This document shows, one piece after another, positions 1 to 64,000 of a stretch of 64,000 nt of DNA. The notes under the pieces were generated by a model. That model was not told where the DNA came from and did no database searches. It saw nothing but the letters and a program-made list of their open reading frames with translations. The stretch covers positions 103,604 to 167,603 of the forward strand of contig JBDRPX010000004.1 in assembly GCA_043826565.1 (NCBI GenBank), written 5' to 3'. How positions within the stretch are numbered: the first letter of the stretch is position 1; every line of letters begins with the position of its first letter. This stretch comes from Candidatus Omnitrophota bacterium. Its GTDB lineage: Bacteria > Omnitrophota > Gorgyraeia > B26-G9. Both the position numbers and the translations under genes were made by a program.

Positions 1-627
1 TCGCATAGTAATGATCTCTTAAAGTCGAAAGATTATACGGGATTTGCAGTTTTATATTCCGGATATAATATTATCGGTAAGCCCGGAGGGATCTGGGATG
101 AGATATTATGGGAGTATATTAACCTAAAAAGAGAACATCCGGTATGGGCTATTGCCGGGCTGGCTTTTGATTATCAGGGTAATTTAGAGCAAAGGTCCCG
201 GGATTTAAGGAATATGGTATTGCTTTCTGAACAGACTCCGCAAGGAGTATTGGCGGCTTTAGCTAAGGGGAAAAATTACGTTACTCGGGGTGCTCAGTCT
301 GACAATTTTATCCTGAAAGATTTTATGGTTTCCGACTATAAGACTTCCCAATCAAAGCGTATGGGGGAAACTCTTTTTTTAGAAGGTGCTTTACCGCATG
401 TAATAATTAGCGGGGGTTTTACTTCCGGCGGGGCGCAGGAGCTGAATATTTCTTTAGTGAAAAATAAGGAAATAGTGAAAAAATTTGTTGTGCCTGCTCC
501 GTTTACCGTGGAATATGCCGACGGAGATTTTGAAAAAGATGCTTATTACCGTGTGGAAATCAAGGCCAAAGATTTGCATGTGATTACTAACCCGATATTT
601 GTTAAAAAAATGAAAATTGATAATTGA
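1..627 (+). CDS. hypothetical protein, 5'-truncated by the window edge
   Basis: Reading frame 1 is open from nt 1 to the TGA at 625-627. The ORF track only shows the Met-initiated part, 214..627. I recognise no family. Confidence 0.45.
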   Translation, partial: SHSNDLLKSKDYTGFAVLYSGYNIIGKPGGIWDEILWEYINLKREHPVWAIAGLAFDYQGNLEQRSRDLRNMVLLSEQTPQGVLAALAKGKNYVTRGAQSDNFILKDFMVSDYKTSQSKRMGETLFLEGALPHVIISGGFTSGGAQELNISLVKNKEIVKKFVVPAPFTVEYADGDFEKDAYYRVEIKAKDLHVITNPIFVKKMKIDN

Positions 628-678
628 GAATTGAAAGTTGTTTTTTGTTCTTGCCAATATTCAATATTCAACTTTCAG
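608..678 (+). repeat. conserved ~80-bp intergenic inverted-heptamer element, copy A
   Basis: TGAAAATTGATAATTGAGAATTGAAAG...TTGCCAATATTCAATATTCAACTTTCAGGAG lies immediately 5' of the start codon at 688. Confidence 0.7.
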
Positions 679-687
679 GAGTTTATA

Positions 688-1383
688 ATGATTGTTTCGG
701 TCCATCAACCTCAATATTTGCCGTGGCTTGGATATTTCGATAAGATATCGAAAAGTGATTGCTTTGTTTTTTTGGATACGGTACAATATAAAATAAGAGA
801 GTTTCAGAATAGAAATAAGATTCGTATAAAAGACGGATGTATATGGCTGAGTGTTCCGGTAATGTCTAAGGGGCATTATAAGCAGAATATAGATGAAGTC
901 TGTATCGATAATGACGCTGATTGGGCTATTGAACATAAAAAAAGTTTAATGGTTTGGTATGGAAAATCAGCTTATTTTAAAAAATATTTTCCCTTTTTTG
1001 AAGATGTTTACAGTAAAAAATGGGATAAGCTGATCGATCTTAATATTTACATTATAAAGTATATTCTGGAGCAGTTAAAAATTAATACGCCTTTATATTT
1101 GGAGTCAGAGTTAGGCTCGACTAAAAAAAGTACTGAGCGTATAATTGAAATTTGTCAAAAACTTGAAGCAGATATATATCTTTCCGGTAGTGGCGGAAAA
1201 GATTACATGGATGAAGGGTTGTTTTCGCAGACAGGGATTAGTTTGCAATATCAGCAGTTTAACCACCCCTGTTATCAGCAACAGTTTATTTCCACCGCAC
1301 ACCCTTTTCACCCATATATGTCAATTATAGATTTGCTTTTTAACGAAGGCCCCAGAAGTATTAATATTATTAGAGGGCAGTAA
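688..1383 (+). CDS. WbqC-like family protein (found in LPS/O-antigen loci)
   Basis: ATG at 688 is preceded by AGGAG at 676-680. The N-terminus MIVSVHQPQYLPWLGYFDKI...DCFVFLDTVQY matches the WbqC-like signature as I recall it. The upstream in-frame ATG at 631 has no RBS and lies inside a repeat element. Confidence 0.5.
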   Translation: MIVSVHQPQYLPWLGYFDKISKSDCFVFLDTVQYKIREFQNRNKIRIKDGCIWLSVPVMSKGHYKQNIDEVCIDNDADWAIEHKKSLMVWYGKSAYFKKYFPFFEDVYSKKWDKLIDLNIYIIKYILEQLKINTPLYLESELGSTKKSTERIIEICQKLEADIYLSGSGGKDYMDEGLFSQTGISLQYQQFNHPCYQQQFISTAHPFHPYMSIIDLLFNEGPRSINIIRGQ

Positions 1384-1400
1384 AGTTAAAGATTTTTCAG

Positions 1401-1452
1401 GTTTTGATTTTTGACTTGAATTTTTGCATTTTGATTTTTGAATTTTGATTTT
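1401..1452 (+). repeat. degenerate heptamer array (TTTTGAN-like, ~7 units) upstream of the exeA-like gene
   Basis: The sequence reads GTTTTGA TTTTTGA CTTGAAT TTTTGCA TTTTGAT TTTTGAA TTTTGAT. The related array at 55625-55672 has the same flavour. Confidence 0.55.
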
Positions 1453-1468
1453 AACCTGGAAGGTTACT

Positions 1469-2284
1469 ATGTACGAACAATATTGGGGCTTAAGCGAAAA
1501 ACCTTTTGAAAACACTCCTAATCCTTATTTTCTTTATAATTCTCCGCAGCATGAAGAAGGTTTATCCAGGTTATTTTATGTTGTAAGTGAAGGTAAGGGC
1601 GCGGCTTTGGTTACCGGAGTTTTCGGCTGCGGAAAAACACTTTTAGGAAAAACCCTATTTAAAGAACTTGACCGGGATATATATAAGACCGCGTTTATTT
1701 CTAATCCTTATATGACTTATGAAGAACTGCTTATGCACATTGCTTATCATTTAGGCGCGAGAGACCTGCCGACAAAAAAGCAGGATGTGCTGGTTAATGT
1801 GGTCTTAGAGCGCTTAGGGGAAATTCTACAGAATAATATGCGTGATGGTAAAAAAACAATTGTGGTGATCGATGAGGCGCATGTTATTACCGACCGCAAG
1901 GTGTGGGAAGAAATGCGCCTGCTGCTTAATTTTCAATTGGAAAACCAGTTTTTACTTACTTTATTAATATTGGGACAGCCGGAACTTAAGGAAATAATAG
2001 ATTCCAATAAGCAGTTTTCCCAAAGAATCGCGGTGAAATTTCACTTGGGCCCGCTTAATAAAAAGGAAACTCAGGAATATATTTTGCACCGTTTGAAAAT
2101 GGCCGGAAGGACCAAGCCTGTATTTTCTCAAGGGACCTTTGAATTGATCTATAAAAAGAGCGGAGGCATTCCCCGCCGGATAAACCAGATCTGTGATATG
2201 GCCTTATTTGCCGGATTTGGCAAAAACGCGTCCATGGTAAATGAAGCAATTGTCAATGAAGTGGGCTTTGATTTGGAGGAATAA
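1469..2284 (+). CDS. ExeA/GspA-like AAA ATPase
   Basis: MYEQYWGLSEKPFENTPNPYFLY...GKGAALVTGVFGCGKTLL carries a Walker A motif and VVIDEAH is Walker B-like, matching ExeA/MshM-type ATPases. GGAAGG RBS lies 7 nt upstream of ATG 1469. Confidence 0.7.
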   Translation: MYEQYWGLSEKPFENTPNPYFLYNSPQHEEGLSRLFYVVSEGKGAALVTGVFGCGKTLLGKTLFKELDRDIYKTAFISNPYMTYEELLMHIAYHLGARDLPTKKQDVLVNVVLERLGEILQNNMRDGKKTIVVIDEAHVITDRKVWEEMRLLLNFQLENQFLLTLLILGQPELKEIIDSNKQFSQRIAVKFHLGPLNKKETQEYILHRLKMAGRTKPVFSQGTFELIYKKSGGIPRRINQICDMALFAGFGKNASMVNEAIVNEVGFDLEE

Positions 2285-2287
2285 ATA

Positions 2288-2385
2288 ATAGCGTATAGCG
2301 GTTAGCGAGTAGCGTATAGAAAAGAAAAAAAATAGTAACAAGGGTTTCCTAAACGCTAAACGCTTTACGCTGAACGCTATAATGG
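2288..2385 (+). repeat. inverted heptamer-array element of the ACGCT type, copy 1
   Basis: Left arm TAGCGTA TAGCGGT TAGCGAG TAGCGTA. A 32-nt A-rich spacer follows. Right arm AACGCTA AACGCTT TACGCTG AACGCTA TAAT, then GGAGGG and ATG 2395. Confidence 0.7.
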
Positions 2386-2394
2386 AGGGCTACT

Positions 2395-3009
2395 ATGAAT
2401 ATTCTGGCTGTAGGGTGTCATCCGGATGATATTGAATTCGGCTGCGGCGGTACTTTAATAAAGCACGCGGAAAAAAATGATGATATTTATTTGTTAGTTT
2501 TGACAGACGGCGCAGTCGGAGGAGATCCCCAGGTAAGACGTCAGGAACAGTCAGAATCCGCGAAAATGCTGGGGGTAAAAAAGGTTTTTTGGGGAGGGTT
2601 TGAAGATACTAATTTGCCGGGTGACCGGCCTTTAATCTCGGCGATTGAAGAGGTTGTCAAAGAAGTCAACCCGGATATAGTTTTTTGTAATTATTTTCAT
2701 GATGTGCATCAGGATCATCGGGCCGCGGCAAAAGCCTGTTTATCCGCGACTAGATATATCAAAGAAGTATTGTACTATGAAGTCCCGACAACTCAGCATT
2801 TTGAACCGGAGATATTTGTTGATATTGGCAGAGTGCTGGTGAAAAAATGGGATTTGCTTAAAGCTCATGGCTCTCAGGTGGATAGAACCCGGGTGGAGAA
2901 TTTGAGTATCCTGGAAAGCATAAATGCCTGCGCGACATTTCGCGGATACCAGGGCCGGGTTAAATTTGCTGAAGGGTTTAAAGCAGTAAGAATTTTAAGG
3001 GATATATAA
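2395..3009 (+). CDS. PIG-L/LmbE family N-acetylglucosaminyl deacetylase
   Basis: N-terminal AVGCHPDDIEFGCGGT motif is typical of the PIG-L family. GGAGGG RBS lies upstream. Confidence 0.75.
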   Translation: MNILAVGCHPDDIEFGCGGTLIKHAEKNDDIYLLVLTDGAVGGDPQVRRQEQSESAKMLGVKKVFWGGFEDTNLPGDRPLISAIEEVVKEVNPDIVFCNYFHDVHQDHRAAAKACLSATRYIKEVLYYEVPTTQHFEPEIFVDIGRVLVKKWDLLKAHGSQVDRTRVENLSILESINACATFRGYQGRVKFAEGFKAVRILRDI

Positions 3010-3145
3010 AAATCCTGTAGGGGCGGCGGCTTGTCCCCGCCCGAGTTAAATAAATTGATAAAAAAGAGTTTCTATTATATAATAAAAGAGTAATTCAAAG
3101 GAGGAGTTATATCCACAGCTTTATGGTGATTAAAGGATTAATTAC

Positions 3146-4192
3146 ATGAAGACATTAGTAGCTTTCGGCATATCATTTTTTACTGTACTTATCTGCACTC
3201 CTTTATTTCGCAGGATTGCGCTATATCTTAATATTCTGGATTTCCCCAGCAAAAAGAAAATACATAAAGACCCGATCCCTCTTTTAGGAGGATTGGCGAT
3301 CTATTTTGGCGTAATCATTTCTTTCCTGTTTTTTCAGCAAAGCTTCTTTGTTTTTTGGCCGATTCTCGTCGGAGCTACCATAATCATGTATATGGGCGCT
3401 CTTGATGATATGAAAGGGCTTTCCGCGCGCATACGTTTATTTATTCAGATAGCTGTGGCTTTATTTGTTGTCATGGCCGGAGTGAGAGTGAGTTTTTTAC
3501 CGAATAATATCTGGGGTAATATCGGAGAGTATATCGTAACAATATTCTGGCTGGTGGGAGTAACGAATGCTTTTAATTATCTGGATGGACTGGATGGTTT
3601 AGCTGCCGGGTCAGCAGCTTTAAATTTTTTATGTTTTTATGTAATTTTGTACAGCACCGGCCAATTTCCCCTGGGATTAACCGCAACTATATTAATGGCA
3701 GCCTGCCTGGGGTTTCTACCCTATAATTTCATGAATAAGAAAAAGATGTTCTTAGGGGATGCCGGGAGTATGTTTTTAGGTTTTTGTTTAGCCGGCATGG
3801 CGGTTATCGGGCACTGGGCCGGAGATGCGCTGGTTAAATTATTTATCCCCATATTGGTAATCGGGGTGCCGATCTTTGATATGATCTTTACGACAATTAT
3901 GCGTATCAAAGAGGAGAAAATAAGGAATATCCTGGATTGGCTTAAATATGGAGGCAAAGATCATTTTCACCATTATCTGGTGGATTTGGGTTTAGGGCAG
4001 AAGGGGGCGGTTTTATTTATATACTATCTTACAGCGTCATTAGGCTTAGGAGCGGTAATGGTAAGCAATGACAATGCGGTGGAGGGGGTTTTAACGCTTT
4101 TACAGGCTTCAATAATTTTTGGCGTCATCGGAGTTCTGATTGTTGTCGGTAAAAAACACAGGTTTGAAAAGAAAACAGGGCAGGAAGAGTAA
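3146..4192 (+). CDS. glycosyltransferase family 4, WecA/TagO/MraY-type polyprenyl-phosphate sugar-1-phosphate transferase
   Basis: Multi-pass membrane protein with DFPSKKKIHKDPIPLLGG and NAFNYLDGLDGLAAG motifs characteristic of the MraY/WecA family. At 348 aa it fits WecA better than MraY. Confidence 0.75.
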   Translation: MKTLVAFGISFFTVLICTPLFRRIALYLNILDFPSKKKIHKDPIPLLGGLAIYFGVIISFLFFQQSFFVFWPILVGATIIMYMGALDDMKGLSARIRLFIQIAVALFVVMAGVRVSFLPNNIWGNIGEYIVTIFWLVGVTNAFNYLDGLDGLAAGSAALNFLCFYVILYSTGQFPLGLTATILMAACLGFLPYNFMNKKKMFLGDAGSMFLGFCLAGMAVIGHWAGDALVKLFIPILVIGVPIFDMIFTTIMRIKEEKIRNILDWLKYGGKDHFHHYLVDLGLGQKGAVLFIYYLTASLGLGAVMVSNDNAVEGVLTLLQASIIFGVIGVLIVVGKKHRFEKKTGQEE

Positions 4193-4274
4193 CAATTTAT
4201 GTAACTGCTTTATATATTTAATGTTACAGTAGTGAATATAACTAAATGAGTAATATAAAAAGTTTTATAAAGCA

Positions 4275-4303
4275 TTGACTTATATGGGAAAATGTGGTAC
4301 ACT
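4275..4303 (+). promoter_or_regulatory. sigma70-like promoter
   Basis: TTGACT at 4275-4280 is followed by a 17-nt spacer and TACACT at 4298-4303. This places the TSS a few nt before the riboswitch aptamer. Confidence 0.4.
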
Positions 4304-4307
4304 TGTA

Positions 4308-4392
4308 TTAGTGGAAAAAGGCAAACTCGTGGTAACGCGAGGGCGCAAAGCCGTGCACCCCGAAAATTCGGGGCAGGCAGGTTGCCCGATGA
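4308..4392 (+). ncRNA. candidate c-di-GMP-I (GEMM) riboswitch aptamer
   Basis: The segment GGCAAAC-[CUCGUG GUAA CGCGAG]-GG-CGCAAAGCC-[GUGCACCCCG AAAAUU CGGGGCAGGCAGG]-UUGCCCGAUG matches the GEMM-I layout, including the hallmark GGCAAAC and CGCAAAGCC strings. The first helix is capped by a GNRA tetraloop. The 3' UUGCC pairs with the 5' GGCAA to form P1. Confidence 0.6.
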
Positions 4393-4406
4393 ATTAATTT
4401 ACGTTA

Positions 4407-4437
4407 CCCAGGCAGGAGTTTGCCTGGGATTTTTTTT
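4407..4437 (+). terminator. intrinsic terminator (riboswitch expression platform)
   Basis: Stem CCCAGGCA / TGCCTGGG with loop GGAGTT, followed by a T8 run. The 3' arm (AGTTTGCC) is also complementary to the aptamer's 5' P1 strand (GGCAAACT), which allows alternative folds. Confidence 0.65.
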
Positions 4438-4536
4438 CGGAATATTAAAAAGTGCCAGGTATGAATGGGGAAAATCAGTAAAAGTGCCAGGCATAATCAG
4501 GGATGAACGTAATATATAAAGGAGTTGGAGCGGAAA

Positions 4537-5694
4537 ATGCCCAGGTTGCCAAGAGTTTACATTGAAAATTCAGTTTATTATGTAACATGTAAGGGATTGC
4601 AAAACCAGGTAATTTTTAAAGACGCGAGGGACTACGAAATGTACTTTGAATTGTTGAAAAAATACAAAGAACAATACGCAGTCAAACTTTATGCTTATAC
4701 TTTAATGCATAATCATTTGCATTTATTAATGGAAGTTGATAAAGAAGCCAGTATTTCCACAATTATGCACGATTTGACCTCTTCTTACACAAAATATTTT
4801 AATGGCCGCTATGACCGCAAAGGCCATTTATTCCGAGAAAGATTTAAAGCCGCTGTTGTAGAAAAAAATCCGCAAATCCTTTTGGACCTTACCGCATATA
4901 TCCACCTCAATCCCAAGCGATTGAACTTAGGCATACAAGGACGTACGTATCCGTATAGCAGTTATGAGCTTTATCTGGACTATTCCCCAAAGTCCGATAG
5001 AGGGCTGGCTATAAAAAATGAAATTGAAAGTATTGTTAATAAGCTGGTTGGCGAAAATTATGTTGAGTTTATGAACCGCATGCAGGATAACGCGGAGTTC
5101 CAGAAAAATTATAAAAAACTTCAGCGTAAAGGAATGATCGGCTCAGGTGAATTTATGAGCAGAGTTAAAGAAGCTATCGAGCAGCAGCGAAGTGAGCCCG
5201 AGGAACCGGAGTTAGAAGAAAAAATATTACATTCTAAGAATGTTCTTATGAACACGGGAGTGGCGGTATTGCTTTTGAGCATAAGCGCGGGGGGCGTTTA
5301 TTTATATTTTAATTACGCAAATAAGGTATTGGATAAACCCCAGATACCTGTTGCGACAGTTGAGCTGCAGTTGAAAGACCTGAATAATACCGAGTGGCAG
5401 GTGGAAATGTTCAATATGGATGGGTCCCTGGCCCGCGCGGATATTTTAAGTTTTATGCAGGGGAAATTCAGTTCGGCATATCTTTCTCAGTTTGAATTCC
5501 CGCATATTAATTATTCTGTTGTTTTTGAAGGAAATAAAATAATTTGGGAAACAATGCAGACATCGGCAACCGGGACCGCGTCATGGCGCGGTGAAGTGGT
5601 AGACGGCGAGATGCTGGGAATGGTCAGCCTGCGGCAGGAAGGGAAAGAACCGCAGGATTTTTCTTTTAAGAGTCTAAAATACAGGAGGAGATAA
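4537..5694 (+). CDS. HUH Y1-transposase-like (IS200/RayT-like) domain protein fused to a TM helix and an uncharacterised C-terminal domain
   Basis: HNHLHLLME (the HuH motif) and AYIHLNPKR (catalytic Tyr + NP) match the IS200-like/REP-associated tyrosine transposase fold. A TM segment VLMNTGVAVLLLSISAGGVYLYF follows, then ~120 unrecognised residues. ATG 4537 lies 12 nt after AAGGAG; the track's 4525 start is a TTG adjacent to the RBS. Confidence 0.6.
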   Translation: MPRLPRVYIENSVYYVTCKGLQNQVIFKDARDYEMYFELLKKYKEQYAVKLYAYTLMHNHLHLLMEVDKEASISTIMHDLTSSYTKYFNGRYDRKGHLFRERFKAAVVEKNPQILLDLTAYIHLNPKRLNLGIQGRTYPYSSYELYLDYSPKSDRGLAIKNEIESIVNKLVGENYVEFMNRMQDNAEFQKNYKKLQRKGMIGSGEFMSRVKEAIEQQRSEPEEPELEEKILHSKNVLMNTGVAVLLLSISAGGVYLYFNYANKVLDKPQIPVATVELQLKDLNNTEWQVEMFNMDGSLARADILSFMQGKFSSAYLSQFEFPHINYSVVFEGNKIIWETMQTSATGTASWRGEVVDGEMLGMVSLRQEGKEPQDFSFKSLKYRRR

Positions 5695-5695
5695 G

Positions 5696-6133
5696 ATGAA
5701 GGTTGTTAATTTAAATAAGCTTATTACTATCGGAATGATCAGCGTTTTTTTTATCAGCTTTTTGCAGACCGCGGTGTTTGCCGAGAAAAAAGACAGGAAA
5801 AATCCGGAGCCGCTACGCACTAATTCTACTATTAATGAAGTGGTCGGAGAAGTAGCAAGTTTTGATGGAGAAATTATTGTTATTACTTACGGAGACCCTG
5901 CTCAAACCGGGGAATCTTTTGATATGTCGATCAGTATTGAACCGGAAAATTTAGAATTAAACCATATAAAAAGTTTAGATCAAATAAAAAAGTGGAATAC
6001 CGTCAGGATCAGCTATGAAGTAATCACTGAGGAGTATGCCGAAGAAAAAGTTAAAACGCGTAATGTCGCCAGGGCGATAAGCTTTATAAAGGCTGGCAAG
6101 CCGCCGGTTTATGAGCCGGAACAGGATGAATAA
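5696..6133 (+). CDS. small secreted protein of unknown function
   Basis: N-terminal signal peptide (LITIGMISVFFISFLQTAVFA) and an AGGAGG RBS. Its start is 1 nt after the upstream stop, suggesting translational coupling. Confidence 0.55.
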   Translation: MKVVNLNKLITIGMISVFFISFLQTAVFAEKKDRKNPEPLRTNSTINEVVGEVASFDGEIIVITYGDPAQTGESFDMSISIEPENLELNHIKSLDQIKKWNTVRISYEVITEEYAEEKVKTRNVARAISFIKAGKPPVYEPEQDE

Positions 6134-6193
6134 AAGAAAGGGCAAAAGCCCTCTAACACGAATAATTTAGTAATACTAACTGAGAGGTGTCGG

Positions 6194-9100
6194 ATGAAGA
6201 TGAAAAGATCAATAGTAGTTATGATGTGTATGGTTGTTTTTTTTACAATTCACTTTGCTGGTATTGATGATGCCAAAGCCTTTCAGATTAAAAGGGTGAT
6301 CAGGGGGTCCTATAGCCAGGCAATTGATGAGGAGGTAACAGTTGTTGATCTTACTTCTTTATTGGGCGGGGTGAACCTGGTTCCTGCGAAAACTATTCTT
6401 TTTTATACTATTGATCTTGATGATGAGGATGCCGAAGAGACTTTTACCAATGTAGCTTTAGACAGCCCTTCGGATCTGCTGATCAGCCGGTTTACCTCAG
6501 GTACGGGGCTTACAGTTAATTATGAACTTGTGGAGTTTGTTTCCGGGGTTAAAGTTATGCGCGGTCTTACCACTGTTCCGGAAACAGCAACGATTAAAAC
6601 TGTAACTTTACCTCAATCCATAATTGTTAATAAATCATATGTAACGGTTAATTCTAATGCTGTAAGAGGTTCTAATCTTAATGAAGAATTAAATACGTTT
6701 GCCGCGGAAATAGTTGATGAAACTACGGTCAGGTTCACAAGAACTGTTACTACTTCCCGATTTAATAATACTCTGGCTTATCAGGTTGTTTGTTTTGAAG
6801 GCCTTGATGGTTTAGGCGATGATGTCGTCTCAGTTCAGAAAGGGATAGATATTCTTCCTTCACCTGCCGGCGGGATGAGCCTTACTGTAGGTATAAATAG
6901 TGTTCAAACTGATAAATCTTTATTAATATTTTCAAGCCGGCCGGATACTCTTGCTGACGGTGATGAAGATATAATGTGTGTGGAGGGAATATTAAATGAT
7001 GCCGGCGGCGGAATGAGTGATGCGATACTTTTTAACCGTCAGGAAAATAATAATGATGATGTCACTTTATACTGGTTTGTAATTACTTTTAGTAATGAAA
7101 CTTTTGTTCAGAGTAAAACCCAAACCTTTATTTCTAATAGTAATCCCAACTTTACCATAGACACAGCAATTGTGCCCAGCCGCAGTTTTATTCAAGCATC
7201 TGTTTCGATTACCGGAGGCGGGACATCAGGTAAAGAAGAAACTACTCATGCCTTATATATTACTAATCCTACGACCATAGATACGCAGTGTTCCACAACC
7301 AGTGCTTATACTGTAAAACTTTCCTGGTTTGTAACGGAAATGCCGCCCTTAGAAGTTACTTATCCCAACGGCGAAGAAATTTTTGAAGTCGGAACAACAG
7401 AAAATATTACCTGGAATCATTCAGATGACGTTTTAAATACAGATTCAATGAGTATTGATCTTTCTATCAACAGCGGCAGTACGTATCCTTTAAATGTTAT
7501 AACCGGAGTTGACCCGACTTTAGATACATATGCCTGGAATATTCCCGCGGAAATAAGTTCAACCGGTATTATCGGAAATACCATAAGAGTTAAAATTACA
7601 GATACGACGATCAGCGCAAGAAATTTTGATACCTCAGACGCTGACTTTATAATAAAGGGAAGATTAATTATTGATCAGCCGCCGGACACCTGGCGTTTAG
7701 GCGAGACTCAAAATATAACCTGGGATGTACACGGTAGTTTAAATAGTTTACCTACAAACACTATGACGATTATGCTTTCTACGGATGGGGGCGGAAGCTT
7801 TGCTCATACTGTGAGTGCAGTGGCTGACCCGGGTGCCGGACAGTCTGATGGAAGTGCCGGCTCCGGAAGTTATGGGTGGACTATCCCATCAGATATGGAT
7901 GGTGAAAATTTAATCGGTACGGATAATCAAATAAAACTTATTCTTAATTACGACCCGGATGCGCCGAAGACAACAGTAACCAGTACAAGTTCTAATTTTG
8001 TTTTAAAAGGGCGAATTTTTAATGTTTCCCCGGCTAGTGATGAAACCTGGTTTTTGGGTGAAACAAAAAGTATTACCTGGGATAAAAATGGACACTTCGG
8101 CGCCGGTATTGCCGAGGGAACAGTAGATGTTTATTATTCCAGTAATGGCGGTTTGTCATATGGTACTATTGTTGCTGTAAGCCAACCTGCGGGGACAGAT
8201 GGTTCGGGGGGGAGTTATAATTGGACAATACCCAATAACACTCCTTTAGAAAATCCTGATTCGAAAATTAAAGTTTTTCAAACTACAGATACTTCGGTTT
8301 ATGGAGAAAGTGCTAATTTTTCTTTAATCTCATCACTTTTGCTGGATATTCCCAGCGGTACGGGAATTCTCTGGAAAGTGGGAACGGCTCATGATATTGA
8401 GTGGACAACTGCCGGTTCGGTTAGTATGGTTGACTTGCTCTATGATTCCGGCTCGGGTTATGTTTTAATTACACCTGCCGCGGGTATAGCTAATGCCGAT
8501 GTTTACAACTGGACAATTCCCGACGCTATAAGCAATAGCGTTAAGGTAAAAGTTCAGGATCACGATAATACGAATATATACGATGAGAGTGATAATTTAT
8601 TTTCCATAAAAGGATCAATAAGTGTTACCGAGCCTCATGCAACCGAAATTACACAAGTAAGTATAAATAAAGTTATTCAGTGGAATACTACGGGAAGTGT
8701 AGCCGGAACCGTAAACATTCGTTTGTCACAGAATGGCGGTTCTTCTTATGGGAGTATCATTAATTCAGTTGACGTTTCCAGCGGTTCGTATTCCTGGGCT
8801 CCGGTTGCCGGAGATATGGGTACTAATAATGTGATCAAAGTAGGGCTGCAGGGAGATGAAGACCCGGGAACCGGGACAGCCGGGGAAACAGGAGTTTTTG
8901 CCGTAGAAGCCAGTATTGACCTTACTTATCCGGATGCTTCCGGGTTAACGTATGGTATCGGAGATGAGGTTTATATCAAATGGACATCAAACCCCGCTGC
9001 GTTTGGAAACGTAAATATACGTTACTCAACGGATGGCGGATCTAATTATAATGGATTTATTGCCGACGGTGTTGCCTCAAATAATGTTCCCGGAGGAGAG

Positions 9101-12100
9101 ACAGAGATCGGATATAAGTGGACAATTCAGGATGTCGTGGGAATGGTGAGCCCGACTTGCCGTGTAAAAGTATATCAGGTTGGGAAATTAGCACAGGTGT
9201 ATAGCGAATCACAATATGATTTTAATGTTAAAGGTACTTTGAACTTAACCGCGCCGGATGGAGGAGAAACCTGGTATGTTGACCAGTTTGAAAGTATTAC
9301 CTGGACCAAAGGCGGAGATCTAGGAACTCTAAAACTTGCCTATTCAATTAACGGCGGTTCTGACGGGTATCCGGCGACGATCGCTACCAGTATAGATGCG
9401 GATGATCTTTCTTATCCTTGGCAGATCCCGGATGCTATTGGTACGCAGTTAAAAGTAAAAGCTATTCAGGAAACAGATACAACTACTAATGATGTATCCG
9501 TAGGGGTATTTACGATTAAAGGAAGATTTTCAATATCTGCTCCGGTGGGCGGCGAGACCTGGTATGTGGGAACTCAGGAAAATATTGGGTGGACCACTTA
9601 TGGCACCATTGATAAGGTAAATTTGTATTATTCTACTGACGGCGGCGGAACATTCGGTTCTACGATCGCTACCAATCTTACCAATGCCGAAGGATATCTG
9701 TGGACAATTCCGGACGCGATAGATAATGATATCAGAGTAAGAGTAGAAAGTTTCTATGATAATACAGTTGCTCATGAATCAACCGGTAACTTTACTATTA
9801 AAGGAAGAGTTTTTGTTACCGCGCCGAACGGCCCGGAAGAATGGCGGGTCGGAGCAACGGAAAATATTACCTGGACGGTGTATGGAGCTATTGGAAATGT
9901 GGAGATTCGATATTCCACTAACAGCGGTGCCAGCTATGATACAGTTATCGTAGCCAGTACTCCGGCATTGAACCAGACTTATGCCTGGACCAATATCCCG
10001 GATGAGATCGGCACAAGTTTAAAAGTGAAAATTACCAGTATCTCAGACGGTACAGTTAATGATGAGTCAGACGCTGATTTTGAATTAAAAGGGGTTTTAA
10101 CTTTAACCGCGCCTAATGGTGCTCAGATATGGAACGTTGGGAATTCCGAAAATATTACCTGGACTAAACAGGGAACTTTGGGGAATGTGGAACTGCGTTT
10201 TTCCACGGACAGCGGCGTGACTTTCCCGGTTGGCAATGTGATCGCGACCGGTGTAGCGGCAACCGCAACACCGCATCCCTGGACAATCCCGGATAAGATC
10301 GGAGATAAGCTGCGGGTAAGAGTTATGTTATTAAATGACCCGACAAATGTTTATGATGATTCTGATAATGATTTTGAGATCAAAGGTAAGTTGACATTGA
10401 CGGCACCGAACGGGCCGGAAGAGTGGGGAGTGGGGACAAGCCAGGCAATTACCTGGGCCCGTTTTGGAAGTATCGCGAATGTTAAACTGGAATATTCCAC
10501 CGACGGGGGCAATACATTTCCTAACACGATTACAGATTCAACAAGTGCTTCCGCGCAAACTTATAATTGGACGATTCCGGACGCGATCGGAACTTCTTTG
10601 CAGGTTAAGATCAGTGATGCATCAGATGGCGCGGTGAGTGATACTTCTGATGCTAGTTTTGAAATTAAAGGCCGCTTAATATTACTGCATCCGAACGGCG
10701 CGGAAACCCTGGCGGTAAATCAGCCTTATACTATTGACTGGACAACTTATGGAACGATCAATAAAGTAAATCTCTATTATTCAATTAACGGCGGAAGCAG
10801 TTATGACGCGAATATTGTTTTAGCTTTAAATAATACCGGAAGTTATGGCTGGACAATTCCGGATGCTATCGGTTCGCAATTGCGCGTAAAGATTAATAAT
10901 GATGATGATACAACAGTCGAAGATGTGTCAAACGGTGATTTTACGATCAAAGGTTCGGTAACCTTGACCGCGCCGAATGGCGGTCAAACCTGGATCGTTG
11001 ACGATTCTCAGAATATTAGTTGGAGCAAACAGGGAAGTATCGGAACGGTGCAATTGGATTATTCGACTAATGGCGGAACCAGTTATGATTTTAGTATTGC
11101 TGCCGGGGTGGCTTCCGGGGATCTAAGCAAAGCCTGGACAATCCCGAACGCGATCAGCAATAATGTGAAAGTAAAAATTACTCAGGAATCTGATACTTCA
11201 GTTAATGATGAATCAAACGCGGCGTTTGAAATTAAAGGTTCAATACTTGTTACAGCTCCCAATGGCGCGGAATCATGGTCTATCGGCGGGACTGAAGATA
11301 TTACCTGGATACGCCATGGAAGCATTGGAAATATTCAGATCCTTTATTCAACTGACAGCGGTTCGACTTATCCGTTTACAGTGACCGGTTCAACAGACTC
11401 TTCGACACAGACATACAGCTGGGTGAACATCGCGGATACTCCATCGACAACCTGCCGTGTAAAGATGACTAGTTTGTCGGATTCCTCGGTTACTGATGAC
11501 TCAAATTCTAATTTCCGGATCAGGGCAAATATTACTTTGACCGCACCGAATGGATTAGAGGAATGGATCGTCGGGACAACTGAAAATATCACCTGGACCA
11601 AAACCGGTTCAATTCCTAATGTAGCTTTGGAATATTCACTTAACAGCGGATCGACTTATCCCAAAGCGATCGTGACAACTTCCGGTGAAGCTTTAAGTTA
11701 TACATGGACGATCCCGGATGATATTAGCGGCCTGGTGAGAGTACAGATCAGAAATACATCGGATGCGACGGTATCAGATACTTCTAATGCTGATTTCAGT
11801 ATTAAAGGGTCAGTAACCATGGAAAGTCCTGACGGCGGAGAAGTCTATGTTGTCGGTTCAGCCTATGATATTGAATGGTCATATGTCGGATCAATTCCGA
11901 ATGTAAAACTGGAATATTCTATAAACGGCGGGTCGACATTTCCCTATGAGATCATCGCGTCTACTCCGGCAGTTGCTTTAGCTTATTCCTGGACTGTTCC
12001 GGATACAATTACCGGACAGTTGGTAGTGAAAGTTTCTGATGCTGTAGATTCAACAGTTGATGATGATTCTGATGCTTATGCAAAGATCAGAGGTTCTTTA

Positions 12101-15100
12101 ACAATTACTTCGCCGAATGGAACAGAATCTTGGATAATTGATGATATCCATGCGGTTACCTGGACCAGGACCGGTTCCCTGGGGAATGCAAAGCTGGAAT
12201 ATTCCACTGATGCCGGAGCAACTTATCCGAATGTAATTATCGGTACGATCGCGACGAATCTTTTAACGCATAATTGGACGGTTCCGGATGATCCTTCTAT
12301 CCAGGTTAAGGTAAAGATTACCAGTCTAGATGATTCTACGGTTACGGATTCTTCAAATGCCAATTTTACAATTAAAGGCAGTTTAAATTTAACCGCGCCG
12401 GACGGCCCGGAAACCTGGATCGTGGGTACGACCGAAGCGATTACCTGGACTAAATTAGGTTCCTTAAATCTGGTAACATTGGAATATTCAACTAATGGCG
12501 GAACAACTTATCCGAATGTAATTAATAATTCGGTATCCGCGGCAGCTTTATCTTATAATTGGCTGATCCCGGATGTGATCGGAACACAATTAAGAGTGCG
12601 GATTACCAGTAATGATAATGCGTCGGTAACAGATGTTTCCGCGGCTAATTTTGAAATTAAGGGATCTGTTACATTAACCGCGCCGAATGGTTCAGAAATT
12701 TGGTTTGTCGGTGAATCACGTAATATTACCTGGACGCATAATGGCGCGATCGGTAATGTAAGTTTGAAATATTCTACAGACGGCGGCAGTACCTATCCGA
12801 CGACAATTACTACCGGTGTAGCGGCAACAAATCTCACCTATGGCTGGACAGTTCCGGATAATATCGGTACTCAATTAAGAGTAGAGATCACTTCAGTTAA
12901 TGATTCAGCAGTAACTGATGAATCGAATAATAATTTTACGATCAAAGGAATTTTGCTCTTAACCTCTCCGAATGGCACAGAGGAATGGATCGTGGGATCT
13001 TCGCATAATATTACCTGGAACAGAACCGGATCAATTGCCAATGTGAAACTGGAATATTCAACCGACGGCGGTACTTCTTATCCGAATGAAATTATTGCCT
13101 CTACTGATGCGGCTGCTGGGAGTTATGGGTGGACTATCCCGGATTCAATTGATACGGATATTAGGGTAAGAGTTTCTGATGCTTTGGATTCTTCGGTAAA
13201 CGATTCTTCAAATGCTAATTTTACGATTAAAGGATCAGTTACACTAACTGCGCCGAATGGGGCAGAAAACTGGGTGGTTGCTTCTCATGAGAATATTACC
13301 TGGACCAAGACCGGGACGATCCCAACCGTAGAACTGCGCTATTCATTAAACGGCGGGACAAGTTATGATACAGTTATTAATGCCACGGTAACCGGATCGA
13401 ATTTAACTTATGATTGGACAATTCCGGATGATATTTCCGCTACGGTAAAATTAAAAATAACCAATAATAATGACTCAACAGTTTATGATACCTCCAATGC
13501 TAATTTCAAGATCATCGGTAATTTAGTGGTTGTCGCGCCTAATGGAACAGAAGAATGGGTTGTGGGAACATCTGAGAATATTACCTGGACAAGAACCGGA
13601 TCAATTGCCAATGTAAAGATCGATTATTCAATTAACAGCGGTTCAACATATCCGAACGCGGTAGTGGCTTCTACCGGAGCTGCGGGTTTAAGTTATGGCT
13701 GGACAATTCCGAATTCAGTATATAAAACAATTCGGGTGCGGGTTGCAGATGCCTCAGATGTAAATGTTTATGATGTTTCCAATGCTGATTTTACGATCAT
13801 GCCGGGTTTTCAAATTACCGCGCCGAATGGTTCGGAAGTATGGACTGTAGCAAATTCCGAGGATATTACCTGGATAACAACCGGTTCATGTACAAATGTA
13901 AAACTGGGATATTCAACTAATTCCGGGTCTACTTACACAGACATCATTGCTTCTACGCCCAATACAGAAACATATGGCTGGACAATTCCGGATGATTTAT
14001 CTATATCTTGTAAAGTTAAAGTTACTGATGTAGATAATGCTAATGCGCAGGATGAAACTAACGGTTTATTTAAAATTCGCGGGAACTTAACTATTACTGT
14101 GCCGAATGGTGCAGAATCCTGGGATGTGGCGGATGTCGAGAATATTACCTGGACGAGATTCGGTAGTATTGCTGCGGCAAAATTGGAATTATCCAAAGAC
14201 GGCGGAAGCACATATCCGGTTTTGATCATTGCGTCTACAGATGCTTCTTTGCTGACTTATGCGTGGACGATCCCGGATCAGTTGACAACTCAAGGAAGAA
14301 TAAAAATAACCAATACTGCGGACTCAACGGTATATGACGTATCCAATGCGAACTTTGCGATCAAGGGTGCGGTAACTTTAGCTGCGCCGAATGGCGGCCA
14401 GGATTTGGTAGTCGGCAGTGCGTATAATATTACCTGGACACGTTTCGGTTCAATTTTAAATGTAAAACTTGAATATTCAACTAATGGCGGTACAACCTAT
14501 CCGAATCTGATCATTGCGGCAACAGACGCGACTACGGAAACTTACGGCTGGGGGATCCCGGATGCTATCGGTTCGCAATTAAGAGTAAGGATAACGGACG
14601 TAGATAATTCTTTAGTGTCTGATACTTCGGATGCTAATTTTTCAATTAAAGGCGCATTGGAATTGACTGCGCCGGTTGGCGGAGAAATATGGTTTGTTAA
14701 TAATATTGAAGCTATAACCTGGACGCGTACCGGATCAATTGCTAATGTGAAACTGGAATATTCTACAGACGGCGGATCAACCTATCCGAATACAATCGCG
14801 GCAACGGTAACTGCGTCTTTACAGACTTATGCTTGGACAATCCCGGATGCTATCGGTTCTCAGTTAAGGGTAAAAATTACCGATACTTCCAATGCTACGG
14901 TAACTGATGAATCCGGCAGTAATTTCTATATTAAAGGAAAGCTGACTCTGAGTGCACCGAACGGCGGACAGACCTGGGTCGTCGGTGAATTGCGGAACAT
15001 TACCTGGGTACGTACCGGAAGTATTGCGAATGTGAAACTGGATTACTCTACTGACGCTGGCACAACTTATCCGAATGCTATTATCGCTTCTACCGATGCT

Positions 15101-18100
15101 TCTACCGGAACTTATGGCTGGACAGTAGCTGACGCGATCGGTACAAGTTTAAAGGTAAGAGTTGAAGATGCAACGGACAATACAGTAAGTGATGTGTCTG
15201 ATCTGGTATTTGAGATAAAGGGATCGTTAGTGTTGACCGCGCCCAACGGCGGTCAGTCATGGGTTGTTGATACAAGTGAAAATATCACCTGGACTAAGAC
15301 CGGAACTATTCCGCTGGTAACTTTGGAATATTCAGTGAACGGCGGATCAAGTTATGATACGGTAATTAATAATTCTGTAACCGGATCAGACTTGACTTAT
15401 GCGTGGACAATACCGGATTCGATTGGAGCAACTGTAAAGGTAAGAATAACAAATAATGATGACGGTACTGTTTATGATACCTCAAATGCAAATTTCAAGA
15501 TTATCGGTGCTTTGGCAGTAACTGCTCCGAATGGAACAGAAGAGTGGGTAGTAGGCACATCTGAGAATATAACCTGGACCAGAACCGGAAGTATTGCCAA
15601 TGTAAAAATCGATTATTCGATCAACAGCGGTGCAACATATCCGAACGCGGTTGTGGCTTCTACCGGAGCGGCCGGATTAAGTTATAGCTGGACGATCCCG
15701 AATTCAGTATATAAGACTATCAGGGTAAAAGTAGCGGACGCTTCAGATGTAAATGTTTATGATGTTTCCAACGCTGATTTTACGATCATGCCGGGTTTTG
15801 CGATTACCGCGCCTAATGGCGGAGAAGTCTGGTCAGTATCAGATTCGGAAGATATCACCTGGATAACTACCGGTTCATGTACAAATGTAAAACTGGAATA
15901 TTCGACAAACAGCGGTTCTACGTACACAGATATTATTGCTTCTACGCCCAATACAGAAACATATGGCTGGACGATCCCGGATAATTTATCCATATCCTGT
16001 AAAGTCAGGATATCCGATGTAGATAATCCTAATGCCATAGATACAACTGACGGATTATTTAAAATTCGCGGAGCTTTAACTTTGACCAGTCCGAATGGTT
16101 TTGAATCCTGGGATGTGGCCAGTGTTCATAATATTACCTGGGCCAGATTCGGTAGTGTTGCTAATGTTAAATTAGAACTATCAAAAAATTCCGGTTCAAC
16201 TTATCCTGTTTTGATTATTGGATCAACTGATGCTTCAATATTGAGTTATTCATGGACAATTCCGGATCAATTGACGACACAGGGAAGAGTTAAGATAACG
16301 GATACTTCAGATTCAACAGTATTTGACAGCTCAAATGATGATTTTGGTATTAAAGGTGCGGTAACTTTAACCGCGCCCAACGGCGGACAAGATCTAGTGG
16401 TCGGCAGTGCGTATAATATTACCTGGACACGTTTCGGTTCAGTTCTTAATGTAAAACTGGAGTATTCAACTAATGGCGGTACAACCTATCCGAATCTGAT
16501 CATTGCGGCAACAGACGCGACCACCGGAACCTATGGCTGGGGTATCCCGGATGAGATTGGTTCTCAATTAAGAGTGAAAATTACTGATGCGGCGAATTCC
16601 CTGGTTTTTGATACTTCAGATGCAAACTTTAGCATTAAAGGTAATCTGCTTTTAAATACACCTAATGGCGGAGATATTTGGTTTGTTAATAATATTGAAA
16701 ATATAACCTGGACGCGTACCGGATCAATTGCTAATGTGAAGTTGGAATATTCAACTAATGGCGGCAGTACTTATCCGAATACAATCGCGGCAACTGTAAC
16801 AGCTTCTTTACAAACTTATGCCTGGACAATCCCGGATGCGATCGGTTCTCAGTTAAGGGTAAAAATTACCGATACTTCTAATTCTACGGTAACTGATGAG
16901 TCTAATGCAGATTTTTATATTAAAGGAAAGCTGGTAGTGAATGTGCCTAATGGCGGGCAGACCTGGATCGTCGGTGAATCCCGCAATATTACCTGGACGC
17001 GGACCGGTTCAATCGCCAATGTAAAACTTGATTATTCTACTGACGCTGGCACAACGTATCCGAATGTTATTATCGCTTCTACAGATGCTTCTACCGGAAC
17101 TTATTCCTGGACTGTACCGGATGCGATTGGAGCTAATTTAAAAGTTAGAGTTGAAGATGCAACGGATAATACAGTCGTTGATGTGTCGGATGCGGTTTTT
17201 GAGATTAAAGGCTCTTTAACCTTAACCGCGCCCAATGGCGGACAGTCATGGGTTGTTGATACAAGTGAAAATATCACCTGGACTAAGACCGGAACAATTG
17301 CCAATGTGGAATTGCGATATTCAATTGACGGAGGAACAGGATATGATTATGTGATCATTGCTTCAACGCCGGGTGCTAATTTAACTTATGCTTGGACAAT
17401 TCCGGATGATATTGGAGCAACAGTAAAAGTGAAGGTTACGGATGTAAGTGATTCTTCTGTATACGATACCTCAAATGCAAATTTCAAGATCGTGGGTGCT
17501 TTGGCAGTAACTGCTCCGAATGGAACAGAAGAGTGGGTAGTAGGCACATCTGAGAATATAACCTGGACCAGAACCGGAAGTATTACCAATGTAAAAATCG
17601 ATTATTCGATCAACAGCGGGGCAACATATCCGAACGCGGTTGTCGCTTCTACCGGAGCCGCGGGATTAAGTTATAGCTGGACGATCCCGAATTCAGTATA
17701 TAAGACCGTCAGGGTAAGAGTAGCGGATGCGTCAGATGTAAATATTTATGATGTTTCCGATGCAAATTTTACAATCATGCCTTCTTTTGCGATCACCGCG
17801 CCTAACGGCGGAGAAGTCTGGGATGTTGCCTCATCGAGAGATATTGAATGGACAACTACCGGTGATTGTACAAATGTAAAACTGGAATACTCAGTTAATT
17901 CCGGGTCGACTTATACAGATATAATAGCTTTAACGCCGAATACAGAAATCTATTCCTGGACAATTCCGGATAATTTATCCATATCCTGTAAGATCAGGAT
18001 ATCTGATGTGGATAATACTAATGCCATAGATACAACTGACGGATTATTTAAAATTCGCGGAGCTTTAACCTTAACCGCACCGAATGGATTTGAATCCTGG

Positions 18101-21100
18101 GACGTGGCAGATGTAGAGAATATTACCTGGACGAGATTCGGTTCGGTAGCTAATGTTAAGCTGGAACTTTCTAAAGACAGCGGCAGTACTTATCCGGTAA
18201 TGATCATCGCTTCCACCGATGCATCTTTGCTGACCTATGCCTGGACAATTCCGGATGAGTTAACCACAACCGGACGTGTAAAAATAACCAGTACTGCGGA
18301 TTCTACGGTACTGGACAGCTCAAATAATAATTTTGCGATCAAAGGGTCATTACTTTTAACCGCGCCCAATGGAGCAGAAGAATTAGTCGTAGGTAATGCG
18401 TTTAATGTTACCTGGAACCGCTTTGGCTCGATTATGAGTGTAAAACTGGAATATTCAACTAATAGCGGAACAACTTATCCGAATCTGATTATCGCGGCTA
18501 CGGACGCGACCACCGGAACCTATGGTTGGGGCGTACCGGATGATTTAAGTATCACAGTAAGAGTAAAAGTATCGGATGTGGATAATGCGCTTGTCTATGA
18601 TACCTCAGATGCTAATTTTATAATTAAAGGCTCTTTAACCTTAACCGCGCCTAACGGCGGAAACATTTGGTTTGTTAATGATGTGCAGAATATTACCTGG
18701 ACCAAGACCGGATCAATTGCGAATGTAAAATTAGAATATTCAACTGACGCAGGCAGCACATATCCGAATACAATTGCGGCAACAGTTGATGCGGCATTAG
18801 GAACACCGTATGCGTGGACAATACCAGACGCGATTGGTTCGCAGTTAATGGTAAAAGTAACCGATACTTCTAATGCTACGGTGACTGATGTTTCCAACGG
18901 CACTTTCTATATTAAAGGAAAGCTGGTTTTAAACGCGCCTAATGGCGGGCAGGTATGGGTTGTTGGCGAATCCCGCAGTATTACCTGGACGCGGACCGGA
19001 TCAATTTCTAATGTAAAGCTGGATTACTCTACAGACGGCGGCACAACTTATCCGAATGCTATTATCGCTTCTACAGATGCTTCTACCGGAACTTATGGCT
19101 GGACAGTAGCGGATGCGATCGGAGCCAGCTTAAAGGTAAGAGTATCAGACGCGGCGGATTCAACGGTCAATGATGTAAGTGACGCGGTATTTGAAATAAA
19201 AGGATCGATATTATTGACTGCGCCTAATGGCAGTGAAGTCTGGGAAGTGAATTCCGTACAGAATATTACCTGGACCAAGACCGGTACGATTCCTACGGTT
19301 GAATTAAGATATTCGAAAAATGCCGGAACAAGTTATGACTATATTATAAACGCGTCAGTAAGCGGCGCGGCTTTAACTTATGCCTGGACTGTACCGGATG
19401 AAATCGGTGCGACTACCCGGGTGAGGATAACTAACAATGACGATACCAGCGTATACGATACTTCTAACAGCAATTTCAAGATAGTTGGTGTTCTGGTAGT
19501 CACATCGCCGAACGGCGGGCAGGAATGGGTAGTAGGTACATCGCAGAACATCACCTGGACGCGCACCGGGTCAATCGCCAACGTGAAGATCGATTATTCG
19601 ATTAACAGCGGCAGTACATTCCCGCTGGCAGTAGTGGCATCGACACCGGCTGCCGGGTTAAACTACGCTTGGACCATCCCGAATTCCGTGTACAAGACGA
19701 TTCGGATAAGAGTAGCGGATGCTTCAGACGTGAGTGTTTATGACGATTCGAATGCTGATTTTACGATAATGCCGGCATTTAACATTACGGCGCCGGACGG
19801 CGGAGAAGTATGGGATGTCGCGTCTTCTCAGGATATTACCTGGGCGACTACTGGCTCCTGTACTAATGTGAAACTGGAATACTCAGTGAATTCCGGGTCG
19901 ACATATAATGAAATAATTGCTTCCACGCCGAATACCGAATTGTACGCGTGGACTATCCCGGATAATTTGTCGATATCCTGCAAAATCAGGATCACGGATG
20001 TCGATAACCCCAACGCGCAGGACGCGACCACCGGGTTATTTAAAATTCGCGGAGCTTTAACCTTAACCGCACCGAATGGATTTGAATCCTGGGATGTGGC
20101 GAGCGTACATAATATTACCTGGACGAGATTCGGTTCAGTAGCTAATGTTAAGCTGGAACTTTCTAAAGACAGCGGCAGCACCTATCCGATAATGATAATT
20201 GCGTCAACAGATGCATCTTTGCTGACCTATGCCTGGACAATTCCGGATGAGTTAACCACAACCGGACGTGTAAAAATATCCAGTACCGCGGATTCATCGG
20301 TACTGGACAGCTCAAATAATGATTTTGCAATTAAAGGTGCGGTGACAGTAACCGCGCCCAACGGTGGACAAGATTTGGTTGTGGGCAGTGCCTATAATAT
20401 AACCTGGACCAGGTTTGGTTCAATTATGAATGTAAAACTGGAATACTCAACTAATAGCGGAACAACCTATCCGAACCTGATCATTGCGGCAACAGACGCA
20501 ACCACCGGAACCTATGGCTGGGGCGTACCGGATGATCTTTCTACTACAGTACGGATAAAGGTAACTGATGCAGGTAATGCCTTGGTTTTTGATTCTTCAG
20601 ATGCTGATTTTACGATTAAGGGTTCCTTAACTTTAACCGCGCCCAACGGCGGGAACATTTGGTTTGTTAATGATGTGCAGAATATAACCTGGACTAAGAC
20701 CGGTTCTATCCCGACCGTGAAACTGGAATACTCAATTGACGGAGGATCAACATATCCGAATATGATCGCGGCCACAGTTGACGCGGCTTTGGGAACTCCG
20801 TATGCCTGGACGATTCCGGATGCGATTGGTTCTCAATTAATGGTAAAAGTGACGGATACCTCTAATTCATCAGTAACCGATGTTTCTAATAGTACCTTCT
20901 ATATTAAAGGAAAGCTGACTTTAACTGCGCCCAACGGCGGGCAGACCTGGATAGTTGGTGAATCCCGCAGTATTACCTGGTCAAGGATTGGGTCGATTGC
21001 TAATGTAAAAATAGATTACTCCACAGATAGCGGAACAACTTTCCCGAATGCAATAGTTGCCTCTACAGATGCTTCTACTGGAACTTATTCCTGGACAGTA

Positions 21101-24100
21101 GCTGATGCGATCAGCACGACTTTGAAAATTCGGGTATCGGATGCTTCGGACAGCACGGTCTATGATGATTCCAATGCTGATTTTGAAATTAAGGGTTCCT
21201 TAACTTTGACCGTGCCTAATGGCAGTGAAGTATGGACAGTAAATTCTGTACAAAACATCACCTGGACCAAAACTGGTACAATTTCCAATGTGGAGTTAAG
21301 ATATTCAAAAGACGGCGGATCTGCGTATGATTATGTGATTATTGGCTCAACTCCAGGTGCTGATTTAAGTTATGCCTGGACCATCCCGGATGATATTTGT
21401 TCGACAACAAGAGTTAAAATTACGGATGTAAGTGACGCGGCGGTATATGATAATTCCAATTCCAACTTTAAGATCGTGGGTGCTTTTGGGGTAACTACAC
21501 CTAATGGGGGTCAGGAATGGGTTGTTGGAAAAACCGAAAGCATTGTTTGGATAAGGACCGGTTCGATTGCTAATGCCCGCATTGAATATTCGATTAATTC
21601 CGGAACTGCGTACGGCAATCTGGTAATTGCGTCTACTCCGGCAGCCGGGTTAAGTTACGGATGGACACTACCCAATGCCGTGTATAAAACGATCAGAATT
21701 AAAGTAATGGATGCATCGGATATAAGTGTGTTTGATACTTCGGATGCTGATTTTACAATTATGCCGGAATTTACAATTACTTCCCCGGATGGCGGAGAAG
21801 TATGGGATGTAAATTCATCGGAAGATATTACCTGGAGCACTACCGGTGACTGTACAAATGTAAAATTGGAATATTCGGTCAATTCCGGTTCAACATACAC
21901 AGATATAATTGCTTTGACACCGAATACGGAAACTTATGCCTGGACAATTCCGGATAATTTATCCATATCCTGTAAGATCAGGATATCTGATGTGGATAAT
22001 CCTAATGCGATAGATACAACTGACGGATTATTTAAGATCCGCGGGGCTTTAACTTTGACCAGCCCGAATGGTTTTGAATCCTGGGATGTGGCGGATATCG
22101 AGAATGTAACCTGGACGAGATTTGGTTCGGTAGCTAATGTAAAACTGGAACTTTCTAAAGACAGCGGCAGTACTTATCCGGTTCTCATAATCGCTTCTAC
22201 AGATGCGTCTTTACTGACCTATGCCTGGACGATTCCGGACCAGCTGACAATTAACGGAAGAGTGAAAGTAACCAGTACTGCGGATTCCACGGTATTTGAC
22301 CGTTCGGATGCTGATTTTGCGATCAAAGGTGCTTTGTTGTTAACCGCGCCTAATGGCGGAGAAGAATTAGAAGTAGGAGTGCCGACAACAGTTACCTGGA
22401 ATCGTTTTGGTACGATCCTTAATGTAAAGCTGGAATATTCAACTGATGCCGGTTTGACGTTCCCGGGATTAATTATCGCGGCAACTCCTGCCGGTACAGG
22501 CAGTTATGTCTGGTCAGTGCCGGATGCGCTTTCTCCGGAAGTCAGAGTTAAAGTTACTGATGTGGCTAATTCCTTAGTTTTTGATACTTCTGATGCTGAT
22601 TTGACGATCAAGGGTAAATTAACTGTGGGCGGTCCTAATGGCGGAGAAGTGTGGTTTGTTGGTGAATCACGCAATATTACCTGGATCAGAAGCGGTTCTA
22701 TTCCCACAGTAAAACTGGAATATTCAACAAACGGCGGAGCAACTTATCCGAATATGATCGCTCCATCATATGATGCGTCTTTACTGAGTTATTCCTGGAC
22801 GGTTCCGGATGCGATTAGTATTCAGATAAGAGTTAAAGTTACGGATATCGCGAATACTACGGTTGCGGATAGTTCCAATGGCGACTTTACAATTAAAGGT
22901 TCATTGATTTTAACCGCGCCCAATGGCGGAGAAGAATGGGTTGTAAACGCGGTACAGAATATAAGCTGGAACCGGACCGGAAGTATTCCGACAGTGAAAC
23001 TGGAATACTCAACTGACGCGGGTTCAACTTATCCAAATACGATTATTGCTTCGACAAGTGCTGCGACCGGCCTTTATGCCTGGACTATCCCGGATGCGAT
23101 TGGAACACAGCTTCGCGTTCGTATATCGGATACATCGGATGCTACGGTAATGGATACATCAAATCTGAATTTTATTATTCGCGGTGTATTGCTTTTGACC
23201 GCGCCTAATGGCGGAGAAGCTTGGCAGATAGCTACGAGTAAAAATATTACCTGGAGCAGAACCGGTTCAGTTGGTTTTGTTAAGCTGCAATATTCACTTG
23301 ACGGCGGAGTAACTTTTCCGACGACAATTATTGCTTCTACCGATGCTTCTACCGGAACTTATGCCTGGACTATTCCTGATAACCCCTGTACAACAACAAA
23401 AGTAAAGATTAGTGATGCTTCAGACAGTGTTGTCGCGGATATTTCTGATGTAAATTTCAAAATAATCGGTGATTTGACTCTAACTACGCCGGTTGGTACG
23501 GAACAGTGGGTAATTGGCGGTCCGCAGAGAAAAATTTCCTGGACCATGGTGGGATCAATTGCCAATGTTAAATTAGAATATTCAATTAACAGCGGAGCAA
23601 GTTATGATTACCTGATCAATGCTTCTACTCCGGCTGGTGCTTTAGAATATTACTGGACCATTCCGGATACAGCAACGACTACCGCGAGAGTAAAAATAAC
23701 CGATGCTTCAGATATTAGTGTCGGAGATACCTCGCCGGCTGATTTTAGTATTCAGGCTGATTTTACGATCACCGCGCCCAATGGCGCAGAAGTTTGGATC
23801 GTTGGAGATTCTGAAGATATTACCTGGGGAACAGTAGGATCAGTAGGCAATGTAAAACTGGCATACTCAACTGACGGCGGCGCGACTTATCCGAATGTAA
23901 TTATTGCTTCGATTGGAAATACCGGTACATACGGCTGGACAATTCCGGACGCATTATCGGCAACTGTAAGAGTGAAAGTTTCTGATGTTAATGATGCTCA
24001 GGCTTTTGATGATTCGGATGTAAACTTTAAGATCAGAGGCGACTTGGTATTAACCGCGCCTAATGGCGGAGAAACCTGGATAGTTGCTTCCAGTCACAAT

Positions 24101-27100
24101 GTGACCTGGACAAGATTGGGGAGTATTCCGACAGTAAAACTGGAATATTCGATCAATGGCGGGCTGACTTATCCAAATTCCATTATTGCTTCTATTGCCG
24201 CTTCTTTAGGTACACATAACTGGACTATCCCGGATAATATCAGTAATCAGGTCAGGGTGAAAGTAACCGATACTTCTGATTCTACGGTTTATGATGAATC
24301 TAATTCCAATATGTTTATTAAAGGATCATTGACCTTAACTGTGCCCAATGGCGCGGAGGAATGGGTTGTCGGTACCGGAGAGAATATAACCTGGGCCAGA
24401 GTCGGTTCCATCGCTAATGTAAAACTGGAATATTCAACTAACTCCGGCGGTACTTATCCCAACACGATAATCGCTTCCACAGATGCATCCACCGGTTCTT
24501 ATGCTTGGCCGATCCCGGATGTTTTAAGTACAACATTGAGAGTCAGAGTATCAGATGTTACTGATGTTGCGGTTAATGATACTTCGAATGCAAACTTTAT
24601 GATCAAAGGTGATCTGGAACTTAATTCACCTAATGGCGGAGAGATCTGGTATGTCGGGCAGTCACGCAGTGTGACCTGGACCCGCACCGGAAGTATTGCG
24701 TCGGTGAAGCTGGAATATTCAACGGATAGCGGAACAACATTCCCGAATACAATTATTTCTTCGACAGACGCGTCCACCGGAACATATGCCTGGTCAGTTC
24801 CGGATGCGATAAGTGAAAATTTAAGAGTGAGAGTTACAGATACTTCAAATGCCACGGTATTTGATGATTCTAATCTGGATTTCACAGTTAAAGGTGTATT
24901 GTTATTGAATGCGCCCAATGGCGGAGAAACCTGGGTTGTGGCGGCCAGTCAGAATATTACCTGGACACCGACCGGAACAATTTCTAATGTAAAACTGGAA
25001 TATTCAACTGATGGCGGAAATACTTATCCGAATACGATAATCGCTTCTACTCCGGGTATGGTTGGTACATATGCCTGGACAGTTGCCGATTCAATCGGTG
25101 CGAATGCTAAGGTTAGAGTATCTGATGCTGCGGATGCGAGTGTATATGATGTATCCAATGCTACGTTTACGATTAAAGGATCATTAGTTGTAACCAGTCC
25201 GAACGGAGCGGAAGTTTGGGGAGTCGCGACAGCTCATAATATTACCTGGAGCCGCACTGGTTCAATTTCTACGGTTAAGATAGAGTATTCCACGGACGGC
25301 GGTTCAACATATCCGAATACAATTGCCGCGACAGCTGATGCCGCAACCGGAAGCTATGGCTGGACAATTCCGGATGATATTTCCAGTCAGGTTAGGGTTA
25401 AGATCACGGATAATAGCGATGCTACGGTTTTCGATGCTTCGAATGTTAACTTCAAGATCGTGGGTATTCTTGATCTTATTTCTCCGGATGGCGGAGAAAT
25501 GTGGGAAGTAAATACAAACCATAATATTACCTGGACCAGAGTCGGTTCCATAGCTAATGTGCGCTTGGATTACTCGGTTAATAGCGGAGCAACCTATCCG
25601 AATGCGATTGTTGCTTCTACACCGGCCGGAGCATTAAGCTTTACCTGGACGATCCCGGACGCAGTATCAAAAACCGTGAGAGTGCGGATTGCCGATGCTT
25701 TGGATATCAATGTGTTTGATGCTTCGACTGCGGATATGACGATTATGGCGCAGTTTAATATTACCGCGCCGGATGGCGGCGAAGTATGGACTGTAGCATC
25801 TTCGCATGATATTACCTGGGGTACGACAGGAACCGTTACCACTGTTGTTCTTGATTATTCCACGGACGGCGGGGCTACTTATCCAAATAATATTACCGGG
25901 TCCGCGGCAAATACCGGATCATTCCCCTGGACTATCCCGGATGCGATTTCTTCTCAGGTAAAGGTAAGGGTAAGTGATTATAATAATGTTGACGCGTCCG
26001 GAGCTTCTGATGCTAATTTCAAGATCAGAGGAGGTGTTACCGTAACTTCGCCGAATGGCAGTGAATCCTGGATGGTGGGGAATAGTCAAAACATTACCTG
26101 GTCAATTATTGGTTCTATTGCTAATGTTAAACTTGAGTATTCCACAGACGGCGGAGCAACATATCCGTTTACAATTATCGGTTCTGTAGACGCAACTTCA
26201 GGTACCTATGCCTGGATCATACCGGATAATATCAGTACTTCCGCAAGAGTAAAAGTTACTGATGCGACGGATTCGACAGTTTATGATACATCTAACAACA
26301 ACTTTATTATCCGCGGCGGATTGATTGTTAATATCCCGAACGGCGCTGAGGATTGGCAGATCGAATCTGTTCAGAATATTACCTGGATGCGCACCGGTTC
26401 AATTCAGAATATTAAGATAGAGTATTCAACTAATGGCGGTTCTACGTATCCAAATGTAATTGTTAATAGTTTTGATGCTTCTTTAGCGACATATCCCTGG
26501 ATGATTCCGGATACAATTACTAATCTGGCCCGAGTAAGAATAACTGATGTGGATAATGCTGCTGTATATGATACATCGGATAATAATTTCAAGATCAAAG
26601 GCGCCTTGGTAGTTAATACTCCTAATGGCGCAGAGGTATGGGAAGTAACAACCAGTCACGCGATTACCTGGTCAAGAACCGGCTCAATATCTAATATCCG
26701 GCTGGATTATTCAACTGATTCCGGAGCAACATTCCCGAATGCAATTGCGGCATCGCTTAATGCTGCTTTAGGCACCTATGCCTGGACTATCCCGGATAAT
26801 ATTTCTTCTGCGGTCCGCGTAAGGGCAACCAATATTTCTGATGCCTTGGTTTATGATGATTCTGATGCTGATTTCAAGATCGTCGGACAGCTGTTATTAA
26901 GCTCACCGGATGGCGGAGAAGTGTGGCCCGTAGGTTCTTCGCAATCGGTAATCTGGTCACCGATCGGATCGATCGTGAATGTGAAGTTAGATTTATCCAC
27001 AAACGGCGGAGTATCTTTTCCGACTGTGATCGCGGCTTCTTTGACTGCCAGTGACGGTTCATATAACTGGACTGTTCCGGATACAATTTCACAAACCGCA

Positions 27101-30100
27101 AGAATAAAAGTATCGGATGTTTCTGAGCCGTCGATTGTTTTTGATACTTCCGACGGTAATTTTAAGATTCGCGGAGATCTGTTACTTACATCACCGAATG
27201 GCAGTGAAGTATGGCTGATCAATTCTAATCACAATATTACCTGGACCAGATTCGGTTCTATAACTAATGCCCGGTTGGAATATTCCAAGGATTCCGGAAC
27301 AACCTTCCCGAACCTTATTGTCGGTTCAGTAGATGCTTCTTTGCAAACTTATAACTGGCTTACTCCGGATGATGCTGGTATTCAACTCCGGGTAAGAGTT
27401 TCGGATGCGGCGGATTCTACGGTATATGATATTTCCGACGGTAATTTCATTATCCGCGGCGGTTTTAGCCTTACCGCACCGAATGGTGCTGAGCGCTGGG
27501 CAGTAGGAACAGAACATGATATTACCTGGAGCACATTTGGCACGATTGTTAATGTCCGCTTGACCTATTCAAGTAATAATGGCTCTACATGGACAAGTAT
27601 TATTGGTTCTACTCCGAACACGGATATGTATCCGTGGACAATCCCGGATAGAATTTCCAGTCAATGTCTGGTTAAAGTAGCGGATGTTGTCGATGCTGAT
27701 GCTAATGACCAGTCTGATGCGGTATTTACGATTCACGGAGCATTGACAGTGACCGCGCCTAATGGCGGAGAGGCTTGGCAGGTAGCTTCCGGAAAGACGA
27801 TTACCTGGACCAGAACCGGAGCAGTAGTAAACGTTAAACTTGAATATTCAACTAACGGAGGTTCTACATATCCGAATTTAATTGTTGCTTCTACTTCCGG
27901 AGCCGCGGGAACATATGCGTGGACAGTTCCGGATGCAATTACCGATTCGGTGCGTGTGCGTATTAGTGACGCGGATGATGCTTTAGTAATTGATACTTCC
28001 GACGGCAATTTTAAAATTGTTGCCGGATTCAGTATAACTGCGCCGAATGGCGGAGAAACTTTAGTTGTGGCTGCTTCGGAAAATATAACCTGGACAACTT
28101 TAGGGACAGTAGGAAATGTCCGTCTGGATTATTCAACGAATGCGGGCACAAGCTGGACGATAATTACCGCTACGACAATTAATGCCGAAACATATCCTTG
28201 GACAGTTCCGGATGCGATATCTGAGCAGTGCCGGGTAAGGGTTATGGATGTTACAGATTCAAGCGCTTTTGATATTTCCAATAACAACTTTAAAATTCGC
28301 GGGAATCTGACGCTTACCAGCCCGAATGGCGGCGAAGAATGGGCTGTGGGTACTAATCAGCTGATAACCTGGAGTCGTGTGGGTTCAATTTCCACGGTAA
28401 TGTTGGAGTATTCGGATAATGCCGGCGGAATATATGTTCCGATAACTAATAATGCTTTGAATACCGGTTCGTATTCATGGGCAGTGCCGGATGCGATTAC
28501 AACGCAGGCTTTAGTACGCATTACCAATGTGGCGGATCTTTCAGTGACGGATGTTTCCGATGGTCAGTTTAAAATTCAAGGCAGTTTTACTTTGACCTCG
28601 CCTAATGGCGGAGAAGCCTGGTTCGTGGGCAGCAGCCAGAATATAAACTGGACCTGGAATGGAACTGTGCCGTTCATTAAACTGGAGCTTTCCACAAACG
28701 GCGGTTCAACATATAATTTAGTATCCGATAACGTGGCAAATATCGGAACATATGCCTGGACAATTCCGGACCAGGTTTCCGGTACTTGCCGTATCATGAT
28801 TTCTGATGCGACAGATGCTGACGCGAATGATACTTCTAATGGTAATTTCAGAATACGCTGTAAATTTACTATTGCTAACCCGAATGGATCGGAACAATGG
28901 AGGGTCGGCCAGACCAGAGCGATCAATTGGTCTAATGTCGGGACTTCTTCAACGGTAAATCTGGCTTATTCACGTGATGGTTTTGGCGCGGATAGCCAAA
29001 CTATTGCCACGGGGATTGTAAATGCCGGTACGCATAATTGGACCATACCGGATTCTATTTCTGAAACAGTCAGAGTTAGAGTGTCTGATCCTACGGATGC
29101 GGGTGCTTATGATGATTCTAATAATGATTTCCGGATTACCGGTGATTTTACAGTTACTTCTCCGAATGGCGGGGAAATGTGGGATGTTAATTCCGCGCAT
29201 GATATTACCTGGACCTGGCAGGGGACAATGCCGCAGGTTAGAATTGAATATTCCACTGACGGCGGAGCAAGTTATCCGAATATTATTACGGCCACTGACA
29301 ATGACGGAACCTATGAATGGACCGTGCCGGATAGTATTACCGCTCAGATGAGAGTAAGAGTCAGTGACTTGGCTGATTTAACAGCTGCGGATAATTCCAA
29401 TAGCAATGCGAAGATAAAAGCGCAGTTCTTGCTGATCGAGCCTAATGGCGGAGAGATATTTACTGTTAGCGATACCACGGATATCACCTGGACCAGTGTG
29501 GGAACAGTGCCGAATGTAAACTTACAGTATTCAACTAATGGATTCATAACTCCGGTGAGCATTATCAGCGCCACAGCTAATGATGGAAGTTATACGTGGA
29601 CGATACCGGACGCGATTTCCACTAATGTGACTGTAAGAGTAATGAGTTCTACGGATAATGATGCTTATGATATTTCTAACGCGGCGTTTAAAATTCAGGG
29701 AGATCTGGCCATTACCGCACCTAATGGCGGCGAGCAATGGGCAATTAATCAGGTTAATAACATTACCTGGAATACTACCGGATCAATTGCCAATGTGCAG
29801 ATTCTCTATTCAATTAACTCCGGTGTTTCCTATCCGTATTCCATAACTGCCAGCGTAGCGAATACTAATAGTTATGGTTGGACTGTTCCGGATACAGCAA
29901 CAGCTAATGCTAGAATCAGGATTATTGATGTTGCTGATGCTACAATATCTGATGATTCTGATGCTAATTTCCGGATTCAGGGTTACTTTAGCGTTACATC
30001 TCCGAATGGAGCAGAATCCTGGATTGTTAATGATGTTCACAATATTACCTGGAACTGGGGCGGCACATTGCCGTTTGTGCATTTAAGCTATTCCACAGAC

Positions 30101-33013
30101 AGCGGCACGACTTATCCGAACGTGATTAACGCGTCTGCTCCAAATGGTGCCGGTGGTGCGGGAAGTTACAGCTATGCCTGGACCATTCCGGATGATATTT
30201 CACAAACAGTTCGGGTAAAAGTTGAAGATCCTAATGACAATACCGTGTTTGATATTTCTAATGCTAATTTGAAGATCCGGGGTAATCTGACTTTGACTTC
30301 TCCGAGTGGAGGAGAACGCTGGGTAACCAGAGAAGATAGAAATATTACCTGGACTACAGTTGGTTCTATTGCGAATGTAAGGCTAGAATATTCTATCAAT
30401 AGCGGAGCAACCTATCCGTTTGTAATCGCGGTTTCCACGATAAACGCTGATTTTTACACTTGGTCAGTTCCGGATAACCGTTATCCTACAGTAAGAGTCA
30501 GACTTGAAGACGCCAGCGATGATACAGTAGCTGATGAATCAAATGCTGATTTTACGATTGATTACTACTCAGTTACCTGGGAACTTCGTGATTTGTTGAC
30601 CAATGAACATATTAGTCAGCTTGTAGTCGATGGTAGTTCAACTAAAGGTGATGGATGGGCAACTGACAATATGCCGGGTAATCCGGGTGTGCCGCTTGGT
30701 TCTCCGGTAACGGTGGAATTGCCGTATGGTTTGTGGACCATGGTCTGGACATGTGTAGGGTATGGTGATAAGCAGTATACGTTTGAGCTTAATGCTGATA
30801 AGGTATTAGATCCGCTGTATATGGAAACTACGGTAATCCATATCTGGCGTGCATATTCAGAGTTTACCTATGAAACAGGAACCGATACTTTGAAAGTGAC
30901 TTCCTGGCTGGAACGTGACGGATATGTAGTATCAGGTGCGGAACATGTGGATCTGTTTATTTATGAGGAAACCGGTGATTTGATCAACCGGGTCACTCGT
31001 AACTACATAGATAAAGATGGTGTGCCGCAGACTGTAAATTGTACGATGACTTCCTCAACTCCGAACACTGCGGGATTTTTCAACCTTAATTGGGCAAGTT
31101 GCGGTTTGCAGGATCAGAAAGTATATTCAGTAGTAACGTATATTACCAATGCCAGCGGCGCGCTGTTTAAAACGCCAACATCGTTCAGTATTACTGCGAC
31201 TAAGCAGTTGAAAGAAACGCAGGATGCAATGACAACTTTGACCGGAACGACATTCCCGGGTTTCCAGACATCAATTGAAAATACGATCAATACAGCCACG
31301 GCCCAGCAGACGGCAACGATCAATGCCGCTACAGCAGCCCAAAAGCAAACTTTAGAAACCGGTATTGATGAGCAGAAGACAATGATTGAGACTAAGATGA
31401 ACCAGCAGACAGAATTGATCGATACAAAGACCGATGAAATGCAGGCATCCATGGATGCGACGCTGACTAGTTTTGAAGAAAGAACCGATGAAACTGTTAA
31501 GCAGCTGCAGACTGGTGCGGATACGGCAATTAAGGCCGGTCAGGAACTCGAAGCAACGGCTAAACGTCAGTCCGGTGAATTAATCCTGCCGAATACTGTA
31601 TTGGCTGGTGATAGAGTAGAAATCCGCTATCGTAACGATTCCCGGCTGATGCCGTTAATGGATATTATCACTTATGACGGAACCTTGGTTTACAATGCTC
31701 AGCCGTTGATGGAGTCTGCGACAACTGCCGGTTTGTATGGGTTTGACCTTCTTGCCGATGGAAAAACATTCAAGTCGGGAAAAGCGGTTACCGTAGTGGT
31801 AAGAGAAATTAAAACAGGGAATTTGGAAGCCGGATCATTCATGGTAGAGGCAACATCATTAACATCGATTGAAGGTCTGCTGGCAATGAATCCGCAGATG
31901 AAATCCGATGTGCAGGAAGCTTTGAGTTCTATTCAGTCGGTTCAGGGTTCCTTGGCTACCGGCGGTGATGTGGGTAAGGCCTTGAATCAATTACAGCAGA
32001 CAATGGATGATCTGCCGGCTATCCTTGCCGATGAAGTATTCTCCGAAGGCACTGCCGGCGGTGAGATGGTTACTAATATCAATGCCATGGTCGAAAAATT
32101 GATCGGCTTAGCTAGTGAAGAAGGCTATGACATAAGCGGACTGGTAGAAGATGCTTTAAGTAATTCGCCGACGATTAAGGAGATCAGAGAGAAGACAGAA
32201 AAGATCAAGAGCGCGGTTAAATTCCTGCAGGCTTTGTTTGAGCATAAATTCGGCGGTATGGAAGATGAGCCGATTGTTTCGACATCAATGTCCAGCGGCA
32301 GCATCATCCTGAATGTTGTGGCGGCTAATCCGTCCAGCGCGAAACCGCAAAATACAAAAGTAAAAGTATATCTGCCGCAGGAGGTAACGCCTAAAGATAT
32401 TATGGATACCGGCGGATTAGATGTGGAATTTGATGCGACTAAATCTATCTACTATGTATACAAAGATAATATACAACTTGCAGAAAAAGAAATAAGAGTG
32501 TATAAAGTAGAAATAGAAGATATCTGGATGATTTCGCAGTCGACACTTGATATCCTGAAACTAAGATCCGTGAAGTTAGCAGAAGCTTTTGCTAAGACCG
32601 AACATGCCGAACAGATAAGTGAATTAGCAGACCGGATTGCTTCTCAGTTAGAGGATATTAGTGTATCGCAGGCAGATGCTAATGTCAGCAGAGAGCGCCA
32701 TATCGGGATCTATCGTACCAATATGCAGACAATTGAAAGCATAAAGGAAGAACTTACCGATATGGAAAAACTCTCTGTTCAGAAACCGGGAGAAGTCGGA
32801 GCACTGACAAAGTCGATGACGGTGAAGATCATTCTGACGGTAATAGTGTTTATCGCCTTATTGGCCGGTGTATTCTTCTTTACCTGGAATAGAGCCGCGA
32901 GCGCGACAAAAGGGACTTTAGATAAAGCGAAACAGTTTTCTTTCCCCGGAGGTGAAGAGGAGGCTGAAGACGCAGATTCCGACAGAGAAGTTAAAAAGAA
33001 AAAAAGAAAATAG
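6194..33013 (+). CDS. giant repetitive surface protein (8,939 aa): signal peptide, unique N-terminal domain, ~80 tandem beta-sandwich-like modules, coiled-coil domain, C-terminal TM anchor with a charged tail
   Basis: A single uninterrupted ORF of 26,820 nt with a GAGAGGTG RBS. N-terminus MKMKRSIVVMMCMVVFFTIHFAG is a signal peptide. The repeat consensus is TAPNGGExWxVGxxxNITWTxTGSIxNVKLEYSTDGGxTYPNxIxASTxAxxxTYxWTIPDxIGxxLRVKVTDxxDxxVxDxSxxNFxIKG. C-terminal TM is ILTVIVFIALLAGVFFFTW, followed by EEEAEDADSDREVKKKKRK. Confidence 0.8.
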   Translation: MKMKRSIVVMMCMVVFFTIHFAGIDDAKAFQIKRVIRGSYSQAIDEEVTVVDLTSLLGGVNLVPAKTILFYTIDLDDEDAEETFTNVALDSPSDLLISRFTSGTGLTVNYELVEFVSGVKVMRGLTTVPETATIKTVTLPQSIIVNKSYVTVNSNAVRGSNLNEELNTFAAEIVDETTVRFTRTVTTSRFNNTLAYQVVCFEGLDGLGDDVVSVQKGIDILPSPAGGMSLTVGINSVQTDKSLLIFSSRPDTLADGDEDIMCVEGILNDAGGGMSDAILFNRQENNNDDVTLYWFVITFSNETFVQSKTQTFISNSNPNFTIDTAIVPSRSFIQASVSITGGGTSGKEETTHALYITNPTTIDTQCSTTSAYTVKLSWFVTEMPPLEVTYPNGEEIFEVGTTENITWNHSDDVLNTDSMSIDLSINSGSTYPLNVITGVDPTLDTYAWNIPAEISSTGIIGNTIRVKITDTTISARNFDTSDADFIIKGRLIIDQPPDTWRLGETQNITWDVHGSLNSLPTNTMTIMLSTDGGGSFAHTVSAVADPGAGQSDGSAGSGSYGWTIPSDMDGENLIGTDNQIKLILNYDPDAPKTTVTSTSSNFVLKGRIFNVSPASDETWFLGETKSITWDKNGHFGAGIAEGTVDVYYSSNGGLSYGTIVAVSQPAGTDGSGGSYNWTIPNNTPLENPDSKIKVFQTTDTSVYGESANFSLISSLLLDIPSGTGILWKVGTAHDIEWTTAGSVSMVDLLYDSGSGYVLITPAAGIANADVYNWTIPDAISNSVKVKVQDHDNTNIYDESDNLFSIKGSISVTEPHATEITQVSINKVIQWNTTGSVAGTVNIRLSQNGGSSYGSIINSVDVSSGSYSWAPVAGDMGTNNVIKVGLQGDEDPGTGTAGETGVFAVEASIDLTYPDASGLTYGIGDEVYIKWTSNPAAFGNVNIRYSTDGGSNYNGFIADGVASNNVPGGETEIGYKWTIQDVVGMVSPTCRVKVYQVGKLAQVYSESQYDFNVKGTLNLTAPDGGETWYVDQFESITWTKGGDLGTLKLAYSINGGSDGYPATIATSIDADDLSYPWQIPDAIGTQLKVKAIQETDTTTNDVSVGVFTIKGRFSISAPVGGETWYVGTQENIGWTTYGTIDKVNLYYSTDGGGTFGSTIATNLTNAEGYLWTIPDAIDNDIRVRVESFYDNTVAHESTGNFTIKGRVFVTAPNGPEEWRVGATENITWTVYGAIGNVEIRYSTNSGASYDTVIVASTPALNQTYAWTNIPDEIGTSLKVKITSISDGTVNDESDADFELKGVLTLTAPNGAQIWNVGNSENITWTKQGTLGNVELRFSTDSGVTFPVGNVIATGVAATATPHPWTIPDKIGDKLRVRVMLLNDPTNVYDDSDNDFEIKGKLTLTAPNGPEEWGVGTSQAITWARFGSIANVKLEYSTDGGNTFPNTITDSTSASAQTYNWTIPDAIGTSLQVKISDASDGAVSDTSDASFEIKGRLILLHPNGAETLAVNQPYTIDWTTYGTINKVNLYYSINGGSSYDANIVLALNNTGSYGWTIPDAIGSQLRVKINNDDDTTVEDVSNGDFTIKGSVTLTAPNGGQTWIVDDSQNISWSKQGSIGTVQLDYSTNGGTSYDFSIAAGVASGDLSKAWTIPNAISNNVKVKITQESDTSVNDESNAAFEIKGSILVTAPNGAESWSIGGTEDITWIRHGSIGNIQILYSTDSGSTYPFTVTGSTDSSTQTYSWVNIADTPSTTCRVKMTSLSDSSVTDDSNSNFRIRANITLTAPNGLEEWIVGTTENITWTKTGSIPNVALEYSLNSGSTYPKAIVTTSGEALSYTWTIPDDISGLVRVQIRNTSDATVSDTSNADFSIKGSVTMESPDGGEVYVVGSAYDIEWSYVGSIPNVKLEYSINGGSTFPYEIIASTPAVALAYSWTVPDTITGQLVVKVSDAVDSTVDDDSDAYAKIRGSLTITSPNGTESWIIDDIHAVTWTRTGSLGNAKLEYSTDAGATYPNVIIGTIATNLLTHNWTVPDDPSIQVKVKITSLDDSTVTDSSNANFTIKGSLNLTAPDGPETWIVGTTEAITWTKLGSLNLVTLEYSTNGGTTYPNVINNSVSAAALSYNWLIPDVIGTQLRVRITSNDNASVTDVSAANFEIKGSVTLTAPNGSEIWFVGESRNITWTHNGAIGNVSLKYSTDGGSTYPTTITTGVAATNLTYGWTVPDNIGTQLRVEITSVNDSAVTDESNNNFTIKGILLLTSPNGTEEWIVGSSHNITWNRTGSIANVKLEYSTDGGTSYPNEIIASTDAAAGSYGWTIPDSIDTDIRVRVSDALDSSVNDSSNANFTIKGSVTLTAPNGAENWVVASHENITWTKTGTIPTVELRYSLNGGTSYDTVINATVTGSNLTYDWTIPDDISATVKLKITNNNDSTVYDTSNANFKIIGNLVVVAPNGTEEWVVGTSENITWTRTGSIANVKIDYSINSGSTYPNAVVASTGAAGLSYGWTIPNSVYKTIRVRVADASDVNVYDVSNADFTIMPGFQITAPNGSEVWTVANSEDITWITTGSCTNVKLGYSTNSGSTYTDIIASTPNTETYGWTIPDDLSISCKVKVTDVDNANAQDETNGLFKIRGNLTITVPNGAESWDVADVENITWTRFGSIAAAKLELSKDGGSTYPVLIIASTDASLLTYAWTIPDQLTTQGRIKITNTADSTVYDVSNANFAIKGAVTLAAPNGGQDLVVGSAYNITWTRFGSILNVKLEYSTNGGTTYPNLIIAATDATTETYGWGIPDAIGSQLRVRITDVDNSLVSDTSDANFSIKGALELTAPVGGEIWFVNNIEAITWTRTGSIANVKLEYSTDGGSTYPNTIAATVTASLQTYAWTIPDAIGSQLRVKITDTSNATVTDESGSNFYIKGKLTLSAPNGGQTWVVGELRNITWVRTGSIANVKLDYSTDAGTTYPNAIIASTDASTGTYGWTVADAIGTSLKVRVEDATDNTVSDVSDLVFEIKGSLVLTAPNGGQSWVVDTSENITWTKTGTIPLVTLEYSVNGGSSYDTVINNSVTGSDLTYAWTIPDSIGATVKVRITNNDDGTVYDTSNANFKIIGALAVTAPNGTEEWVVGTSENITWTRTGSIANVKIDYSINSGATYPNAVVASTGAAGLSYSWTIPNSVYKTIRVKVADASDVNVYDVSNADFTIMPGFAITAPNGGEVWSVSDSEDITWITTGSCTNVKLEYSTNSGSTYTDIIASTPNTETYGWTIPDNLSISCKVRISDVDNPNAIDTTDGLFKIRGALTLTSPNGFESWDVASVHNITWARFGSVANVKLELSKNSGSTYPVLIIGSTDASILSYSWTIPDQLTTQGRVKITDTSDSTVFDSSNDDFGIKGAVTLTAPNGGQDLVVGSAYNITWTRFGSVLNVKLEYSTNGGTTYPNLIIAATDATTGTYGWGIPDEIGSQLRVKITDAANSLVFDTSDANFSIKGNLLLNTPNGGDIWFVNNIENITWTRTGSIANVKLEYSTNGGSTYPNTIAATVTASLQTYAWTIPDAIGSQLRVKITDTSNSTVTDESNADFYIKGKLVVNVPNGGQTWIVGESRNITWTRTGSIANVKLDYSTDAGTTYPNVIIASTDASTGTYSWTVPDAIGANLKVRVEDATDNTVVDVSDAVFEIKGSLTLTAPNGGQSWVVDTSENITWTKTGTIANVELRYSIDGGTGYDYVIIASTPGANLTYAWTIPDDIGATVKVKVTDVSDSSVYDTSNANFKIVGALAVTAPNGTEEWVVGTSENITWTRTGSITNVKIDYSINSGATYPNAVVASTGAAGLSYSWTIPNSVYKTVRVRVADASDVNIYDVSDANFTIMPSFAITAPNGGEVWDVASSRDIEWTTTGDCTNVKLEYSVNSGSTYTDIIALTPNTEIYSWTIPDNLSISCKIRISDVDNTNAIDTTDGLFKIRGALTLTAPNGFESWDVADVENITWTRFGSVANVKLELSKDSGSTYPVMIIASTDASLLTYAWTIPDELTTTGRVKITSTADSTVLDSSNNNFAIKGSLLLTAPNGAEELVVGNAFNVTWNRFGSIMSVKLEYSTNSGTTYPNLIIAATDATTGTYGWGVPDDLSITVRVKVSDVDNALVYDTSDANFIIKGSLTLTAPNGGNIWFVNDVQNITWTKTGSIANVKLEYSTDAGSTYPNTIAATVDAALGTPYAWTIPDAIGSQLMVKVTDTSNATVTDVSNGTFYIKGKLVLNAPNGGQVWVVGESRSITWTRTGSISNVKLDYSTDGGTTYPNAIIASTDASTGTYGWTVADAIGASLKVRVSDAADSTVNDVSDAVFEIKGSILLTAPNGSEVWEVNSVQNITWTKTGTIPTVELRYSKNAGTSYDYIINASVSGAALTYAWTVPDEIGATTRVRITNNDDTSVYDTSNSNFKIVGVLVVTSPNGGQEWVVGTSQNITWTRTGSIANVKIDYSINSGSTFPLAVVASTPAAGLNYAWTIPNSVYKTIRIRVADASDVSVYDDSNADFTIMPAFNITAPDGGEVWDVASSQDITWATTGSCTNVKLEYSVNSGSTYNEIIASTPNTELYAWTIPDNLSISCKIRITDVDNPNAQDATTGLFKIRGALTLTAPNGFESWDVASVHNITWTRFGSVANVKLELSKDSGSTYPIMIIASTDASLLTYAWTIPDELTTTGRVKISSTADSSVLDSSNNDFAIKGAVTVTAPNGGQDLVVGSAYNITWTRFGSIMNVKLEYSTNSGTTYPNLIIAATDATTGTYGWGVPDDLSTTVRIKVTDAGNALVFDSSDADFTIKGSLTLTAPNGGNIWFVNDVQNITWTKTGSIPTVKLEYSIDGGSTYPNMIAATVDAALGTPYAWTIPDAIGSQLMVKVTDTSNSSVTDVSNSTFYIKGKLTLTAPNGGQTWIVGESRSITWSRIGSIANVKIDYSTDSGTTFPNAIVASTDASTGTYSWTVADAISTTLKIRVSDASDSTVYDDSNADFEIKGSLTLTVPNGSEVWTVNSVQNITWTKTGTISNVELRYSKDGGSAYDYVIIGSTPGADLSYAWTIPDDICSTTRVKITDVSDAAVYDNSNSNFKIVGAFGVTTPNGGQEWVVGKTESIVWIRTGSIANARIEYSINSGTAYGNLVIASTPAAGLSYGWTLPNAVYKTIRIKVMDASDISVFDTSDADFTIMPEFTITSPDGGEVWDVNSSEDITWSTTGDCTNVKLEYSVNSGSTYTDIIALTPNTETYAWTIPDNLSISCKIRISDVDNPNAIDTTDGLFKIRGALTLTSPNGFESWDVADIENVTWTRFGSVANVKLELSKDSGSTYPVLIIASTDASLLTYAWTIPDQLTINGRVKVTSTADSTVFDRSDADFAIKGALLLTAPNGGEELEVGVPTTVTWNRFGTILNVKLEYSTDAGLTFPGLIIAATPAGTGSYVWSVPDALSPEVRVKVTDVANSLVFDTSDADLTIKGKLTVGGPNGGEVWFVGESRNITWIRSGSIPTVKLEYSTNGGATYPNMIAPSYDASLLSYSWTVPDAISIQIRVKVTDIANTTVADSSNGDFTIKGSLILTAPNGGEEWVVNAVQNISWNRTGSIPTVKLEYSTDAGSTYPNTIIASTSAATGLYAWTIPDAIGTQLRVRISDTSDATVMDTSNLNFIIRGVLLLTAPNGGEAWQIATSKNITWSRTGSVGFVKLQYSLDGGVTFPTTIIASTDASTGTYAWTIPDNPCTTTKVKISDASDSVVADISDVNFKIIGDLTLTTPVGTEQWVIGGPQRKISWTMVGSIANVKLEYSINSGASYDYLINASTPAGALEYYWTIPDTATTTARVKITDASDISVGDTSPADFSIQADFTITAPNGAEVWIVGDSEDITWGTVGSVGNVKLAYSTDGGATYPNVIIASIGNTGTYGWTIPDALSATVRVKVSDVNDAQAFDDSDVNFKIRGDLVLTAPNGGETWIVASSHNVTWTRLGSIPTVKLEYSINGGLTYPNSIIASIAASLGTHNWTIPDNISNQVRVKVTDTSDSTVYDESNSNMFIKGSLTLTVPNGAEEWVVGTGENITWARVGSIANVKLEYSTNSGGTYPNTIIASTDASTGSYAWPIPDVLSTTLRVRVSDVTDVAVNDTSNANFMIKGDLELNSPNGGEIWYVGQSRSVTWTRTGSIASVKLEYSTDSGTTFPNTIISSTDASTGTYAWSVPDAISENLRVRVTDTSNATVFDDSNLDFTVKGVLLLNAPNGGETWVVAASQNITWTPTGTISNVKLEYSTDGGNTYPNTIIASTPGMVGTYAWTVADSIGANAKVRVSDAADASVYDVSNATFTIKGSLVVTSPNGAEVWGVATAHNITWSRTGSISTVKIEYSTDGGSTYPNTIAATADAATGSYGWTIPDDISSQVRVKITDNSDATVFDASNVNFKIVGILDLISPDGGEMWEVNTNHNITWTRVGSIANVRLDYSVNSGATYPNAIVASTPAGALSFTWTIPDAVSKTVRVRIADALDINVFDASTADMTIMAQFNITAPDGGEVWTVASSHDITWGTTGTVTTVVLDYSTDGGATYPNNITGSAANTGSFPWTIPDAISSQVKVRVSDYNNVDASGASDANFKIRGGVTVTSPNGSESWMVGNSQNITWSIIGSIANVKLEYSTDGGATYPFTIIGSVDATSGTYAWIIPDNISTSARVKVTDATDSTVYDTSNNNFIIRGGLIVNIPNGAEDWQIESVQNITWMRTGSIQNIKIEYSTNGGSTYPNVIVNSFDASLATYPWMIPDTITNLARVRITDVDNAAVYDTSDNNFKIKGALVVNTPNGAEVWEVTTSHAITWSRTGSISNIRLDYSTDSGATFPNAIAASLNAALGTYAWTIPDNISSAVRVRATNISDALVYDDSDADFKIVGQLLLSSPDGGEVWPVGSSQSVIWSPIGSIVNVKLDLSTNGGVSFPTVIAASLTASDGSYNWTVPDTISQTARIKVSDVSEPSIVFDTSDGNFKIRGDLLLTSPNGSEVWLINSNHNITWTRFGSITNARLEYSKDSGTTFPNLIVGSVDASLQTYNWLTPDDAGIQLRVRVSDAADSTVYDISDGNFIIRGGFSLTAPNGAERWAVGTEHDITWSTFGTIVNVRLTYSSNNGSTWTSIIGSTPNTDMYPWTIPDRISSQCLVKVADVVDADANDQSDAVFTIHGALTVTAPNGGEAWQVASGKTITWTRTGAVVNVKLEYSTNGGSTYPNLIVASTSGAAGTYAWTVPDAITDSVRVRISDADDALVIDTSDGNFKIVAGFSITAPNGGETLVVAASENITWTTLGTVGNVRLDYSTNAGTSWTIITATTINAETYPWTVPDAISEQCRVRVMDVTDSSAFDISNNNFKIRGNLTLTSPNGGEEWAVGTNQLITWSRVGSISTVMLEYSDNAGGIYVPITNNALNTGSYSWAVPDAITTQALVRITNVADLSVTDVSDGQFKIQGSFTLTSPNGGEAWFVGSSQNINWTWNGTVPFIKLELSTNGGSTYNLVSDNVANIGTYAWTIPDQVSGTCRIMISDATDADANDTSNGNFRIRCKFTIANPNGSEQWRVGQTRAINWSNVGTSSTVNLAYSRDGFGADSQTIATGIVNAGTHNWTIPDSISETVRVRVSDPTDAGAYDDSNNDFRITGDFTVTSPNGGEMWDVNSAHDITWTWQGTMPQVRIEYSTDGGASYPNIITATDNDGTYEWTVPDSITAQMRVRVSDLADLTAADNSNSNAKIKAQFLLIEPNGGEIFTVSDTTDITWTSVGTVPNVNLQYSTNGFITPVSIISATANDGSYTWTIPDAISTNVTVRVMSSTDNDAYDISNAAFKIQGDLAITAPNGGEQWAINQVNNITWNTTGSIANVQILYSINSGVSYPYSITASVANTNSYGWTVPDTATANARIRIIDVADATISDDSDANFRIQGYFSVTSPNGAESWIVNDVHNITWNWGGTLPFVHLSYSTDSGTTYPNVINASAPNGAGGAGSYSYAWTIPDDISQTVRVKVEDPNDNTVFDISNANLKIRGNLTLTSPSGGERWVTREDRNITWTTVGSIANVRLEYSINSGATYPFVIAVSTINADFYTWSVPDNRYPTVRVRLEDASDDTVADESNADFTIDYYSVTWELRDLLTNEHISQLVVDGSSTKGDGWATDNMPGNPGVPLGSPVTVELPYGLWTMVWTCVGYGDKQYTFELNADKVLDPLYMETTVIHIWRAYSEFTYETGTDTLKVTSWLERDGYVVSGAEHVDLFIYEETGDLINRVTRNYIDKDGVPQTVNCTMTSSTPNTAGFFNLNWASCGLQDQKVYSVVTYITNASGALFKTPTSFSITATKQLKETQDAMTTLTGTTFPGFQTSIENTINTATAQQTATINAATAAQKQTLETGIDEQKTMIETKMNQQTELIDTKTDEMQASMDATLTSFEERTDETVKQLQTGADTAIKAGQELEATAKRQSGELILPNTVLAGDRVEIRYRNDSRLMPLMDIITYDGTLVYNAQPLMESATTAGLYGFDLLADGKTFKSGKAVTVVVREIKTGNLEAGSFMVEATSLTSIEGLLAMNPQMKSDVQEALSSIQSVQGSLATGGDVGKALNQLQQTMDDLPAILADEVFSEGTAGGEMVTNINAMVEKLIGLASEEGYDISGLVEDALSNSPTIKEIREKTEKIKSAVKFLQALFEHKFGGMEDEPIVSTSMSSGSIILNVVAANPSSAKPQNTKVKVYLPQEVTPKDIMDTGGLDVEFDATKSIYYVYKDNIQLAEKEIRVYKVEIEDIWMISQSTLDILKLRSVKLAEAFAKTEHAEQISELADRIASQLEDISVSQADANVSRERHIGIYRTNMQTIESIKEELTDMEKLSVQKPGEVGALTKSMTVKIILTVIVFIALLAGVFFFTWNRAASATKGTLDKAKQFSFPGGEEEAEDADSDREVKKKKRK
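7340..30550 (+). repeat. intragenic tandem repeat array, ~285-nt (95-aa) unit in ~80 copies, with a ~1.99-kb (7-unit) super-repeat present ~5 times between ~13.5 and 23.4 kb
   Basis: Direct reading shows the same 95-aa module recurring. Blocks starting near 13500, 15480, 17465, 19450 and 21440 are nearly identical at the nucleotide level. Confidence 0.85.
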
Positions 33014-33198
33014 GATTTGATGTTAAGCAAGGAGGCGGACCATTGTCAGGATTAAGATGGCAGAGGGCAGATGACAGGAGTCAGTATTCAGAAAGTATAG
33101 TTCAGATATTTGGAAGCAAATGTTTGAAAAATATATTCTGTCTACTGGCTTCTTTTTTTCTGACTTCTGTTTTCTGATTTCTGTCTTCCGTAAAAAAT

Positions 33199-33450
33199 AT
33201 GGAAGCAAAATTACTAAGTGTTACTGTTTTAAGTCCGGAGAAGATTGTCTTTAAGGGGAAAGCTAAACGAGTTATCCTTCCGGGAGAAAAAGGAGTTTTT
33301 GAAATCCTGCCTTTTCACAAGCGGCTATTAAGCCGTTTACTTTCCGGAACGGTTATTATTGATGAACTAATGATTTCTATTTATCGCGGAGTAGTGCAGG
33401 TCGGAGAAAACAACGTGATGGTGATCATGGAGAATGAAAGAAAAGAATGA
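33199..33450 (+). CDS. atpC: F-type ATPase epsilon subunit, short form lacking the C-terminal helical hairpin
   Basis: LSVTVLSPEKIVFKGKAKRVILPGEKGVFEILPFHKRLLSRL is the epsilon N-terminal beta-sandwich. The product is only 83 aa. Confidence 0.55.
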   Translation: MEAKLLSVTVLSPEKIVFKGKAKRVILPGEKGVFEILPFHKRLLSRLLSGTVIIDELMISIYRGVVQVGENNVMVIMENERKE

Positions 33451-33457
33451 AAAACAG

Positions 33458-33545
33458 CGCATAGCGGGCAGCGTTTAGCGGATAGAAAAAGCAAAAAAAT
33501 AATATTAACTATACGCTATCCGCTCTACGCTAAACGCTATAAACG
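33458..33545 (+). repeat. inverted heptamer-array element of the ACGCT type, copy 2
   Basis: Left arm ATAGCGG GCAGCGT TTAGCGG ATAG, then an A-rich spacer. Right arm CTATACG CTATCCG CTCTACG CTAAACG CTATAAA, then CGGAGTG and ATG 33556. Confidence 0.7.
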
Positions 33546-33555
33546 GAGTGAATTT

Positions 33556-33774
33556 ATGGCCCGGCAAATAATATTACTATTTATTTTCATGCTTTGTATT
33601 TTAGGCCCCTCAGGCGTAATGGCTATTGCCGCTTTTGCCAGTATCTCGGCCCTGGGCCGGAATCCTTCGGCCGCGCCGAAAATTTTTACGGCGATGACAA
33701 TTACCTTAGTTTTTGCGGAAGCGCTGGCAATTGTGGCAATGCTGATAGTTTATCAGCTGTTTATGATGGGGTAA
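33556..33774 (+). CDS. atpE: F-type ATPase c subunit
   Basis: A 72-aa two-helix hairpin with a GRNP loop and a conserved carboxylate in helix 2 (VFAEALAIVAML). GGAGTG RBS lies upstream. Confidence 0.7.
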   Translation: MARQIILLFIFMLCILGPSGVMAIAAFASISALGRNPSAAPKIFTAMTITLVFAEALAIVAMLIVYQLFMMG

Positions 33775-33904
33775 ACAGGTCGCAGGTTGCAGGTTTCAAG
33801 ATATACTGTAACAGTCATAGTTTTTGAGACTTGTGACATGAGACTTGAGACATGAAGAGTGACTTTTTGTGTAATTATAGGTATAATAAGGACATAAGTA
33901 TAAA

Positions 33905-33990
33905 AAATGAGAATTGATAATTGAAAATTGTAAAAGCCAGTCAGTGATTTTCCAATATTCAACATTCAATACTCAATTTTCAAACTCGAT
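33905..33990 (+). repeat. conserved ~80-bp intergenic inverted-heptamer element, copy B
   Basis: TGAGAATTGATAATTGAAAATTGTAAAAG...TTTTCCAATATTCAACATTCAATACTCAATTTTCAAACTCG lies immediately 5' of the atpF-like start at 34001. Confidence 0.7.
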
Positions 33991-34000
33991 GAGGTGATAT

Positions 34001-34732
34001 ATGGTAGTAGTAAGTATGATATTATTACAGGTTATTATCTTCGGCGGACTGATATTTCTTTTAAGGCATCTTCTTACCCGTAATGTTACGGATGCGACCT
34101 CACATATGCAGGGAATGATCAAAGGGTACTCGGAAAAAGAGGACCAGATAAAAATTAAACTTGAAGAGGCAGAGAAATATTATGCAGAAAAAATAAAAAA
34201 CGCGGATAAAGAAATTGAAAAATTGAAAGATGAATGCAAGAAGCAGATTGATGAAGAAAAAGTGCAGGTATTGGCCCAGGCGCATAAAGAGAGTGAGACG
34301 GTGATAAACAAGGCCAGGCTTACCTGCGAGGCAATAGAAAATGAATTGGAAAGTAAAATTAATCAGAGAGGAATAGAAAAAGCCGGAGAGCTTATTTGCC
34401 AGGTGCTTTCGCCGGAACTTTGCCAGATAATTCATACGACCTGGGTAGAATCATTAATTGAAAGCGGATTCGCCACAATGGAGTGGCTGAAGGTACCGGA
34501 AGCTGTAAACGTGGCCAAGGTTTCCACGGCATTTGCTTTAACTAAAACACAGAAAGAGACTTTACAGAAAAAACTTGATATCAAATTAGAGAGAGAAATT
34601 AAAATAGAAGAAAAGGTAAGTGAAAAGCTTGTTGCCGGGATGATTATTAATCTGGGCAGCTTGGTTTTAGACGGGAGTTTTGTTTCCAAGATCCGGGAGG
34701 TTGTGCGTGAGTCTACAGCAGATGAAAGTTAA
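34001..34732 (+). CDS. F-type ATPase b-like subunit with a delta(OSCP)-like C-terminal motif (possible b/delta fusion)
   Basis: N-terminal TM helix, then a long Lys/Glu-rich coiled coil. The C-terminus VAGMIINLGSLVLDGSFVSKIREVV resembles the delta-subunit C-terminal motif. GAGGTG RBS lies upstream. Confidence 0.45.
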   Translation: MVVVSMILLQVIIFGGLIFLLRHLLTRNVTDATSHMQGMIKGYSEKEDQIKIKLEEAEKYYAEKIKNADKEIEKLKDECKKQIDEEKVQVLAQAHKESETVINKARLTCEAIENELESKINQRGIEKAGELICQVLSPELCQIIHTTWVESLIESGFATMEWLKVPEAVNVAKVSTAFALTKTQKETLQKKLDIKLEREIKIEEKVSEKLVAGMIINLGSLVLDGSFVSKIREVVRESTADES

Positions 34733-36188
34733 GCTAGCTCAAGAAATAAAATTTAATGTCCGGGAAATCGGCAAGGTTAAATCTGTTCGTGAATTTATTG
34801 TCCGGGCAATAGATATGCCCTCATGTATAAACGGACAGATTGTTGAGTTTGATAACGGATTGCCCGGAATGGTGATGGGGTTTACGGAAAATGAGGTTCA
34901 GATTTTAGTGCTGGGGCCTAAAGCTCAGATCCGGGCCGGTGATCGGGTGTATAGTAAAGGCCGGTTTCTTGCTCTTCCGGTAGGAGATGCTTTTGTCGGA
35001 AGAATCGTAAATGCTTTGTGTGAACCGGTCGATAATAAAGGACCGATAAATGCGCGGGAAAATTATCCGGTATTTAGAGAGGCCCCCGGAGTTATGGAAA
35101 GGCTTCCGGTAGAAAGGACATTAGAATCCGGAACACGTCTTATTGATACAATGATTCCTTTGGCCAAGGGACAGCGTCAGCTTTTAATCGGAGACCGGCA
35201 GACCGGCAAGACAACAATTGCGATAGACGCGATATTAAATCAAAAGGACAAAGATGTAATTTGTATCTATTGCTCGATCGGAAAAACATATTCCAGCCTG
35301 GAGAAATTAGTTGCTTTATTGCGTGAAAAAGGCGCTATGGATTACTCAATTGTTGTCAGCGGGATAGCCTCTGCTTCGGTGGGAGAACAGTATTTAGCGC
35401 CGTATACGGCTTGTATGCTTGGTGAGTATTTTATGTTTAACGGCAAAGATGTATTAGTTGTTTTTGATGACCTGACCAGGCATGCCTGGACTTACCGGCA
35501 GATATCCCTGCTTATGGATAGAGCTCCGGGAAGAGAAGCGTATCCCGGAGATATCTTTTATACGCATTCCCAGCTTATGGAAAGAGCCGGACAGATGAAT
35601 GAAGCTTTAAGCGGCGGTTCAATGTCTTTTTTTCCGATAGTGGAAACTTTACAAGGTGATGTTACCGGTTATATACCGACTAATCTCATATCTATGACTG
35701 ACGGGCAGATTTATTTAAGCACCGCTTTGGTAAACAAAGGATTTATGCCGGCGGTTGATGTCGGTCTTTCGGTTTCGCGTATTGGCAGTAAATCGCAATG
35801 GCCGGCTTTGAAGGAACCCAGCCGCAGCCTGCGGCTTGATTTTTTGCAATATCAAAAATTGCAGGAGATGACGCAGTTAAGAACCAGTGATCTTTCTGAA
35901 GATGCGGCGAGAAAATTAAAAAGAGGCGCGGCCATAACACAATTGCTGATCCAGGATAAGAATGATCCGGTGACCATGGAAAGAGAAGTTTGTGAAATGT
36001 ATGCGTTTGTCCGGGGAGTTCTGGATGACTTTACTCCTTTGGAAATAGATAAGTTTAAAGAAGAGTTTTATAAAAAAATTGTAGAAGTAGCTCCGGATCT
36101 GCCGAAACGTTTGCGCGAAACACAGGTGCTCATGGATGAGAGTATGATGAATTTGGAAGAGGGGATTGGTATTTACTTCCCCAGCTAG
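34722..36188 (+). CDS. atpA: F-type ATPase alpha subunit
   Basis: GDRQTGKTT P-loop and alpha-specific regions (LLIGDRQTGKTTIAIDAILNQK, AYPGDIFYTHSQLMERA). It overlaps the preceding gene by 11 nt. Confidence 0.85.
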   Translation: MKVKLAQEIKFNVREIGKVKSVREFIVRAIDMPSCINGQIVEFDNGLPGMVMGFTENEVQILVLGPKAQIRAGDRVYSKGRFLALPVGDAFVGRIVNALCEPVDNKGPINARENYPVFREAPGVMERLPVERTLESGTRLIDTMIPLAKGQRQLLIGDRQTGKTTIAIDAILNQKDKDVICIYCSIGKTYSSLEKLVALLREKGAMDYSIVVSGIASASVGEQYLAPYTACMLGEYFMFNGKDVLVVFDDLTRHAWTYRQISLLMDRAPGREAYPGDIFYTHSQLMERAGQMNEALSGGSMSFFPIVETLQGDVTGYIPTNLISMTDGQIYLSTALVNKGFMPAVDVGLSVSRIGSKSQWPALKEPSRSLRLDFLQYQKLQEMTQLRTSDLSEDAARKLKRGAAITQLLIQDKNDPVTMEREVCEMYAFVRGVLDDFTPLEIDKFKEEFYKKIVEVAPDLPKRLRETQVLMDESMMNLEEGIGIYFPS

Positions 36189-36393
36189 TATTATGAGTAA
36201 AAAGATTTTTTAAATTACAATATACAATTTTCAAATTAAAAATAAGTAGAATCTTTAGGATGTTTTATTACACTTTGTGGAATTATTTAAGTGATTTTGA
36301 TTTGTATATTGGAATTTGGTTGTAATTTGAGATTTGTAATTTTTGTTTATTCTTCTTACTTGGGATGTACTGTTATTTAAGGGGCTAATTAGA

Positions 36394-37236
36394 ATGGGTG
36401 CGATAGCAAAGCTCAAAGATGATATGAATTTTTATCGGTCCTTAGGAGGACTTATCGAGCTTTTGAAAATGATCGCGATCACCCATTATCATAATTTGGA
36501 AAAAAAACTGGAAACTTATGAGGAATATCTTAAGGTGATCGCCGGGTTTTTCTCCTGGCTGGATATGCAAAAGACAAGCCATCCCTTTATGCGCAGCTCG
36601 GATAAACCTACCGGGATTGTGGCGATCACTTCTGACGGCGGGCTTTTAGGCGGTTATAATGCGCTGATTATGAACGAAGCTATGCGTCAGAGACAGGAAG
36701 AAGACGGTAAACTGATTATTGTCGGTAAACGCGGTAAGCTTTATGTTGAAAAACAGAAAATAGTGTATGCTGTTTTTCCCGGGATAACTAATGCTGGCCG
36801 TTTAGAGCAGGCATTAAAATTAAGGGATTATCTGGTAGAGCAGGCATTAAAAGGGAATTTGGGGAAAATAAAAATTGTTTTTTCTAACCCCATTTCTTTT
36901 ACTTTACAGCGTGTGGAAACGATACAGCTTTTACCTTTTGTGCAGAAAATTCGGAGACCGCCTAAATTAGAGGTCAAAGATGTTATTTTTGAGTCGGACT
37001 TTGCCGGATTGGCAGAATATTTGATACATTTATGGATGGGGCAGAGAGTTTTTGAAATCCTTGGCTTAAGTCAGTTGTCCGAGCAGGCCGCGCGGTTTAT
37101 GCATTTGGAGGTTTGTACCCAAAGGATAAAGGAAATGGATCAAAAGCTTAAATTTAAATATTTTCGGGCGCGGCATGAGATTGTTGACCAGAATATGCGG
37201 GAGCTTTTTTCCGCGAGGATTATGAATGCGCAATAA
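36394..37236 (+). CDS. atpG: F-type ATPase gamma subunit (divergent)
   Basis: Its position between alpha and beta and its size fit gamma; the N-terminal helix is IAKLKDDMNFYRSLGGLIELLKMIAITHY. The longer ORF from 36343 adds a hydrophobic prefix with no RBS. Confidence 0.55.
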   Translation: MGAIAKLKDDMNFYRSLGGLIELLKMIAITHYHNLEKKLETYEEYLKVIAGFFSWLDMQKTSHPFMRSSDKPTGIVAITSDGGLLGGYNALIMNEAMRQRQEEDGKLIIVGKRGKLYVEKQKIVYAVFPGITNAGRLEQALKLRDYLVEQALKGNLGKIKIVFSNPISFTLQRVETIQLLPFVQKIRRPPKLEVKDVIFESDFAGLAEYLIHLWMGQRVFEILGLSQLSEQAARFMHLEVCTQRIKEMDQKLKFKYFRARHEIVDQNMRELFSARIMNAQ

Positions 37237-38641
37237 AATAAAAAATAAAGATGATAAAAAAAACACGGTTGGAAAAGTGATCTCCGTGCAGGGGCCGGTT
37301 GTGGATATAAAGTTTCCCCAACAGGAAGATGTTCCGAATGTTTTTGATCTTATTATCACCTATACTGTTGACGGACAAAAGGTGAGTTTGGAAGTTGCCG
37401 AACATTTGATTGGAAATGTCGCCCGGTGTATTTCCCTTAATTCGACTTTGAACATTCAAAGACATGCCGACGCGTTTGTGCCCGGCGGCGGGATTGAGGT
37501 TCCGGTCGGCGATGAGATGTATTCCCGGCTTATTAATGTTGTCGGCGAGCCGATAGATAAAAAGGGGCCGATTAATTCCACGGAAACAAGGCCGATTCGC
37601 ACAGCGTCCGCAGGAACAAAGATCAGTAAAAACAGTGACGAGCGAGGAACAGAACTTTTAGAAACCGGGATTAAGATTATTGACCTTTTATTTCCTTTGG
37701 TAAAGGGAAGTAAAAACGGGATTCTCGGCGGTGCGGCTATGGGGAAAAGTGTTCTTACTCTGGAAATAATCCAGCATATTGTTAAACGTCATCAGGGTTC
37801 TTGTGTGTTTACCGGAGCCGGAGAGCGTATTCGTGAAGGTAATGAATTATATTTCGAATTGGAGAAGCATAATATTCTGCCGAAAATGAAAATGGTTTTT
37901 GGACAGATGAATGAACCTCCCGGAGCTCGTTATGCAGTAGCGATGACCGGGATAACCTTAGCCGAAAGTATTCAGCGTCAAAACAAAGATGTACTTTTAT
38001 TCATTGATAATGTATTTCGTTTTCTTCAGGCCGGGCAGGAAATATCTACGCTGCTGGGCCGGGTTCCGTCGGAAACCGGATATCAGCCGACATTGTTTTC
38101 CGAAGCTGCGGATTTTCATGAACGTATACGTTCACAACAGGAATACGGCGGGTCGATTACCTCGATTGAAGCCGTATATGTTCCGGCAGATGACTTAACT
38201 GATCCGGCGGTAGTTGCGATATTTAGTTTTCTGGATTCGCTTATTGTTCTTTCTCGTGAACGGGTACAGATGGGGCTGTATCCGGCAATAGATCCGCTTC
38301 TATCAGCGTGTAATAACCTGGATACCGATATTGTCGGGAAATATCATTATGGAATTGCTCAGGATGTATTGCGTGTTTTTCAGCGTTATGAAGAACTTAG
38401 AAAGATAGTATTAGTTGTCGGTATTGATGAGCTTTCTTCTGCGGACCGTTTGACCTATGAACGAGCGCTTAAACTTCAGAATTTTCTTACCCAGCCGTTT
38501 TCTGTCGCGGAATCTTATACCGGAAGAAGAGGGGTGTATGTTACGGTTGACCAGACACTGAGCGGGTGCAAAAGAATCATGTCCGGAGATTTTGATAAAC
38601 AGAATGAAGGGGATTTTTATATGATGGGAGCATTGGCCTGA
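37226..38641 (+). CDS. atpD: F-type ATPase beta subunit
   Basis: Beta-subunit architecture with a divergent P-loop GGAAMGKSV (canonical GGAGVGKTV). The DELSEED region is replaced by DELSSAD. It overlaps atpG by 11 nt. Confidence 0.8.
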   Translation: MRNKIKNKDDKKNTVGKVISVQGPVVDIKFPQQEDVPNVFDLIITYTVDGQKVSLEVAEHLIGNVARCISLNSTLNIQRHADAFVPGGGIEVPVGDEMYSRLINVVGEPIDKKGPINSTETRPIRTASAGTKISKNSDERGTELLETGIKIIDLLFPLVKGSKNGILGGAAMGKSVLTLEIIQHIVKRHQGSCVFTGAGERIREGNELYFELEKHNILPKMKMVFGQMNEPPGARYAVAMTGITLAESIQRQNKDVLLFIDNVFRFLQAGQEISTLLGRVPSETGYQPTLFSEAADFHERIRSQQEYGGSITSIEAVYVPADDLTDPAVVAIFSFLDSLIVLSRERVQMGLYPAIDPLLSACNNLDTDIVGKYHYGIAQDVLRVFQRYEELRKIVLVVGIDELSSADRLTYERALKLQNFLTQPFSVAESYTGRRGVYVTVDQTLSGCKRIMSGDFDKQNEGDFYMMGALA

Positions 38642-38648
38642 TCTCAGA

Positions 38649-38677
38649 TTGACAAAATTATTTATCAATGCAATAAT
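38649..38677 (+). promoter_or_regulatory. possible sigma70 promoter for the gspE-pilZ operon
   Basis: TTGACA at 38649-38654, a 17-nt spacer, then AATAAT at 38672-38677 preceded by TGC (extended -10-like). Confidence 0.3.
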
Positions 38678-38749
38678 AAAAACAAAGTTAAAAATAGTTT
38701 AGTTAACATAATGACGCATAAATTTCTCGAATTTTACAGGTAGAATATT

Positions 38750-40933
38750 ATGGGTAAAAATACTGATGCAATGGTTGTTCAATTGTTAATTGAGCATGAA
38801 ATTCTGGATAAGAAAGAGATTCAGGCTTGTTTTAAGGAAGCTGAAAAAAAGAATAGTTCACCGATACATATTATCGCCGCCCGCAGTAAAACCCCGGAAA
38901 AAAAGCTTTTAGAAATTATTGCTAAAAAACTTCAAATAGAATGTATAAATTTGAAAACCATAGAAATAGATGCCAATGCGCTTAAAAAGGTTCCGGTCAA
39001 AGTTTCCTCCTATTATAAATTTGTTCCGATTCGTTTAGAAAATCGTGTATTGACCATTGCCGTAGCTTACCCGCTGGAGGTAAGGATGCTGGATGAAATC
39101 AGAACGCATCTGGGATTTAATATTGAAATGGTATTGGTTCGGGAAGAAGACGTTCTGGAAATGCTCAAAAATTACTATGGGTTAGGCGCGGAAACAGTTG
39201 AAAAGATTATTGCCCAAAAGACGTATGATTCTCCGACGGAGAAAGTAAAGGAAGATGTTGTCGATGACCTGGAAGCTCTTAGCGGTGCCGCGTCGGTAAT
39301 TCAGCTGGTAAATCAGATTATTTTAGAGTCCTATAAAAAAAGAGCGACAGATATTCACATTGAACCGTACCGGAATAAAGTGCGGTTAAGATACCGTATT
39401 GACGGCGTGCTTTATGAATCTAAGGTTTCTCCGGAAGTTAAGAATTTTCTTACTCCCATACTTTCCCGAATTAAATTGATGTCTAATTTAAATATTGTCG
39501 AGCGGCGTTTGCCGCAGGACGGACGGGCAGTAGTAAAAGTCCAGGATCAGACTCTTGACTTGAGAGTATCGTTTATCCCGACACCTTATGGGGAAAGCGT
39601 GGTCATTAGAATATTACCGGCGGCAATGCTTTTTGGATTGGAGAGGCTGGGGCTTACGGAGTCTGAACATGAGTGTTTAAACGAATTAATTCAAAAGCCG
39701 AATGGTATTGTTTTTCTGACCGGGCCGACCGGAAGCGGAAAGACGACTACATTATATGCTTGTCTTTCATGTATTAATACCGATAAACGTAAAATAATCA
39801 CCATTGAAGATCCCATAGAGTATGAACTTGAAGGCATAACTCAAATACAGATAGCTCAGGCGGTCGGGCTTGATTTTGCGCGGGGATTGCGCAGTATGCT
39901 GCGCCATGATCCCGATGTCATGATGGTTGGGGAGGTTCGGGATCTAGAAACTGCGGAAATTGCGATCAGGGTTGCGCTTACCGGACATTTAGTATTTTCC
40001 ACATTACATACTAATGATGCGGCCAGCGGTATTACCAGACTTGTGGATATCGGTGTTGAGCCGTATCTTGTAGCTTCCAGTGTCGAGGCTTTTATCGCGC
40101 AGCGTTTAGTAAGAATGATTTGTCCTGCTTGCCGGGAGGAAGATTTAGAGATTGCCGATAGTATAAGGAGACAGATCTCCCAGGATTTGGGATATGATAA
40201 TTCTCAAGAAATTAAAGTTTTTCGCGGTAAGGGTTGTCAGGAATGTAATTTTAGCGGGTATTACGGCCGAACCGCTATTTATGAAATACTAATGCTTAAT
40301 GAGGCGCTAAGGGAATTGGTTTTGCATAAATCTTCCAGTGATGAGATCAAGAGGATGGCGATGGCTAATGGAATGAGGACATTGCGCCAGAGCGGCTGGT
40401 TAAAGGTGCTTGAAGGAGTAACCACTCCGGAGGAAATATTGCGGGTTACTCAAGCAGATAAATCTGTTTCTAAAAAAATATCAGAAAAGAAAACTTCCGC
40501 CAGTGAGATTATGGAAATTGCTAAAGAGACATTACAAAAACATATTGCTCCCAAAAAAAAGGAATTTAATCCCGCGGATAGACGTGTGTATGAGCGCCTG
40601 GATAACAGAGTGTATGTGCGCTATACAATATTTAAAGCCGAAAAGAAAAAAAATGTCGAAGGTGAGTATGAAGCAGTACAAGTGGCAGTAACAAGTAATA
40701 TCAGTGCTGGAGGATTACTATTTAACGCGGTGGAAAATCTAGCGATAGGGCTGATAATTGACCTTACGCTGGAATTGCCTGATGAGGGTCCGGTGCAATG
40801 TCTGTCCCGGGTGGTTCGGGTTGAGGAAAGAGTGCCTAATAAAGATTATGAGATCGCGATATGTTTTCTTGATCTGCCCAGCTCGGAACGGGCACGTCTT
40901 AATAGGTTTGTTTTACGCGACATAAAAAAATGA
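38750..40933 (+). CDS. gspE: GspE/PilB-family secretion ATPase with a C-terminal PilZ domain
   Basis: N-terminal GSPII_E N-domain; Walker A LTGPTGSGKTTT; tetracysteine CPACREED...GKGCQECNFSGY. The C-terminal ~120 aa carry the PilZ motifs RRVYER and NISAGG. Confidence 0.8.
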   Translation: MGKNTDAMVVQLLIEHEILDKKEIQACFKEAEKKNSSPIHIIAARSKTPEKKLLEIIAKKLQIECINLKTIEIDANALKKVPVKVSSYYKFVPIRLENRVLTIAVAYPLEVRMLDEIRTHLGFNIEMVLVREEDVLEMLKNYYGLGAETVEKIIAQKTYDSPTEKVKEDVVDDLEALSGAASVIQLVNQIILESYKKRATDIHIEPYRNKVRLRYRIDGVLYESKVSPEVKNFLTPILSRIKLMSNLNIVERRLPQDGRAVVKVQDQTLDLRVSFIPTPYGESVVIRILPAAMLFGLERLGLTESEHECLNELIQKPNGIVFLTGPTGSGKTTTLYACLSCINTDKRKIITIEDPIEYELEGITQIQIAQAVGLDFARGLRSMLRHDPDVMMVGEVRDLETAEIAIRVALTGHLVFSTLHTNDAASGITRLVDIGVEPYLVASSVEAFIAQRLVRMICPACREEDLEIADSIRRQISQDLGYDNSQEIKVFRGKGCQECNFSGYYGRTAIYEILMLNEALRELVLHKSSSDEIKRMAMANGMRTLRQSGWLKVLEGVTTPEEILRVTQADKSVSKKISEKKTSASEIMEIAKETLQKHIAPKKKEFNPADRRVYERLDNRVYVRYTIFKAEKKKNVEGEYEAVQVAVTSNISAGGLLFNAVENLAIGLIIDLTLELPDEGPVQCLSRVVRVEERVPNKDYEIAICFLDLPSSERARLNRFVLRDIKK

Positions 40934-40956
40934 TTTTTAATCAGTAAGAAAGAATT

Positions 40957-42180
40957 ATGGGTGTATTTAAATATCGAGCTAAAAGAGGACCTAAAGATAT
41001 TGTGGAATCGGTAATTAGCGCTGATTCCAAAGAGGAAGCTATTGAAAAAATCAGCCAGATGGGATATTTGCCCATAAAAGTAGAACCTTCAGATGCTTCG
41101 GCTGCTGGGGAGACTGCAAGAAGCCGGTTTTCTTTTAAAGGAATCTCTTCAAAGCGCTTGACCATACTGACACGGCAATTGTCTATTTTACTTAAGTCCG
41201 GAGTACCGATATTAAACGGATTGATGATCCTTGCCGACCAGGCGGAAAATGCTTATATGAAGTCAGTGTTTACGGAAATTTATGATGAAATAAAAAAAGG
41301 AAAAACATTATCCGGGGCCTTGGATTGTTATCCGCGCTTATTCTCTCCTTTATATGTAGCGCTTGTCCGTGCCGGAGAAGACAGCGGAACATTGGAAGAG
41401 GCCTTGTTAAGGATTGCCAGTTACCGGTATAAGCAGGAACAGATCATTTCTTCGGTAAAAACAGCACTTACTTATCCTATCCTCATGGCGATTGTCGGTG
41501 CGGGTACGGTTATATTTATGCTTACATTTGTCATGCCTAAGCTTCTGACTATTTTTACGCGGTTAGGACAGAATTTGCCTTTACCGACAAAAGTACTTAT
41601 ATCTATAAGTACTTTTTTAAGACAGGGTTGGTTTTGGGTATTGTTTTTTCTTTTGTGTGTGGGGATCGTACTTTTTTTTAAATACGGAATGCGCTCAAAG
41701 AGAGAAAAAATTATTTTAAGCGCGGTGAAACTGCGCCTGCCTATTTTTGGAAAAATTTTTTTAAAAACGGAATTAGCCCGCTTTAGCCGAACTCTGGAGA
41801 TTTTATTAAAAAGCGGGATTCAGCTGCTGCCGTCAATAAGGATCAGTATCCCTACTTTAGATAACGAGGTTATCCGGGAAGAATTAAGGAAAGGTTATAA
41901 AGATATTGAGCGGGGAGAATCAGTGGGCGCGACAATGAAGCGTTCTAAAGTATTCCCTCAGTTTATGGGTAATTTAATCAGTGTCGGCGAACAATCCGGC
42001 AGGTTAGAAGAAGTATTGCAGGAATTAGCCGATAGTTATGAAAACGAGACCGATGAAGCCGTAAAGATAATGACTAATCTTTTAGAGCCGATGATGATCC
42101 TGCTGATGGGAATAGTTATCGGGGGAATAATCATCTCTATGCTTCTGCCGGTATTTCAGATCAATATGATGATTCAGTAG
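40957..42180 (+). CDS. gspF: GspF/PilC-family inner-membrane platform protein
   Basis: Two T2SSF repeats with the expected TM pattern (SGVPILNGL..., LEPMMILLMGIVIGGIIISM). Confidence 0.8.
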   Translation: MGVFKYRAKRGPKDIVESVISADSKEEAIEKISQMGYLPIKVEPSDASAAGETARSRFSFKGISSKRLTILTRQLSILLKSGVPILNGLMILADQAENAYMKSVFTEIYDEIKKGKTLSGALDCYPRLFSPLYVALVRAGEDSGTLEEALLRIASYRYKQEQIISSVKTALTYPILMAIVGAGTVIFMLTFVMPKLLTIFTRLGQNLPLPTKVLISISTFLRQGWFWVLFFLLCVGIVLFFKYGMRSKREKIILSAVKLRLPIFGKIFLKTELARFSRTLEILLKSGIQLLPSIRISIPTLDNEVIREELRKGYKDIERGESVGATMKRSKVFPQFMGNLISVGEQSGRLEEVLQELADSYENETDEAVKIMTNLLEPMMILLMGIVIGGIIISMLLPVFQINMMIQ

Positions 42181-42244
42181 CGAAGTTACAGGTTACAAGT
42201 GACAGGTGACAAGTTGTAATAAATAAATCAAGAAAAAATCAATA

Positions 42245-43099
42245 ATGCGAATTAAATTGTTCGAATATATTTCTTTTGGAGTGATACTATTTTTATTCAC
42301 ATGTTCTTTGGCAGGAGCGGAAGAATGGGCGGAGGTAAAAGGGGATCATTTTATTGTCTATTTCCAAGGTCCGAATAAAAATTTTGCCAGCCAGGCTGCC
42401 CGAAAAGCTGAGGAATACTACCTGTCTATAGCGCAAGACCTGGGATATGTACGGTATTCCGGTTTTTGGAAATGGGAGAACAGAGTAAGAATTTTTATTT
42501 ATCCGGACCGCGATAAATATTTGGAATCTACCGGCCGGCCGCAGTGGTCCCGCGGTATGGCTGATTATACGAAAAAGCAGATAGTAAGTTATATGTGGAG
42601 CGAGAATTTTTTGGAAGTTCTTTTAGCTCACGAGATCGGTCATTTGATTTTTCGTGACTTTGTCGGTTTTAAAGGAGAAGTTCCTCTTTGGCTTGATGAA
42701 GGCGTCGCGCAATGGGAAGAAAAACAATTTCGGATTCCCCGAAAAATGGCCATGAAAAATATGCTTGAAGAAAACAAAATGTTTTCTTTTTTGGATATGA
42801 TGAAACTTGAAATCAAAAATATCGATGAAGAAGATCCGATATTTATTACCTCATCATTTAACGGGAAGAATGAAGTTAAAATTGTCGAGGGTAAAACACT
42901 TATTGAGATGTACTATTTGCAGTCATTCTCATTAGTGGGATTTCTGATGGAAGAATATCGCGGAGAAAAATTCATCGCTTTTTGCCGGCAGTTAAGAGAC
43001 GGAAAATCTGTGCAGGAGGCTTTGGGGCATACTTACCCTACCGATTTGAGGACATTTGAAGATTTAGAAGAAAAGTGGAGAAAATACATACTAAAATAA
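42245..43099 (+). CDS. secreted peptidase-MA-like (HExxH...EG..Q.E) domain protein
   Basis: Signal peptide ISFGVILFLFTCSLAGA. AHEIGH followed by WLDEGVAQWEE resembles the zinc-binding signature of the Peptidase_MA_2/DUF1570 family. Confidence 0.5.
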   Translation: MRIKLFEYISFGVILFLFTCSLAGAEEWAEVKGDHFIVYFQGPNKNFASQAARKAEEYYLSIAQDLGYVRYSGFWKWENRVRIFIYPDRDKYLESTGRPQWSRGMADYTKKQIVSYMWSENFLEVLLAHEIGHLIFRDFVGFKGEVPLWLDEGVAQWEEKQFRIPRKMAMKNMLEENKMFSFLDMMKLEIKNIDEEDPIFITSSFNGKNEVKIVEGKTLIEMYYLQSFSLVGFLMEEYRGEKFIAFCRQLRDGKSVQEALGHTYPTDLRTFEDLEEKWRKYILK

Positions 43100-43165
43100 A
43101 TCAAAAATCAAAAGTCAAAAGGCAAAATTACAATGCAAAATTCAAAAATAAAAAGATAAATGATA
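43093..43165 (+). repeat. degenerate heptamer array (AANTCAA-like, ~10 units) upstream of gspG
   Basis: The sequence reads AAATCAA AAATCAA AAGTCAA AAGGCAA AATTACA ATGCAAA ATTCAAA AATAAAA AGATAAA TGATAAA. Confidence 0.55.
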
Positions 43166-43184
43166 AAAAGACTGGAGGAAAGTC

Positions 43185-43589
43185 ATGAAGAGAAATAAGG
43201 GATTTACATTAATTGAGTTGATGCTGGTGGTAATAATAATCAGTGCGCTTGCGGCCATGGTTCTGCCGCGCTTAGCGGGCCGTTCAGAACAGGCTCGGAT
43301 AGCGGCGGCCAGTGCCGATGTGCGGGCTAATATCGCTACCGGGTTAAAACTCTTTGAATTGGATAATGGGGGATTTCCGACGACTTCCGAAGGCTTGCAG
43401 GCGCTTTTGACCAAACCTTCATCGGGAATAAACTGGAGCGGGCCTTATCTGGAAAAAGAGCCGGTTGATCCCTGGGGCAGGCTTTATGAGTATAAATCTC
43501 CGGGAGAACACAGACCCCAGGATTATGATTTATATTCTTTGGGAAAAGACGGCGTTGAAAGCGCGGATGATGTTAATAATTGGGAGTAA
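43185..43589 (+). CDS. gspG: T2SS major pseudopilin GspG
   Basis: Prepilin leader MKRNKG|FTLIELM with Glu at +5. The C-terminal signature is DPWGRLYEYKSPGEHRPQDYDLYSLGKDG. GGAGGA RBS lies upstream. Confidence 0.8.
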   Translation: MKRNKGFTLIELMLVVIIISALAAMVLPRLAGRSEQARIAAASADVRANIATGLKLFELDNGGFPTTSEGLQALLTKPSSGINWSGPYLEKEPVDPWGRLYEYKSPGEHRPQDYDLYSLGKDGVESADDVNNWE

Positions 43590-44061
43590 AAACAGAAGTC
43601 AGAGGTCAGAAATCAGAGGTCAGAAGAAAAAAAATCTGTCATCTGTTATCTGTCATCCGACGTCTGGTTTTACCTTAGTCGAGGTGCTGGTTGCGGTGGT
43701 GGTTTTGTCCGTAGGATTAGTCATTATATATGAATCATTCTTAATGTCGCTCGATGTCATAAATTTGTTCTTCAATCGGTTAAATGCGCAGTTTTTCATA
43801 AGTGAAAAAATTGCTCAGGTTCAGCATGGATTCGACCAGCCGGCGGGAACTTTTTTCTCTCCAAATCAAAACGGAATAGTTACTTTAAATAACCGTCTGT
43901 TTAATTGGCAAATAGATATGAATTTGCTTGATGTCCGAGGGGAACTTTATAAGCTTGATACTGTTGTTTCCTGGAAAGAGGGATCTAAAGATAGTGTGAT
44001 CCGCCGGTCTACGCTGGTTAAAAAATATTTTTCTAATTCCTGCCCGGAGAAAAAAAGGTAA
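43567..44061 (+). CDS. minor pseudopilin (GspH/I-like); start uncertain
   Basis: Class III signal G|FTLVEVLVAVVVLSVGLVII. The only in-frame ATGs are at 43567/43570, overlapping the gspG 3' end. That start implies a 34-aa basic leader encoded through a heptamer repeat. The track's start at 43465 would overlap gspG by 125 nt. Confidence 0.45.
   Translation: MMLIIGSKNRSQRSEIRGQKKKNLSSVICHPTSGFTLVEVLVAVVVLSVGLVIIYESFLMSLDVINLFFNRLNAQFFISEKIAQVQHGFDQPAGTFFSPNQNGIVTLNNRLFNWQIDMNLLDVRGELYKLDTVVSWKEGSKDSVIRRSTLVKKYFSNSCPEKKR
43591..43672 (+). repeat. inverted heptamer arrays (CAGARNT x5, an A-run, then TCTGTYA x3-5) at the gspG / minor-pseudopilin junction
   Basis: The sequence reads CAGAAGT CAGAGGT CAGAAAT CAGAGGT CAGAAGA AAAAAAA TCTGTCA TCTGTTA TCTGTCA TCCGACG TCTGGTT. 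Confidence 0.6.
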
Positions 44062-44069
44062 TCGTGTTT

Positions 44070-44690
44070 ATGGGAATAAATAATAAAAAAGGTTTTACTT
44101 TTCTGGAAATGCTCATGTCCGCGGCCATGACCGCGGTTTTAGCCGTGACTTTATATGGAATGCTGGCTAATGGTTTAAAAGTATGGACTGTAGTTAATCG
44201 AGAGTCTCCGCAATTAGATAGAAGTTTATTTTTTGAAAGTATTACGGAAGAATTAAGTAATAGTTTTGAGTTTGCCGGTATCGAATTTACGGGAGATCAA
44301 ATCAGTTTTTCTTTTCCTGCTTTGATGAAGGTTTCGGGAAGAGAAGACGGATTTTATGAAGAAATAGGTTTGGTTAGATATTTTTATGATAAGAATGATA
44401 AAAATATAAACAAACAGCAAGTCAGTTATCAGCAATTACACCAAATGAAGAAGACAGAGTCCCGGGAAAAAATGAAGGAAGTTGAGTCTTTTTCCTTAAG
44501 CTATTATTTTTATGACAAAGAAAAAGATACATTTTTCTGGTCTTCCGTATGGCCTCCGGAGATGCCGGAACCAACTAAAACTATAGGCCTTCCTCAGGCG
44601 GTGCATATAGAGATGTCTTTTAAAGACGGAGTCAAAATTGAGAAGTGCAGCAGGATTATTACGATTCCTTCCGGAGGATTGGTTGGTTGA
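44070..44690 (+). CDS. minor pseudopilin (GspJ-like)
   Basis: Leader MGINNKKG|FTFLEMLMSAAMTAVLAV with Glu at +5. ATG 44070 is preferred over GTG 44064. Confidence 0.55.
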   Translation: MGINNKKGFTFLEMLMSAAMTAVLAVTLYGMLANGLKVWTVVNRESPQLDRSLFFESITEELSNSFEFAGIEFTGDQISFSFPALMKVSGREDGFYEEIGLVRYFYDKNDKNINKQQVSYQQLHQMKKTESREKMKEVESFSLSYYFYDKEKDTFFWSSVWPPEMPEPTKTIGLPQAVHIEMSFKDGVKIEKCSRIITIPSGGLVG

Positions 44691-44770
44691 AATGATGATT
44701 ATTGAGAGTTGATAATTGAAAATTGTAAAAATATTTGATGTTTTTCCAATAGACAACACTCAACGGTCAA
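44688..44770 (+). repeat. conserved ~80-bp intergenic inverted-heptamer element, copy C
   Basis: TGAGAGTTGATAATTGAAAATTGTAAAAAT...TTTTTCCAATAGACAACACTCAACGGTCAATTTTC lies upstream of the gspK-like start at 44810. Confidence 0.65.
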
Positions 44771-44809
44771 TTTTCTTATTAACTATTTTAGGAAAAATTA
44801 TTTAAGCAT

Positions 44810-45910
44810 ATGAAAAGGTTACAGTTTAACGATAATGGTAGCGTACTAATATTAGTGTTATGGATGCTTGGACTTTTAACGGTTTTTGCGGTATACTTAG
44901 GAATTGGTGTCAGGCAAAAGTTAGACTTTCTAAATCGCTTGGAAACGCGGAATAAGCTGAGTTTGATCGCGGAAGCCGGGGTCAAAAAAGCGATTGCCGA
45001 GATCGGGAATATGGATGTCGAACGTTCGGTCATATCACTAGGTGAGCCGATCTTTAATAATGAAGCAGTTTTTTCGCAAAGTAAGATCGCAGAAGGATGG
45101 TTTACCGTAGGATATAATTGTCGTCCGGATGATTTTCATGCTTATGGCAGTGTGGGCGATGAGAAGGAAATGATGTTCGGGGTGCGGGATGCGGCCGGAA
45201 ATATAAATCTCAATTTTGCGAATCGTAATGAACTTATCCGGTTATTACAGTCAGCGGCGGGAGTGGAAGCGTATATGGCTGATCAAATCGCTTCCAGTAT
45301 TGTTGACTGGAGAGATAGAGACAGTATGTCCGCGCCTAATGGGGCAGAGGATAATTATTATCAAGGGTTAAAAGAACCTTATGATTGTAAAGATGATTTA
45401 TTTACAACACAGGAAGAATTGTGTTATGTCCGGGGGATGACCCGGGGAATTTTTGAAAAAATTGAACCGTATATTACGGTTTTTGGTTCCGGGCAGGTGA
45501 ATATTAATACCGCGCCGAAAATAGTGCTTAACAGTTTAGGCTTAAGTAATAGACTGGTGACAAAGATTCTGTTGTTCCGCTGCGGTGAGGATAAGATTCC
45601 GGCAACTGCTGATGACCGTGTTTTTAACAGCTCTTCTTCGGTTATGGCCGAACTAAGTCAGATGTATTCTCTGACTCCGAGCGAAGCGGCAGAACTAAGT
45701 AATTTGGTTTCTCAAGGGAGAATTACGGTAAATTCAGGTGTTTTTTTGATTCAAAGCACAGCTTTTCTTGAACGCAAAAATGGCAAATGTAAAATTGATT
45801 GTGTTCTTGAAAAAAATCTGGTACCGGAAACTATAAGAGCAGGCTGGATTTTAAGTTGGCGCATAAGGTATTTAAATCAAGAGGAAACTTACAAACTGGA
45901 TAATATATGA
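44810..45910 (+). CDS. GspK-like minor pseudopilin
   Basis: N-terminal GSVLILVLWMLGLLTVFA has no Glu at +5, as in GspK. Two NINxN.A helix-hairpin-helix-like segments (NINLNFANRNELIRLLQ, NINTAPKIVLNSLGL). Confidence 0.55.
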   Translation: MKRLQFNDNGSVLILVLWMLGLLTVFAVYLGIGVRQKLDFLNRLETRNKLSLIAEAGVKKAIAEIGNMDVERSVISLGEPIFNNEAVFSQSKIAEGWFTVGYNCRPDDFHAYGSVGDEKEMMFGVRDAAGNINLNFANRNELIRLLQSAAGVEAYMADQIASSIVDWRDRDSMSAPNGAEDNYYQGLKEPYDCKDDLFTTQEELCYVRGMTRGIFEKIEPYITVFGSGQVNINTAPKIVLNSLGLSNRLVTKILLFRCGEDKIPATADDRVFNSSSSVMAELSQMYSLTPSEAAELSNLVSQGRITVNSGVFLIQSTAFLERKNGKCKIDCVLEKNLVPETIRAGWILSWRIRYLNQEETYKLDNI

Positions 45911-47340
45911 TTAGACAATCAGATATAGTTGGATTTGATATCAGCGGAGATGAATTGGTTTTTTGTTATGTGAAAAATTCCGGTACAAAAAAAGAAATCC
46001 TTAGCCTGCTGACATATAATATAAAGGAATCATCTTCTGATGATATCGCCGGAATGGTAAAAAAGATTTTTAAGGATCTAAAAATAAAAAATCCTTATCT
46101 TGTCAATGTTATTCCCCTTAATCTGGCGATTACAAAAAATTTGGAAATTCCTTCGCTGGACCCTAAAGAAATAAAGGAAATTGTGGATTTACAGTCCGGA
46201 CGGCAGACGCCGTATGCACGGGAAGAGATCATTGTCGATTATATAAATCATGGTGAGTACCGTCAAAGCTATACAAAGATACTATTGGTGATTGTTCCCC
46301 GGGAGGCGATAAAAAAGCAATTTGAAGTGATGACTAAAGCCGGAGTTAATATCGAAAAGATCCTGTTTGCTCCGGAAGGCTTAAGCGCGGTATGTACGCA
46401 GCAGATAAAAGCAGAGATACAGGATAACCCGATAGGGATTATTCATATCGATACGAATTTTACTGATTTTATTATTTCCCTAAAAGGTGTTCCGATTTTT
46501 ACCCGAAGTATTCCCATAGAATCCGGACAAATAATCAATGAAAAGGAAAAATTCGTGGAAGAGTTAAAAAAATCGGTGGAGACATATTATTCCGAAGATA
46601 TAGATAAATCACCGCATGTGCTGATCTTGACGGGTATTACCGAGCAATCAAAGGAATTGGAAATTTCCTTGACCACGCAATTGCATATCCCGGTAAAAAC
46701 TATCCCATATTTTAGCCAATTACCTCTTAATGCTAATATTTCCACGATGCCTTCAATAGCGCGGCATCTTTCATTTTTTAATGTTGCTTCGGTGCTTTTG
46801 TTCCCGCAAGATATGAAAGTCAATCTTATCCCTGAAGAAATAAAATTGAAACGTTCTTTTGAGGAGAGGGCTTATGAATTGATAAAAATGGGCGTATATG
46901 TAATTTGTCTGCTGATTATGGTTGGCGGGTTCTTTCTGGGGAGGGTATATTTTAGGGGCAGATATCTCGAGCGCCTGAAGGAGCAGTATCAGACGACTAA
47001 TCAGGAAGCCCAGGTTTTAGAGAAATCAATGGAGAAGATCCGGATGATTAAACATTATCTTAAAAGCCGGGGGTATCCATTGCAGGTTTTGGCGGCTGTC
47101 TATGATGTGCTGCCCAACCGGATTTTACTTGATAGTATTAAGATGGATAAAGATGGTAATCTATATTTAAAAGGCACGGCCAGAGCAATGTCGGATGTAT
47201 TTGCTTTTGTGGTTGCTTTAGAAGATTCTTCTCATTTTAGTAATGTGCAGACTAACTATACGACTTCCCGAAAAGAAGACGGCGAGGATTGGGCGGATTT
47301 CGGTATTGTCTGTCTTTTGGAACAAAATATTATTAACTGA
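45907..47340 (+). CDS. GspL-like assembly protein (PilM-like cytoplasmic domain + TM + PilN-like periplasmic domain)
   Basis: Actin-like N-domain (IVGFDISGDELVFCYV), a single TM helix (MGVYVICLLIMVGGFFLG) and a periplasmic C-domain. A 4-nt ATGA overlap links it to the upstream gene. Confidence 0.5.
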   Translation: MIRQSDIVGFDISGDELVFCYVKNSGTKKEILSLLTYNIKESSSDDIAGMVKKIFKDLKIKNPYLVNVIPLNLAITKNLEIPSLDPKEIKEIVDLQSGRQTPYAREEIIVDYINHGEYRQSYTKILLVIVPREAIKKQFEVMTKAGVNIEKILFAPEGLSAVCTQQIKAEIQDNPIGIIHIDTNFTDFIISLKGVPIFTRSIPIESGQIINEKEKFVEELKKSVETYYSEDIDKSPHVLILTGITEQSKELEISLTTQLHIPVKTIPYFSQLPLNANISTMPSIARHLSFFNVASVLLFPQDMKVNLIPEEIKLKRSFEERAYELIKMGVYVICLLIMVGGFFLGRVYFRGRYLERLKEQYQTTNQEAQVLEKSMEKIRMIKHYLKSRGYPLQVLAAVYDVLPNRILLDSIKMDKDGNLYLKGTARAMSDVFAFVVALEDSSHFSNVQTNYTTSRKEDGEDWADFGIVCLLEQNIIN

Positions 47341-47357
47341 TGTAAACCGAGGAAGAG

Positions 47358-47900
47358 ATGATTAAGGGATTTATTTCCAGGCTATCAAAAAGAGAAAAGA
47401 CAGTATTATATGTTTCTCTGGGGTTTGCACTGCTGGCCTTAATGGATCGGGCGGTGGTTGGCCCGATTATCGGCAAGCTGAATTCTTTGGAAAAAGAGAT
47501 TCAGGAGACCGAGCACCAGATCAAAAAAAATCTGATCATTAAATCTCAGCAGAAGCGTATAAATGAGGAAGAAAAGCAATACGCGACGTTTTCTGTGGAA
47601 GCCGGGTCCGGAGAAGAGGAAACAGCTTCTTTATTAAAGGATATCGAAAACCTGGCTACGGAATTTTCGATTTATCTAATTGATATGAAACCGCTTACTG
47701 TGGTTTCCGGAGGAGGAATTAAGAAATACGTGGTATCCTTAAGCTGTGAGGCGGAGATGAAAGCAATGGTTACTTTTTTATATGCCATGGAAAATGCCGA
47801 TAAACTTCTACAAATAGGAGCGTTTAATATTACTCCGAAGAATAAGCAGTCAAGTGTCGGACGATGTGAATTATTAGTATATAAGATAGTTATCCCGTGA
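47358..47900 (+). CDS. GspM/PilO-like bitopic membrane protein
   Basis: Single N-terminal TM helix (VLYVSLGFALLALM) then a coiled coil. Its position after the gspL-like gene supports the call. Confidence 0.4.
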   Translation: MIKGFISRLSKREKTVLYVSLGFALLALMDRAVVGPIIGKLNSLEKEIQETEHQIKKNLIIKSQQKRINEEEKQYATFSVEAGSGEEETASLLKDIENLATEFSIYLIDMKPLTVVSGGGIKKYVVSLSCEAEMKAMVTFLYAMENADKLLQIGAFNITPKNKQSSVGRCELLVYKIVIP

Positions 47901-47916
47901 ATTTCTCCCCCCTCTA

Positions 47917-47945
47917 TTGCCAAAGCCTTTTTACAGTGGTATAAT
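47917..47945 (+). promoter_or_regulatory. sigma70 promoter with extended -10, upstream of pgk
   Basis: TTGCCA at 47917-47922, a 17-nt spacer, then TGGTATAAT with TATAAT at 47940-47945. Confidence 0.5.
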
Positions 47946-48103
47946 AATTCTCTGATACAAAAAGATAAAAAAGAGTTTACCGTTACTCCTGCCCGCCAAT
48001 CTTTATGGCGGAAAGATTGGCGAGGTTTAATTCGCAGACGGACAAACCCCTATGATTTGCAATTCTGCAAATCATCTGCTCATTAAAGAAAGAGATTAAC
48101 AAA

Positions 48104-49285
48104 ATGAACAAAATGACTGTAAAAGATGTTGATTTAAAGGACAAAAAGGTATTGATGCGGGTGGATTTTAATGTTCCGCTGGATGAAAACCAAAATATAA
48201 CCGATGAACTTCGGATAGTTTCCGCACTACCGACAATTAAATATTGTTTGGAAAATCAGGCTAAAAAGATTGTCCTGATGAGCCACCTGGGCCGGCCTAA
48301 AGGAAAAGTCGTCGATACAATGAGCCTGGCTCCGGTTGCAAAAAGATTAAGCGAATTGCTTAATCTTCCGGTAAAAAAGCTCAATGATTGTGTGGGGAAA
48401 GAGATTGAGCAGGCAGTTGATTCTGCTTCTGAGAAGGTTATTTTGCTGGAAAACCTGCGTTTTCATGCGCAAGAAACAAAAAATGATGAAGATTTTGCCA
48501 AGCAATTATCCCGCATGGGTGAAATATTTATTAATGATGCTTTTGGTACGGCGCATCGCGCGCATGCTTCGACAGAAGGAGTAACCCATTATTTACCTTC
48601 ATATGCCGGACTTCTATTAGAAAAGGAAATCGCTTATTTAGGTAATATAGTTCAGGATCCGGAGCATCCTTTTGTTACGATCTTAGGCGGAGCAAAAGTA
48701 TCCGACAAGATCAAGATGATCGAAAATATTATGGATAAAGTAGATTGTTTTTTAATTGGCGGCGGTATGGCCTATACATTTTTAAAAGCGCAGGGAAAAG
48801 CTATTGGCAATTCTAAGCTGGAGGAAGATAGCATTGAACTGGCGCGTTCGATTTTAGAAAAAGCAGCGGCTAATAACGTAGACATTGTCCTTCCTGTTGA
48901 CAATGTTGTTGCCGATGAATTTAAGGAGGATGCTAATATCCTTAATGTCGGGGAAGATATCCCCGATGGTTATATGGGGCTGGATGTGGGCCTGAAAACA
49001 ATTGAGCTTTATAAAGAAAAATTAAAAAGCGCAAAAACAATTGTCTGGAATGGACCAGTAGGTGTTTTTGAAATGCCCTCTTTTGCTAAAGGTACGCAAG
49101 CGATTGCTGAATTTATCGCCACGCTTGATGCGACCAGTGTTATCGGCGGAGGAGATACTGCCAGTGCGGTGCGTAAATTTAATGTTGTCGACAAAATGAG
49201 CCATGTTTCTACCGGCGGCGGAGCCAGTCTGGAATTTCTGGAAGGGCTGGAATTGCCGGGAATCGCGGCTTTAAAAGACAAATAA
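48104..49285 (+). CDS. pgk: phosphoglycerate kinase
   Basis: Conserved PGK N- and C-domains over the full length ([24 protein letters not shown]). Confidence 0.9.
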
Positions 49286-49320
49286 TTTTAAAATTAACAA
49301 TGCAAAGTTAGCAATTTAAA

Positions 49321-49788
49321 ATGAAAATAAGAACTAAAATAAAAAAAGGATTTTCACTTGTTGAGCTTTTAGTTGTTATCGCGGTATTGGCGGTACTTAT
49401 CGGATTGCTGGCAGGCGGAGGCTCAACAGCGCGGAAAAAAGGAAAAATTTACAGTACCAAGGCAATGATTGCTTCCCTGGAAACAGCATTGGCAATGTAT
49501 CATTCTGATTATGGACAATATCCTGTGTCGGGAAATCAGAATTTAGTTAATCGTTTAGCTGATGAGGCAACGTACGGGCAGGGTGGCACCGCGCCGGAAG
49601 CTGATTGGAAAGGCCCATACATAAGTTTTAAGAATGAAGATTTGAATGGATCAATACCCGCGGCTAAGGTAATCGATGCCTGGGATAAAGATTTTCAATA
49701 TACACTTAATGTTAATAAATACTCAATTGTTTCCGGAGGGCCGGATGGTGATATTGGGACAACGGGAGATAATATAACTAGTGAGTAA
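49321..49788 (+). CDS. type IV pilin / GspG-like prepilin
   Basis: Leader MKIRTKIKKG|FSLVELLVVIAVLAVLIGLL with Glu at +5. Confidence 0.7.
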   Translation: MKIRTKIKKGFSLVELLVVIAVLAVLIGLLAGGGSTARKKGKIYSTKAMIASLETALAMYHSDYGQYPVSGNQNLVNRLADEATYGQGGTAPEADWKGPYISFKNEDLNGSIPAAKVIDAWDKDFQYTLNVNKYSIVSGGPDGDIGTTGDNITSE

Positions 49789-49846
49789 AGACCTCTCACC
49801 CCTAAAGGGTTCGAGGTTAATTTGCTAACGCAAATTAAGGAGAAAA

Positions 49847-50614
49847 ATGAGAAAGACTATAATTGCCGGAAACTGGAAGATGAATAAAACAATAACCGAA
49901 TCTTTAGATCTTGTTCGTGAACTAAGCATGGAGTTAAAGGATATAAGGGATGTTGATGTCGTTGTGTTTCCGGTTTTCACAGCTTTATACAGCGTGAGCC
50001 ATGAGATCGAAGGATCAAATATAAAATTAGGAGCCCAAAATCTGTTTTGGGAAGAGAAGGGCGCTTTTACCGGAGAAGTTTCTCCGGCAATGATTAAAGA
50101 TGCTAATTGTGAATATGTAATAATCGGACATTCGGAACGCCGCAGTATTTTTAAAGAAACAAATGAATTTGTGAACAAAAAACTTAAAGCGGCATTAAAA
50201 GCGGGATTATTGCCGATTGTCTGCGTGGGAGAGCGTTTGGAAGAACGGCAGAAAAATCAGACGTTTGATGTTATTCGAGATCATATAACCGGTGCTTTTG
50301 AAGGATTAAGCGCCGATGATTTAAAAAATGTTATTATTGCCTATGAACCGGTATGGGCGATCGGTACCGGACAGGTGGCCACCCCGGAGCAGGCGCAGGA
50401 AGTACATGTGTTTATCCGTAAGCTTATTGAAGATAATTTCGGCGCGCAGGCAGCTGCGGCAATGATAATTCAGTACGGCGGAAGTGTGACCCCGGATAAT
50501 ATAAAGGCCTTGATATCTCAGCCGGATATTGATGGAGCCTTAGTCGGTGGAGCGGCTTTAAAAGCAGGGTCTTTTTTAGGGATCATCAAACAATGTTTGC
50601 CTGCGGAAGTATAA
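49847..50614 (+). CDS. tpiA: triosephosphate isomerase
   Basis: IAGNWKMNK, IIGHSERR and AYEPVWAIGTG motifs. Confidence 0.9.
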   Translation: MRKTIIAGNWKMNKTITESLDLVRELSMELKDIRDVDVVVFPVFTALYSVSHEIEGSNIKLGAQNLFWEEKGAFTGEVSPAMIKDANCEYVIIGHSERRSIFKETNEFVNKKLKAALKAGLLPIVCVGERLEERQKNQTFDVIRDHITGAFEGLSADDLKNVIIAYEPVWAIGTGQVATPEQAQEVHVFIRKLIEDNFGAQAAAAMIIQYGGSVTPDNIKALISQPDIDGALVGGAALKAGSFLGIIKQCLPAEV

Positions 50615-50721
50615 TTGATCTCGTAGGGAACGGGACTGCCCGTTCCTAGGATGGCATATAAATTTTATAATATCAAAAATACGGTTCAGGCAGGCCTGAA
50701 CCCTACAGGTTCTAAAAAACC

Positions 50722-52380
50722 ATGCTGAATAAACAGAAAATTATCAGCGAGTTTCTAACCGCTAAAGGTATAATTACAATTGACCAATTGCAGCAGGTCA
50801 AACAGCTGCAGGACCGTACTCAAGAAAGCATTAAAAGTGTTTTTAAAAAACTTAATATTTTTTGTGATAATCAGTTGGGCAATCTAATCATCGAAGAATT
50901 AGGTCTTTCCTTTATCGACCCTTTCACATTTACTTTTAAGCCGGCAATGCTGGAACTTACAGAATCTTTTTTTGCTAACCGTTTTCGGGTTATGCCGCTT
51001 GATATCCAAGGGGATGAGTTGACGATAGCGCTGGATAATCCTCTTAATTTTATTTTACTGGAATATTTCTCTAAAGTTTTAGGCTGTAAAATTAATGGTG
51101 AAATGATCCGGGTAGAAGCTATGGACGAACTGCTGAAAAAGTATTACCCCATAGCTTCGGAAGATATGGTTGCGCCTTCTCCGGAAGAGACCACAGATAG
51201 CGAGGGACATATAGCGGATGATGCTCCCGTAGTCCAGCTGGTAAGCATGCTGATTTCTGACGCGTATAGAAGAAGAGCCAGTGATATTCATATAGAGCCG
51301 TTACAGGAAACATTACGTATTCGTTACCGTATTGACGGGGTATTGCAGCAGGTCCAATCCCCGGTAAAGAAATTACAGGCTTCTGTAGCCAGCCGGATTA
51401 AATTAATGGCGGGAATGAATATCGCCGAGAAACGATTGCCTCAAGATGGAAGGATCCGTACGATTGTTGATAATCGGGAATTTGATTTAAGAGTTTCCAC
51501 TCTTCCGTCGCATTATGGGGAAAGTGTAGTTCTGCGTATTTTAGATAAAAGAGTTATGAATGTTGAAGAATTAGGGTTTTCCGATTTACAGCAGGAGGTT
51601 TTTAAAAATATTGCTAATTTCCCCAATGGAATCATTCTGGTTACCGGCCCGACCGGAAGCGGTAAAAGCACTACTCTTTATGCGGTGCTAAGTAGTATTA
51701 ATCGGGCGCAAAGAAAGATTCTAACGGTAGAAGATCCGGTAGAATATCAGATCTCCGGTATTAATCAGGTACAGGTAAAACCTACAATCGGACTTTCTTT
51801 TGCGATGGTCTTGCGGTCTATGCTTCGGCAGGCTCCGGACATTATAATGGTCGGTGAAATCAGAGATTTAGAAACCGCAAGTATTTCCGTGCAGTCGGCT
51901 TTGACCGGACATTTGATCTTTAGTACATTGCACACAAACGATGCCTCCAGTGCGATAACCAGGCTTGTGGATATGGGGATTAAACCATATCTTGCGGCAG
52001 CAACATTGCGGGCGGTTTTGGCCCAGCGGCTTATCCGTCTTTTATGCCCGCATTGTAAAGAAGCTTATAATCCTCCGAAAGATGAGGTGAAAATTTTAGA
52101 GATTGATTTGACGGATAAAGATGTGGTTTTATACCGGGCGAAAGGATGCAGCCAATGTTCTCATTCCGGTTATCTGGGACGCACGGGAATTTTTGAACTA
52201 TTGGTATTTGATGATGATATTCGGCAATTAACACATAAGCGTTTTCCGAGTACGAAAATTAGAGAAAGAGCCCGTTCGCGGGGTATGATCACCTTGAAAG
52301 AACATGCGACCGAAAAAGTCCTGAGCGGATTGACCAGTTTTCAGGAATTAGTGAGAGTTACGCAAAGTGATGTGGACTAG
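50722..52380 (+). CDS. pilB: type IV pilus assembly ATPase PilB
   Basis: N-terminal GSPII_E N-domain; VTGPTGSGKSTT; tetracysteine CPHCKEAY...GCSQCSHSGY. Confidence 0.85.
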   Translation: MLNKQKIISEFLTAKGIITIDQLQQVKQLQDRTQESIKSVFKKLNIFCDNQLGNLIIEELGLSFIDPFTFTFKPAMLELTESFFANRFRVMPLDIQGDELTIALDNPLNFILLEYFSKVLGCKINGEMIRVEAMDELLKKYYPIASEDMVAPSPEETTDSEGHIADDAPVVQLVSMLISDAYRRRASDIHIEPLQETLRIRYRIDGVLQQVQSPVKKLQASVASRIKLMAGMNIAEKRLPQDGRIRTIVDNREFDLRVSTLPSHYGESVVLRILDKRVMNVEELGFSDLQQEVFKNIANFPNGIILVTGPTGSGKSTTLYAVLSSINRAQRKILTVEDPVEYQISGINQVQVKPTIGLSFAMVLRSMLRQAPDIIMVGEIRDLETASISVQSALTGHLIFSTLHTNDASSAITRLVDMGIKPYLAAATLRAVLAQRLIRLLCPHCKEAYNPPKDEVKILEIDLTDKDVVLYRAKGCSQCSHSGYLGRTGIFELLVFDDDIRQLTHKRFPSTKIRERARSRGMITLKEHATEKVLSGLTSFQELVRVTQSDVD

Positions 52381-52557
52381 AAAATAAGGCTCAGAGCCTT
52401 ATTTTGAAATCACAATAAACAAATAACAGATTCCAAACAAATGACAATAACCAAAATTCAAATGACAAAAAATAGATTATAATATGCTTGGTGATTGATT
52501 TTTAAATATTGGAATTTGGAAATTGTAATTTGGAATTTAAAAAAATGGGGGTAGAAT

Positions 52558-53625
52558 ATGGCAGATATAGGAGAACTGTTACAGCTTTGTATTAATCAGA
52601 ATGCTTCTGATTTACACTTGACCGTAGGAAAGCCGCCGACGATTCGGGTTGACGGGTCGTTAATGAGCATGAATTATGAGCCGCTGGCGCATGAAGATAC
52701 GGAAATCCTTATGAAATCTATTACCAGCAGTGAAAATCAACGCAGGGTTCAGGAGGTCGGAGGAGTTGATTTTGGTTTTGCTTTTGAAAAAGTAGCGCGT
52801 TTTCGTGTTTCAGTGTATAAACAAAAAGGCCATTATGGGATGACCTTGCGGTTAATCCCGACTCATTTGCTTAGTTTTCAGGAAATTGGTTTGCCGACGG
52901 TAATCCGTGATTTGCTTTATCGTCCGAGAGGACTTGTTCTGGTAACCGGGCCGACCGGAAGCGGTAAAACAACGACATTAGCAACGATGACTGATTTTGT
53001 TAATACCGAAAGAGACTGTCATATAATTACGATTGAAGATCCGATAGAGTATTATCATACTCATAAGAAGGGGATTGTTACGCAAAGAGAAATCGGGGTT
53101 GATGTCCCGACATTTAGTGAAGGGTTAATAAGAGGATTGCGTCAGGATCCGGATCTGATACTTGTTGGTGAAATGAGAGATTTGGCGACGATTGAAGCGG
53201 CAATACTTGCCGCGGAAACCGGGCATTTGGTTTTGGCAACCTTGCATACAACAAGTGCCGCGGCTACCGTAGATCGTATTATTGATGTTTTTCCTCCTTC
53301 ACAGCAGGAACAGATCAGGACACAGCTTTCTACTTCTATTTTAGCGGTAATATCACAGCAGCTGATCGTCAAAGCTACCGGACGGGGCAGGGTTGGTGCT
53401 TTTGAGATCATGATAAGTACGTCTTCAATCCAGAATCTTATTCGTGAAAAGAAGACTTATCGCATTCCCTCTGATTTACAAACCGGAGCAAAATATGGTA
53501 TGAAACCGTTTGATACCTCGTTATTTGAGTTATATTCACAGGGGTTAATCCGGGCCGAAGATGCGGTGGCTAAAGCTTTTGATAAAGAGAGTATGCAGAA
53601 AAAAGTACAGGGAGAGTATAAATAA
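52558..53625 (+). CDS. pilT: twitching-motility retraction ATPase PilT
   Basis: 355 aa with ASDLHL, VTGPTGSGKTTT and SIQNLIRE, and no N-terminal extension. Confidence 0.85.
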   Translation: MADIGELLQLCINQNASDLHLTVGKPPTIRVDGSLMSMNYEPLAHEDTEILMKSITSSENQRRVQEVGGVDFGFAFEKVARFRVSVYKQKGHYGMTLRLIPTHLLSFQEIGLPTVIRDLLYRPRGLVLVTGPTGSGKTTTLATMTDFVNTERDCHIITIEDPIEYYHTHKKGIVTQREIGVDVPTFSEGLIRGLRQDPDLILVGEMRDLATIEAAILAAETGHLVLATLHTTSAAATVDRIIDVFPPSQQEQIRTQLSTSILAVISQQLIVKATGRGRVGAFEIMISTSSIQNLIREKKTYRIPSDLQTGAKYGMKPFDTSLFELYSQGLIRAEDAVAKAFDKESMQKKVQGEYK

Positions 53626-55332
53626 GTGAGAGTGGGATTAAGATTTAAAACAATAGGTGATGTCTTAAAAGAGCGCGGTTTGATTGCGGAAGAAGAATTG
53701 CGCGAGGGGCTTGAACATCAAAAAGTGAGCGGCCTTTCTTTAGGGCGCATTCTGATTAATCTGGGATATATTACCGAAAGGGATCTCTTAAATGCTTTAG
53801 GAGTCCAGGCGAATATGGATCCGATTGATCCTGCTCATATACAGATACCGAAGGAAGTCCTTGATAAAATTCCCGGGGCAATTGCTAAACTATATAACAT
53901 CGTACCGGTTGCTTTTGAGGGGAATACTTTGGTTATTGCAACTTCCGAACCGCTGAATTTCAGTATCTTTGATGATTTAAGGTTTATGTTCAACTTTAAT
54001 ATCAAAGGTAAGGTGGCTACTTATACAAATATTTCCCGGGCGATCAAAAAATATTACGGCAGTGAAGCGGATAGTGTAGACGAAATATTTTCCGAGATCA
54101 GTAAAAAAATCCCTAACCTGCTTGAAGGCGATGAAAAAATTGAAAGTATCGAGGAAATATCTTCGCAGCTTCCGATCGTTAAGCTTATTAACATTATTCT
54201 TATTCAGGCAATAAAAAAGAAAGCTTCCGATATCCATTTTGAACCTTTTCAGGATGAATTTAAGATCAGGTATCGGCTTGACGGGATGCTCTATGATATT
54301 GTATCGCCTCCGAAAAAACTGCATCTGGCGATTACTTCCCGAATTAAGGTCATGGCTAATTTAAATATAGCGGAAACGCGTCTTCCCCAGGACGGCAGGA
54401 TATTTGTGCGTATTGGCGGAAGAATGGTTGACCTGAGAGTTTCTACTTTGCCGACTATCTTTGGAGAAAGCGTAGTTATCCGCATTTTAGATAAAGCGAC
54501 GGTTCAGCTTTCTTTGCATGATTTAGGATTTGAGAATGATGTGCGGAAGAAAGTAGAAGGGCTGATAAAAAAGCCGTACGGGATTATTTTGAGTACCGGG
54601 CCTACCGGCTGCGGAAAAACCACGACACAGTATTCCTGTTTAAGTAGTATAAATAATGTTGCGCTGAAAATTATCACGGTTGAGGACCCGGTGGAATTTG
54701 ATTTGTCGGGGCTGGTGCAGGTTTCTGTGCGGCCGAAGATCGATCTTACTTTTCCGGTTGTGCTGCGGCACATTCTCCGGCAAGATCCGGATATTATAAT
54801 GGTCGGGGAAATAAGAGATGCGGAGACCGTACAAATGGCGATCCATGCTTCTTTAACCGGCCATCTGGTTTTTTCTACTCTACACACAAATGACGCGCCC
54901 AGTGCGGTTACCCGTCTTATTGATATGGGAGTTGAACCTTTTCTGATCGCTTCTGCGGTGGAAGCTATTTTGGCGCAGCGTTTGGTAAGGGTTATTTGCC
55001 CGGATTGCAAAAAAGAATATACGCCTACTCAAAAAGAGATAGAGGAATTGAATCTGACAACGGAATTCTGGAAGGGGAAAGCATTTTATTCGGGAACAGG
55101 TTGCGAGAAATGTAATAATACGGGATATAAAGGAAGATCAGGAATTTTTGAACTGATGGTTTTGGATGAAGATATCCGTTCCTTGATTTTAGACAGGGCG
55201 TCTGTGTCGGATCTAAGGAACCAGGCAATTAAAAACGGCATGCGTACTTTACGCGAAGACGGATTGTTGAAAGTTTTTCAGGGGATAACAACTTTAGAAG
55301 AATTAATAAATGTAACGACGGGATACGCATGA
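53626..55332 (+). CDS. second PilB/GspE-family assembly ATPase
   Basis: GTG start abutting the pilT stop. STGPTGCGKTTT; tetracysteine CPDCKKEY...GCEKCNNTGY. Confidence 0.8.
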   Translation: MRVGLRFKTIGDVLKERGLIAEEELREGLEHQKVSGLSLGRILINLGYITERDLLNALGVQANMDPIDPAHIQIPKEVLDKIPGAIAKLYNIVPVAFEGNTLVIATSEPLNFSIFDDLRFMFNFNIKGKVATYTNISRAIKKYYGSEADSVDEIFSEISKKIPNLLEGDEKIESIEEISSQLPIVKLINIILIQAIKKKASDIHFEPFQDEFKIRYRLDGMLYDIVSPPKKLHLAITSRIKVMANLNIAETRLPQDGRIFVRIGGRMVDLRVSTLPTIFGESVVIRILDKATVQLSLHDLGFENDVRKKVEGLIKKPYGIILSTGPTGCGKTTTQYSCLSSINNVALKIITVEDPVEFDLSGLVQVSVRPKIDLTFPVVLRHILRQDPDIIMVGEIRDAETVQMAIHASLTGHLVFSTLHTNDAPSAVTRLIDMGVEPFLIASAVEAILAQRLVRVICPDCKKEYTPTQKEIEELNLTTEFWKGKAFYSGTGCEKCNNTGYKGRSGIFELMVLDEDIRSLILDRASVSDLRNQAIKNGMRTLREDGLLKVFQGITTLEELINVTTGYA

Positions 55333-55697
55333 AAATAAGTCAAAACTTAAAAGAGTAATACAAAACAAAAAAGTATTTTTTAATAATTTAGAAATATTGT
55401 ACTTTAATAAAGTGATATTTGTATATTTTGTTAACTATATATTTTCTCATAACGGCACAATTTTCCCGTACCGGGCGCGAAAAATCAGCTAAAAATCACC
55501 TCCCGGACTGACGGGCTCGGCAATTTTCTTAACGCTAATTTTTTGCTAAAATTGTGAGTTGTTCAAAACCATATAGATTAACAACTCGGTTAACACATCT
55601 TTGTTATATTACAGTAATATTTTTTAATTTTGATTTGTCATTTTGACTTTTGCTTTTTGAATTTTGAATTAGTTAATAATAGGATATTTATAAAATT

Positions 55698-56942
55698 ATG
55701 TCATTATTCGATTATACGGCAATTAATAAAGAAGGCAAAGAAGTTACCGGAGAGCTCGAAGCTGTTTCTGTTTCCGAGGTTGTGGGGGTTTTACGTTCAA
55801 AACATCTTTTTTCCGTTGAAGTTGTTCCCGCGGGTACAGCAAATAAAAAGAAGAGGTTGTTGTCCGGATTTATCAGTAGGTTAAAATTGTTTTCTAAATC
55901 GCGCCGGATAAAACCGCAGGATCTTGTTATTTTCACCCGGCAGCTTGCCGTATTGATTGATGCCGGATTACCTTTAGTGCAGGCATTGTATACTTTGCAG
56001 CGGCAGGCACGTTTTCAGGAGATGAGTGAACTTATTGCTGAGTTGATTGACGCTATTGAATCAGGAAGAACTTTAAGTGACGCATTATCGATTTATCCGG
56101 AATCCTTTTCAAAAGTGTATATAAATATTGTAAAAGCCGGAGAGACCGGAGGTGCTTTGGATGTTGTATTGAAGCGTTTAGCTGATTATCTGGAAAGGAA
56201 TCTGCGGTTGCAGCAGCGTATTCATTCCGCTCTGATCTATCCGGCACTGGTATTGGTTATCGCCGTAATAATTTTAACGATTATTATTACTTTTGTTATT
56301 CCCAGCTTTATGGCTTTATTCGAAGATACGGGAATCCCATTGCCTTTATTAACGCAGGCAATCTTAAATATTACAACGTTTTTGCGGATGCGCTGGTATT
56401 TGTTTGCCGGGTTTTTGGTAATAGTTGTTTTTGGATATAATATATTATTGCAGAATCTTAAGTTTAAGTATTTAAAAGATAAAGTTAAACTTAATTTACC
56501 TGTTTTCGGAGCGCTGACAAGTAAAATAATTGCGGCCCGTTTTTCACGGACTCTGGCAACACTGATGAGCGGAGGTGTGCATATCTTACGTGCTTTAGAG
56601 CTAACCAAAGAAGTTAGCGGAAATTTAGTTATGGAAAAGGAAATTGATACGGTCTATGACAGTGTCCGGGAAGGCGGTTTTATTGCCAAGGTTCTGGAGA
56701 ACAGCGGAGTTTTTCCTCAGCTTATGGTTGATATGATTTCTGTGGGAGAAGAAAGCGGATCTCTGGATAAAATGCTTTCTAAAGTTGCGGATACTTTTGA
56801 GGAGGAGGTTGAAATTACGGCCAGTAGTTTAACTTCATTGCTTGAACCGGCGCTTATTGTGATCATGGGTGGTATTGTCGGCCTTATAGTTCTGGCCATG
56901 TTCTTACCTCTTATAAGTTTAATAAAATCGTTAACCATATGA
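55698..56942 (+). CDS. pilC: PilC/GspF-family platform protein
   Basis: Two T2SSF repeats (AGLPLVQAL..., LEPALIVIMGGIVGLIVLAMF). Confidence 0.8.
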   Translation: MSLFDYTAINKEGKEVTGELEAVSVSEVVGVLRSKHLFSVEVVPAGTANKKKRLLSGFISRLKLFSKSRRIKPQDLVIFTRQLAVLIDAGLPLVQALYTLQRQARFQEMSELIAELIDAIESGRTLSDALSIYPESFSKVYINIVKAGETGGALDVVLKRLADYLERNLRLQQRIHSALIYPALVLVIAVIILTIIITFVIPSFMALFEDTGIPLPLLTQAILNITTFLRMRWYLFAGFLVIVVFGYNILLQNLKFKYLKDKVKLNLPVFGALTSKIIAARFSRTLATLMSGGVHILRALELTKEVSGNLVMEKEIDTVYDSVREGGFIAKVLENSGVFPQLMVDMISVGEESGSLDKMLSKVADTFEEEVEITASSLTSLLEPALIVIMGGIVGLIVLAMFLPLISLIKSLTI

Positions 56943-57015
56943 AAATATTATAGTTACGAATTCCGATATACTTAAAATATTAGCTTTTAAATTCATTGGT
57001 TTGCGCGGGTTGCTA

Positions 57016-57044
57016 TTGACAAAATCATATAAATATGATATAAC
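57016..57044 (+). promoter_or_regulatory. near-consensus sigma70 promoter upstream of the pilM operon
   Basis: TTGACA at 57016-57021, a 17-nt spacer, then TATAAC at 57039-57044. This leaves a ~175-nt 5' leader containing a hairpin AGAACTG/CAGTTCT. Confidence 0.5.
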
Positions 57045-57219
57045 ATAACATATACATTTTGAGTGAGTTAGAACTGGCCAGCAGTTCTAAGCAAAGAAGT
57101 CTTACCTTTAAACACCCTTTCAAGGAAGAGGGGGGAAGGAACTTAAAGGATTAGGCCATGTATAAATTTTTTGGCTTACCTATAAAATAATCAGGAAGGA
57201 TTTTCACTATAGGTGTAAT

Positions 57220-58818
57220 ATGTCTATTTCAGGAAAGCACTTATTTTTAGGAGTTGATATCGGGGCAAGTGCCGTTAAAATTTGCCTATTGAGCAAAGAG
57301 CCGGGAGGGCGTTTAAAACTGCTCAAAGCTGTCTGTGAAGAATACGGCAGTTCCTCAGACACCCTACCGCAATATCAGCCGGCAATGCTGGGGTATATTC
57401 TTAAAAAATTCCTGAGCAAAGAGAAAGTATTAAAAAATATCAAGACGGGAATTTCTATTGCCGGGCAAGCGGCTTTTGTCCGTTTAGTGGATATTCCGGT
57501 TACCGCGCCCAAAAAGCTGCGTCAGATAGTACTTTATGAAACTCAGCAGCAAATCCCTTTTCCGATAAAAGATGTTGTCTGGGATTTTCAGATCTGCGGC
57601 AAAGATAATAATCAGCTTAGTGTGCTCTTAGCCGCAGTTAAAAAAGAACTTATTACATCTATTCTTGATATTACTGAGGAATGCGGGCTGGATGTGGAAT
57701 TTGTTGATGTAAGCAACTTATCTGTATACAATAGTGTTCAATATTTTTCCCGAAATTTGCAGAATACGCTGATTTTAGACTGTGGGGCCAAAACAACTAA
57801 TATTATTGTTGTGGATTCTCAGAAAATATGGACAAGAAGCTTACCGATTGGCGGAGAGGATATTACCGAAGCCATTGCTTCTTCTCTGAATATGGATCGG
57901 ATAACTGCCGAAAGAATAAAAAAGGAAAAAGGCAAAATCCTGATGCTCTATTATGGTAAAGAGAACTACGAATCCGAAGAAGAAGGGAAAATTGCCGAGA
58001 CGATTACGAATGTCCTTACGGACTTAACAAATGAAATTGTAAATACACTTAATTTTTATCGTTCCCAAGCTGATTCTCCGATGGATTTCAGGAAAGTATT
58101 ACTTACCGGGGGAGTCAGCAAACTTGAAAATATTGATAAGTTTTTTGAAAACAGCTTATCTATTCCGGCAGAGAAAGTTGATTTTTTTAGTGTCTTAAAT
58201 GTTCATCCCGATGTGGATGTCCAGAAAAATGAGTTTTTAGGCGGAGCGATCGGCGCGGCTTTAAGGGGCATGGGCCGTTCTGCGGTAAACATCAATCTCC
58301 TGCCGCAAGAGCAATTGCGGATTAACCGGTTTGCTAAGAAAAAACCGTTTATTATTGCTTCGGTTGTATTTTTGTTATTAATTTTAGTAAGTTCTAATAT
58401 TTTTATTTTTAAAAAGTATTTTTTAAATAGAAGATATTTTGATAAAGTTGAGCTTGCCGTTACTCAATATCAGCGCAATGAAAAAAATCAGGAACAGATC
58501 CAGGCAGAGATCAGTGGTTATAATAAAAGAGTGGAGGATATGTCGCGGGCATTTGTGAATAAATATTCGGCGGTTAATACGATTGAGAGTTTAGCGCAAG
58601 CTATGCCGGATTCTATTTGGATAAAAAGTTTAACTGCGAACTGGGAAAAGGACAGCTTGGAATTACACGGATACTGCGAGGGGCCATTGGTAGAAATCGG
58701 AACATTCCAGGAGAGCCTAAAACAGAAAGATAATATTCTAGACGCTAGTATTGTAACTGTAGGTAAAGAAGAGGCCGGTAAGATTGGTTTTTCCATGAGA
58801 GTATCTTTGAGGAAATAA
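57220..58818 (+). CDS. PilM-PilN fusion (actin-like ATPase domain + TM + PilN-like domain)
   Basis: PilM-like N-terminus LFLGVDIGASAVKICL, an internal TM helix (FIIASVVFLLLILVSSNIFIF) and a coiled-coil periplasmic tail. Confidence 0.6.
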   Translation: MSISGKHLFLGVDIGASAVKICLLSKEPGGRLKLLKAVCEEYGSSSDTLPQYQPAMLGYILKKFLSKEKVLKNIKTGISIAGQAAFVRLVDIPVTAPKKLRQIVLYETQQQIPFPIKDVVWDFQICGKDNNQLSVLLAAVKKELITSILDITEECGLDVEFVDVSNLSVYNSVQYFSRNLQNTLILDCGAKTTNIIVVDSQKIWTRSLPIGGEDITEAIASSLNMDRITAERIKKEKGKILMLYYGKENYESEEEGKIAETITNVLTDLTNEIVNTLNFYRSQADSPMDFRKVLLTGGVSKLENIDKFFENSLSIPAEKVDFFSVLNVHPDVDVQKNEFLGGAIGAALRGMGRSAVNINLLPQEQLRINRFAKKKPFIIASVVFLLLILVSSNIFIFKKYFLNRRYFDKVELAVTQYQRNEKNQEQIQAEISGYNKRVEDMSRAFVNKYSAVNTIESLAQAMPDSIWIKSLTANWEKDSLELHGYCEGPLVEIGTFQESLKQKDNILDASIVTVGKEEAGKIGFSMRVSLRK

Positions 58819-59552
58819 TGATAAAAGATAAATTGTTTTACAATAAATTCAGAAATACACTGGTTTTGATCACGGTATTAAGCATTGCGTGTATCAGTAT
58901 GGCCATACTGATACTAATGGGTTTATATATGAATCACTGTGTAACATTAAATACCGCGGGTATTGAAAAAGACCTACAAAAATATGTTAATGCTTACGGG
59001 GTTGCTCCGGATGAAGTTGTGGAAAAACAGGAATTTATAAAAAAAGATTTAAAACAAAAGTATGACGAGTATGCGGCAATATTTAGTTCTCAGGCCGAAT
59101 CAGAGCAGGTTATAAGTCCTCTGGTGTTTAAAGAGAGGCTTTTTGGGTACGAGGACAGAGTCCGGTCAAAAGCAGCCAAGAATGGAGTTCTCCTGCCGGC
59201 GTCTTTAGGATTTAAGGAATTTGAACTGGAGGTTCCCCCACAGTCTCAGTCTTTGATTTTAAGCCGGGAGCTTTTTGCCGCGGAAGAACTTTTGTTGTTA
59301 TTAATTAAAGATGGAATTTCTGCGATTAATAAGATAGAACTCGTCCATGAACTAAAGCAGTCGATCATAAGTACATTTCCGGTCAAGATGTCTTTTGATG
59401 CGGATTTTGAGGTAATAAACAAATTTTTTAAAGACCTTTCTGATTTAAATACAGTATATATAGTAAAAGAGATGACGATAGAACAGAAAGAAGATCATCC
59501 GAAACTGCTTACGGTTGGTCTGGAACTTGAGTATAACGAAATTCGGAAATGA
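58818..59552 (+). CDS. PilO-like bitopic membrane protein
   Basis: N-terminal TM helix (LVLITVLSIACISMAILILMGLY). A 1-nt TAATG overlap with the upstream gene indicates translational coupling. Confidence 0.4.
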   Translation: MIKDKLFYNKFRNTLVLITVLSIACISMAILILMGLYMNHCVTLNTAGIEKDLQKYVNAYGVAPDEVVEKQEFIKKDLKQKYDEYAAIFSSQAESEQVISPLVFKERLFGYEDRVRSKAAKNGVLLPASLGFKEFELEVPPQSQSLILSRELFAAEELLLLLIKDGISAINKIELVHELKQSIISTFPVKMSFDADFEVINKFFKDLSDLNTVYIVKEMTIEQKEDHPKLLTVGLELEYNEIRK

Positions 59553-59553
59553 C

Positions 59554-60279
59554 ATGAAAACTATATTAAATAAAGATTGGGAAAAAATTAGTTTTATTAT
59601 TATGTTCCTGCTGATGATTGTGGTGATAACCTCATGCGCCCGGGCCGGAACTACTTATAAATTACATATTGATAAAAAAGAATCATTGCTCGGTAAAAAT
59701 GGCTTTGACTTTAATGATTGGCAAAAAGAGTATTTAGATACATCTCCGAGAGGACTAGAGCTTATTAAAGAGTCGATGCTTAAGCAGAGTGCTGAAGGTC
59801 TCAAAAGAAATATATTTACTAAGTTTGAAAAGCCCAAGGAAGTAGTTACAGATATTTCCGAACTAAACGGTCCGATATTTGAGCTTTTGGAAACCGGTTA
59901 CCAGATATTAGGTATTTATTATTGGGGAAGAGTAATTTTTGACGGCGGAGAGATTATTGCCCAGGTTAATTTTAAAGACCGTACTTATTTGGTTAAAGTA
60001 GGCTCTAAGGTTGGGCCTTATTCAGTGACTGCGCTTGAATATAATAGTATTATTTTAGAAGATGAGAATGCTAATATTATTGAGATTGAATATCGGAAAA
60101 CAGCATATAGCCAAAGCCGCATGGCTAAAATAAAAGAATATAATTCTCAGCGTACACTTGTCGTTAATAAAGATAGTGAATTGTTTGGATATAAGGTGCT
60201 TGACATCCAGGAAGATTATGTGTTAGTATCTGACCAAGTAGAGCACCTGAAGTTAGAGAAAGGAATGGTGCATAAATGA
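59554..60279 (+). CDS. PilP-like lipoprotein
   Basis: Lipobox VVITS|C after a signal helix. ATG 59554 directly follows the pilO-like stop. It sits between the pilO-like gene and the secretin. Confidence 0.4.
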   Translation: MKTILNKDWEKISFIIMFLLMIVVITSCARAGTTYKLHIDKKESLLGKNGFDFNDWQKEYLDTSPRGLELIKESMLKQSAEGLKRNIFTKFEKPKEVVTDISELNGPIFELLETGYQILGIYYWGRVIFDGGEIIAQVNFKDRTYLVKVGSKVGPYSVTALEYNSIILEDENANIIEIEYRKTAYSQSRMAKIKEYNSQRTLVVNKDSELFGYKVLDIQEDYVLVSDQVEHLKLEKGMVHK

Positions 60280-62105
60280 AACGATTTATCTTCATATTAA
60301 TCCTCTTGTCCTTGTTCTTCGGTTTGCAAAATTTTGCTTTTTCCCAAGGAGATTTAAGCGGTTTTGATCGTGAACAGGCTTGTGCTATTGCGCAGGAAAT
60401 CGCCCAGGAAAAAGCTTTTGAGCAGGAGCAGGACGGAGCTCAGACAAGCTATACCAGTGCGAAAAATTATACTTTGGGTTCAGACCGGAAAGTTGAAATA
60501 TTAAAAGAAGCGCAGCGCCGGGCGGATTTAGACAAAAAAGTTATTCAGCAAAAGAGAGTTCTGGATGTAGAAAAAGCATGGTTAGTCGATGAACCCGGGG
60601 TGACAACAACTTATACTCTTGAACGCAAAACATCGAGCCTGCTTAAAGAAAAAGCTCAGATAAAAATTGTTAGTATCGATTTTAGTGATGCTCAGCTTAA
60701 AAAAGTATTTGAGTATTTGTCTGATGCCAGCGGTATAAATATAATTTTTGATGAAGCTGCGGTAAACCGAGCCGGAAGTATTAGTATTCATGTTAAGAAT
60801 GTAACCGTAATTAAAGCCCTGGAGATGATTATCCGGACTAAAGGTTTGGGCTATCGTTTTGAAGAAGACTATATCTGGATCACCTCAAAAGATGGTATTA
60901 AAAATGAAAATATGGTTACTAAAATTTTTAGTCTTTCCCAGGGGTTAGCGACATTTACGACTTTTACGACTTTTGATACGGTAACAGTAAAAGCCTTGCG
61001 TTCAGATGGAAGAATTGTTATGCCGGGTGAGGAGAATGGGGAGGATTATCGGGGTAACGGTAAGGGCGTAAATACCTATGAAGGAGTAAAAATCGGCGGT
61101 TCCGGAGGAGTTGACGGAAAATTATCTCTAACGGTTAAAGATGTTTTAAAAGAAATCATTCCCTGGCCCGAAGGCAGCAGTATATTTTTAGACCATCGTA
61201 CCAGTACATTAATTGTGCGTAATACACCTACGAACTTATCTATGATCGATCAGGCTTTAGAAGTTCTTGACGTAGCTCCTCCTCAGGTTATGATCGAAGC
61301 GCGGTTTGTGGAGATCGGAGATGATGACCTGTTTTCTTTAGGGTTAAAGCTTTCTTCAGAAGTTAGCGCAACGGGTGCTAAACAACCGAATTCTTATCCG
61401 TTTAATAGGAATGAAAGTAATAAGTTGGTTAGCCCTTTTCCCGCGGCAAATGCAGAAGATTTTTCTTTTGGTACTTTAGATTTTTCTCAATTCCAAGCGG
61501 TATTATCGGCAATAGAACAGAATGATAGCAGTAATACTTTGTCTTCACCGAAAATTACTACGATCAGCGGACAGGAAGCGATTATTAAAATTGTCAAAGA
61601 ATATCGTTATCCGACGAAATATGACCTTCAGTCATTTGACATTGTGGTTAACGGAGAATCCCGGACCCAGTATCTTTCTGTACCGGCGGATTTTAAGACC
61701 AGAGATATCGGGATCATTTTAAAAGTTACTCCAAATATTGGAACTGACGGAAAAACAATTAATTTGACCTTAGTTCCGGAAGTAAGTGAGTTTGATATTA
61801 CCGCGGATATGTACAATTATGGGACCGCGGATAATCCTTATTTACAGCCGTTTTTTTCCGTACGCAATTGTACTGCCAGCATTGTGGTCAATAACAATGA
61901 TACGGTCGTTATGGGCGGTTTAATGAGAGAAGTAGAAGAAAATACGATTGACCGTGTGCCGATTTTAGGCAGTCTGCCGCTAATCGGCAAATTATTCAGC
62001 CGAAAATATGAAAATAAGCAGAAGAGAAATCTGCTGATATTTGTTACTGCGCGGGTTATGGCGCCTACCGGCGAAACCGTGCAGAGTGCTAAGAATGTCA
62101 GATAA
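60276..62105 (+). CDS. pilQ: type IV pilus / T2SS secretin (PilQ/GspD family)
   Basis: Signal peptide, then the C-terminal secretin motif VPILGSLPLIGKLFSRKYENKQKRNLLIFVTARV. Confidence 0.8.
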   Translation: MKRFIFILILLSLFFGLQNFAFSQGDLSGFDREQACAIAQEIAQEKAFEQEQDGAQTSYTSAKNYTLGSDRKVEILKEAQRRADLDKKVIQQKRVLDVEKAWLVDEPGVTTTYTLERKTSSLLKEKAQIKIVSIDFSDAQLKKVFEYLSDASGINIIFDEAAVNRAGSISIHVKNVTVIKALEMIIRTKGLGYRFEEDYIWITSKDGIKNENMVTKIFSLSQGLATFTTFTTFDTVTVKALRSDGRIVMPGEENGEDYRGNGKGVNTYEGVKIGGSGGVDGKLSLTVKDVLKEIIPWPEGSSIFLDHRTSTLIVRNTPTNLSMIDQALEVLDVAPPQVMIEARFVEIGDDDLFSLGLKLSSEVSATGAKQPNSYPFNRNESNKLVSPFPAANAEDFSFGTLDFSQFQAVLSAIEQNDSSNTLSSPKITTISGQEAIIKIVKEYRYPTKYDLQSFDIVVNGESRTQYLSVPADFKTRDIGIILKVTPNIGTDGKTINLTLVPEVSEFDITADMYNYGTADNPYLQPFFSVRNCTASIVVNNNDTVVMGGLMREVEENTIDRVPILGSLPLIGKLFSRKYENKQKRNLLIFVTARVMAPTGETVQSAKNVR

Positions 62106-62190
62106 TTATCGCAGAATCCGGAATCTAAATGGGGGCTCACGCCGTTAAAAATTAATCCTCTTAGCTAAAGAGACAACTATTCCCTGGTTA

Positions 62191-64000
62191 ATGCAAAGAA
62201 AAACATTATATCTTGTTGATGGAAACTCATACTGCTACCGCGCTTTTTATGCGATAGGGGATTTGCGTACTTCCGATGGCCGGCCTACCGGTGCTGTATT
62301 CGGGTTCGTGAATATGATTAATAAGCTTAAAAATGATGTGCGCCCGGATTATTTGGCGATTTGTTTTGATTTAAAAGGTCCGACGTTTCGGCATGAAAAA
62401 TTTGAGGCTTATAAGGCGCACCGAAAACCGATGCCGGATGATTTGGTTGCGCAGATGGGGATAATTAAGGAAGTTGTTACTGCTTACGGTATTCCGATTT
62501 TTGAATTAGACGGCTATGAGGCTGATGATGTTATTGCCAGCCTGGCGGTGAAGTTTAAAAAGAGTGTTGATGTGTATATTGTTACCGGTGATAAAGATAT
62601 GTTGCAACTGGTGGATGAATATGTTAAAATTTATAATCCGCAGAAAGAAAATACAGTTGTTGATGAAGATAAGGTCCAAGAGCTTTTTAGCGTCAAACCC
62701 AGCCAAATCACTGATTTTTTAGCTTTAGCCGGCGATAGTGCTGACAATATCCCCGGGGTTCCGGGTATCGGGAAAAAAACAGCCATTGAGTTAATCGGAA
62801 AATTTGGGAGTTTGGATGAAATTCTTGAAAATACAGATCAGATCCCTCAGCAAAAAAGACGGGAATTATTGGAAGAATATTCTGAACAGGCTCGTTTAAG
62901 TAAAGATCTCGCTTGTGTGATTACCGATGTTTTTGTGGCGGATACCATAGACGAGTTAAAAACAGAAGATATAGATACGAACAAACTGCGTGAGATATTC
63001 CGTGACCTGGAGTTTAAAAATCTGCTAAAAACATTATTTCATAATAATTCGGTTAATTCTTCTCCGGTTCCCCTAAAGATTATCCAGAGCGCGGTAGAAT
63101 TAAGCCAATTATGTAAAGAGTTTAACTCGGTAAAGGAATACTCTTTTTACGTATCTGTAAATGAAGAAAACAATAAGGCAATTGATTTTATCGACATTAG
63201 CCGCGATCTGAAAAATATTTATCGAATTATTCCCGGGAATTCTTTGGGATTTGAAGTAATAAAAAAAGAATTAGCGCCGGTTTTAAGTAATCCCGATATC
63301 CTGAAAATAAGTTATGATGTAAAATCTGCCGGGGTTGCTTTAGCTGATAAAGGCTTATTTCTTGAGGAACCGTTTTTTGATATTATGGTTGCCGCTTATT
63401 TACTTCAACCGAGTGAGGGTACTTTAAAAATAGAGGATATCGCACAGGCTTATCTTGATAAGAATATCTATACTGATACCCGTGCGGCCGAACAGATGCA
63501 ATTAAAGAAGAAACTTCTTCATGAGCTTAAAGAAAAAGAACTGGAGAAGTTGTTTTCAAAAGTAGAGATGCCTTTGGTTAGAGTTTTATCTTCCATGCAG
63601 CAGGTCGGGATTTGTGTCGACCGGAAGCTGCTGATTTCCACGGGCAAACAGCTGGATAAAAAACTAAATGAGTTAATCCAAAAAATTTATAAAATAAGCG
63701 GCTGTGAGTTTAATATAAATTCTACAAAACAATTAAGAGAAGTGCTCTTTGACCAGCTTAAATTGCCGGTTATAAAAAAAGGTAAAACCGGTCCTTCGAC
63801 TGATGCGGAGGTGCTGATGAGATTATCGGCGCAGCATGCGCTGCCGCAGAGTATTTTAGAATATCGGGAACTGGCTAAATTGAAATCTACATATGTTGAT
63901 GGAATGCTTGGCTTGATAGACCAGCAGACAAACAGACTTCATACATCTTTTAATCAGGCGGTTACCGCGACCGGACGTTTAAGTTCCAGCGCGCCGAATT
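62191..64000 (+). CDS. polA: DNA polymerase I, 3'-truncated by the window edge
   Basis: 5'-3' exonuclease N-terminus (LYLVDGNSYCYRAFYA, GYEADDVIASLA), then 3'-5' exonuclease-like and polymerase regions. The ORF is open to the end of the window. Confidence 0.85.
   Translation, partial: MQRKTLYLVDGNSYCYRAFYAIGDLRTSDGRPTGAVFGFVNMINKLKNDVRPDYLAICFDLKGPTFRHEKFEAYKAHRKPMPDDLVAQMGIIKEVVTAYGIPIFELDGYEADDVIASLAVKFKKSVDVYIVTGDKDMLQLVDEYVKIYNPQKENTVVDEDKVQELFSVKPSQITDFLALAGDSADNIPGVPGIGKKTAIELIGKFGSLDEILENTDQIPQQKRRELLEEYSEQARLSKDLACVITDVFVADTIDELKTEDIDTNKLREIFRDLEFKNLLKTLFHNNSVNSSPVPLKIIQSAVELSQLCKEFNSVKEYSFYVSVNEENNKAIDFIDISRDLKNIYRIIPGNSLGFEVIKKELAPVLSNPDILKISYDVKSAGVALADKGLFLEEPFFDIMVAAYLLQPSEGTLKIEDIAQAYLDKNIYTDTRAAEQMQLKKKLLHELKEKELEKLFSKVEMPLVRVLSSMQQVGICVDRKLLISTGKQLDKKLNELIQKIYKISGCEFNINSTKQLREVLFDQLKLPVIKKGKTGPSTDAEVLMRLSAQHALPQSILEYRELAKLKSTYVDGMLGLIDQQTNRLHTSFNQAVTATGRLSSSAPN

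Follow-up and report, generated by a model that had tools for sequence, protein, structure and literature searches.

Cd1 of Clostridioides difficile is a c-di-GMP-I OFF switch that stands before a flagellar operon. Control of the LapA/LapD/LapG type is post-translational and employs a periplasmic protease together with an inner-membrane c-di-GMP receptor. The locus described here resembles Cd1 in the succession of an aptamer and an intrinsic terminator and in the proposed ligand-promoted termination of a long surface-structure operon. With LapA/LapD/LapG and the large adhesins of Vibrio cholerae (PMC6890996) it would share a second messenger that governs the display of a very large surface protein, but here the control would act on transcription elongation and probably with the opposite sign. 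Bc1 of Bacillus thuringiensis has a long expression platform, a second terminator and a Zur site between the terminators (PMC11218506), and is likewise a c-di-GMP-I riboswitch with further elements in its expression platform; in our locus, however, the extra element is a palindromic repeat pair past the U tract, and there is no second terminator. The aptamer itself is like RF01051, exemplified by Vc2 of V. cholerae, in its three-helix architecture, the GNRA loop of P1a, the cores and the equivalents of G20, A47 and C92, and differs in that the copy studied here scores slightly better on RF03167 and that relatives carry extra hairpins.

Giant genes have been described in Omnitrophota (West-Roberts et al. 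2023 bioRxiv; 2026 complete-genome preprint), among them Archaeovorin- and Dockerin-type giants that have many TM regions with SecA DEAD and HEAT domains, or Dockerin/thrombospondin repeats (West-Roberts et al. 2023 bioRxiv). The giant gene of our locus shares with the described ones the phylum, a length above 25 kb, a signal-peptide-plus-TM topology and the vicinity of type II secretion and type IV pilus loci and of PilZ-domain genes. It is no Archaeovorin, as it has neither multiple TM segments nor a SecA/DEAD domain, and it is not of the Dockerin type. The 2023 study and the 2026 preprint mention neither a riboswitch nor an IS200-type/HUH gene upstream of the giants, and we found no riboswitch report for this phylum or before this gene set. 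A full-text literature search did not find the association of riboswitch, HUH gene and giant gene in print, in agreement with an earlier reading of the letters alone (the sequence-only reading), which had taken the triad for an undescribed system.

We analysed a 64-kb stretch of DNA (the window) from a Candidatus Omnitrophota MAG. With a probability of roughly 0.7, positions 4275-4437 constitute a canonical c-di-GMP riboswitch of class I that has a promoter and an intrinsic terminator of its own and controls a three-gene operon ending in the giant gene. The riboswitch is an added member of an already known class.

Aptamer, promoter and terminator

The principal elements of the locus are:

4275..4303, + strand: sigma-70-type promoter, TTGACT-17-TACACT, with TG preceding the -10 box (9/12 consensus matches)
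4311..4390, + strand: class I c-di-GMP (GEMM-I) aptamer, from the Rfam match and our own model R1
4407..4437, + strand: intrinsic terminator, CCCAGGCAG / GAGU / UUGCCUGGG, then A + U8
4537..5694, + strand: HUH-TM gene, 385 aa, with a conserved MPRLPR start
5696..6133, + strand: gene of a small secreted protein, 145 aa, with a signal peptide and a conserved β-rich domain of ~85 aa
6194..33013, + strand: giant gene, 8,939 aa, 26.8 kb, a continuous ORF

The sole Rfam match in the 64 kb lies at 4311-4390 on the + strand and belongs to clan CL00126 (c-di-GMP-I). Its best model is RF03167 (c-di-GMP-I-GGC; E 1e-11), where it reaches 60.1 bits and the gathering score is 59, a margin of 1.1 bits that counts against the main reading; the RF01051 score of the window is masked by clan competition within CL00126. 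To search the relatives, a set of 80 loci (1.27 Mb) of which 78 have testable upstream sequence, strict regular expressions caught 10 and then 27 loci, so that a covariance model was required. We therefore built our own model, R1, and ran it on the window and the relatives' loci. R1 sets the aptamer of the window at 4310-4392 with 85 bits.

The aptamer is formed by P1 and two further helices, P1a (4326-4341) and P1b (4349-4383). P1a is closed by a GUAA loop in the window and by GNRA loops among relatives, and both cores, GGCAAAC and CGCAAAGC, are present. In Vc2 numbering (PMC11218506), the ligand-contacting G20, A47 and C92 correspond to G4320, A4347 and C4385, which are the canonical diagnostic nucleotides. 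Across 37 aligned aptamers the equivalents of A47-A49 and C92 are invariant. The alignment shows 90% of cells paired versus 77% in shuffles, with 14 pairs changed on both sides and none of 500 shuffles as good. P1a and P1b contribute most clearly (94-98% paired, 12 of 18 pairs changed on both sides, versus 29-46% paired in slid controls), and P1 is poorly resolved in our alignment, with only 48% paired. Several relatives carry large extra hairpins within P1a or between C44 and G45. Taken together, Rfam score, covariation and ligand-contacting nucleotides show, at the level of sequence, that the aptamer belongs to the c-di-GMP-I family, as the sequence-only reading had proposed, and we infer that the aptamer of the window would bind c-di-GMP.

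The promoter and terminator that had been proposed earlier also stood up to this comparison. Relatives keep the promoter upstream of the aptamer as TTGAC-N17-TAtACT, and the predicted transcription start at ~4310-4311 coincides with the 5′ edge of the aptamer. The terminator has a 9-bp stem (4407-4428; -16.2 kcal/mol for the hairpin) and a tail that ends at 4437. It begins 17 nt past the aptamer in the window; the linker between aptamer and terminator measures 15-40 nt in all leaders, and nearly all of 74 leaders have a hairpin followed by a U6-9 run 3′ of the aptamer.

Direction of the switch

A classical antiterminator, in which the 3′ strand of P1 or the linker would pair with the 5′ arm of the terminator, finds no complementarity here. 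The layout in the window differs from a Cd1-type arrangement, in which the P1 3′ strand opposes the 5′ arm. Instead, the 5′ core of the aptamer and the GNRA loop would face the 3′ arm of the terminator and its left flank:

4319..4336, + strand: proposed antiterminator 5′ strand, comprising AGGCAAACUC (the junction with G20 and the start of P1a) and GGUAAC (the top of P1a and the GNRA loop)
4403..4426, + strand: its putative 3′ partners, GUUACC (4403-4408, with 4331-4336) and GAGUUUGCCU (4416-4425, with 4319-4328)

AGGCAAACUC and GAGUUUGCCU form 10 contiguous Watson-Crick pairs, with the 5′ arm of the terminator looped out. This duplex has an energy of -17.6 kcal/mol compared to -7.3 kcal/mol for shuffled arms (z -5.4; 0/200 shuffles as good). 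The complementarity between aptamer and terminator 3′ arm pointed out in the sequence-only reading is therefore real, but it involves the ligand-pocket junction and the 5′ strand of P1a and not, as was thought, P1. GUUACC is kept in close relatives, and GUUUGCC, which spans the terminator loop and 3′ arm, is also conserved in leaders with a varying 5′-arm partner.

Over 66 loci, the complementarity of the terminator loop and 3′ arm to the 5′ part of the aptamer beats 95% of shuffles in 45% of cases, where 5% would be expected; the window is the strongest among them, and the 55% without significance count against the main reading, as does the long-range nature of the antiterminator pairing. The upstream segment that pairs best with the terminator arm varies by lineage, again a point against the main reading; it is the 5′ core in 13 loci (script count), the P1a strand in ~8 and the P1b 3′ strand in ~13 (the latter two by reading of the listing).

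Since a linker separates the two everywhere, aptamer and terminator never overlap, and a bound aptamer is compatible with the terminator. Together with the complementarity of the terminator loop and 3′ arm to the aptamer 5′ core, this points, with moderate confidence, to an OFF switch, with termination promoted by c-di-GMP. In the bound state, the pocket (G4320, A4347, C4385), the pairs G4321-C4346 and C4322-G4345 and the GNRA loop of P1a would be locked in the aptamer, the hairpin 4407-4428 would form and RNA polymerase would halt at the U tract. In the ligand-free state, AGGCAAACUC (4319-4328) and GGUAAC (4331-4336) would become available to GAGUUUGCCU (4416-4425) and GUUACC (4403-4408), so that the antiterminator would capture the 3′ arm of the terminator and transcription would enter the operon. 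High c-di-GMP would, by this mechanism, turn the giant-protein operon off. The direction, which the sequence-only reading had held to be unreadable from sequence, thus becomes a matter of likelihood from layout and complementarity, and its sign is most likely opposite to the 'classic' logic of adhesins switched on at high c-di-GMP.

That classic logic would require an ON switch, in which c-di-GMP prevents termination and high c-di-GMP induces the giant surface protein. ON-type c-di-GMP riboswitches, such as Bc2 and some class II switches of C. difficile, do occur before adhesin and pilus genes, and this speaks for such a design here. Nearest-neighbour energies, moreover, favour the terminator in the ligand-free state, which would suit a default-off, ligand-on device: the MFE fold, which contains the terminator, reaches -50.1 kcal/mol, the fold with the 4319-4328/4416-4425 helix forced, where the linker takes up the 5′ strand of P1a as well, reaches -48.5 kcal/mol, and the native aptamer with the terminator -43.8 kcal/mol. 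As the terminator fold lies slightly below the antiterminator even in the ligand-free state, the proposed OFF switch would have to be kinetic, which counts against the main reading. In an ON design, however, part of the terminator must be tied up by the aptamer once the ligand is bound, and the aptamer (to 4390), even with an extended P1 (to ~4402), does not reach the 4407-4428 stem. All conserved alternative partners of the terminator belong to the core of the aptamer and are thus not available in the bound state. We therefore regard an ON switch as unlikely.

Gene order, ligand class and the HUH-TM protein

The order of aptamer, terminator, HUH-TM gene, small secreted gene and giant gene is the same in 74 of the 78 testable related loci; a look for synteny of aptamer, HUH protein and giant ORF had been proposed by the sequence-only reading. 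R1 gave 77 matches in the 1.27 Mb. They comprise the window and 74 of the 80 loci, lie without exception on the + strand and 5′ of the HUH-TM gene, and leave the rest of this sequence almost empty. Of the six loci that have no aptamer match, two also have no upstream sequence. That the aptamer recurs ahead of one and the same gene in 74 further genomes goes far beyond what chance would produce. The gene order extends over at least 50 species-level genomes with protein identities down to ~31%, and essentially all loci with sufficient sequence continue into a giant frame free of stop codons. On sequence grounds, this arrangement would define two genes, HUH-TM and that of the small secreted protein, as obligatory partners of the giant protein.

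The three consecutive + strand genes are separated by 1 nt (HUH-TM/small) and 60 nt (small/giant) in the window, as first read. In most relatives the small-gene start overlaps or abuts the HUH-TM stop (-3 to +4 nt), 0-25 nt separate the giant gene from the gene before it, and these tight junctions are kept in more than 50 genomes. We infer from this that all three genes would be co-transcribed. The 60-nt gap of the window contains one further element:

6137..6154, + strand: short hairpin after the small gene with a GGGC-AAAA-GCCC core and no U tract on the + strand

As the U tract is missing, this hairpin is not a convincing terminator, and the earlier impression that none stands between the genes thus holds up.

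The riboswitch might also govern the HUH-TM gene alone, perhaps with the small gene, while a separate promoter drives most transcription of the giant gene. The 60-nt gap, the longest among typical loci and the seat of the hairpin, would fit this, as would a weak promoter-like match at 6242-6271 within the giant ORF; promoters may lie within coding sequence, a point that we count against the main reading. Against an own promoter stand the gaps of 0-25 nt or overlaps in most of more than 50 loci and the conservation of riboswitch, HUH-TM and giant gene as a unit across the phylum. Furthermore, the riboswitch-promoter consensus, the single consensus used for this test, had no match between HUH-TM stop and giant start in any locus, and a T6+ run occurs there in just two loci, both of which have no called small ORF. 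Promoter-like matches in 3900-7000 number 6, below the 8.3 expected from shuffles. Judging from these data, a separately driven giant gene appears rather improbable.

With respect to the ligand, RF03167 as the best model of the window raises the question of a GGC-variant and its ligand, and the A found at the G20 position in some orthologous leaders that of 3′,3′-cGAMP as in GEMM-Ib. A at position 20 is the signature of GEMM-Ib. The window, however, has G4320 at this position and a C at that of C92, so that a GEMM-Ib identity does not apply to it, although A is found in seven orthologous leaders (L038, L043, L044, L057, L060, L061, L063). The RF03167 consensus (model position 37) has, by reading, a G at the A47 equivalent, whereas the window has A4347 and the relatives have A in 37/37 aligned aptamers. 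Moreover, 14 of the 15 orthologous leaders that pass Rfam thresholds are assigned to RF01051 (53-66 bits versus a gathering score of 35). The RF01051 assignment expected by the sequence-only reading was thus obtained for the orthologues, while the window copy itself falls to RF03167 of the same clan. Based on the diagnostic A and the orthologue scores, we rejected the GGC-variant, and a ligand other than c-di-GMP is very unlikely.

The identities first given to the three genes are upheld by Pfam, an AF2 model, the signal peptides and the C-terminal TM anchor of the giant protein. HUH-TM, whose mechanical ORF opens at TTG 4525, is predicted to consist of a cytoplasmic RAYT-like Y1 HUH domain (~1-135), a helical region, a TM helix (~239-261) and an extracytoplasmic 8-stranded β-barrel (~285-384; AF2 model, pLDDT 82). 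Pfam Y1_Tnp (PF01797) matches at 1.3e-13 with 51.5 bits against a threshold of 23. The best PDB match of the model is 4ER8, TnpA_REP, with a TM-score of 0.74 and an rmsd of 2.4 Å, in which H60/H62 and Y121 align with the HUH motif and Y115. H60-L-H62 is invariant, and Y121 is conserved in at least 90%, with His in place of the catalytic Tyr in 3 of 38 members. Thus, as judged by the model, HUH-TM has the Y1 HUH fold, the HUH motif and the catalytic Tyr. More than 400 full-length homologues exist, publicly annotated as 'transposase', and the fusion of TM helix and β-barrel is constant among the members.

HUH-TM therefore shares fold, HUH motif and Tyr115 equivalent with the RAYT protein TnpA_REP of E. 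coli (4ER8), and in both an imperfect palindrome adjoins the gene. In contrast to TnpA_REP, it is fused to a TM helix and β-barrel, single-copy and syntenic, and not scattered among REP arrays. It scores 63.8 bits on NCBIfam REP_Tyr_transpos (NF047646), under the 80-bit cut-off for a curated RAYT equivalog, and the nearby palindrome is single within the 64 kb and the 20-kb loci. Nor is it an IS200/IS605 insertion sequence, given the fixed synteny in at least 50 species-level genomes, the TM and β-barrel fusion and an NF033573 score of 21 bits against 55. That an IS200/IS605-type or RAYT mobile element lies beside the giant gene by chance, making the triad coincidental, is extremely improbable: the 'transposase' annotation and the Y1_Tnp and 4ER8 fold matches support a HUH origin, but the recurrence of the order at identities down to ~31%, the constant fusion, the missed NCBIfam transposase cut-offs and the Tyr to His changes speak against such an element.

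The small protein has no match in Pfam or NCBIfam, and a homologue search returned only itself. By tblastn, it is matched right after the HUH-TM gene in 19 loci, and in 54 other loci an ORF of 110-230 aa fills its position. The giant protein consists of an N-terminal signal peptide, ~8,800 aa of T/S/D/N/G-rich β repeats, and a C-terminus with a helical region, one TM helix (~8870-8895) and a short charged tail; signal peptide and TM helix are its two hydrophobic segments. Pfam returns weak Ig-like, Reelin-B and Tli3 matches and nothing else, and no tandem repeats were found at the DNA level in the giant ORF. In 51-54 loci, the ORF at the corresponding position shows homology to its N-terminal 1,000 aa.

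The leader repeat and implications for Omnitrophota

A second conserved leader element, absent from the sequence-only reading, lies 3′ of the terminator and consists of two copies of AAAGUGCCAGGCA at a fixed distance:

4449..4462, + strand: leader repeat M1, AAAGUGCCAGGUAU, whose GUG begins 14 nt past the U tract
4481..4494, + strand: leader repeat M2, AAAGUGCCAGGCAU

M1 and M2 can pair with each other as an imperfect palindrome (4449-4494) of 5 bp, an A.A mismatch and 5 bp. Across leaders, the repeats start at a fixed 13-16 nt past the U tract, and the AAAGTGCCAGGCA motif has no occurrence outside this leader within the 64 kb and within the 20-kb loci. The repeat also resembles the CDS start (AAAAUGCCCAGG), with a possible CCC codon bias.

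Several roles for the repeat were considered and dismissed. Read in either direction, the repeat shows neither the GG-N10-GC spacing nor the -12 element of a sigma-54 promoter (by reading). A sigma-70 promoter was dismissed because the conserved part does not fit a -10 box and because too little distance is left between the second copy and the start codon. Resemblance to a CsrA site or to the 530 loop of 16S rRNA (GUGCCAG) is short and has no support. The repeat is also complementary to the U tract and 3′ arm of the terminator, over 7 bp and additional A-U pairs. Such pairing was rejected because the repeat is transcribed after the termination decision and does not co-vary with the arms, being unchanged where these change (L001-4, L032-35, L075-79). 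M1 and M2 point to a further control layer beyond the riboswitch, which we count against the main reading.

One speculative role links this repeat to the protein encoded next to it. HUH-TM might be a domesticated membrane-tethered RAYT whose cytoplasmic domain binds M1:M2 (4449-4494), and perhaps the terminator hairpin, as RNA or ssDNA, with membrane anchoring or signal feedback as a result. We consider this a long shot. If true, the binding would tether the 27-kb transcript or the locus to the membrane, where the giant protein would be exported co-translationally, or, alternatively, feed an extracytoplasmic signal sensed by the β-barrel back onto read-through. HUH-TM and the c-di-GMP riboswitch would then form a two-input control and localisation device specific to giant secreted proteins, of a kind not described previously.

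For riboswitch specialists, the insertion-bearing aptamers and A20 variants of the relatives are of interest. The window also encodes three MshEN-domain ATPases, one with a PilZ domain, a signalling context that speaks for the main reading and would link the riboswitch to these PilZ and MshEN receptors encoded nearby. As RNA binding and single-round transcription assays need synthetic DNA alone, the proposed control is open to tests that require no culture. The Omnitrophota, an uncultivated phylum with striking giant genes, are ultra-small bacteria, some of them predatory. The recurrent riboswitch before the giant-gene operon is the first regulatory lead on these genes and, being found phylum-wide, gives a hypothesis for one conserved class of giant-gene operons, namely that it is gated by c-di-GMP and probably repressed when c-di-GMP is high.

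The riboswitch and its class

The sequence-only reading had placed a c-di-GMP riboswitch with its own promoter and an intrinsic terminator in front of three consecutive genes, and all of these elements were found in the sequence as described. Promoter and terminator were located by consensus scan and the genes in the ORF table, which bears out the proposed spacers of 1 nt and 60 nt.

Features of the riboswitch operon
4275-4303, + strand: promoter TTGACT-17-TACACT with TG extension
4407-4428, + strand: terminator, a 9-bp, 6-GC hairpin, then A + U8
4525/4537-5694, + strand: HUH-TM gene, for a membrane-anchored RAYT-like HUH protein
5696-6133, + strand: small secreted protein gene
6194-33013, + strand: giant gene

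Employing cmscan, we obtained a single Rfam match at or above threshold in the 64 kb, at 4311-4390 on the + strand and within clan CL00126 (c-di-GMP-I). A permissive local Rfam scan of 4200-4560 showed nothing further of note besides this aptamer. While the clan agreed with the proposed identity, the top model was RF03167, the GGC variant (60.1 bits, gathering score 59, E 1e-11), rather than the expected RF01051 (c-di-GMP-I). In the cmscan alignment, Vc2 residue A47 falls on RF03167 model position 37, where the consensus is G and the window carries A4347; G20 and C92 have their counterparts in G4320 and C4385 (ligand-contact roles of Vc2 residues from PMC11218506). The equivalents of A47-A49 and C92 are invariant in an alignment of 37 orthologous aptamers, and 14 of 15 orthologous leaders (the stretches 5' of the HUH-TM gene) were called RF01051 at 53-66 bits (threshold 35), the remaining one RF03167. 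We therefore classify the RNA as a canonical c-di-GMP-I aptamer with c-di-GMP as its predicted ligand. The GGC-variant identity was rejected, judging from A4347 at the diagnostic site and the mostly RF01051 calls of orthologous leaders. The RF03167 label reflects model competition, the score exceeding the RF03167 threshold by 1.1 bits; owing to this clan competition in Rfam, automatic annotation would mislabel the canonical aptamer at 4311-4390 as a GGC variant.

Conservation of the aptamer and the operon

Relatives were collected by a one-genome-per-species scan with a 38-sequence protein alignment, and the best 80 of 185 form the set of related loci (L001-L080). A covariance model built on 37 insertion-free aptamers gave 77 matches in 1.27 Mb, all on the + strand although both strands were scanned, and about half of them lie outside the seed alignment. 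The aptamer precedes the HUH-TM start in the window and in 74 of these best 80 loci; two of the six loci lacking a match have no upstream sequence. From aptamer end to start codon, the distance is ~90-260 nt in 65 of 74 leaders (window and 73 loci) and ~270-440 nt in the other nine. Within the seed alignment, which resolves helices P1a and P1b, not P1, the named structure is paired in 90.2% of cells compared to 77.5% in shuffles, and P1a and P1b are 94-98% paired. Fourteen pairs changed on both sides, such cells numbering 127 versus 42 in shuffles; none of 500 shuffles reached any covariation measure, and sliding the partners as a control lowered pairing to 29-46%.

Several lineages deviate from this architecture. 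Large aptamer insertions occur in L001, L003, L004 (about 9725-9865), L005, L008, L009, L012, L017, L021, L023 and L042, either as two extra hairpins (~60 nt) between the C44 and G45 equivalents or as one or two within P1a, yielding a multi-way junction; these aptamers are still detected by the covariance model at 34-59 bits. A replaces G at the G20 position (alignment column 12) in L038, L043, L044, L057, L060, L061 and L063. This A characterizes GEMM-Ib aptamers, which are selective for cGAMP, so that a change of ligand may have occurred in some lineages. The aptamer is lost in L056 (about 9900-10000), L062, L047 and L065. L070 carries a tandem duplication (7512-8641 and 9778-10930) of the riboswitch and a truncated HUH-TM gene (307-309 aa, without β-barrel), followed by an 826-aa secreted protein in place of the giant gene. 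L071 (7675-9645) has a second c-di-GMP-I aptamer (8496-8586) 5' of a gene for a 349-aa secreted protein, preceded by a gene for a stand-alone secreted β-barrel of the HUH-TM type (WETMQT motif).

Aptamer, HUH-TM gene, small ORF and giant frame recur together in the related loci. Among the best 80 of 185 relatives, practically all loci with >1.5 kb of downstream sequence have a short ORF 3' of the HUH-TM gene, and behind it a stop-free frame of 1,200 to >3,300 aa usually reaches the contig or locus end. By tblastn, this frame is homologous to residues 1-400 of the window giant protein in 51 loci and to residues 400-1000 in 54. A homologue of the small protein is detectable by tblastn in 19 loci, and 54 others have an ORF of 110-230 aa at its position. 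In most loci, the small gene begins at -3 to +4 nt relative to the HUH-TM stop and the gap 5' of the giant gene is 0-25 nt, the 60 nt of the window being at the long end. From the HUH-TM stop to the giant gene, the riboswitch-promoter consensus, the single one used, had no match in any locus, and a T6+ run appeared in only two loci, both without a called small ORF. On the + strand, no U tail follows the window hairpin at 6137-6154, in line with the claimed absence of convincing intergenic terminators. The tight junctions, the lack of promoter-consensus matches and the near absence of T runs thus give strong comparative support, short of proof, to one predicted transcription unit, which would include the giant gene. 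A consensus scan of 33014-33198, the stretch separating the giant gene from the ATP synthase epsilon gene, found no terminator-like site. Gene content also varies: an unrelated small secreted protein (175-222 aa, 'VPI..AR.RS.ELR.LN' type) replaces the usual one in L002, L006, L009, L012 and L028, and L005, L007, L051 and L072 contain an additional ~770-aa gene 5' of the giant gene.

Direction of the switch and the leader repeat

A linker lies between the aptamer end at 4390 and the terminator stem, which begins at 4407; all leaders examined have such a linker, of 15-40 nt, so that a bound aptamer would leave the terminator free to form. The sequence-only reading had paired the 5' P1 strand of the aptamer with the 3' arm of the terminator. 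The pairing exists, yet it involves a different aptamer segment: terminator loop and 3' arm GAGUUUGCCU (4416-4425) form a perfect 10-bp complement of AGGCAAACUC (4319-4328), a segment spanning G20, both junction pairs and the first part of P1a. Moreover, GGUAAC (4331-4336), which makes up the P1a top including the GNRA loop, is complementary to GUUACC (4403-4408). Combined, both pairings would yield a nested alternative helix looping out the terminator 5' arm and drawing on exactly those regions of the aptamer that should be unpaired when no ligand is bound. Binding of c-di-GMP would then release the terminator. Forcing the 4319-4328/4416-4425 helix gave -48.5 kcal/mol, compared to -50.1 kcal/mol for the minimum free energy (MFE) fold (terminator plus near-native aptamer), a gap within model error; the forced helix is long-range. 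Native aptamer plus terminator gave -43.8 kcal/mol, ligand energy excluded. In 45% of 66 leaders, the 5' part of the aptamer is more complementary to terminator loop plus 3' arm than in 95% of shuffles that preserve composition; the window is the strongest of these leaders (z -5.4). The register varies by lineage and the topology recurs; in the L011 group, for instance, CCUGAG of the 3' arm has its partner in CUCAGG, the 5' strand of P1a, and a pre-terminator GUUA matches the loop. We therefore favor an OFF switch, in which c-di-GMP would promote termination, with a probability of roughly 0.6. An ON switch, in which c-di-GMP prevents termination, is argued against by the terminator stem lying clear of the aptamer in all leaders, where a ligand-bound aptamer would not block it.

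A conserved repeat follows the terminator. Its 12-mer AAGTGCCAGGYA is exact in 65 of the 80 loci (best 80 of 185), few exceptions aside in this leader and on the + strand, and has no further mismatch-free copy elsewhere in the 64-kb window.

Leader repeat copies, AAAGUGCCAGGCA(C), from motif search
4449-4462, + strand: first copy (12-mer 4450-4461)
4481-4494, + strand: second copy (12-mer 4482-4493)

Two copies are present in 50 of 74 leaders and one in 21, residing in lineage-specific tandem duplications; the first begins 13-16 nt past the U tract in 66/72 leaders. The core GUGCC-A-GGCAC is palindromic, and two direct copies can pair through 5 bp, an A.A mismatch and 5 bp, as they do in the MFE fold of 35 of 55 two-copy leaders, partly by construction. 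Repeat variants point in favor of copy pairing or of a putative symmetric binder: L022 and L049 have one copy with a central U, L044 and L045 an inverted second copy giving a perfect 13-16 bp hairpin, and the single-copy leaders L057, L060, L061 and L063 a 17-bp perfect palindrome AAAGTGCCAGGCACTTT. L056, having lost aptamer and terminator, keeps the GTGCCAGGCAC motif directly after the promoter -10 box. The repeat showed no covariation with the terminator arms and no Rfam family match. Candidate roles are a hairpin in the RNA, an operator or roadblock on the DNA, or a REP-like site that the neighboring RAYT-like domain would recognize.

The HUH-TM gene start AAAAUGCCCAGGUUGCC (4533-4552) resembles both the leader repeat and the terminator arm, and in a rough hand tally of CDS starts Pro2 seems to over-use CCC relative to Pro5; both may be coincidence or part of a leader pairing scheme. 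AUCAGGGAUGA or CAAGGAUGA, with a CsrA-type-like GGA motif, lies 3' of the second repeat in the window (4495-4506), L004, L005 and L008.

Operon proteins and proposed c-di-GMP control of giant genes

A protein 100% identical to HUH-TM is publicly annotated as 'transposase' (Candidatus Omnitrophota MAG), and >400 full-length homologues belong nearly all to Omnitrophota. HUH-TM matches Pfam Y1_Tnp (1.3e-13) and scores 63.8 against the NCBIfam RAYT model, under the cut-off of 80. Its AlphaFold model (pLDDT 82) begins with an N-terminal α/β domain, continues through a helical region and a TM helix at residues 239-261, and ends in an eight-stranded barrel. For the N-terminal domain, Foldseek ranked PDB entry 4ER8 first, the complex of E. 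coli TnpA_REP with a REP hairpin (TM-score 0.74), and the barrel resembles NHBA C-domain, avidin and FABP folds. The Y1_Tnp and 4ER8 matches and the predicted TM helix agree with the membrane-anchored HUH-domain protein proposed before. By profile alignment, H60/H62 correspond to the HUH motif and Y121 to catalytic Y115; the latter position is His in 3 of 38 members. The small protein, suggested to be secreted, indeed has a predicted signal peptide, followed by a conserved domain of ~85 aa without family match in Pfam or NCBIfam. For the giant protein, its proposed surface location is backed by a predicted signal peptide and a C-terminus in which a helical part precedes a single TM helix (near 8870-8895) and a charged tail. 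The repeat-like body of ~8,800 aa abounds in T, S, D, N and G and has weak Ig-like matches; the gene has no DNA-level tandem repeats. The giant protein is a membrane-anchored surface fibre. It differs from the multi-TM 'Archaeovorin' and Dockerin types described for Omnitrophota (West-Roberts et al. 2023 bioRxiv).

Genes for an F-type ATP synthase also lie in the window, as do two clusters of type II secretion / type IV pilus genes, whose three MshEN-domain ATPases, one with PilZ, place predicted c-di-GMP receptors near the riboswitch.

Type II secretion / type IV pilus MshEN-domain ATPases (one with C-terminal PilZ domain)
38750-40933
50722-52380
53626-55332

Secretion loci and PilZ genes have been noted near Omnitrophota giant genes by West-Roberts et al. 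(2023 bioRxiv), who write 'cyclic di-GMP', never 'c-di-GMP', and mention neither riboswitch nor transposase; a 2026 Omnitrophota complete-genome preprint does not mention a riboswitch either. The literature searched held nothing relevant on Omnitrophota riboswitches, or on a c-di-GMP riboswitch with a giant adhesin or tyrosine transposase, consistent with the supposed novelty of the riboswitch, HUH and giant-gene triad. Being real and canonical, the riboswitch is a new example of the known c-di-GMP-I class, and its gene association is undescribed in that literature. Its weight comes from the phylum-wide module of promoter, aptamer, terminator, leader repeats, HUH-TM, small protein and giant protein. 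As this whole module is conserved across the phylum, the proposal that c-di-GMP controls one class of giant genes in Omnitrophota is well-founded and testable, and the sign of this control would probably be negative.

Follow-up and report, generated by a model that had tools for sequence, protein, structure and literature searches.

The gene under study was found to encode an HUH-fold protein of the RayT type (TnpA-Y1 class 2) that has been domesticated and is not a transposase, and it stands first in a module that is conserved throughout the Omnitrophota phylum. Its product, here called the HUH-TM protein, is a single-pass membrane protein with a cytoplasmic part (aa 1-220), one transmembrane helix (aa 240-262) and an extracytoplasmic barrel (aa 285-385). 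The protein probably helps to control or support a giant surface protein and no longer moves DNA.

Searches of species-representative genomes returned 185 matching stretches, and the same gene order was identified at 80 loci. At these species-level Omnitrophota loci the order is promoter, c-di-GMP-I riboswitch, terminator, HUH-TM gene, small secreted protein and giant Ig-repeat protein. An earlier reading of this DNA made from the sequence alone had placed the gene in a riboswitch-controlled operon with a giant surface protein, and this is borne out by the aptamer identified in the leader and by the recurrence of the module at the 80 loci. The small secreted partner was found in 52 of 65 loci using an iterated profile. 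The glycan-type genes upstream travel with the module, their order being the same in loci L001-L009, and genes resembling those of a type II secretion system (T2SS) fill the surroundings. T2SS-like loci near Omnitrophota giant genes have been described previously (West-Roberts et al. 2023, bioRxiv 10.1101/2023.11.21.568195). The features of the locus are given below, with positions referring to the window, that is, the whole 64,000-nt stretch of DNA analysed. The mechanically called ORF opens at TTG 4525; ATG 4537 is preferred as the start codon, homologues beginning MPRLPR at that point. In databases, these genes carry the labels 'transposase' and 'REP element-mobilizing transposase RayT'.

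Features of the HUH-TM locus and of the encoded protein (positions in the window)
Feature	Position	Strand	Details
WbqC-like gene	631-1383	+	Pfam/NCBIfam matches; glycan-type upstream set
AAA_22 ATPase gene	1445-2284	+	Pfam/NCBIfam matches; glycan-type upstream set
PIG-L deacetylase gene	2395-3009	+	Pfam/NCBIfam matches; glycan-type upstream set
WecA-like GT4 gene	3146-4192	+	Pfam/NCBIfam matches; directly upstream neighbour gene
Sigma-70-type promoter-like site	4275..4303	+	TTGACT, 17 nt, TACACT; TG before second hexamer; consensus scan
c-di-GMP-I (GEMM-I) riboswitch aptamer	4311..4390	+	Rfam RF03167, 60.1 bits (cut-off 59)
Intrinsic terminator, riboswitch expression platform	4407..4437	+	9-bp stem + T8
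Leader motif copy 1, AAAGTGCCAGGTA	4449..4461	+	Conserved 12-mer AAGTGCCAGGTA from 4450, 12 nt after T-run
Leader motif copy 2, AAAGTGCCAGGCA	4481..4493	+	32 nt after copy 1 (three helical turns)
HUH-TM protein coding sequence	4537..5694	+	385 aa plus stop
Cytoplasmic RayT-like HUH-fold domain, aa 1-150	4537..4986	+	Carries H60, H62, Y121, N125
Conserved helical extension, aa 151-220	4987..5196	+	G202 and F206 invariant
Single transmembrane helix, aa 240-262	5254..5322	+	AF2 model and hydropathy
Extracytoplasmic beta-barrel domain, aa 285-385	5389..5691	+	Signature WETMQT...WRGE
Small secreted protein, 145 aa	5696..6133	+	Signal peptide; begins 2 nt after HUH-TM stop codon
Giant secreted protein, 8939 aa	6194..33013	+	About 65 tandem 95-aa Ig-like (Kre9_KNH-like) repeats

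The HUH/Y1 domain proposed for the N-terminus was confirmed with Pfam, Y1_Tnp matching aa 26-123 above its gathering score (E=1.3e-13, 51.5 bits against a cut-off of 23). The match to NCBIfam REP_Tyr_transpos (aa 4-141, 63.8 bits) falls below the equivalog cut-off of 80, and that to transpos_IS200 (21.3 bits) below the cut-off of 55. The tyrosine motif is Y-I-H-L-N-P and not the Y---Q of IS200/IS605 TnpA (class 1). The HuH motif recognized earlier within 'HNHLHLL' is present, the true pair being H60-L-H62, as H58 is Pro in most homologues. A PDB search with the single sequence gave no match; the only PDB match obtained with the family profile was E. coli TnpA-REP (4er8_A). In the profile alignment H60/H62 fall on the HMH of this protein and Y121 on Y115, the catalytic residue of RayT, and thus the catalytic histidines and tyrosine lie at the active-site positions of the family. 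Foldseek also ranked 4er8_A first (TM 0.75, target-normalised; rmsd 2.2; 149 columns).

In 32 of the 80 species-level orthologues, all with the operon retained, at least one of H60, H62 and Y121 was found to be replaced, and the replaced triads include RHF, QNY, REH and SSY. Of these 32 degenerate orthologues, 26 retain the barrel, 28 the riboswitch and 31 the motif of the leader. Where the locus extends 4 kb or more past the gene, a downstream ORF of 1000 aa or longer is present for 32 of 32 intact-triad and 24 of 26 degenerate orthologues. As residues of the triad are lost with the operon kept, DNA cutting cannot be the conserved function, and, on the evidence of these alignments, the conserved role cannot depend on a covalent tyrosine nuclease. 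Residues Y84, K86, N89, G96, R102, G202 and F206 are invariant in the 80 orthologues, and D32 is found in 79, the remaining one having a gap. Within the clade of the window H60 is kept in 104 of 104 sequences, H62 in 103 and N125 in 102, a strictness from which it follows that the metal site still matters there. Nicking activity may persist in this clade as an extra, because the metal-binding histidines and the tyrosine are kept in it.

The architecture described in the sequence-only reading, a RayT-like HUH domain joined to a transmembrane helix and an extracytoplasmic domain, was upheld by Pfam, the AF2 model and a separate model of the barrel. The AF2 model places a helix at the predicted membrane span, where the best 19-residue hydropathy window reaches 1.84 (mean 2.2 in 104 homologues). 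The C-terminal domain proposed earlier was modelled alone as a beta-barrel with a pLDDT of 93 and has no Pfam family. A calycin/NHBA-like fold was considered for it and rejected; the matches were weak (E about 1e-2, TM below 0.5) and therefore no fold family was assigned. The helical extension gave no match to a known fold or family, and a PDB profile search together with Pfam for an HTH or DnaA_C in aa 136-226 returned noise only. The HUH-TM protein is without a signal peptide, and the barrel recurs in proteins of about 200 aa that do possess one; it is an Omnitrophota secreted domain. Stand-alone secreted barrel genes lie between secretin genes and the HUH-TM gene in three of three loci sampled, and barrel paralogues adjoin secretin, TPR and PPIase genes. 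A cluster look-up for the stand-alone barrel proteins returned no names. One protein was identified in which the HUH-TM part is fused to the small-protein domain.

In the leader preceding the gene, the promoter-like site has an equivalent, TTGAC...TATACT, ahead of the aptamer in related loci, and scores of 36-60 bits on RF01051 (cut-off 35) were obtained for related leaders. Using a custom covariance model, the aptamer was found directly upstream of the orthologue in 74 of the 79 loci with upstream DNA, and only one other aptamer was present in 1.27 Mb of related sequence. The 3' arm of the terminator is complementary to aptamer bases 4319-4331.

Beyond the terminator lies a conserved site, AAAGTGCCAGGCA(C), the full form of which is AAAGTGCC-A-GGCACTTT. 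It is situated 11-12 nt past the terminator T-run in 50 of 65 loci. Second copies occur at multiples of about 10.5 bp: of 121 distinct leaders, 119 have a spacing of 20-23, 30-33, 42-43, 51-54 or 62-64 nt, and the intervals separating these classes are empty. Where a leader has a single copy, the 17-bp palindrome is complete; in short paralogues, which do not have the barrel, the palindrome abuts the -35 hexamer. The motif was counted 114 times in 79 leaders versus 20 times in the other 1.25 Mb, and in a motif-first scan of metagenomes 58 of 59 genuine units were found to sit ahead of an ORF of the HUH family. No Rfam family matched the motif region, even at E up to 1. Two other readings of the motif were rejected on inspection, namely a sigma-54 promoter (TGGCAC on the minus strand), where no TTGC element lay at the right distance and the orientation was wrong, and a hairpin, where the variants GTGTC, GTGAC, CCACGCA and CCAGAC were uncompensated on the other arm.

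We infer, tentatively and at somewhat less than even confidence, that the HUH-TM protein works as a transmembrane regulator of the operon or as a tether for it. The transposase-derived cytoplasmic domain would then serve as a sequence-specific nucleic-acid-binding module for which DNA cutting is optional, and its likeliest target would be the AAAGTGCCAGGCA(C) site. Lying at a fixed 11-12 nt past the T-run, this site could meet the front edge of the polymerase at the point of termination. The outer barrel may sense the condition of either the secretin/T2SS-like machinery or the giant protein, such that barrel and HUH module together would subject transcription of the 27-kb gene to a checkpoint on envelope status as well as to the one set by c-di-GMP. 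The link between protein and motif is one of co-occurrence, and an unlinked transcription factor could bind the motif. Several observations stand against regulation of this kind. Y1-type HUH domains are known for single-stranded hairpins, such as that bound in the 4ER8 complex, and not for phased double-stranded palindromes; the helical extension yielded no HTH; locus L111 has a genuine leader with the motif and no HUH gene directly downstream; and the spacing is off-phase at a few GC-rich loci (e.g. 18 nt in L211). In addition, H60, H62 and N125 are strictly conserved in the clade of the window, which implies that the metal site still matters there, and complementarity of the motif to the terminator 3' arm and U-tract would fit a role at the RNA level. 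It is possible, but doubtful, that the protein represents a new class of transmembrane regulator, with a transposase-derived HUH head, often catalytically dead, that would sit on phased palindromes exactly one polymerase footprint past the terminator of a c-di-GMP riboswitch, and a phylum-specific periplasmic barrel that would couple secretion state to transcription of giant surface-protein genes in Omnitrophota.

A rather unlikely alternative is that the protein is an accessory of export or assembly, a structural membrane partner that helps the giant protein to be secreted, glycosylated or anchored. In that case, barrel and small secreted protein would both dock to the cargo or to the secretin, and the HUH fold would be a scaffold (e.g. 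for an ATPase or the ribosome) with no role in nucleic-acid binding. Such a role would suit the co-transcription of the gene with a secreted partner, starting 2 nt on, and a giant cargo, as well as the barrel paralogues beside secretin, TPR and PPIase genes, the dispensable catalytic residues and the T2SS-like neighbourhood, which matches that in bioRxiv 10.1101/2023.11.21.568195. However, it leaves unexplained the invariant basic and aromatic patch (Y84, K86, N89 and R102 in the 80 orthologues) and a phased motif that tracks the gene, even in the case of the short paralogues without a barrel.

Improbable, in turn, is a still active, membrane-held, RayT-like single-strand DNA nickase/ligase that would cut or rejoin a local site, located either in the leader or in the intergenic heptamer arrays, and might thereby switch or protect the giant gene. 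The sequence-only reading had raised a membrane-tethered nickase or ligase, and this has been weakened by the loss of a triad residue in 32 of 80 orthologues; what stands is that H60, H62, Y121 and N125 are intact here, nearly invariant in the 104-sequence clade and aligned to the RayT active site. Against such an enzyme, 40% of the same-operon species-level orthologues are without these residues, His replaces Tyr121 in seven of 104 close relatives, no REP-like hairpin family flanks the gene and, by inspection, no compensatory changes in the motif indicate a hairpin.

The chances are similarly slim that the protein is a membrane-tethered RNA-binding protein, its RRM-like HUH fold acting on the AAAGUGCCAGGCA element in the 5' leader near the ribosome-binding site so that the 27-kb mRNA is held at the membrane or its translation gated. 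At most loci the motif does lie within the transcribed leader in one orientation, with a second copy often 22-25 nt before the start codon, and base pairing between the two copies is possible in the predicted RNA fold. Nevertheless, the spacing of the copies tracks the helical repeat of DNA, single sites are 17-bp palindromes, and at loci L079, L081 and L089 the site is upstream of the -35 hexamer and so outside the transcript from that promoter.

Only the database labels speak for a mobile element of the IS200/IS605 type or for a genuine REP-mobilising RayT. Either identity is highly improbable given the gene's single copy in the window and fixed operon position across 80 species, the lack of an adjoining tnpB, end hairpins or REP pairs, and scores under the NCBIfam cut-offs of both families. 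The neighbouring genes encode the WecA-like transferase and the small secreted protein, hence there is no adjoining tnpB; no flanking hairpin repeats or REP pairs were found around the gene, and no second HUH-family gene in the 64-kb window. The earlier view that this is not a mobile insertion sequence therefore holds, with the fixed position in 80 species added to it. The link to REP elements suggested at the same time is not supported. No REP-like family was found in the window: every large family of repeats there belongs to the coding sequence of the giant gene, and the repeats between genes consist of heptamer arrays. The only repeat linked to the gene is the direct twin motif of the leader, which is not a REP hairpin and is nearly absent elsewhere in the 64 kb and in 1.27 Mb of related sequence.

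Among known proteins, the HUH fold is shared with E. coli TnpA-REP/RayT (YafM; PDB 4ER8), a member of TnpA-Y1 class 2, and the two proteins align at the HuH histidines as well as at the Tyr and the Asn-Pro after it; a further likeness is the 'SS' serine motif after the catalytic helix. The gene is single-copy and vertically inherited, as are domesticated RAYTs according to PMC5581495. RayT is small, soluble and monomeric, and it cleaves the REP hairpins that flank its gene (PMC3479197), whereas the HUH-TM protein has 385 aa, a membrane anchor and a periplasmic barrel, is encoded in a fixed operon without REPs, and has orthologues that are often without the catalytic residues. TnpA-Y1 subclass 2.1 (RAYT group 1) likewise combines a class-2 HUH core with a serine-containing extension and an added C-terminal module (PMC6006769). 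In that subclass the module is a soluble, DNA-binding DnaA_C/HTH, whereas here it is a transmembrane helix with an extracytoplasmic barrel. Some TnpA-Y1 subclasses are not associated with REPs, and the words 'membrane' and 'transmembrane' are absent from the survey in question (Quentin et al. 2018, PMC6006769). The locus shares its giant-gene and T2SS-like setting with those of West-Roberts et al. (2023), in which T2SS-like genes and PilZ proteins accompany giant secreted proteins; that work makes no mention of a transposase-like gene, of a riboswitch or of c-di-GMP RNA control (bioRxiv 10.1101/2023.11.21.568195). No description of the HUH-TM-barrel architecture was found in the publications consulted.

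Membrane-bound one-component regulators of the ToxR/CadC/TcpP type bind DNA at the membrane. Their layout of a cytoplasmic N-terminal domain, one transmembrane helix and a periplasmic C-terminal domain is matched by the HUH-TM protein, as an analogy and not as membership. These regulators use an OmpR-type winged helix, whereas the HUH-TM protein has an HUH fold for which DNA binding is putative. No Pfam match to an OmpR-type winged helix was found in the protein, nor was one found in the helical extension, and it is therefore not a member of the ToxR/CadC family. The HUH domains of geminivirus and AAV Rep proteins act on double-stranded repeats beside their own gene and autoregulate transcription. 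They are thus a precedent for HUH recognition of repeated double-stranded sites, but belong to another HUH class (Rep, not Y1 transposase) and are viral and soluble, with helicase domains.

Omnitrophota are ultrasmall and probably predatory bacteria, of which giant genes are the signature oddity, and to our knowledge nothing is known of how the expression of these genes is controlled. A conserved control region has now been defined, consisting of a c-di-GMP riboswitch, palindromic sites at a fixed distance and a membrane-anchored HUH protein, and the question of giant-gene control has become testable with oligonucleotides and one purified domain. The routine annotation of these genes as 'transposase' is corrected, which bears on a 2026 complete-genome preprint in which 'transposases' flanking giant genes were counted as mobile DNA. 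For transposon biology, the HUH-TM protein clearly exemplifies how bacteria have taken over a Y1/RayT transposase fold for a cellular function at the membrane, the catalytic residues having been lost repeatedly.

Comparison of the HUH-TM gene product with Pfam identified a Y1_Tnp domain at aa 26-123 (E=1.3e-13, 51.5 bits, cut-off 23), while the NCBIfam models REP_Tyr_transpos (aa 4-141, 63.8 bits, cut-off 80) and transpos_IS200 (21.3 bits, cut-off 55) scored below their cut-offs. The mechanical start of the ORF is a TTG at 4525, with homologues starting as MPRLPR at the downstream ATG listed in the table. A profile derived from an alignment of 104 full-length homologues gave one significant match among solved structures, E. 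coli TnpA-REP (4er8_A, E=4.9e-4), in which HMH was aligned opposite H60 and H62, and Y115, which we take to be its catalytic residue, opposite Y121. The HuH pair is H60-L-H62, with H60 kept in 104/104 and H62 in 103/104 homologues. The sequence-only reading had given this motif as HNHLHLL; the pair itself is real, but H58 is not its first histidine, this position being Pro in most homologues. At position 121, 97 of the aligned sequences carry Tyr and the other 7 His, and H123 and N125 are almost invariant.

The AlphaFold model (mean pLDDT 86.8) was divided into four regions, and Foldseek ranked 4er8_A first, followed by the IS608, ISDra2 and IS200 transposases. The proposal of an HUH/Y1-type domain was therefore borne out, and the model also contains the transmembrane-type helix and separate C-terminal domain that had been claimed. 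Its fold and motifs place the protein in TnpA-Y1 class 2. Unlike RayT, it falls under the RayT equivalog threshold, is without REPs (the short genomic repeats linked to RayT enzymes) and is not soluble, and it was therefore filed not as a RayT but as a variant of the RayT kind that is new in architecture and function. Its status as a membrane-anchored, domesticated protein of RayT-like type is well supported.

Features of the HUH-TM locus and regions of its protein
Feature	Position	Strand	Description
Promoter-like site	4275-4303		Upstream of aptamer
c-di-GMP-I-clan aptamer	4311-4390		After promoter-like site
Terminator	4407-4428 plus T8		After aptamer
Leader motif copies	4449-4461 and 4481-4493		
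HUH-TM CDS	ATG 4537 to stop 5694	+	385 aa
Giant ORF	6194-33013		8939 aa, secreted; signal peptide; ~65 tandem 285-nt (95-aa) Ig-like repeats
HUH fold	aa 1-150		AlphaFold model
Helical extension	aa 150-220		AlphaFold model
Helix with low-confidence linkers either side	aa 240-262		AlphaFold model
Beta-rich domain	aa 285-385		AlphaFold model

A gene for a 145-aa protein with a signal peptide begins 2 nt past the HUH-TM gene and precedes the giant ORF, the repeats of which gave weak Kre9_KNH Ig-like matches. WbqC-like, AAA_22, PIG-L and WecA-like genes lie upstream in the window, and downstream are ATP synthase genes and a T2SS/T4P-like set. A protein search returned 424 homologues, the best 120 of which were nearly all about 380-410 aa, and most of the named ones among these 120 were from Omnitrophota MAGs. 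Nine loci were found to share one order, namely glycan genes, a gap of ~350-680 bp, HUH-TM, small protein and giant ORF. A species scan (one genome per species) gave 185 matching stretches, and 80 loci were retained from these. Some of the records are labelled as other phyla (Planctomycetes, WOR-3, Deltaproteobacteria), MAG labels being unreliable, and the placement of 'Candidatus Undivivens' is Omnitrophota. Where the downstream DNA extends for at least 4 kb, 56/58 loci have an ORF of 1000 aa or more after the HUH-TM gene, and the small partner protein is a conserved family, an iterated profile reaching 52/65. Only one member of the HUH-TM family is present in the window, and operon order is conserved over the 80 loci, in agreement with the non-mobile status first claimed. 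A mobile element or REP-mobilising RayT is effectively excluded, the gene being a fixed operon gene without REPs.

Using a custom covariance model, an aptamer was identified directly upstream of the HUH-TM gene in 74 of the 79 loci for which upstream DNA was available, with only one further aptamer elsewhere in 1.27 Mb. The window aptamer was assigned to the 'GGC' variant by a narrow 1-bit margin (60.1 bits, cut-off 59). As it reads CGCAAAG, the 'GGC' model consensus being CGCGAA, and as related leaders match the standard RF01051 model, it was taken to be a c-di-GMP-I aptamer of the ordinary type. The terminator's 3' arm is complementary to aptamer bases 4319-4331; binding of the ligand would thus be expected to release the terminator, and this suggests an OFF switch by which c-di-GMP turns the operon off. 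The gene is well supported as the first of a c-di-GMP-controlled giant-protein operon, the sequence-only reading having already placed it in a riboswitch-controlled operon with a giant surface protein. A 75-aa ORF at 4292-4519 overlaps the riboswitch, terminator and motifs, has no family match and is almost certainly no gene. Two T2SS/T4P-type ATPases with MshEN domains were observed downstream (38750-40933, also with PilZ, and 50722-52380), and through these domains c-di-GMP may affect the secretion machinery in addition to the riboswitch.

The outer domain (aa 278-385), modelled alone, formed a barrel of eight main strands and one short strand (pLDDT 93), with weak NHBA, nitrobindin, avidin and FABP-like matches (E about 1e-2) among solved structures and no Pfam family found. 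Its profile collected 1299 cluster representatives, all named ones being Omnitrophota, and most consist of 180-260 aa with an N-terminal signal peptide, a low-complexity linker and the barrel, sometimes in tandem. This recurrence in signal-peptide proteins supports a predicted topology in which HUH-TM has its N-terminus inside and its C-terminus outside. In 3/3 examples examined, a stand-alone barrel gene follows secretin genes (with TPR genes too in 2/3) and lies a short way upstream of the module made up of the HUH-TM, small-protein and giant genes; at the related loci L211 and L212 it is situated between secretin/TPR genes and the HUH-TM gene. It is well supported that the outer domain belongs to this secretin and giant-protein neighbourhood. 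At locus L210 the HUH-TM protein (7995-9347) has a degenerate active site and a small-protein-like domain in place of the barrel, which is encoded separately (3237-3986) downstream of a secretin gene. This domain swap suggests that barrel, small protein and HUH-TM protein function together in the periplasm. One alternative role for HUH-TM is that of an export or assembly accessory. Shorter paralogues of 304-342 aa were also identified at L079 (7718-8641, 10001-10930; two tandem copies, both with a riboswitch of their own), L081, L089 and L084-L088; some lack the barrel, with its signature residues still present in the L084-L088 group.

Alignment of all 80 species-level orthologues showed H60, H62 and Y121 all kept in 48, with at least one replaced in 32 by diverse combinations (RHF, QNY, REH, SSY, STY, ENY, KMY and others). 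These 32 still retain the barrel signature in 26, the riboswitch in 28 and the leader motif in 31, with a large ORF downstream in 24/26. The family's role in the operon therefore has no need of a metal-tyrosine nuclease, and it is well supported that catalysis is dispensable across the family. The replacements also weigh against the protein being a still-active local nickase, a reading favoured by the strict retention of active-site residues in the window's own clade, where metal binding or nicking may be an additional feature. Residues Y84, K86, N89, G96, R102, G202 and F206 never vary, H123 is present in 79/80, and D32 in 79/80 with a gap in the remaining one. On this conservation, family function does need a basic and aromatic surface of the HUH fold together with the helical extension's 'GSxEF' element.

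At almost all loci, the stretch separating terminator from start codon carries AAAGTGCCAGGCA(C) once or twice. Allowing at most 1 mismatch, 114 occurrences of the 12-mer were counted across 79 leaders, each 260 bp long, versus 20 in the remaining 1.25 Mb, several of the latter lying in extended leaders or paralogue loci. The motif starts 11-12 nt past the T-run in 50/65 loci and 10-14 nt in 62/65, the spacer sequence not being conserved. Among 121 distinct two-copy leaders, spacings were 20-23 nt (30), 30-33 (67), 42-43 (4), 51-54 (9) and 62-64 (9), with outliers at 76 and 87 and none between the five classes; periodicity peaked at 10.5-11 nt (resultant 0.89), with exceptions such as 18 nt in the GC-rich L211. 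Single-copy leaders possess the full 17-bp palindrome AAAGTGCC-A-GGCACTTT, which in the short paralogues L079, L081 and L089 sits directly against the riboswitch promoter's -35 hexamer; a CCACGC variant of the motif was found in L076, L081 and L084-L088. The phased spacing, palindrome, fixed T-run distance and -35 contact point to a putative double-stranded site on one helix face, bound by a dimeric protein placed to touch RNA polymerase. A membrane-tethered RNA binder could instead be envisaged, as the motif complements the U-tract and 3' arm of the terminator and its two copies are paired with each other in the predicted fold; however, motif variants are uncompensated, and the motif stays the same where terminator stems change.

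The motif-bearing leaders (L010-L089, L090-L169) lie almost only ahead of HUH-TM genes. A metagenome scan for a T-run, 10-14 nt and the motif returned 67 testable loci, with an HUH-family ORF next in 58. Of the nine exceptions, eight lack a riboswitch and are chance matches; the other, L111 (SDBU01064443.1), has a genuine, full riboswitch-terminator-palindrome leader that leads straight into a small-protein-like gene, with no HUH gene between the two. Intergenic arrays of 7-nt units were also observed in the window (1402-1452, 33136-33188, 33825-33855, 42183-42214, 43593-43625; TTTTGAT, TTCTGTC/TTCTGAC, TGAGACT, AAGTGAC/AGGTGAC, CAGAAAT/CAGAGGT), some being reverse complements of one another across the window, and arrays of this type are also present in the L045, L052 and L060 leaders.

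The HUH-TM gene, the riboswitch and a membrane-bound Y1 protein go unmentioned in the 2023 giant-gene preprint (bioRxiv 10.1101/2023.11.21.568195), the 2026 complete-genome preprint, in which 'transposases' at the flanks were scored as mobile DNA, and the 2018 TnpA-Y1 survey (PMC6006769). From the co-occurrence of these elements we infer, as the preferred mechanism overall, a transmembrane checkpoint on transcription of the 27-kb gene, a layout that would work like that of ToxR/CadC-type regulators, of which HUH-TM is no member. The cytoplasmic domain would bind the phased leader sites and the barrel would sense envelope or secretion status, which together would add a second checkpoint to transcription of this gene.

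Follow-up and report, generated by a model that had tools for sequence, protein, structure and literature searches.

The window analysed here, a 64-kb stretch of DNA, carries a giant open reading frame (ORF) on the forward strand (6194..33013, +) that starts with ATG, encodes 8,939 amino acids, and is uninterrupted up to its one terminal stop. Behind it lie the genes of an F-type ATPase, a T2SS/type-4 pilus (T4P)-like gene set, and a second pilus gene set. The ORF covers 41.9% of the window, in agreement with the single ORF of about 42% described in the first-pass annotation of this DNA. The product begins with a cleavable signal peptide followed by a 355-aa N-terminal head, continues with 81 tandem modules, and ends in an 815-aa C-terminal region that contains one transmembrane (TM) helix. 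The protein is acidic (971 D+E vs 516 K+R), and only two hydrophobic segments, aa 3-27 and aa ~8879-8898, occur in its entire length.

At a stop frequency of ~5% per codon, 8,939 stop-free codons would be impossible by chance. A long ORF could also be an assembly artefact or pseudogene, produced by chimerism or by the collapse or expansion of repeats; the gene is indeed highly repetitive, contigs of relatives almost always break within the module array, and the contig of one relative (L005) is full of frameshifts. However, the longest exact DNA repeat inside the gene is 90 nt, with none of at least 100 nt, and the DNA identity of adjoining modules is just 60-70%. The reading frame is kept perfectly for 26.8 kb, dS between paralogous blocks is near saturation while dN is low (dN/dS 0.11-0.27), and unique sequence flanks the gene on both sides within one 64-kb contig. 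Moreover, an independent full-length homologue (P0026; 6,910 aa, ~60 modules) has an identical architecture, with the same signal peptide, head, modules, and C-terminal region. Because of the lack of long exact repeats, the low dN/dS, and this homologue, the gene is taken as genuine; an artefact is unlikely, to the point that we give it almost no weight, and the earlier concern over contiguity is largely removed.

Architecture and conservation of the giant protein

The Sec-type signal peptide (aa 1-29; 6194..6280, +) has an MKMKR n-region, a hydrophobic core, and an AKA↓FQ cleavage site after A29. The junction AxA↓[YF]Q[IV]KRV behind a hydrophobic leader is common to more than 20 homologues, which supports the original call of a signal peptide and identifies it as a cleavable Sec type conserved across the family. 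The N-terminal head that follows (aa 30-384; 6281..7345, +), presumed to be the distal tip of the fibre, contains three internal beta-rich sub-repeats of ~115 aa, each ending in [YW]xV[VI]EF. The head has no match in Pfam, NCBIfam, or the PDB, and a profile search with it retrieved 399 cluster representatives at E<=1e-3. It lies at the N-terminus in most of the higher-scoring matches sampled, and wherever it does, Kre9_KNH-type modules come next in every case tested.

The modules were counted by tiling the protein with a profile built from the modules themselves. The array (aa 385-8124; 7346..30565, +) consists of 81 consecutive, rigid FN3/Ig-like modules of ~95 aa with essentially no linkers, close to the ~80 first proposed. 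Their consensus, ..ltaPNGge.W.V....nITWtr.Gsi.nVkLeYStn.G.typ..I.ast.a...tY.WTiPD.i....rV...d..d..v.D.Sna.F.I.G, agrees with the W..G....ITW... pattern noted earlier. The likeness to Kre9_KNH (PF10342) proposed earlier was borne out by a Pfam scan, in which two fragments scored 27.2 and 49.6 bits and the two halves 147.4 and 136.4 bits, above the curated gathering cut-off of 24.6 bits; the same match is found in homologues P0016, P0029, and P0133. Sequence and profile searches of the modules against PDB chains gave nothing significant. Structure prediction models the modules as an extended FN3/Ig-like rod (pLDDT 97.7), in keeping with known FN3/Ig-like rods, in which sandwich modules of seven to nine strands are stacked end to end. 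The modules also carry an Asp-box-like hairpin motif, YSxDxGxTY/F: the BNR-type Asp-box S-x-D-x-G-x-T-W/Y/F has 32 strict and 76 relaxed matches, or ~1 per module. Reelin_subrepeat-B, a Pfam domain that bears an Asp-box, reaches a summed 86.6 bits (cut-off 27), with no single stretch significant alone.

Within the array lies a super-repeat zone (aa 2443-5759; 13520..23470, +) of five copies of a 7-module block, each 663-664 aa long (1989/1992 nt). The periodicity is seen both as identity peaks at module offsets of 7, 14, and 21 and as DNA repeat families spaced 1989/1992 nt apart. Identity between the best-matching modules is 62-94%, and mostly 75-94%, as compared with ~48% for unrelated modules. 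Pairwise comparison of the five blocks gave dS of 0.76-1.64, dN of 0.12-0.28, and dN/dS of 0.11-0.22. These data show that length was gained through ancient duplication of 7-module blocks, all under purifying selection. If each FN3-type domain adds ~3.5 nm, the stalk would be ~0.28 micrometres long, about one diameter of ultra-small Omnitrophota cells.

The C-terminal region, estimated at ~840 aa in the first-pass annotation, measures 815 aa. It opens with two beta-sandwich domains (domains 1-2; aa 8125-8334; 30566..31195, +; AF2 pLDDT ~70-93), which are conserved in all homologues and carry the signature HIWRAYSxFxY...SWLERDG. The Thr/Gln-rich stretch once described as a coiled coil comes next (Thr/Gln/Ala/Glu-rich, ~100 residues; aa 8357-8459; 31262..31570, +). 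Its conserved positions are spaced i, i+4, i+8, and its heptad a/d hydrophobicity is no better than that of shuffles (p=0.78); AF2 predicts one long helix, at modest confidence (pLDDT 55-65). AF2 models and alignments further define a beta-sandwich (aa 8462-8552) and a helical segment (aa 8567-8686), together spanning 31577..32251 (+). The helical segment closes with a KFGGxDxPIVST boundary, at which homologues P0003, P0004, P0006, and P0026 end.

Beyond this boundary lies an anchor module (aa ~8699-8939; 32288..33013, +), in which AF2 and alignments place a beta-sandwich, helices, the TM helix, and a cytoplasmic tail. The TM helix (aa ~8879-8898; 32828-32887, +) and the short tail behind it were both part of the original description; the tail is 41 aa long, contains a conserved ..AKxxxFP.. 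motif, and finishes with the basic KKKKRK. Depending on the locus, these last ~240 aa are fused or separate. In L002, L003, L004, L012-L014, and L016, the anchor is a separate gene whose product carries a signal peptide of its own, and the anchor module is 37-42% identical to the free-standing 265- and 276-aa proteins of L002 and L003. Relatives that encode the anchor separately have a fibre protein with no TM helix. The base of the fibre is thus fused here to a dedicated single-pass membrane protein, whereas elsewhere it docks on such a protein. The single C-terminal TM helix would fit the tail anchor proposed earlier, but strict tail-anchored proteins lack an N-terminal signal sequence and lie mostly in the cytoplasm, whereas the present protein has a cleavable signal peptide that its homologues share. 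Given that signal peptide, the helix is instead a type I stop-transfer anchor, and we infer a topology with the N-terminus outside and the C-terminus in the cytoplasm.

Across the head and the C-terminal region, the Pfam and NCBIfam matches were at chance level only (e.g., Remorin_C, GldM_1st, and ATP synthase B'), and sequence comparison of the C-terminal region with PDB chains gave nothing significant. The AF2 model of the whole region has low confidence (pLDDT 65); Foldseek searches with it returned only generic Ig, MG, and adhesin-extender sandwiches (TM ~0.1) and were not used to assign function. No binding or catalytic fold was recognisable in either the head or the C-terminal region.

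While the globular parts were initially taken to be unique, both the head and the C-terminal region are conserved family domains. The HIWRAYS...WLERDG signature retrieved 20 genome loci at species level, of which nearly all carry an Omnitrophota label, and in all 20 the ORF, tiled by modules, extends past the upstream edge of the locus. The family occurs mostly in Omnitrophota metagenome-assembled genomes (MAGs), which include the nearest relatives of this gene. On the basis of these relatives, the window would come from one of the uncultivated lineages noted for giant genes, as proposed earlier. Head, modules, C-terminal region, and anchor are all conserved. What emerges is a giant family, conserved end to end, with a defined architecture of signal peptide, head, FN3/Ig rod, base, and anchor. 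The signatures HIWRAYS...WLERDG and A↓YQVKRV allow its members to be retrieved from fragmented data.

The downstream ATPase and pilus genes

The F-type ATPase cluster behind the giant gene (33199..38641, +), identified with Pfam and NCBIfam, comprises a short epsilon (83 aa; 33199-33450, +), c (33556-33774, +), a b-delta fusion (34001-34732, +), alpha (34680-36188, +), gamma (36343-37236, +), and beta (471 aa; 37226-38641, +), with no subunit a. The C-terminal domain of bacterial F1 epsilon inhibits hydrolysis, and the short epsilon is without this domain. Across 22 loci, epsilon has 75-112 aa, with 90 aa or fewer in 19 of them. In the b-delta fusion, the detected portion of OSCP is its C-terminal part only. 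The c subunit retains the GRNP loop and the TM2 glutamate. No multi-TM ORF resembling subunit a is present in the window or in 25 loci; in some loci beta is followed by a 206-aa ORF, which was considered as a candidate and proved to be a TPR protein. A closer kinship with the Mycoplasma mobile motor than with canonical F1 was likewise considered, and finds no support in the raw scores: alpha and beta score ~460 and ~450 bits against canonical F1, as compared with 320 bits for beta against M. mobile G1-beta. The alignment of beta covers residues 286-741 of the 784-aa G1-beta, and the N-terminal PGK-binding extension is absent.

The linkage of these genes to the giant was seen from both directions. 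The epsilon-c-b/delta-alpha-gamma-beta cluster lies directly behind the giant or anchor gene in all 22 loci retrieved with the giant, and for 10 of them the giant or anchor stop and the ATPase start overlap or are at most 40 nt apart. Conversely, when loci were retrieved by the b-delta gene, a giant or anchor gene was found upstream of the ATPase cluster in 26 of 28, the ATPase loci without a giant being L047 and L053.

The T2SS/T4P-like set (38750..47900, +) encodes, by Pfam, an MshE-type ATPase with a C-terminal PilZ domain, GspF, a peptidase_MA_2 protein, pseudopilins (G/J/K-like), PilM-N, and PilO. MshE and then GspF stand behind the ATPase cluster in every relative whose sequence extends so far, which gives the order giant/anchor, epsilon-c-b/delta-alpha-gamma-beta, MshE-PilZ, GspF in all loci that reach that point. 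Seymour et al. (2023) defined their loci by F-type ATPase genes that lie no more than 10 kb from genes of a type-4 pilus; here, beta ends at 38641 and the gene for the MshE-type ATPase starts at 38750, and the proximity holds in relatives too. The second pilus set (49321..62105, +) encodes a pilin (49321-49788, +), PilB-, PilT-, and PilB-like ATPases, PilC, PilM, and PilO (Pfam), and a secretin (60276-62105, +). The secretin indicates that an outer membrane is present, through which the fibre would need to pass. PGK is encoded within the pilus cluster of the window, and other neighbours include glycosyl-transfer genes and a Y1 transposase. The window holds no sortase or exosortase gene, and ABC transporter, MFP, and TolC genes, as expected for a T1SS, are not among the neighbours. 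A further finding is one of position: the giant family is, nearly always, fixed in front of an unusual ATPase/pilus cluster.

Possible functions of the fibre

The function of the giant was first given as unknown. The operon linkage to a non-canonical F-type ATPase and T2SS/T4P genes, over dozens of loci, narrows the choice, and the fixed position before the ATPase/pilus cluster suggests a host-attachment machine. Omnitrophota giant ORFs have been proposed to be adhesins (PMC10066038), ATPase/T4aP loci have been proposed to serve attachment to or motility on host cells (PMC10066038), and giant genes have been reported to be flanked by T2SS/T4P genes (10.1101/2023.11.21.568195; 10.64898/2026.06.07.730766). 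We lean towards the view that the giant serves as an anchored fibre for attachment, belonging to what Seymour et al. (2023) termed the "symbiotic F-type ATPase/type-4a pilus" locus, a reading to which we give slightly better than even chances. The protein would be a giant cell-envelope fibre, held in the cytoplasmic membrane by its C-terminus and probably threaded through the outer membrane with the aid of the adjacent T2SS/T4P-like system and secretin. Its head would be presented to the surface of a host or prey cell, as would the Asp-box modules, possibly many of them weakly glycan-binding, and the fibre would tether the small cell to its host or prey. Surface exposure, binding, and expression are all predictions of this model. 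Several points temper it: a fold for binding or catalysis is recognisable in neither the head nor the C-terminal region, the model of the latter is of low confidence, an inner-membrane anchor in a diderm makes outer-membrane passage a difficulty that counts against attachment, and the conserved gene order could partly stem from shared ancestry rather than function.

One alternative, which we regard as unlikely, is that the fibre is a motor-coupled "leg", to which the neighbouring F-type ATPase, working in the hydrolysis direction, transmits force through the anchor and the cytoplasmic tail. Such a device would be a diderm analogue of the M. mobile gliding unit, in which an F1-like ATPase acts through membrane proteins and Gli521 on the Gli349 leg, or of a type-3 ATPase-driven surface system. 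The tight, bidirectional, and often overlapping linkage of giant or anchor and ATPase is consistent with this idea, as are the conserved motif in the cytoplasmic tail and an ATPase that is atypical everywhere (short epsilon, b-delta fusion, no subunit a). Seymour et al. placed the alpha subunit of T4aP-linked ATPases with Mycoplasma type 2/3 ATPases (PMC10066038) and not with respiratory ATP synthases, the Mycoplasma motor has been proposed to stem from an F1Fo-ATPase meeting a membrane adhesin (PMC11864180), and PGK, which is encoded inside the pilus cluster here, is a component of the M. mobile motor (PMC11864180). However, alpha and beta are nearer to canonical F1 than beta is to G1-beta, beta has no N-terminal PGK-binding extension, and the GRNP loop and TM2 glutamate of c are consistent with a normal ion-translocating Fo that has its subunit a gene at another place in the genome. 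ATPase loci without a giant (L047 and L053) also argue against the idea, and single-pass anchors are not known to be physically connected to rotary motors. In its fullest form, to which we attach a similarly low probability, the fibre, the anchor, and the a-less, short-epsilon ATPase would be one machine, in which a hydrolysing rotary ATPase pulls or re-sets a 0.3-micrometre adhesive leg and the pilus/T2SS genes provide outer-membrane passage. If true, the Mycoplasma surface machines built on F1-like ATPases would have an independent counterpart in a diderm, and ultra-small Omnitrophota would use it as the organelle with which to grip or move over host cells.

It is equally doubtful that the fibre is an envelope scaffold or coat, lying in the periplasm or along the cell surface as a belt, spacer, or "veil". 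An inner-membrane anchor combined with an outer membrane, as indicated by the secretin, makes the periplasm the default location. The stalk would be comparable in length to the cell, every module is under strong purifying selection, the titin-like 7-module super-repeat suggests a structural periodicity, and the giant proteins of V. archaeovorus have been proposed to form a coat (PMC10066038). On the other hand, the number of modules varies by species (81 here vs ~60 in P0026), which also disfavours the fixed cell-length ruler once suggested. The conserved distal head and the pilus/secretion linkage better fit an outward-directed organelle, and Pfam and NCBIfam scans detected no peptidoglycan- or membrane-binding domains. 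Of the original interpretation as a whole, the gene, its export, the beta array, and the TM helix stand; the tail anchor and unique parts do not, the coiled coil lacks a heptad signal, and the ruler is disfavoured.

Known C-terminal sorting signals lie at the extreme C-terminus, consist of a short motif, a TM helix, and a small basic cluster, and have a cognate sortase or exosortase. The C-terminus of the giant resembles them, a T2SS-like system adjoins the gene cluster, and the fibre is without a TM helix in relatives with a separate anchor, so that the TM helix and basic tail might be cleaved by an exosortase-, rhombosortase-, or sortase-like enzyme and the fibre then attached to the envelope or released by the T2SS. 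This is very improbable, since NCBIfam models of sorting domains (PEP-CTERM, LPXTG, and GlyGly-CTERM were considered) give no match to the giant protein, the 41-aa tail with its conserved internal motif is far longer than sorting signals, relatives encode the anchor as an autonomous protein with its own signal peptide, and the window holds none of the sortase or exosortase genes sought.

Comparison with known systems

The same Pfam model that recognises the ~95-aa module describes the fungal Kre9/Knh1 and Ser/Thr-rich GPI-anchored proteins (PF10342). Those are small eukaryotic secretory proteins, in Kre9/Knh1 of the beta-1,6-glucan/cell-wall type, with one N-terminal Kre9_KNH domain that a Ser/Thr-rich or GPI region usually follows, whereas the present protein has 81 tandem copies in a bacterium, unrelated ends, and a TM anchor; the likeness is therefore at the level of the domain, not of family membership. 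Titin offers a further parallel. Its A-band part, in a eukaryotic intracellular ruler and spring, has 7- and 11-domain Ig/FN3 super-repeats, and the resemblance to the 7-module super-repeat described here is an analogy only.

The giant adhesins exported by T1SS (LapA, MpIBP, and SiiE) share with this protein an acidic, tandem Ig-like rod of hundreds of nm with functional ends, and the model of the C-terminal region has weak structural matches to extender domains of MpIBP, SiiE, and a "large adhesion protein". T1SS adhesins, however, are exported C-terminus first with an uncleaved T1SS signal, have RTX nonapeptide repeats at the C-terminus, and are held by an N-terminal plug in the outer membrane. 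The present protein is routed by a Sec signal peptide and anchored C-terminally in the inner membrane. Assignment to the RTX/T1SS adhesins was rejected, with no HemolysinCabind/RTX match in any Pfam scan and no T1SS genes adjoining.

In M. mobile, very large membrane-anchored surface proteins (the Gli349 leg and Gli521 crank) are tied, both genetically and in function, to an F-type-derived ATPase, the G1/type-2 F1-like ATPase with PGK (PMC11864180), to which the gene linkage described here is a parallel. M. mobile is a small host-dependent bacterium (PMC11864180); the organism here is a diderm with pili. The ATPase of the window keeps c, b/delta, gamma, and epsilon and is nearer to canonical F1 than to G1. 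The M. mobile system is marked by the PGK-recruiting extension of G1-beta, by GliD/GliE subunits, and by the lack of an Fo c-ring, whereas beta here has no such extension and a c subunit is present.

Further close counterparts are the "tandem-repeat scaffold" giants of Omnitrophota (Nielsen & Lui 2026, preprint; West-Roberts et al. 2023, preprint; Seymour et al. 2023), from the same phylum, with one dominant domain type, a signal peptide, and a membrane anchor; the present protein has the features by which Nielsen & Lui (2026) define this class. As at this locus, T2SS/T4P genes and a transposase lie near those giants, and adhesion to host or prey has been proposed. There are also differences: at 8.9 kaa, the protein is below the limit of at least 10 kaa of the Nielsen & Lui (2026) catalogue, it has one TM helix where these Omnitrophota giants have many, and a Pfam scan of the whole protein found no SecA-DEAD, dockerin, C39, or enzyme domains. 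An archaeovorin/dockerin-type giant (West-Roberts 2023) was considered and set aside, with two hydrophobic segments only, where such giants have numerous TM regions, and no SecA DEAD-like, dockerin/TSP3, or C39 domains. Kre9_KNH/PF10342 is not mentioned in the texts of West-Roberts et al. (10.1101/2023.11.21.568195) or Nielsen & Lui. The link between giant genes and an ATPase cluster is in none of the three studies; "ATP synthase" has 0 occurrences in West-Roberts et al. (10.1101/2023.11.21.568195), and Seymour et al. treat giant ORFs and ATPase/T4aP loci separately (PMC10066038). Giant genes are a hallmark of Omnitrophota that is nearly always truncated in metagenome assemblies and has been described as poorly conserved and functionally opaque, and the window supplies a complete, internally consistent member of one such family. 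Its main interest lies in the fixed, often overlapping place of the giant before an ATPase/pilus locus already proposed for symbiosis. The linkage allows giant ORFs and the "symbiotic" ATPase/T4aP locus, which have been described apart from each other in Omnitrophota, to be brought under a single testable hypothesis on an organelle for host attachment.

Architecture and repeat history of the giant gene

The giant open reading frame (ORF) occupies positions 6194..33013 of the plus strand, or 41.9% of the window, and runs uninterrupted from an ATG through 8,939 codons to a single, terminal stop, as the first-pass annotation had claimed; a stop-free run of this length cannot have arisen by chance. 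A Kyte-Doolittle scan of the whole protein recovered the signal peptide and C-terminal transmembrane (TM) helix proposed in that annotation, and they are its only two hydrophobic segments. The first (aa 3-27) is a classical signal peptide with the n-region MKMKR and a cleavage site, AKA|FQ, after A29. The second (aa ~8879-8898) is a TM helix followed by a 41-residue tail that ends in KKKKRK. The protein is strongly acidic (971 D+E vs 516 K+R).

A profile made from clearly delimited modules counted 81 consecutive modules of ~95 aa each, close to the earlier estimate of about 80. These tile aa 385-8124 essentially without linkers, which leaves 355 aa of the mature protein on the N-terminal side of the array and 815 aa on the C-terminal side. 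The Kre9_KNH domain (Pfam PF10342), proposed in the first-pass annotation, does score above its gathering score of 24.6 bits, with 27.2 and 49.6 bits on fragments of the protein and 147 and 136 bits summed over its two halves. Assignment to the Kre9/Knh1 family was rejected, only the domain being shared. The modules carry an Asp-box-like motif, YSxDxGxTY/F (32 strict and 76 relaxed matches), which accounts for the summed Reelin_subrepeat-B score of the protein. A three-module AlphaFold2 (AF2) model, whose alignment consisted of 73 overlapping three-module windows cut from the giant protein itself, is all-beta (mean pLDDT 97.7, pTM 0.85), and strings of Ig/FN3 domains match it in Foldseek. Based on this model and these matches, the array is predicted to be an extended FN3/Ig-type rod. 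FN3-type domains are ~3.5 nm long, from which the stalk of 81 modules would measure roughly 0.28 micrometres, about equal to the diameter given in the literature for ultra-small Omnitrophota cells.

Adjacent modules share ~48% protein identity and 60-70% DNA identity, and modules 7, 14 and 21 positions apart reach up to 94%, 90% and 86% identity. These peaks define five copies of a 7-module super-repeat (aa 2443-5759; unit length 663-664 aa, 1989/1992 nt), flanked by more diverged blocks. Among seven 7-module blocks, comprising the five copies and one flanking block per side, dS was 0.76-2.6, near saturation, with dN of 0.12-0.44 and dN/dS of 0.11-0.27; the duplications are therefore old, and selection on every copy is purifying. 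Neither a collapse or expansion artefact nor a decaying pseudogene would give this pattern. Exact DNA repeats within the gene extend to 90 nt at most, none reaching 100 nt, and an independent full-length homologue of 6,910 aa (P0026) has a similar architecture of signal peptide, N-terminal head, about 60 modules and C-terminal region. Each of these observations argues against the ORF being an artefact, which is extremely improbable. An orthologous locus (L005, 1-20948 of ENA ERZ1286166 contig_3991, 135 kb) has its giant and ATPase genes broken into many short ORFs, as is typical of uncorrected long-read frameshifts; a long-read assembly does span such a giant gene there, but it is unusable for length.

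Conserved head, C-terminal region and membrane anchor

The N-terminal head consists of three ~115-aa sub-repeats, with no relative in Pfam or the PDB. A word-indexed search found only one close relative, and an exhaustive HMMER profile search found 399 cluster representatives at E<=1e-3, 125 of them at E<=1e-10. Most of the higher-scoring hits, and all of the sampled ones, carry the head at the N-terminus. A signal peptide directly precedes it and meets it at AxA|[YF]Q[IV]KRV, and the same module type lies behind it in every case tested.

Relatives of the C-terminal region numbered six by a first search and 10 by profile search, most of them partial sequences and nearly all with an Omnitrophota or "Omnitrophica" label. 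An AF2 model built on 11 sequences reached only moderate confidence (pLDDT 65). It begins with two beta-sandwiches (residues 1-210 of the region, pLDDT up to 93) that carry the signature HIWRAYS...SWLERDG, and continues with a ~100-residue helix rich in Thr/Gln/Ala/Glu, another sandwich, a helical segment, a further sandwich, more helices and the TM helix. A fold search with this low-confidence model returned generic sandwiches only. The Thr/Gln-rich coiled coil of the first-pass annotation was upheld in part: a long helix is predicted, but a heptad pattern is absent from it (p=0.78 vs shuffles), so a coiled coil is not established.

In some relatives, the fibre gene ends at a conserved KFGGxDxPIVST boundary, and the remaining ~240 aa form a separate protein of 265-276 aa that has a signal peptide of its own and keeps the C-terminal TM helix. 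These proteins are 38-42% identical to the last 240 aa of the giant, which is thus a fusion of the fibre with a dedicated single-pass membrane anchor. The existence of split and fused forms is the strongest evidence that the base of the fibre would lie at the cytoplasmic membrane. A cytoplasmic tail motif, FFFTW[HNY]R ... [AS][KR]xx[FA]FP, is kept across all species. One contig (L003, 1-6862; GCA_042570245.1 JBHPHM010000061.1) is a near-perfect inverted duplication, in which the anchor and a short C-region protein of 706 aa are encoded together first on the minus strand and then again on the plus strand. The arrangement resembles an assembly or amplification chimera, and the "complete" 706-aa protein may be a truncated giant.

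A scan for the C-region signature across one genome per GTDB species yielded 20 loci, nearly all in Omnitrophota MAGs, with a few carrying PVC, Planctomycetia or Deltaproteobacteria labels. Each of the 20 has a giant-family ORF that is open at the upstream end of the locus, usually a contig end, and is fully tiled by 1-35 modules up to that end. The family is widespread yet essentially always cut by assembly, so that a complete copy, as in the window, is both unusual and useful. At the best-matching locus (L006), identity is 64% in the C-region domain and 83% in ATPase subunit beta; the species from which the window comes is thus absent from the GTDB representatives.

Linkage to an F-type ATPase and pilus locus

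Upstream of the giant gene (window 631-4192) lie genes for a WbqC-like protein, an AAA_22 ATPase, a PIG-L deacetylase and a 9-TM GT4 (WecA/MraY-like) transferase, a set that includes envelope-glycan functions. Next comes a 389-aa ORF (4525-5694) in which a REP-associated tyrosine transposase domain (RAYT/IS200-like, Y1) at the N-terminus is extended by a long, uncharacterised C-terminal part. Spacers of the ATPase cluster (e.g. 33461-33540) contain imperfect 25-nt inverted repeats, such as ATAGCGGGCAGCGTTTAGCGGATAG / CTATCCGCTCTACGCTAAACGCTAT, that might be REP-like elements. A small, putatively secreted 145-aa ORF (5696-6133), with an N-terminal signal-like hydrophobic segment and no family match, ends 60 nt upstream of the giant gene; a hairpin in between (6137-6154) has a terminator score on the minus strand only. 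Of the ORFs of at least 150 aa in the window, 29/30 are on the plus strand; GC skew is positive throughout (1-64000) and cumulative skew climbs monotonically, consistent with a single replichore and a strong leading-strand gene bias.

Downstream, an F-type ATPase cluster (33199-38641) of unusual composition and gene order starts with epsilon and continues with c, a b-delta fusion, alpha, gamma and beta. Epsilon has 83 aa and only the N-terminal domain, the C-terminal helical domain being absent; OSCP is recognisable in the fusion by its C-terminal part alone; and c retains the GRNP loop and TM2 glutamate. No subunit-a-like polytopic ORF was found in the 64-kb window or the first 25 fetched loci (L001-L025). 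The cluster is followed by an MshE-type ATPase, GspF, pseudopilins, PilM-N and PilO, and further on by PGK, TIM and a second pilus set with PilB/PilT/PilC and a secretin. The MshE-type protein (38750-40933) combines an MshEN domain with an extra C-terminal PilZ domain, a fusion also present in three relatives (L002, L004, L005). Both modules bind c-di-GMP, which suggests that the secretion system is under c-di-GMP control. Two glycolytic genes, PGK (48104-49285) and TIM (49847-50614), lie between the pilus/T2SS gene sets. In Mycoplasma mobile, PGK forms part of the structure of the F1-like ATPase motor (PMC11864180); the position of its gene here may be coincidence.

All related loci that reach far enough share the gene order giant/anchor, epsilon-c-b/delta-alpha-gamma-beta, MshE, GspF, and the giant/anchor stop overlaps or lies <=40 nt from the epsilon start in 10/22 loci. 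Against ascertainment bias, metagenome contigs were searched in reverse with the b-delta protein. A giant-family gene was directly upstream of epsilon in 26/28 loci with informative upstream sequence. This count includes one locus (L031, 45-3333) in which the array stops at a clean module boundary (...AAAEIR*), 70 nt before epsilon, with C-region and anchor absent; it reflects either a distinct architecture, a deletion or an assembly join. The two exceptions (L047, b-delta at 1288; L053, b-delta at 10001) show a second arrangement of this ATPase type: epsilon and c are absent and b-delta-alpha-gamma-beta directly follows pilus genes, a secretin and then a TPR/coiled-coil protein, with no giant gene in the available upstream sequence of 1.3 kb (L047) or 10 kb (L053).

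Seymour et al. (2023; PMC10066038) described T4aP-linked, non-respiratory "symbiotic" F-type ATPases in all Omnitrophota classes and, separately, giant ORFs. A link between the two is absent from the main texts of Seymour et al., West-Roberts et al., who do not mention ATP synthase, and Nielsen & Lui, who treat it as metabolism only. The near-obligate linkage to an ATPase cluster lacking subunit a appears new, as do the end-to-end definition of the family, the split or fused anchor module and the 7-module super-repeat.

Proposed role and comparison with known systems

The giant protein unites a Sec signal, a predicted rod, a conserved head and base, and a dedicated membrane anchor fused here, and its gene is linked to the ATPase/pilus locus in operon-like fashion. 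On balance, we lean towards a model, built from sequence, in which the protein is exported N-terminus first and halts at the TM helix, giving type I topology; the exported chain would fold into a ~0.3-micrometre rod and serve the ATPase/T4aP "symbiosis" locus as its attachment arm. A secretin is encoded in the window, which indicates an outer membrane, and the fibre would probably reach the exterior through the adjacent secretin-type system.

Alternatively, the F-type ATPase could drive the fibre mechanically, by analogy with the F1-like ATPase that drives Gli521 and Gli349 in M. mobile (PMC11864180). While the tight gene linkage, an epsilon without its inhibitory C-terminal domain, the absence of subunit a from the window and L001-L025, and the conserved cytoplasmic tail are consistent with such coupling, alpha and beta are overall canonical (about 460/450 bits to F1, with 320 bits for beta to G1-beta of the gliding machinery) and the ion-binding glutamate of c is intact, and we regard motor coupling as unlikely. 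A periplasmic or coat scaffold is about as doubtful, and a sorted or released adhesin considerably more so.

Classification as an RTX/T1SS adhesin, a strict tail-anchored protein, a sorting-signal protein, or an archaeovorin- or dockerin-type giant was rejected. The protein fits the Omnitrophota "tandem-repeat scaffold" class and, as an attachment arm, would work much like the giant repeat adhesin and extender fibres LapA, MpIBP and SiiE.
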